Shown piece after piece: positions 1 through 11,818 of a stretch of 11,818 bases of DNA; the first letter of the stretch is position 1; each line of letters opens with the position of its first letter. The stretch is from assembly GCA_031459875.1 (NCBI GenBank), contig JAVKHQ010000056.1, positions 1-11,818 of the forward strand, read 5' to 3'. The notes beneath the pieces were generated by a model. The model searched no databases. It was not told the origin of the DNA and worked only from the letters and a program-made list of their open reading frames with translations. This DNA comes from Candidatus Fervidifonticultor sextus. GTDB taxonomy: Bacteria > Sysuimicrobiota > Sysuimicrobiia > Sysuimicrobiales > Humicultoraceae. Made by a program: the position numbers and the translations under genes.

Positions 1-298
1 ACGGACTCACGGTGCTCATGTCAATGTAGACTTTGCCGGGCCCCAGGCCGACGAGGATGCCGTCGGGGCCGTTCGTGACCGCCCGCAGCGCCGTGGTGTC
101 CGTCACCATGGTGAAGGTCACCTCGGCCGCCTCGGCCACCGCCCGCGGGGAGTCAGCCCACTGCATGCCCGCATCGATGAGCCCTTGAGCCTTGGCCCGG
201 GTGCGGTTGTACCCGATGACCGGATAGCCGGCGGCCAGGAGGCGGTGGACCATGCGGCCGCCCATGACGCCCAGCCCGACGAACCCCAGACGTGTCAT
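1..298 (-). CDS. NAD(P)-dependent beta-hydroxyacid dehydrogenase (3-hydroxyisobutyrate dehydrogenase / tartronate semialdehyde reductase family), N-terminal part, truncated by window edge
   Basis: Manual translation from ATG 298: MTRLGFVGLGVMGGRMVHRLLAAGYPVIGYNRT...GKVYIDMSTVSP. It has the GxxGLGxMG Rossmann motif, YNRT and DMST motifs. ATGA overlap with the GntR stop (295-298); upstream SD-like GAGGGA. Confidence 0.92.
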   Translation of the reverse strand, partial: MTRLGFVGLGVMGGRMVHRLLAAGYPVIGYNRTRAKAQGLIDAGMQWADSPRAVAEAAEVTFTMVTDTTALRAVTNGPDGILVGLGPGKVYIDMSTVSP

Positions 299-1053
299 CC
301 CTCACCTCGGTGGTCGGCCGGCCCGCTCCCGGCCGCGGCGGGGGCCCGGCCGGTGAGGAAGTCGTGGATTTCTCGCTCGACGCGCTGCAGGTGCTCCCGC
401 ATCCTCTGGCGGGCGCCATCCGCGTCACCTGCCGCGATGGCGTCCAGGATCGCGCGGTGTTGCAGGATCGATCGCTGCGGACTCCCGGGAATGTGGTAGA
501 TCCGCGCCAGCGCCTGCTGCAGCAGGTCGCGCACCGCATGCATCATGCGCAGGGCGACCCGGTTGCGCGTGGCGGACGCCACCGCCAGGTGGAACTGGAG
601 GTCGGCGGTAATGTAGCGGTCCTGGCTCGACAGGCCGGCCTCCATCTCGGCGATGGCCCCGGCCATCTGCTCCAGGTCCTCTGCGGTCCGCCGCTGCGCC
701 GCCAGCCCGGCGGATTCCACCTCGAGGATCTTGCGGACCTCGTAGACCTCCGGCAGGCTGGCCTCCTCCAGTTCGAGGAGGAAGGAAAGCGAGTGGCTGA
801 GGGGATTCCCGTACTCCGCCACCTCGAAGGCGCCGTTGGCCGACGGCCGGATCAGGCCGCGGGATTCCAGCATGCGCAGGGCCTCGCGCACCGACGACCG
901 CCCCACCCGGAAGGTCTGCATGAGCTCCCGTTCGGTCGGCAGCGGGTGGCCCGGCCGCAGGCCGCGCTCACTGATCAGGACCACCAGCCGCTCGGCGACC
1001 AACTCGTAAACCTTGCGGCGTTCAATGGGCTGGACCTGGCCGCTGTTGTGCAC
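295..1053 (-). CDS. GntR family transcriptional regulator, FadR subfamily (wHTH + FCD domain)
   Basis: wHTH LPTERELMQTFRVGRSSVREALRMLESRGLI; FCD motifs EVRKILE, ADLQFH, SILQHRAILDAIAAGD, MREHL. The GTG start has only a weak SD, so the exact start is uncertain. Confidence 0.95.
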   Translation of the reverse strand: MHNSGQVQPIERRKVYELVAERLVVLISERGLRPGHPLPTERELMQTFRVGRSSVREALRMLESRGLIRPSANGAFEVAEYGNPLSHSLSFLLELEEASLPEVYEVRKILEVESAGLAAQRRTAEDLEQMAGAIAEMEAGLSSQDRYITADLQFHLAVASATRNRVALRMMHAVRDLLQQALARIYHIPGSPQRSILQHRAILDAIAAGDADGARQRMREHLQRVEREIHDFLTGRAPAAAGSGPADHRGEG

Positions 1054-1069
1054 CCTGACACCACCGGGT

Positions 1070-1096
1070 CTGTCAGACGAACTGACTATCTGACAA
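1070..1096. promoter_or_regulatory. Putative tandem FadR/GntR operator upstream of the regulator (autoregulation)
   Basis: CTGTCAGACGA (1070-1080) and CTATCTGACAA (1086-1096), 16 bp apart, resemble the FadR-subfamily TNGT-N3-ACNA box. Inverted repeat TGTCAGA-N11-TCTGACA. Same architecture recurs at 11569-11595. Confidence 0.7.
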
Positions 1097-1147
1097 GATG
1101 CCTCCTTGTCTTTATCTGCCGGAGGGCAGGCCTCCTCCTGGATCGGG

Positions 1148-2491
1148 TCAAATGGCCGGCAACCTGAATCCGGACCTGGCGACCACGGCGTCCCGAGATT
1201 CGATGGCCAGCGTCCGGACGCGGTTCAGGTCCACGCCCACCAGGTGCCCGTGGCGTTTCCTGGCCTGCCCCGCGATGAAGACCGAGTCGACGTTGCTGGT
1301 GTCCATGCCCCACACCACCGCGCCGATCGGGTCGTTCACCGGCAACACGTTCACGCGATCGGTGCGCAGCATGATGATGTCCGCCTCTTTGCCCGGCGTA
1401 AGCGTACCCACCCTGCTTTCCAGCCCGTTGGCGCGGGCGCCCTCGATGGTGGCGAACTCCAGCACATCGCGGCTGGTCAGGAAGGGCGGCAGCGTCTCCT
1501 CGCCCGCCAACTTCCGGTCGAACAGCAGCGCGTGCTGCAGGGAGATGGCCGAGCGCATCTGGGTGAACATGTCGCCGGGGACGTTGGTCTCCACGTCCAC
1601 GCTCAGGCTGGGGCGCAAGCCGCGATCGAGAAACCGCTGGGTGGGAGGCATGCCGTGCCCCATCATCATTTCCACCGGACAGGCCAGCGACACCGTCCCG
1701 CCGGTGTCCACGATCATCTGGACTTCCTCGTCGTTCAGCGTGGCGCAGTGGATGTAGGTGATGTCCGGTCCCAGCAGCCCTGCCCGGCCGGCCTCTCCGA
1801 CCTTGCCGTGCTTGCCGAAGGTGCCGACGCCGACGTGGATGGTGATGTGGGCGTCCACCTCCCGGGCGAGCTGAAAGTCCGCCCTGACCCCCTCCAGGGG
1901 ATAGAACTCCGGACCGTACGGTGCCAGCCCCAGCGTCAGCAACTGGTCCTTCGAGGAGAAATACTGCCGCGCGGCTCGTCGGAACCAGTCGGGTTGCTCC
2001 GGTTTGGGGGCCTCCCACCACGGCCAGCCGTAGGCGAAGACCGCGCGGATGCCCGACTCCTCCAGGGCGTTGATGGCGGCATCGGTGTGCTCCGGCGACG
2101 CCTGGATGTGGGACCAGTCGAGGATCGTCGTGATCCCGGCGTCAATGGCGCCCAGCGCGCTGATCAGGTTGCCGGCGTAGACGTCCTCCGGGCGGTAGGC
2201 GGGCGCCAGGGTGTTCAACACGAAGGCCAGATAGCTGACCTCCCCCTCCAGCGGGATGTCGACCCCGATGTTGCGGAGGATCCCTTCCCACATGTGCCGG
2301 TGGGTGTCGATGAATCCCGGCATCACGATCGTGTTGGAGGCGTCTATCACCTCCGCGTCGGCCGCGACCAGGTTCGGCCCGACGGCGGCGATCTTGGAGC
2401 CCTCGATCAGCACGTCGGCCTGCCTGAAGTTGCCGACCGTCCGATCCAGGCTGAGCACGCACCCGCCCTTCAGCAACGTCCGTTCGGCCAT
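1148..2491 (-). CDS. Metal-dependent amidohydrolase (COG0402, MtaD/AtzA/SsnA-like), substrate unknown
   Basis: N-terminal beta-sandwich (DVLIEGSKIAAVG), PGFIDTHRH (HxH), ITIH, YIHC, SVDVE, ATIEGARANG, GTLTPGKEADI; SD AGGAGG just upstream of ATG. Confidence 0.92.
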   Translation of the reverse strand: MAERTLLKGGCVLSLDRTVGNFRQADVLIEGSKIAAVGPNLVAADAEVIDASNTIVMPGFIDTHRHMWEGILRNIGVDIPLEGEVSYLAFVLNTLAPAYRPEDVYAGNLISALGAIDAGITTILDWSHIQASPEHTDAAINALEESGIRAVFAYGWPWWEAPKPEQPDWFRRAARQYFSSKDQLLTLGLAPYGPEFYPLEGVRADFQLAREVDAHITIHVGVGTFGKHGKVGEAGRAGLLGPDITYIHCATLNDEEVQMIVDTGGTVSLACPVEMMMGHGMPPTQRFLDRGLRPSLSVDVETNVPGDMFTQMRSAISLQHALLFDRKLAGEETLPPFLTSRDVLEFATIEGARANGLESRVGTLTPGKEADIIMLRTDRVNVLPVNDPIGAVVWGMDTSNVDSVFIAGQARKRHGHLVGVDLNRVRTLAIESRDAVVARSGFRLPAI

Positions 2492-2541
2492 GGTCGCCTC
2501 CTGCTCATGGTCTCCGTTGCCGGCCGCGGTCGCCCCCGAAC

Positions 2542-3402
2542 CTAGGCCGGGCCGGCGACGTACTGCGCCCAGTCCCTCTCGAAGCGGAACGCTTCCGCCG
2601 CCGGCGGCAGCGGCGCCTGCGTCTCGATCCAGCGCACCGGCGCTCCGCTGACATTGGCGAAACTGTGGATACAGCCCACGCTGGTCCAGATCACACTGCC
2701 GGGACCCAGGCGGTACACCTGACCGTCCGCGGTGGCCTCCACTTCGCCGCTGAGGACGAAATAGGACTCCTCAAAGGTATGATCATGCGGATCGATCTTC
2801 GCACCGGGCTGGTACTGAATGATGAACAGCGACTGGTGCACCGCCCCGAACGTGCGATCCACGAGCATCTTGATGGTCACGCCGGTGACCGGATTGAAGC
2901 CTTCCATTTCCGACGGTCCTCCGGGCTGTGGGAGCCGTGATTCGTCGAAGTGCCCGAGAAACCTGTCCGCCGGGTCGTGCGGATCGGGCGGCCTGGCCGA
3001 GACGGCCACATCGTCGCCGACGAAGAACGTGTCGCGGCCGCGTCCCGCGGGGCGCGGCTGGGGCGCCTGCGACTCCAGCCAGCGCACAGGCTGTGGGCCC
3101 ACGTTGCGCCAGGCGTGCCGGACGCCCGTGCGGATCAAGCCGAAGTGGCCGGGCCCCAGCGCGTAGGCCCGGTCGCTGATCTGCACGGTAGCGTTCCCTT
3201 CCAGGATATAGAAACTCTCTTCGAAGGAGTGGAGGTGCGATCGGATCATACCGCCCGGCTCCAGGGAGCAGATGCCCGTGCCCATATGCACCGAACCCAC
3301 GCCATGATCGACGTAGGTGGCCCGCCGGAAGCCGGTCGTATGCCCTTCGTACAAATCTGGTGTGCCGGTCGTCACCTCATCGATCTTCGCCACGTAGTGC
3401 AT
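2542..3402 (-). CDS. Bicupin (two cupin domains), paralog B, function unknown
   Basis: Two cupin motif sets: HLHSFEE...HAWRN and HDHTFEE...HSFAN. Start placed at ATG 3402 (MHYVAKID) after SD-like GGGGGA, and this aligns with the N-terminus of paralog A. The ORF track starts at 3444. Confidence 0.9.
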   Translation of the reverse strand: MHYVAKIDEVTTGTPDLYEGHTTGFRRATYVDHGVGSVHMGTGICSLEPGGMIRSHLHSFEESFYILEGNATVQISDRAYALGPGHFGLIRTGVRHAWRNVGPQPVRWLESQAPQPRPAGRGRDTFFVGDDVAVSARPPDPHDPADRFLGHFDESRLPQPGGPSEMEGFNPVTGVTIKMLVDRTFGAVHQSLFIIQYQPGAKIDPHDHTFEESYFVLSGEVEATADGQVYRLGPGSVIWTSVGCIHSFANVSGAPVRWIETQAPLPPAAEAFRFERDWAQYVAGPA

Positions 3403-3449
3403 CGCACATCCCCCGCGACCGAGCAGGTCCGCCCCCGCCGCCACGCTGG

Positions 3450-4436
3450 CTACAGGTCCAGCAGGTCAGCCGGATTGCGCCGCCCCATCAGATCCAACTC
3501 CCGATCCGTGATGCCGAGGGCCCGCAACTTCCGCACGAACGTCAGGTACCCCTCCGCAGGCGCCACACACGGCGCCGCGCCCAGATCGCTGGCAATGAGA
3601 CAACGCTCGGCACCGACCGCCCGGATGGCCGCCGCCATCTGCTCGACAGATACACCGCGCCATGCCCGGAACCGCTCCACGGGGGAGTCGGGGCCGAGGA
3701 ATGCGCCAATGTAGGCGTGCTCGATATAGGCGCCCAGGCGGGCCGCCTCCCGCTGTTCCTCAATGGTCATGTTGATGGGGTCGTAGTCGGCGTGGGTGCA
3801 GACGATCTTCTCCACCCCGGCGGCGCGGGCTTCCCGAATGACGGCCAGGGCCTCCCCCGCAGAGAGGTGGCTGGTCTGCAGCACCAGGCCGTGCTCCGCG
3901 CACATGGCCAGGATCTCGCGCATGGCCGGGACGAGGCGCGTCCCGTCGAACACCTCGACGCCCGGCCGCGGGATGCCGAACCGCTCGTGGTGGTTCCGGG
4001 CGTTGATGCTGGGGAGCCACACGACCCGCCCCAGCCGCTCTGCCCCCGCCCCCCGAAAGGCCACCATGGCCTCCACGGCCGCGGCGTTGATCCCGCCCAT
4101 GGGCCAGTTGAGCACCACGCCCCCGAAGACGTGGATTCCTCCAACCTCGGCCCGGGCCTGGGCCGCGCGGGTCACGGTCTCGAAGGCGCCGCCCTTGAGG
4201 ACCACGGCGCGCATGCCCAACGCACGGGCGGTGCGCGCCGCCTCGATCCCGTCCACCGTGCGGTCGAAGGTGTCCGGCGCGGTGTGCACGTGGAAATCAA
4301 TCATTCCCTCCACTTCGCCGCGCACGTCCGTCGCGCTGCCGGCGACCTCCACGGCCGGCGGCACCCGCGGAAAGGCTCCGAAGGCATGAAGCCCGCCTGG
4401 CGGCAGGGGAAGACAGCACACCGCTTCGTCGCACAT
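3450..4436 (-). CDS. DUF6282-type amidohydrolase-fold (TIM-barrel) metalloprotein
   Basis: IDFHVHTAPD, GMRAVVLK, FGGVVLN..GGIN..AVE, VWLPS, TSHLS, CTH, SDLG and RNPA.LL motifs. Start placed at ATG 4436 behind SD-like GGGGGTGA; alternatives are 4442 and 4445. Confidence 0.8.
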   Translation of the reverse strand: MCDEAVCCLPLPPGGLHAFGAFPRVPPAVEVAGSATDVRGEVEGMIDFHVHTAPDTFDRTVDGIEAARTARALGMRAVVLKGGAFETVTRAAQARAEVGGIHVFGGVVLNWPMGGINAAAVEAMVAFRGAGAERLGRVVWLPSINARNHHERFGIPRPGVEVFDGTRLVPAMREILAMCAEHGLVLQTSHLSAGEALAVIREARAAGVEKIVCTHADYDPINMTIEEQREAARLGAYIEHAYIGAFLGPDSPVERFRAWRGVSVEQMAAAIRAVGAERCLIASDLGAAPCVAPAEGYLTFVRKLRALGITDRELDLMGRRNPADLLDL

Positions 4437-4475
4437 GCGCATCACCCCCGATAGCGCCGTCCGAGGCCCGCGAAT

Positions 4476-4955
4476 TCAGGGCGAGGCGGTCTCCCCCGAC
4501 AGGGCACGGGCACGATCCAGGATCTGCGGCGGGGCGACCGCCAGGACCTCGATCTCGACGCGCGCCTCCGGCACGACCAGGGCGGAGACCTGCACCGTGG
4601 TGCTGGCTGGCTTGTGGTCGCGCAGGTACTCCCGCTGCACCGCGTTGAGCTCGTCCTGCTCCCCGATGTGGGTGAGGAACCGCGTGATCTTCACCACATG
4701 CCCCCACGTCAGCCCCAGCGCCTCGAGAGACAGCTGGACGTTCTCAAAGGCCCGTCTGGCCTGCTCCTGCATGGACGGAGGCAGCGCATGTTCGGCCGGG
4801 ATATGGGGGTGGTGATGGTAGACGGGGGAGGCATGACAGCCCGAGATCACCACGAGCGCCGCACCCGGCGGCACCACCACGGCGGGCGCGTAGGGCATGG
4901 ACACCTTTCCGCGCAGCGGATGCGCCGGAAAGATGGGAATCCCCTGCCAGATCAC
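4476..4955 (-). CDS. Rid (RidA/YjgF/YER057c/UK114) family protein, Arg-lacking type with His-rich loop
   Basis: PYAPAV, ISG, QARRAFENV...L, VVKITRFL, PASTTVQVSAL, RVEIEVLA; strong SD AGGAGGT upstream of GTG. Confidence 0.9.
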   Translation of the reverse strand: MIWQGIPIFPAHPLRGKVSMPYAPAVVVPPGAALVVISGCHASPVYHHHPHIPAEHALPPSMQEQARRAFENVQLSLEALGLTWGHVVKITRFLTHIGEQDELNAVQREYLRDHKPASTTVQVSALVVPEARVEIEVLAVAPPQILDRARALSGETASP

Positions 4956-4976
4956 CGTGCACCTCCTCCTCGCCCC

Positions 4977-5684
4977 TTACCCTGTGCCCAGGTACGCGTC
5001 CTGCACCTGGCGGGTGCGCATGAGGTCGCCCCGGGATCCGGCCGCCACCACGGCCCCCCGCTCCATCACCACGCCCCGGTCGGCCACCCCCAACGCCCGC
5101 ACCACATTCTGCTCGACCAGCAGCACCGACACCCCGAGTCCTCTGGCCTCCCCCACGAACTCAAACACCACATCCGCCATGACCGGCGCCAGTCCCAACG
5201 ACGGCTCGTCCATCAACAGCAGCCTCGGGCGCGCCATCAACGCTCTGCCGATCGCCAGCATCTGCTGTTCCCCGCCGCTCAAACTGCCTGCCCTCTGCCC
5301 CAGCCGTTCGCCCAGCCTTGGGAACATGCCCAGCACCCGCTCCATCGACTCGCGCTGCCGCGCCCGACCCCTGCGATTGAACGCCCCCAGTTCCAGGTTC
5401 TCCTGGACGGTCAGCTCGGCGAAGACCCGCCTGCCCTCCGGTACCAGCGCGATGCCCCGCTCGCAGATCTGCTCGGGCGCCAGGCCCGTGATCTCCTCGC
5501 CGAAGAATTCCACCCTCCCCCGGCGGATGCCGACCCAGCCCGCGATGCTCTTGACCAGCGTGCTCTTGCCGACGCCGTTGGGTCCGAGGACCGCCACCAC
5601 TTCGCCGTCACCCACGTCCAGGCTGACACCTTCCAGGGCGCGCGCCTCTCCGTACCTCACCTCCAGGTCCCTCACCTTAAGCAT
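4977..5684 (-). CDS. livF: HAAT/branched-chain amino acid-type ABC transporter ATP-binding protein (LivF-like)
   Basis: Walker A GPNGVGKS, VPEGRRVF, signature LSGGEQQMLAIGRALM, Walker B LMDEPSLG, LLVEQN, AYLG. Start at ATG 5684 (MLKVRDL) overlaps the livG stop by 8 nt. The symbol denotes the family, not a proven Leu/Ile/Val substrate. Confidence 0.95.
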   Translation of the reverse strand: MLKVRDLEVRYGEARALEGVSLDVGDGEVVAVLGPNGVGKSTLVKSIAGWVGIRRGRVEFFGEEITGLAPEQICERGIALVPEGRRVFAELTVQENLELGAFNRRGRARQRESMERVLGMFPRLGERLGQRAGSLSGGEQQMLAIGRALMARPRLLLMDEPSLGLAPVMADVVFEFVGEARGLGVSVLLVEQNVVRALGVADRGVVMERGAVVAAGSRGDLMRTRQVQDAYLGTG

Positions 5685-6420
5685 CGCCGGCGTGGCCTCC
5701 CAGGTACGCGGCACGCACGCGCTCGTGCTTCAGGACCTCGCCGGGTCTGCCCTCCGCCAGCACCTTCCCCTCGTGCAGCACCACCACCCGGTCCGCCAGC
5801 GCGCTGATGGCTTTCACATTGTGCTCCACCACGAGCAGCGCGACCCCCATCGCCTGGATCCGGCGGACCGCCTCCATGACCCGCTCGATCTCCGACGGCG
5901 TCAACCCCGCCAGCGCCTCATCGGCCAGGATGATCCGCGGACCGCTCGCCAGCGCCCTCGCCAGTTCCAGCAGCCGCCGCTCCTGCAGGGTGAGGCTTTC
6001 TATCGCCTTCTCTGCCGCCGCCTGCAGGCCCAACAGCTCCAACCACTGGCCCGCCGATCTCTGGGCGGCCCGAGGGACGCCGACGTCTTGCCCGCGGCCG
6101 AACAGCGCCCCGACCGCCACGTTGTCCCGCACGTTCATCGAGCCGAACGGCCTGGGATACTGATACGTCCGGGCCAGCCCCATCTTCGCCCGCTGGTGCG
6201 GAGGAAGGTCCGTGATGTCTGCTCCCCCGAACCGGATCCGGCCCGCGTCCAGCCGGTGGTACCCCGCCGCTACGTTGATCAGGGTCGATTTTCCGGAACC
6301 GTTGGGACCGATCAACCCCAGGATCTCTCCCTCTCGGACCTCGAGCGAGACTCCCCTCAACGCAAAGACGCCGCCAAAGTGCTTCTCCACCCCCTGGAGA
6401 TGCAACAGCCCGTCAGCCAT
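5677..6420 (-). CDS. livG: HAAT-type ABC transporter ATP-binding protein (LivG-like)
   Basis: KHFGG, GLIGPNGSGKST, ARTYQ, RRLLELARALA, LADEALAGL, VEHN, AYLG; 8-nt overlap with the livM stop. Confidence 0.95.
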   Translation of the reverse strand: MADGLLHLQGVEKHFGGVFALRGVSLEVREGEILGLIGPNGSGKSTLINVAAGYHRLDAGRIRFGGADITDLPPHQRAKMGLARTYQYPRPFGSMNVRDNVAVGALFGRGQDVGVPRAAQRSAGQWLELLGLQAAAEKAIESLTLQERRLLELARALASGPRIILADEALAGLTPSEIERVMEAVRRIQAMGVALLVVEHNVKAISALADRVVVLHEGKVLAEGRPGEVLKHERVRAAYLGGHAGDA

Positions 6421-7537
6421 CGGCCACTTCCATGCGCGCGCGTCCCCGGCCCCACCGCCCGCCCCTGGGGACCCTCCTGGGCATCACCAACAGGATCACC
6501 GCGGCGGCGACCCCGATCGCCAGCGCATCCAGCAGCACGGTCCCCCGGGCCGTCGCGACCACGATGACCGCGGCCGCCACCGCCCCCGCCACCACTCCGC
6601 GTTCCTTCACCCTGTCGTAGATCCCCTCGGGCAACGTGGCGACCACCACCATCAGCAGCAGGCCCATGACCACTTCACTGACCTGACCCAGGCCCGGCCC
6701 ACTCAACCGGTCATTGATCGCGTGCACCACGCCGGCACCCAGCACCGGCCCCAGCCAGTGCCTCCGCCCGCCGAGCACGCACATCATGATGACCAGCAGT
6801 GGCACCCGCAGCGCGAACACCGCATCCGCCGTCACGTAGCGCACCTGCAGCGCGTGCAGCCCTCCGCTGAGGCCGGCCACGGCGCCGCTCAAGGCCAGGG
6901 CCGCCATCTTGTGGGCGAAGGTCGGGACGCCGAGGCCCTCCGCGACCCGCTCGTCATCGTGGATCGCCCGCAGTCCCCATCCCAGCCGGCTCCGGTACGC
7001 CCACCAGCCCACGCCGACCGCCACCAGCCCGACGAGGAACCCCGCATAGTACAGGAATCCCACATCCGACAATCCCCACGGATACTCCAGCTTGGGCAGA
7101 GGGATTCCCACGCCGCCGTCCAGGTAGCGCACGTTGTTCACCAGGCTGTGCAATGCCACCGCCACCGCCAGCGTGACCAGCGCGAAGACGGGCCCGCGGA
7201 TCTGCCGCAGACGGAAGACCACCAACCCGATGCCGCACGCGACGGCGGCACCGGCCAGCGCCCCTCCCAGAACCGCCAGGCCGTAGGGAACGCCGTGTCG
7301 ATCGATCAATACCGCCGCGCCATAGACGCCCGCCCCGTAGAAGGCCCCCTGGCCGAAGCTGAAATATCCCGCGTAGCCCGAGATCACATTCCAGCTGGTG
7401 GCCTGCGCCACCCAGAAGAAAAAGAAATACAGGAACACCAGGTAGTACGCCGGGAGGCCCAGGCTCCGTATCGCCGTCGGCACCGCCAGCAGCCCGGCGA
7501 CCACGAGCCCGATGGCCCAGAGGGCGCCCCGCCTCAT
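6413..7537 (-). CDS. livM: HAAT-type ABC transporter permease (LivM-like)
   Basis: Hydrophobic protein with SWNVISGYAGYFSFGQGAFYGAGVY, FALVTLA, GWGLRAIHDDE..AEGLGV, LGG...LGPVLGA and LPEG. True start ATG 7537 overlaps the livH stop (ATGA), rather than 8200 as in the ORF track. Confidence 0.93.
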   Translation of the reverse strand: MRRGALWAIGLVVAGLLAVPTAIRSLGLPAYYLVFLYFFFFWVAQATSWNVISGYAGYFSFGQGAFYGAGVYGAAVLIDRHGVPYGLAVLGGALAGAAVACGIGLVVFRLRQIRGPVFALVTLAVAVALHSLVNNVRYLDGGVGIPLPKLEYPWGLSDVGFLYYAGFLVGLVAVGVGWWAYRSRLGWGLRAIHDDERVAEGLGVPTFAHKMAALALSGAVAGLSGGLHALQVRYVTADAVFALRVPLLVIMMCVLGGRRHWLGPVLGAGVVHAINDRLSGPGLGQVSEVVMGLLLMVVVATLPEGIYDRVKERGVVAGAVAAAVIVVATARGTVLLDALAIGVAAAVILLVMPRRVPRGGRWGRGRARMEVADG

Positions 7538-8412
7538 CCCTCCCTCCGTCCCAGCACGGACGGCAGCAGCCCCTCGGGCCGCAGCAGCAACCCGACCAGC
7601 AGAGCGCACGCACCGACCAGCCGGGCGACCGCCGTCGCCCCCAGGACCTGGGCGACGGCTTCCCCCACCCCGATGACCATCCCGCCCAGCACCACGCCCG
7701 TTGGATTTCCGATGCCTCCCAGGATCACCGCGGCGAACAGCAGGCCGATCCACTGTTCCGCAGCGTTGGGATAGAGGGCAAAGTTCATCGCCACCAGCAC
7801 CCCGGCCACCCCGCCGGTGGCACCGCCCACCGCGGCCAGCATGAGACGCAGCCGCTCCACATCCGCCCCGCACGCCCTCGTCATCTCTTCGTCCAACACC
7901 GCCGCCCGCAACGCCTTGCCCGCGTACGTCCTCTTCAGGATGAGGCCGACGGCCACCGCCACGAGAACCGCCAGGGAGAACGAGACCACCTGCGTCACGG
8001 GGAAGGCCAGGGGGCCGGCGGTCAGCGCGCCGACGGCATACGGGTTCTGGGCGATGGGAATCCGACGATAGTCCGCCGTCCACACGAGCTTGGAGAGGCC
8101 TTCGAACACGACCAGCACGCCGAAGGTGAACACCAGGGAGCGCGCGGCGTCCAGGCGCAGGGCCCGCATCACGAGCCGCCACCCGGCGCCCACGAGGCAC
8201 CCCACGGGGGCCGCCAGGAGCAGGATCATCAGGGGATTCAACCCCCGCGTCGCCAGCTCGTAGGTCACATAGCCGAACCCGAAGATGATCGCGAAGTGCC
8301 CGAAGTCAATGGTGTCGAGGAAGCCCCAGCCCAGGGTCAACCCCAGCGCCAGCAGCGCATAGAACGCCCCGATCAGGATCCCTGAGGCCACCGCCTGAGC
8401 CAGATCTACCAT
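7534..8412 (-). CDS. livH: HAAT-type ABC transporter permease (LivH-like)
   Basis: SGILIGAFYALLALGLTL.WG....DFGH, T..GKALRA...D, FAAVILGGIGN..G...GG, RPEGL; SD-like GGGAGAGG upstream. Confidence 0.94.
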   Translation of the reverse strand: MVDLAQAVASGILIGAFYALLALGLTLGWGFLDTIDFGHFAIIFGFGYVTYELATRGLNPLMILLLAAPVGCLVGAGWRLVMRALRLDAARSLVFTFGVLVVFEGLSKLVWTADYRRIPIAQNPYAVGALTAGPLAFPVTQVVSFSLAVLVAVAVGLILKRTYAGKALRAAVLDEEMTRACGADVERLRLMLAAVGGATGGVAGVLVAMNFALYPNAAEQWIGLLFAAVILGGIGNPTGVVLGGMVIGVGEAVAQVLGATAVARLVGACALLVGLLLRPEGLLPSVLGRREG

Positions 8413-8473
8413 GGGCCCACAGCCTCTCCCGCTGCGGGTGCGCGACGTCGGATCCCCTGCCTTGCGGACAGCG

Positions 8474-8507
8474 CGGGGCCGCCGGCCGGACTCAGCCCGC
8501 GGCCCCG
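8474..8507. other. GC-rich stem-loop between SBP and permease genes (putative mRNA-stabilising element)
   Basis: CGGGGCCGC (8474-8482) pairs with GCGGCCCCG (8499-8507), extended by GGC/GCC after one mismatch. It lies 16 nt downstream of the SBP stop and has no U-tract. Confidence 0.55.
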
Positions 8508-8523
8508 GGGCCTCTGCGGCTGC

Positions 8524-9756
8524 CTATCGCAACCGCCGGTCTTCCGCTGCCAGCGACGGCGGCCAGACCGCCCACCACCGTCCGTCCTGGATCTGCATCA
8601 CCGCCTGGAGGTCATCGCCATAGTTCTGCTGGGTCGCGTCGAATTTCAAACGGCCCTGGACCGTCGGCACGGGCTTGGACAGCAGGGCATCGGCGATCCG
8701 GGCCTGATCCAGGCACCGGCACTCCTGCACGCCGAAGGTGAGCACCTGCCATGCCGACCAGGAGGCGGCGGACTGCACGTCGGGTTCGTCGTAGGCCAGG
8801 CCGGTCGCCTTGGCCCACGCCCGATAGCGGCGCACGAAGTCCCGCGCTCCGGGATTCGAGAGATAGGGCTCGTGGGGCACGAAGATGGTCACGCTTGTCG
8901 CCCGATCCGTGACCGGTAGCGCCGTCAGCATCGCCCCTGGCGACGGCCACTGGTGGAAGTGATGCCGGGGCTTCCAGCCCAGCTGGGCCAGCGCCTGGAG
9001 CAGGTTCACGCCGTCCAACGCCAATCCGGCCGCGTACAGGAGGTCCGGATCCGCCCGCCGCACCTGCTGGGCGATCGGAATCCAGTCGGTGGTGCCCAGG
9101 TCGAACTGCACGTCGAGGACCACCCGCAGCCCCTTCTGCTCGGCCACCCGCGTGGCGCCGCCGACGTTGGCCCTCCCGTATGCCAGGAACTGCGTGCCTG
9201 GAAACTTGTTCACGACGAACCCCACCGTGCGCGGCCGCTGCCCCGGGGGCAGCGACAGGTAGGCGTCGAACACCTTGGCCGGCGTCGTCATGTGCGTGTT
9301 CAATCCCACGTACCAGGTGGGGAAGTGACGCCGATAGGTGTAGGCATACGTCAGGCTGGCGGTGTGGTGCGGGAACACGTATCCGTATTTCTCTGCCACC
9401 CGCATGGTGGCCGTGATGGACGCGGTTCCGTACGGACCGATGATCAGGTCCACCTTGTCTTCCGTGATGAGCCGTTCATAGAGTGCCGCGGCCTTGTCGG
9501 GCCGCGATTCGTCATCCAGGAGCACCCACTCCAGGGGGCGCCCCAGCAATCCTCCCTTCTCGTTCACCATCTGCACGAACGCCCGTCCGGCAGCCTCGTG
9601 GACCTTGCCCTGGGCCGCGAACACCCCTGTGAGCGGCAGGGTGCCGCCCACCCGGATGGGGCTCGACTGCGCGTCGGCGCCCGTGTAGGAAACCAGGAGC
9701 AACAAGACCCCCGCAAGCCCGACGAACCGACCGACTCTTCCCCCTGTCTGCCTCAC
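8524..9756 (-). CDS. HAAT-type ABC transporter substrate-binding protein (LivJ/LivK-like periplasmic binding protein type 1)
   Basis: Sec-type signal peptide ending ADA|Q; IRVGGTLPLTG, VNEKGGLLGRPLE...DDES, LITEDKVDLIIGPYGT, TVQGRLKFD, QIQDG. Start placed at GTG 9756 behind SD-like AGGGGGTG; the ORF track gives 9765. Confidence 0.93.
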   Translation of the reverse strand: MRQTGGRVGRFVGLAGVLLLLVSYTGADAQSSPIRVGGTLPLTGVFAAQGKVHEAAGRAFVQMVNEKGGLLGRPLEWVLLDDESRPDKAAALYERLITEDKVDLIIGPYGTASITATMRVAEKYGYVFPHHTASLTYAYTYRRHFPTWYVGLNTHMTTPAKVFDAYLSLPPGQRPRTVGFVVNKFPGTQFLAYGRANVGGATRVAEQKGLRVVLDVQFDLGTTDWIPIAQQVRRADPDLLYAAGLALDGVNLLQALAQLGWKPRHHFHQWPSPGAMLTALPVTDRATSVTIFVPHEPYLSNPGARDFVRRYRAWAKATGLAYDEPDVQSAASWSAWQVLTFGVQECRCLDQARIADALLSKPVPTVQGRLKFDATQQNYGDDLQAVMQIQDGRWWAVWPPSLAAEDRRLR

Positions 9757-9825
9757 GACTCGCACCCCCTTCCAGCGTCTCCTGCGTCCGAACCCTCGCT
9801 GCAGCCTGCACCTCCCCTCTTCGTA

Positions 9826-10782
9826 TCACTCTGGGCCTGCGTCCGCGCGCGCCGCCTGCACGGCTATCGGCGAGGCCTCACTGCTCAGCAGCCGTTCCAG
9901 GTATTCCCATTCACGGGTGAACCGATACGAGTGATTTCGAGGGGGCTGCGGTGCCTGGGTCTCGAGCCACCGGACGTTCTGCCTCGACCGATTGTAGAAG
10001 GCGTGAATCGTGCCCGCCCCCGTCCAGAAGAAATCACCCGCCCGAAGCTGATACGTCTGCCCCTCCGTCCAGGCGTCGACTTCTCCCTCCAGAATCAGGT
10101 ACGCCTCCTCGAAGGGATGGTCATGTGGGTGCGCCACGCCTCCGGGCTCGTACTCCACCATGAACATGGTCATCAGGTTCGCGTCCATGCGCTGGTCCAC
10201 AAGCATCTTGATCCCGATCCCACTGTAGACGAGGAGGGCTGTCACCATGCTCGGCGACGCCGTCGGAGCTTCCACCGCGCTCCCGCGCCGGGCGGTGTCC
10301 AGGTCCATCTGGCCCTTCTCGAAGTGGAAGAAGAGTCGGCACCGGGGGTCCCGCGCGTCGACCTTCCTGACCTCCCCGGACGCGAGGGGCGCTGCCAGGA
10401 AGAACGCGTCGGCCGGCCCCCGTTCCCGCGGACGTGGCGATACCATCTCGACCCAGGCACACCGCCGCCCCTCGGGGTTGCGCCACGAGTGTGGAACACC
10501 AACCGGAATGAAGCCTCCCTCCTGCTCGCCCAGCCTCACCGTCCCGCCGTTGATCGTCAGGTCGAGGACGCCCTCCAGCACATAGACCGCTTCCTCGTAG
10601 GACTGCACGTGCGGGTCAATGCGCCCTCCACCGTCCAACTCGCACGCGGCGAACCCCATGTGCACCGACCCGGTGCTCCCGTCCACGAGCGGTTGCCTGC
10701 GAAACCCGCTGCTGTGTCCGGCGAAGCGCTCGGGGATCCTCATCTCCGTGCGATCCAATCGCGCCACACGATGTGCGCCCAC
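9826..10782 (-). CDS. Bicupin (two cupin domains), paralog A, function unknown
   Basis: Cupin motifs HVQSYEE...HSWRN and HDHPFEE...HAFYN. The first codons of the ORF-track call (GGAGGAGGA) form an SD, placing the start at GTG 10782 (MGAHRVARLD). Confidence 0.9.
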   Translation of the reverse strand: MGAHRVARLDRTEMRIPERFAGHSSGFRRQPLVDGSTGSVHMGFAACELDGGGRIDPHVQSYEEAVYVLEGVLDLTINGGTVRLGEQEGGFIPVGVPHSWRNPEGRRCAWVEMVSPRPRERGPADAFFLAAPLASGEVRKVDARDPRCRLFFHFEKGQMDLDTARRGSAVEAPTASPSMVTALLVYSGIGIKMLVDQRMDANLMTMFMVEYEPGGVAHPHDHPFEEAYLILEGEVDAWTEGQTYQLRAGDFFWTGAGTIHAFYNRSRQNVRWLETQAPQPPRNHSYRFTREWEYLERLLSSEASPIAVQAARADAGPE

Positions 10783-10832
10783 CGCCGATCCTCCTCCCAC
10801 CTGCCCGCATCATCCAGGGTCGTTGACGGGCT

Positions 10833-11534
10833 TCAGCCCAGGACCCAGCCCCCGTCCACGAAGAGCTCGACGCCGTTGACCGCCGGATTCTCCAGCAGAA
10901 ACGCGACGGCATCGACGACATCCTGCATCCGCACCAGGCGCCCGGTGGGGGTGCGCCCCCGCACCTTTTCCAGCATCGCCTCGTTGTTGGCCCAGTAGGG
11001 ACTGTCCCCCACGATCCCGGGGTGGATGGCGTTCACCCGCACCGGAGCCAGTTCGCTGACCAGGGTCCGCACGAGGCCGGAAACACCCGCGTTGACGGTT
11101 GTGACCGTGGTCGATCCCGGGTACGGCCGCTCCTTGGCGAGCCCTCCGAAGATAACGATGGCGCTCTCGGGCGTCAACCGCGATTGCAGCGCGTGGATCA
11201 CTGCCGTGTAGCCCACCAGTTTCAGGGTCACCAGGGAGAGCGCGCGCCGCACATCGTAGTCCCGCACCGTGTTCCGGTCACGGTCGATGGCCGCCAGCAC
11301 CAGACCACCAACGGGACCGAGGCTCGAGAGCCTGGCCGCCACCTCGTCGGGCCTAGTGAGATCCACCGCGACTCCCTGGACGGTGGGGCCGACCTCCCTC
11401 GCCGCAGCGGCTGTGCGGACGGGATCGCGCCCGGAGATCACCACCGGACGGCCGCGCTCCGCGTAGTAACGTGCGGTCTCTTTCCCGATCCCGGAGGTTC
11501 CGCCGATAATGACTACAGCCCCAGAGCCCTCCAT
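10833..11534 (-). CDS. SDR family oxidoreductase, atypical (no YxxxK), probably NADP(H)-dependent
   Basis: GGTSGIG, SGRD (basic residue after beta2), ELAPVRVNAIHPG, P.GR....DV..AV.FL, VDGG; SD GGAGGGG upstream of ATG. Confidence 0.93.
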   Translation of the reverse strand: MEGSGAVVIIGGTSGIGKETARYYAERGRPVVISGRDPVRTAAAAREVGPTVQGVAVDLTRPDEVAARLSSLGPVGGLVLAAIDRDRNTVRDYDVRRALSLVTLKLVGYTAVIHALQSRLTPESAIVIFGGLAKERPYPGSTTVTTVNAGVSGLVRTLVSELAPVRVNAIHPGIVGDSPYWANNEAMLEKVRGRTPTGRLVRMQDVVDAVAFLLENPAVNGVELFVDGGWVLG

Positions 11535-11568
11535 GAAACCCCTCCGAAAACCGTCAAACCAACCAAAT

Positions 11569-11595
11569 TCGTCCGACCAGCAGATTGTCTGACTA
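11569..11595. promoter_or_regulatory. Putative tandem FadR/GntR operator at the head of the operon
   Basis: TCGTCCGACCA (11569-11579) and TTGTCTGACTA (11585-11595) both fit TNGT-N3-ACNA and are 16 bp apart. They sit in an AT-richer intergenic region 35-61 nt upstream of the first gene and mirror 1070-1096. Confidence 0.75.
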
Positions 11596-11675
11596 ACAGG
11601 CGTTAGAATTAGCCGTCGGCGTCACCGATCCTGCAGCCCCGGAATCGAGGAATGGCCCGCCGCCGCGCCGCGGCG

Positions 11676-11818
11676 CTAGATCGCCTGCCCGTACTTGTCG
11701 CGCATCAGGTCGCGGATGTACTTGGTCACGTCCAGGGTCACCGACAGCGCCCGGTGCACCGTCCGCTCCACCAGATCCCCCCGCAGCAGCGGGTAGCCTT
11801 CCATCAACCGCCTGGCCT
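11676..11818 (-). CDS. C-terminal fragment of an unidentified protein (truncated by window edge)
   Basis: Open frame ...ARRLMEGYPLLRGDLVERTVHRALSVTLDVTKYIRDLMRDKYGQAI-TAG with almost all codons ending in G/C and protein-like composition; family not recognised. Confidence 0.75.
   Translation of the reverse strand, partial: ARRLMEGYPLLRGDLVERTVHRALSVTLDVTKYIRDLMRDKYGQAI

Follow-up and report, generated by a model that had tools for sequence, protein, structure and literature searches.

In the section of PMC10306065 drawn on here, 5-nitroanthranilate is degraded by a hydrolytic aminohydrolase, then by a cupin ring-cleaving dioxygenase, and then by lactonisation; bicupins with two iron sites and cupin hydroquinone dioxygenases of two subunits are described there as well. 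The whole stretch of DNA that we analysed (11,818 nt, hereafter the window) encodes two bicupins and other candidate enzymes together with an importer and a regulator. We tentatively read it as most of a two-promoter regulon for the uptake and degradation of an aromatic compound, the likeliest candidate being an aromatic acid with hydroxy and/or amino substituents.

Gene content, layout and operator-like sites

The minus strand carries all 13 genes (Table 1), and the first-pass annotation was right in describing them as co-oriented with short or overlapping junctions, which range from -8 to +111 nt. With the revised gene starts, stop and start overlap at four junctions (-4, -8, -8 and -4 nt) and the remaining intergenic gaps measure 21, 30, 47, 50, 50, 60, 94 and 111 nt; no intrinsic terminators were predicted on the coding strand within the cluster. 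Because homologues have matching N-terminal extensions, bicupin A, the Rid-family protein and the DUF6282 protein probably start at GTG 10782 (alternatives 10800 and 10743), GTG 4955 and GTG 4445, respectively, the conserved cores of the last two beginning at 4898 and at ATG 4304. Permease 2 starts at ATG 7537 behind GGAGGGAGGG and overlaps the permease 1 stop by 4 nt, as the HIBADH start does the GntR stop. Positions 11676-11818 are the 3' end of another gene, and the corrected limit of the regulatory gap upstream of the SDR gene is 11675. A near-identical relative, locus L001, has the same 13-gene order with 92-98% identity to the window genes; there the HIBADH gene is complete (295 aa) and directly followed by an E1alpha gene. 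The window's organism lies near the MAG 'Ca. Fervidifonticultor octavus' (Sysuimicrobiota/CSP1-3).

Table 1. Positions of the genes and operator-like sites in the window.
Feature	Position	Strand	Basis
SDR-like protein, 233 aa	10833..11534	-	adh_short_C2 1.2e-26 (Pfam)
Bicupin A, 318 aa from GTG 10782	9826..10782	-	two Cupin_2 stretches (Pfam)
HAAT-family ABC importer substrate-binding protein (SBP), 413 aa	8524..9765	-	Peripla_BP_6 8.5e-49
Permease 1, LivH/UrtB-like, 292 aa	7534..8412	-	BPD_transp_2 1.5e-27
Permease 2, LivM/UrtC-like, 374 aa	6413..7537	-	BPD_transp_2 7.1e-31
ABC ATPase, LivG-like, 247 aa	5677..6420	-	ABC_tran + BCA_ABC_TP_C
ABC ATPase, LivF-like, 235 aa	4977..5684	-	ABC_tran 1.1e-29
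Rid-family protein, 159 aa from GTG 4955	4476..4955	-	Ribonuc_L-PSP 1.3e-19 (Pfam)
DUF6282 TIM-barrel metal hydrolase, 331 aa from GTG 4445	3450..4445	-	PF19799 7.8e-59
Bicupin B, 286 aa	2542..3402	-	two Cupin_2 stretches (Pfam)
AH1, Amidohydro_1 enzyme, 447 aa	1148..2491	-	Pfam + NCBIfam profiles
GntR-family regulator, FadR (FCD) subfamily, 252 aa	295..1053	-	GntR 3.1e-16 + FCD 6.6e-33 (Pfam)
HIBADH-family beta-hydroxyacid dehydrogenase, first 99 aa, runs off position 1	2..298	-	NAD_binding_2 8.6e-28
Two operator-like sites, TAGTCAGACAA and TGGTCGGACGA (minus-strand reading)	11567..11595		motif search
Operator-like block GTCAGATAGTCAGTTCGTCTGACAGA (minus-strand reading), AH1-GntR gap	1069..1094		motif search

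Pfam and NCBIfam profile searches of all 13 proteins confirmed the content of an importer-plus-enzymes catabolic cluster. None of the 13 reached a curated NCBIfam equivalog cut-off, PDB sequence searches returned remote matches or none, and 'DUF6282' and 'PRK08204' had no mentions in the literature searched. Since no enzyme meets such a cut-off, the pathway is uncharacterised, in agreement with the earlier statement that no characterised pathway is known to have this gene set. The SBP begins with a hydrophobic, signal-like segment, and its best PDB match (4evq_A, 1.7e-10) covers the N-terminal third only. Permease 1 scores 92.1 bits on UrtB (cut-off 250.3) and 52.6 bits on LivH, the ATPases score 166.6 bits on LivG (cut-off 362) and 227.9 bits on LivF (cut-off 441), and the HIBADH fragment fits best to 2-hydroxy-3-oxopropionate reductase (83.7 bits, cut-off 397).

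The FadR-type control proposed earlier agrees with a regulator that combines GntR and FCD domains; among NCBIfam models, those for NanR (149.4 bits against a cut-off of 260) and LldR (129.4 bits against 311) come closest to it. The shared operator-like motifs could also be recovered: allowing at most one mismatch, TNGTCNGACNA has three matches in the window (11585-11595, 11569-11579 and 1070-1080), a count not above chance over the whole window (shuffle mean 3.77), and all three fall in the two regulatory gaps that precede the SDR and GntR genes. These gaps together make up 235 of the 11818 nt, which by our own arithmetic, taking the three sites as independent, gives odds of about 8e-6 for the location; it is the location of the sites that is non-random, not their number. 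The two SDR-upstream sites, spaced 16 nt apart, precede the SDR start by about 35-60 nt; the block in the AH1-GntR gap contains one match and two degenerate repeats. In each gap the match or matches sit in a 26-nt block unchanged in L001, the remainder of the gaps being 81-88% identical. The block at 11567-11592 is unchanged amid many substitutions in the rest of the SDR-upstream gap, the distal site having one change, and all 26 nt of the block at 1069-1094 are identical.

Catalytic motifs of the enzymes

Bicupin B has two complete His-His-Glu-His cupin metal sites (H56, H58, E62, H96 and H206, H208, E212, H246), invariant in a 24-row alignment, and keeps 63-75% identity across phyla. It has 2545 relatives at E <= 0.001; the 120 matches listed are 68-92% identical and bear generic cupin names only. 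Its fold matches (TM 0.57-0.68) are YxaG, OxdC, MncA, salicylate 1,2-dioxygenase and YlbA-like proteins, led by the two-metal bicupins (YxaG, OxdC, MncA) and salicylate 1,2-dioxygenase, and fold matches in this range do not distinguish a dioxygenase from a decarboxylase, aminohydrolase or isomerase. One fused HpaB-cupin protein was found, as was an Atlas cluster in which an HpcH/HpaI aldolase is fused to a bicupin (TM 0.79). Bicupin B is thus the conserved enzyme at the core of the cluster.

The DUF6282 protein is similarly intact: all 27 aligned rows share D3, H5, H7, K37, H146, H171, E195 and D240, the HxH motif included. It has no PDB sequence match at E <= 0.1, and the nearest folds of its predicted model (pLDDT 95.4) are phosphotriesterase-like lactonases, PTE, PHP and LigI-like hydrolases (TM 0.60-0.66). 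Five enzymes had been said to deviate from canonical catalytic motifs; this was confirmed for the SDR, Rid, AH1 and bicupin A, and not for bicupin B and DUF6282.

Bicupin A, a paralogue of bicupin B with 41% identity, forms a separate 12-row clade in a quick tree (100% SH-aLRT). Its C-terminal site reads H-x-H...E...H and its N-terminal site H-x-Q...E...H, whereas all nine Chloroflexota orthologues (44-52% identity) have HxH in the latter; its best PDB sequence match, YxaG quercetinase (2.5e-11), concerns the C-terminal domain only. The SDR-like protein, with 149.9 bits on PRK07041 (under the cut-off of 257), retains the Rossmann motif GGTSGIG, lacks the catalytic Ser-Tyr-Lys triad in alignments, with Val and Asn at the expected Tyr and Lys positions against PDB 5t2u, and keeps the motif FGGLAK..PYPGSTT(V/I)TTVN in 12 of 12 rows. 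The two genes adjoin in 11 of 11 loci, in two gene orders; 8 of 10 Chloroflexota loci show an 8-nt overlap between the stop of one gene and the start of the other.

AH1 belongs to the 'hypothetical protein' subfamily PRK08204 (554.9 bits, above the cut-off of 391) and has the metal ligands HRH, H, H and D. Where its relatives have HxxE, it has HVGVG and thus no HxxE glutamate; HVGVG, IHC and SVDVET are kept in 22 of 22 rows. Its best PDB match is 4f0r (3.2e-27); next come triazine hydrolases, AtzA and AtzB/8-oxoguanine deaminase. The Rid protein differs from RidA in having Ser in place of the arginine ('KPAS' aligning to 'KPAR' of YabJ), and H28, H30, P31 and H32 of its YHxHPH loop are invariant in all 16 aligned single-domain relatives, hand-picked among the 150 matches listed.

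Neighbourhoods of bicupin B

Species-level genomes gave 378 confirmed bicupin B hits, the best 80 of which (61 Acidobacteriota, 18 Chloroflexota, 1 Sysuimicrobiota, going by record title) were surveyed for their neighbours. All are MAG contigs, some of which offer little flanking sequence, gene calling relied on a crude longest-ORF rule that includes antisense shadows, and counts over the 80 loci are phylogenetically non-independent. Among these best 80 loci we found HpaB in 45, flavin reductase in 39, M24 in 33, E1alpha and E1beta in 32 each, E2 in 30, HIBADH in 20, AH1 in 15, and bicupin A and the SDR in 11 each; four loci had none of HpaB, E1/M24/E2 and AH1. DUF6282 and GntR occurred twice and Rid once, each count including L001, and the HAAT set of the window was found again in L001 only. 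Conserved co-occurrence thus extends to bicupin A, the SDR, AH1 and HIBADH, and not to the others: the 13 genes do not form a single conserved unit, and Rid, DUF6282, the importer and GntR are essentially lineage-specific. The recurring kernel consists of bicupin B, then bicupin A, SDR and AH1 (11-15 loci, from Chloroflexota and from the lineage of the window itself), together with HIBADH and a PDH-like E1alpha-E1beta-M24-E2 set.

Most often bicupin B precedes genes for an HpaB-type monooxygenase and a flavin reductase (45/80), with a median gap to HpaB of 21.5 nt over 44 pairs; HpaB reaches 743 bits on TIGR02310, where the cut-off is 885. Nine loci have a LigM-like O-demethylase (631.5 bits, over the 580 cut-off), co-directional with HIBADH-E1-M24-E2, and four, all among the 18 Chloroflexota, have an intradiol dioxygenase. 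In three of these four, the dioxygenase adjoins Peripla_BP_6 SBP and Liv-type ATPase genes, and HAAT importers therefore travel with ring cleavage in this neighbourhood family. In Bryobacterales loci, HPPD, phenylalanine hydroxylase and aminotransferase genes are further neighbours of bicupin B. Because bicupin B adjoins HpaB/flavin reductase, LigM-like O-demethylases, intradiol dioxygenases, HPPD and phenylalanine hydroxylase elsewhere, its neighbourhoods point to the catabolism of aromatic or aminoaromatic compounds rather than to that of ureides. The window itself contains no HpaB, flavin reductase, intradiol dioxygenase or O-demethylase gene.

Loci L004 and L009, whose bicupin B genes are sisters (branches of about 0.09 in a quick tree), share a HIBADH-E1a-E1b-M24-E2-bicB string, after which L004 continues with HpaB-FlavRed and L009 with bicA-SDR-AH1-ABC. 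This pattern of alternative feeders is confounded with phylum, HpaB being almost confined to Acidobacteriota (42/45) and AH1 to Chloroflexota, and it rests mainly on three Chloroflexota HpaB loci.

Alternatives and the candidate pathway

The first-pass annotation had taken the amidohydrolases, Rid and bicupins as signs of a ureide or N-heterocycle route. Degradation of an imported non-aromatic or heterocyclic N compound (ureide, nucleobase-like heterocycle or modified amino acid) would involve C-N bond hydrolysis by AH1 and DUF6282, a role for the bicupins like that of ureidoglycine aminohydrolase, imine removal by Rid and reduction of tartronate semialdehyde by the HIBADH-like enzyme. Several observations favour this and count against an aromatic substrate: the nearest solved relatives of AH1 (MTA/SAH deaminase, 8-oxoguanine deaminase/AtzB, AtzA and TrzN) act on N-heterocycles, the HIBADH fragment and its full-length orthologue are nearest to tartronate semialdehyde reductase (2-hydroxy-3-oxopropionate reductase), and the permeases fit best to the urea-transporter models UrtB/UrtC. 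Both bicupins weakly match (S)-ureidoglycine aminohydrolase models (E 4e-9 to 1e-7), YlbA-type structures occur among the fold matches of bicupin B, and the cluster has a Rid protein. However, the scores fall far under curated cut-offs (25-36 against 200-445 bits for the aminohydrolase, 184 against 341 for the reductase), the HxxE glutamate found in deaminase relatives of AH1 is missing from 22 of 22 AH1 rows, the RidA arginine is missing from Rid, and genes for allantoinase, allantoate amidohydrolase, glyoxylate carboligase and urease turned up neither in the window nor in the annotated clusters of the 80 loci. With the conserved partners of bicupin B elsewhere being aromatic-catabolic genes and the nearest folds of DUF6282 being lactonases, phosphotriesterases and LigI-like hydrolases, we consider this route doubtful; an N-bearing aromatic substrate is possible.

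It is unlikely that the window holds no single pathway, with a conserved bicupin/AH1/SDR kernel placed, in this lineage only, beside an unrelated importer and two unrelated small enzymes (Rid and DUF6282), and co-orientation and short gaps reflecting a compact genome. The rarity of Rid, DUF6282, GntR and the HAAT set among the 80 loci and the unremarkable whole-window operator count would fit, and the importer splits bicupin A from bicupin B; of the 10 Chloroflexota loci that have both, 8 keep the two bicupin genes side by side or with nothing but the SDR between them. Chloroflexota loci also use a different ABC type, a Peripla_BP_4 system with a fused double ATPase, and a different regulator, an HTH-cupin protein. 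Yet one L001-conserved operator-like motif is common to both promoter gaps, no terminators were predicted inside the cluster, a DUF6282 homologue (38% identical) lies directly upstream of bicupin B in the unrelated Bryobacterales locus L062, and Peripla_BP_6/Liv-type importers adjoin the module again in L004, L015 and L055.

Quite unlikely, too, is an amino-acid/peptide utilisation regulon centred on tyrosine-type catabolism, with the HAAT system for amino-acid uptake, M24 as a peptidase, E1/E2 oxidatively decarboxylating an aromatic or branched 2-oxo acid, HIBADH in the lower pathway, and bicupin B acting on a hydroxyphenylacetate-type intermediate (a homoprotocatechuate-like route). The importer family, the prolidases nearest to the M24 protein (5.3e-23), the E1alpha/E1beta/E2, HIBADH and bicupin B string of at least 18 loci, and an HpaB closest to 4-hydroxyphenylacetate 3-monooxygenase are consistent with it, as are the HPPD, phenylalanine hydroxylase, aminotransferase and homogentisate-dioxygenase-like genes flanking bicupin B-HpaB in Bryobacterales loci. 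The window, however, has neither HpaB nor an aminotransferase, the best E1/E2 models are pyruvate dehydrogenase and not branched-chain, the SBP is only remotely like Leu/Ile/Val-binding proteins, and AH1, bicupin A, SDR, Rid and DUF6282 would have no role. A sugar-acid or keto-acid route, with KduI-like isomerases (bicupins), a KduD-like reductase (SDR) and an aldolase encoded elsewhere yielding pyruvate for the PDH-like set and a semialdehyde for HIBADH, draws on the bicupin-SDR adjacency, the CUT2-like ABC system with Peripla_BP_4 in Chloroflexota, the aldolase-bicupin fusion and the reductase-like HIBADH, but is most improbable given that the Pfam search gave no KduI match, the SDR lacks its triad, neither the window nor the annotated clusters showed a sugar-acid dehydratase, kinase or aldolase, and the HpaB/aromatic context is strong.

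For the aromatic compound that we favour, we infer the reaction steps against a gene content and conservation that were observed directly. The FCD-GntR protein would bind the TNGTCNGACNA sites before the SDR gene and its own gene and be freed by the substrate or an intermediate, the compound entering via the HAAT importer. A 'feeder' module of AH1 and the always-adjacent bicupin A and triad-less SDR-like protein may make the substrate of bicupin B; in relatives, the slot after bicupin B is filled by the HpaB-type monooxygenase and flavin reductase. Bicupin B, the invariant core with its two 3-His-1-Glu metal sites, would probably carry out O2-dependent C-C cleavage of a ring or enol, although ring cleavage need not be its own, since four Chloroflexota loci also carry a classical intradiol dioxygenase. 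As lineage-specific helpers, the YHxHPH Rid could help to release nitrogen from an imine or enamine, and a lactone or ester could be opened by the lactonase-like DUF6282 hydrolase. The HIBADH-like dehydrogenase would take over the small products, as would the PDH-like E1alpha-E1beta-M24-E2 set that begins just left of position 1, a set that could be housekeeping, which counts against an aromatic route. We count in favour of the scheme the precedents in the cited section of PMC10306065.

Organisation and regulation of the cluster

The window keeps a G+C content of 66-71% across its whole 11.8 kb, and its 13 genes all lie on the minus strand. Pfam and NCBIfam assignments give the order SDR-like protein, bicupin A (one of two paralogous two-barrel cupins), Peripla_BP_6 substrate-binding protein (SBP), two BPD_transp_2 permeases, LivG-like and LivF-like ATPases, Rid protein, DUF6282 protein, bicupin B, the Amidohydro_1 enzyme AH1, a GntR regulator with an FCD domain, and the first 99 residues of a beta-hydroxyacid dehydrogenase (HIBADH) whose gene extends past the left edge. 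The starts of bicupin A, Rid and DUF6282 were moved upstream of the first ATG with a good ribosome-binding site because homologues show it, and are probably GTG codons (see table). Under these revised starts four junctions overlap (-4, -8, -8 and -4 nt) and the others leave 21 to 111 nt between genes, which confirms the co-oriented cluster with tight junctions described in the first-pass annotation. The last 47 codons of an additional minus-strand gene precede the cluster; the counterpart of that gene in L001, a near-identical relative of this locus, encodes 382 aa on the same strand and has no Pfam family at E <= 0.001.

In the generic repeat search of the window the families shown were coding sequence, with the bicupin paralogy visible as D1, D7 and D17, and no shared intergenic repeat was reported. 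A scan for promoters and terminators returned one promoter-like and five terminator-like sites, not above shuffled sequence, with all five terminator-like sites on the non-coding strand. Rfam at gathering thresholds gave no match in the whole window, and a candidate riboswitch within the 141-nt leader was dropped for want of an Rfam match.

FadR-subfamily GntR repressors have a palindromic operator consensus, TNGTNNNACNA, near the promoters they regulate. The window regulator resembles them in joining an N-terminal GntR winged helix (PF00392, 3.1e-16, residues 16-70) to a C-terminal all-helical FCD effector domain (PF07729, 6.6e-33, residues 102-223); it differs in that no NCBIfam equivalog of NanR, LldR, PdhR or GlcC was reached. 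Three candidate sites that fit the consensus lie in promoter gaps. These operator-like sites were found on reading the intergenic gaps as matches to the GntR/FadR-type half-palindrome TNGTCNGACNA. With at most one mismatch the whole window holds three matches, not above the shuffle mean of 3.77, and the evidence for the sites is therefore positional: all three fall within the two gaps expected to hold promoters, which add up to 235 nt, and sit inside 26-nt blocks unchanged in L001, the surrounding gaps being 81-88% identical. This placement suggests that one repressor may govern two transcription units, the 11 genes from SDR to AH1 and a second unit from GntR-HIBADH onwards. The order GntR-HIBADH-E1a-E1b-E2, as at the window's left end, was also seen in a Chloroflexia locus (L069), with a regulator 37% identical to ours; a well-defined TTGACA-17-TATAAT promoter and a palindrome of another sequence, TGGTCATCATACCA, precede that regulator gene, and the GTCNGAC site is absent from the whole locus.

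Table. Positions of features in the window and in related loci.
Feature	Sequence	Position	Strand	Remark
13-gene cluster	window	11534 to 2	minus	
Additional gene, 3' end	window	11676-11818	minus	
Operator-like site upstream of SDR gene	window	11585-11595		TNGTCNGACNA match
Operator-like site upstream of SDR gene	window	11569-11579		TNGTCNGACNA match
Bicupin A	window	9826-10782	minus	GTG start, probably at 10782
Rid	window	4476-4955	minus	GTG start, probably at 4955
DUF6282	window	3450-4445	minus	GTG start, probably at 4445
Bicupin B	window	2542-3402	minus	
Operator-like site upstream of GntR gene	window	1070-1080		TNGTCNGACNA match plus two degenerate neighbours
Counterpart of additional gene	L001	562-1707		
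DUF6282 homologue	L062	9121-9909		Bryobacterales
Stretch noted for GntR gene order, promoter and palindrome	L069	12350-12700		Chloroflexia

Intact and altered sites in the encoded proteins

No protein of the window reached an NCBIfam equivalog cut-off and the PDB matches are remote or absent, in agreement with the earlier statement that no characterised pathway is known to have this gene set. The only NCBIfam model passed was PRK08204, by AH1, a subfamily that NCBI names 'hypothetical protein'. The first-pass annotation had also described several enzymes as deviating from canonical motifs; this holds for the SDR-like protein, the Rid protein, AH1 and bicupin A, but not for bicupin B, which has two complete sites, or for the DUF6282 protein, in which HxH, His146, His171 and Asp240 are invariant.

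The glycine-rich NAD(P)-binding motif of SDRs (TGxxxGxG) appears in the SDR-like protein as GGTSGIG at residues 11-17 and is present in 12 of 12 aligned rows, varying as GGTxxxG or GATxxLG. Gly, Val and Asn occupy the positions of the classical Ser...Tyr-x-x-x-Lys residues (alignment to 5t2u), and this replacement is common to all 11 orthologues (12/12 rows with the window). AH1 keeps its metal ligands, namely HRH, H (HVGVG), H (IHC) and D (SVDVET), which are conserved in 22/22 rows and align with those of 4f0r, 3hpa and 7ww2. It lacks the catalytic glutamate of HxxE or HxHE, having HVGV against HLAE in 3hpa and HIHE in 4f0r, and all 22 rows read HVGVG or HAGVG. Its best PDB sequence match is an MTA/SAH deaminase (3.2e-27), and it scored below the cut-off of every named amidohydrolase equivalog model. 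Anaerolineae clusters L003, L009, L012, L018, L068, L073 and L075 carry, at about 16-20 kb, a second paralogue of AH1 that shares 67-72% identity with the protein of the window; it occupies one open frame with the preceding BPD_transp_2 permease (ORFs of 825-850 aa), either a true fusion or two genes with no intervening stop.

RidA, a 2-iminoacid deaminase, binds the substrate carboxylate through a conserved arginine (Arg105, E. coli numbering). The window protein has Ser at this position ('HKPAS' against 'HKPAR' of YabJ) and scored 59.3 bits on TIGR00004 against a cut-off of 106.25. Among 16 single-domain relatives chosen for alignment from 150 listed, none has Arg in the RidA column and all have the YHxHPH loop. 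Many of the closest YHxHPH relatives (P0242, P0244, P0245, P0247 and others) reach a length of 370-460 aa, and the 140-aa query aligns to them at three separate places. This suggests three Rid domains fused into a single chain, an arrangement that would imitate the homotrimer usual for Rid proteins.

The DUF6282 protein (PF19799, 199.1 bits against a cut-off of 26.8) has a TIM-barrel amidohydrolase fold. Its model (pLDDT 95.4) lies nearest to phosphotriesterase-like lactonases, phosphotriesterases, E. coli PHP and LigI-like hydrolases (TM 0.60-0.66), and a sequence search of the PDB gave no match. Several homologues open with an 'MC...SRRxFL' hydrophobic segment resembling a twin-arginine export signal, as the window's own extension does not, and because of these N-termini part of the family may work outside the cytoplasm. 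A full-length homologue, 38% identical, lies directly upstream of bicupin B-HpaB in L062, the sole DUF6282-bicupin association outside the window's lineage among the 80 loci examined.

Both barrels of bicupin B carry a full His-His-Glu-His site, invariant in 24 rows, so far as sequence can tell the complete metal-binding set expected in the barrel of a cupin ring-cleaving dioxygenase. Its model (pLDDT 78.9) resembles the two-metal bicupins YxaG, OxdC and MncA, salicylate 1,2-dioxygenase (TM 0.61-0.68) and YlbA-type proteins about equally (TM 0.57-0.68). For bicupin B, as for DUF6282, comparison with solved structures amounts to a generic superfamily placement, and hence we assign no reaction from it. 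The best PDB sequence match is a 'glyoxylate-induced protein' (3.7e-8), and the curated NCBIfam ring-cleaving models were not reached: gentisate_1_2 gave 19.4 bits against a cut-off of 442.1, and the 3-hydroxyanthranilate dioxygenase models about 19.5-19.7 bits against 146-220. A threshold of E <= 0.001 gave 2545 relatives, of which the 120 listed show 68-92% identity and bear no more specific names than 'cupin domain-containing', 'mannose-6-phosphate isomerase-like' or 'quercetin dioxygenase-like'. Identity is 63-75% across the three phyla found and 78% at most to other protein-collection clusters. Look-ups in the Atlas returned only unnamed cupin or amidohydrolase clusters and one aldolase-bicupin fusion, an HpcH/HpaI aldolase domain joined to a bicupin (TM 0.79) in a cluster of 87 members, mostly Planctomycetota. 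P0241 (535 aa) couples HpaB domains to a region resembling bicupin B (68% identity across 74% of the query); this protein was found on one 3.6-kb contig only and may result from a frameshift.

The N-terminal site of bicupin A is HxQ in the window and HxH in nine Chloroflexota orthologues. HxQ was dropped as a family trait, being found in the window only among the 10 rows aligned (L001 and L075 left out). The best PDB sequence match is the quercetinase YxaG (2.5e-11, one domain only). Bicupin A is evolving much faster than bicupin B: identity between the window and Chloroflexota is 44-52% against 63-75%, and the path to the nearest Chloroflexota row is about 3.2 against about 0.6 in quick trees with SH-aLRT support, used for coarse statements only. 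A complex prediction for bicupin A with the SDR-like protein (score 0.00, mark 0.32) returned 'no answer' and is evidence for neither side.

The importer has the full HAAT-family complement of a Peripla_BP_6 SBP (best PDB sequence match 1.7e-10), two BPD_transp_2 permeases, a LivG-like ATPase with a BCA_ABC_TP_C tail and a LivF-like ATPase, encoded by five contiguous genes, of which three show a stop/start overlap. None of its proteins reached a Liv or Urt equivalog cut-off in NCBIfam, where the permeases score best on urea-transporter models and the dehydrogenase on that of tartronate-semialdehyde reductase. The 99-aa HIBADH fragment matches NAD_binding_2 (8.6e-28); the L001 orthologue has both NAD_binding_2 and NAD_binding_11, and that of the Chloroflexota locus L004 scored 183.9 against an equivalog cut-off of 340.75.

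Gene neighbourhoods and the proposed pathway

A scan of one genome per species gave 378 confirmed bicupin B hits, and we examined the best 80 loci, all from MAGs, over up to 10 kb on each side: 61 from Acidobacteriota, 18 from Chloroflexota (mostly Anaerolineae) and one from Sysuimicrobiota (L001, 'Ca. Fervidifonticultor octavus'). Neighbours were counted by tblastn; greedy ORF calls put antisense shadows in place of true genes in some loci. L001 holds all 13 genes in identical order at 92-98% identity, and its dehydrogenase gene is followed by the E1alpha gene of a 2-oxoacid dehydrogenase. Across the 80 loci the most frequent neighbours are an HpaB-type oxygenase (45), a flavin reductase (39) and the PDH-like set predicted to start just left of the window, with E1alpha in 32, E1beta in 32, M24 in 33 and E2 in 30. 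HIBADH was found in 20, AH1 in 15 (14 of the 18 Chloroflexota and none of the 61 Acidobacteriota), bicupin A and SDR in 11 each, a LigM-like O-demethylase in nine and an intradiol dioxygenase in four; only four loci lack all of HpaB, E1/M24/E2 and AH1. Bicupin A, SDR and AH1 recur; Rid (1/80), DUF6282 (2/80) and GntR (2/80) hardly do. The first-pass interpretation is partly supported: the uncharacterised, regulated, importer-linked cluster stands, while a conserved unit of 13 genes gives way to a recurring kernel and the ureide route to an aromatic context.

The typical string is HIBADH-E1a-E1b-M24-E2-bicB-bicA-SDR-AH1-ABC in Anaerolineae, bicB-HpaB-FlavRed with or without E1a-E1b-M24-E2 in Acidobacteriota, and HIBADH-E1a-E1b-M24-E2-LigM in Terriglobia, with the order E1b-M24-E2 recurring across phyla. 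The M24 metallopeptidase-like gene stands between E1beta and E2 in both Acidobacteriota and Chloroflexota (L003-L004, L009, L012, L024-L025, L030, L032, L037, L040, L048, L059, L066, L070, L073, L075 and others); its product is nearest to prolidases and DddP, far below both cut-offs, and we are aware of no function that a gene of this kind would have within a 2-oxoacid dehydrogenase operon. In each of the 11 loci that have both, bicupin A and the SDR-like gene lie next to each other, with an 8-nt stop/start overlap in 8/10 Chloroflexota loci. The bicupin B genes of L004 and L009 are sisters in the quick tree, and both follow HIBADH-E1a-E1b-M24-E2; after bicB come HpaB-FlavRed-SBP-intradiol dioxygenase in L004 and bicA-SDR-AH1-ABC in L009, as though feeder modules could be exchanged around a core that stays fixed.

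The partners of bicupin B elsewhere are overwhelmingly aromatic-catabolism genes. The HpaB relative scores 743 bits on the 4-hydroxyphenylacetate monooxygenase model (cut-off 885), has a StyB/HpaC-like reductase alongside and lies a median of 21.5 nt from bicupin B; a vanillate/3-O-methylgallate O-demethylase passed its cut-off among the neighbours. Bryobacterales loci add HPPD, phenylalanine hydroxylase and a class I/II aminotransferase to these aromatic partners. Four Chloroflexota loci encode catechol/chlorocatechol-type intradiol dioxygenases, and in three of the four the dioxygenase has genes for a Peripla_BP_6 binding protein and for Liv-type ATPases around it, so that HAAT importers accompany ring cleavage in this neighbourhood family. 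We therefore lean, tentatively and at somewhat less than even chances, towards the window being a regulon for uptake and degradation of an aromatic, plausibly aminoaromatic, compound. Our observations are of gene content and conservation, from which we infer every reaction. The core metal enzyme would be bicupin B; the bicupin A/SDR-like pair and AH1 would together make up a preparing module, and Rid and DUF6282 would be lineage-specific helpers, with small products passing to HIBADH and the PDH-like E1/M24/E2 set. One point against this reading is that bicupin B may not cleave the ring, given the intradiol dioxygenases present in four loci. Also against it stand the confounding of the HpaB-versus-AH1 pattern with phylum, the derivation of the counts from only the best 80 of 378 hits, all MAGs, the action of AH1's solved relatives on N-heterocycles, and the best scores of dehydrogenase and permeases on tartronate-semialdehyde reductase and urea-transporter models.

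These last two points would suit the ureide or heterocycle route of the first-pass annotation, which we consider unlikely: the (S)-ureidoglycine aminohydrolase (AllE/YlbA) models TIGR03214 and PRK11171 were not reached by bicupin B (36.1 bits, cut-off 445) or bicupin A (32.8, cut-off 200), and the neighbours of bicupin B elsewhere are aromatic-catabolic. A mosaic without a single pathway, with which the rarity of Rid, DUF6282 and GntR would agree, seems improbable. An amino-acid or tyrosine variant would draw on the HPPD, phenylalanine hydroxylase and class I/II aminotransferase neighbours of Bryobacterales loci, and is if anything a poorer prospect. A sugar-acid route, for all the dehydrogenase's best score, is very improbable in this aromatic context.

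Within the aromatic reading, a bolder and decidedly doubtful proposal, taken as a whole, is that bicupin A, the triad-less SDR-like protein always found beside it, and AH1 with its missing glutamate make up a new feeder, independent of flavin, that does the job of HpaB and flavin reductase, preparing an imported aromatic, plausibly aminoaromatic, compound for bicupin B, for instance by hydrolysis of amino to hydroxyl, with the YHxHPH Rid as a metal-binding, imine-handling helper. If true, it would define several new enzyme activities at once and supply a candidate for the long-missing aminophenol-type deaminases, which a preprint on paracetamol degradation (10.1101/2022.05.05.490616) lists as uncharacterised, with Rid proteins as candidates.

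Whatever its substrate, the system would be a substrate-inducible catabolic operon built from enzyme families without a described activity. Catabolic operons with importer and repressor are ordinary; here the central enzymes all come from such families, namely bicupin B, its paralogue, the triad-less SDR-like protein, the 'hypothetical protein' Amidohydro_1 subfamily, DUF6282 and the YHxHPH Rid subfamily. The useful product is a directly testable comparative frame, in which bicupin B stays fixed as the core, HpaB/flavin reductase and bicA/SDR/AH1 can replace each other at the same position, and the PDH-like set with its inserted M24 gene is the usual companion. The substrate, once found, would annotate thousands of 'cupin domain-containing' genes of soil Acidobacteriota, Anaerolineae and hot-spring Sysuimicrobiota, and could bring to light a new means by which these little-cultured lineages open aromatic rings or prepare them.

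Comparison with known systems

Among the literature matches listed, none on bicupins from 2017 (by titles and abstract starts) and none on homoprotocatechuate with cupin concerns the bicupin B family, and no paper in the literature collection searched mentions 'DUF6282' or 'PRK08204'. The main text of the Sysuimicrobiota phylum paper (PMC11604079) contains none of the terms aromatic, cupin, amidohydrolase and branched-chain.

The ureide pathway (AllE/YlbA with tartronate semialdehyde reductase) shares with the window the bicupin fold (1sef, 1sfn, 1rc6, 1sq4; TM 0.64-0.67) and a HIBADH-family reductase nearby; besides the missed equivalogs and the aromatic neighbours, it differs in that its other genes are absent here. 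The fold search with bicupin B ranked Bacillus subtilis YxaG (quercetin 2,3-dioxygenase) and OxdC (oxalate decarboxylase) highest (E about 1e-17, TM 0.57-0.65), with the same bicupin fold and His-His-Glu-His in each barrel, but identity is 13-19% over the fold alignments, bicupin B is about 50-90 residues shorter, and there is no link from the window to flavonols or oxalate.

Meta-cleavage of 3-hydroxyanthranilate and 2-aminophenol employs a cupin dioxygenase, the amidohydrolase-fold decarboxylase ACMSD and a Rid-family 2-aminomuconate deaminase. The window likewise combines a cupin, an amidohydrolase-fold enzyme and a Rid protein; PDB 6izh, a '2-aminomuconate deaminase', is among the Rid matches (1.4e-6), and a PF04909 match is precomputed for some DUF6282 members. 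It differs in scoring far below the dioxygenase cut-offs (about 20 bits against 146-220), in the separate YHxHPH subfamily of its Rid, and in having no aldehyde dehydrogenase, decarboxylase, hydratase or aldolase set.

The genes of the 5-nitroanthranilate pathway are named NaaA/B/C. As described in PMC10306065, this pathway of Bradyrhizobium sp. JS329 runs from an aminohydrolase through a cupin 5-nitrosalicylate 1,2-dioxygenase to a lactone step, and its hydrolytic removal of an aromatic amino group, cupin ring cleavage and lactone have possible counterparts in AH1, the cupins and the lactonase-like DUF6282 protein. The likeness drawn between AH1 and the JS329 aminohydrolase is one of step logic. 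The JS329 dioxygenase is a monocupin whereas the window has two bicupins with 3-His-1-Glu sites. Further precedents in that source are two-subunit cupin hydroquinone dioxygenases and bicupins in which two sites bind iron. The importer, Rid, SDR-like protein and PDH-like set of the window have no counterpart in that pathway.

Clusters pairing a two-component HpaB/HpaC-type phenol hydroxylase with ring-cleavage dioxygenases serve the 4-hydroxyphenylacetate and hydroxyquinol-type pathways. The loci related to ours resemble them in placing bicupin B directly before an HpaB-like oxygenase (45/80), usually with a flavin reductase, followed in three Chloroflexota loci by an intradiol dioxygenase and a HAAT importer. 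They differ in that their HpaB falls below the equivalog cut-off and the usual lower-pathway genes were not seen. The window itself is without HpaB and its reductase, whose position is taken by bicupin A, the SDR-like protein and AH1.
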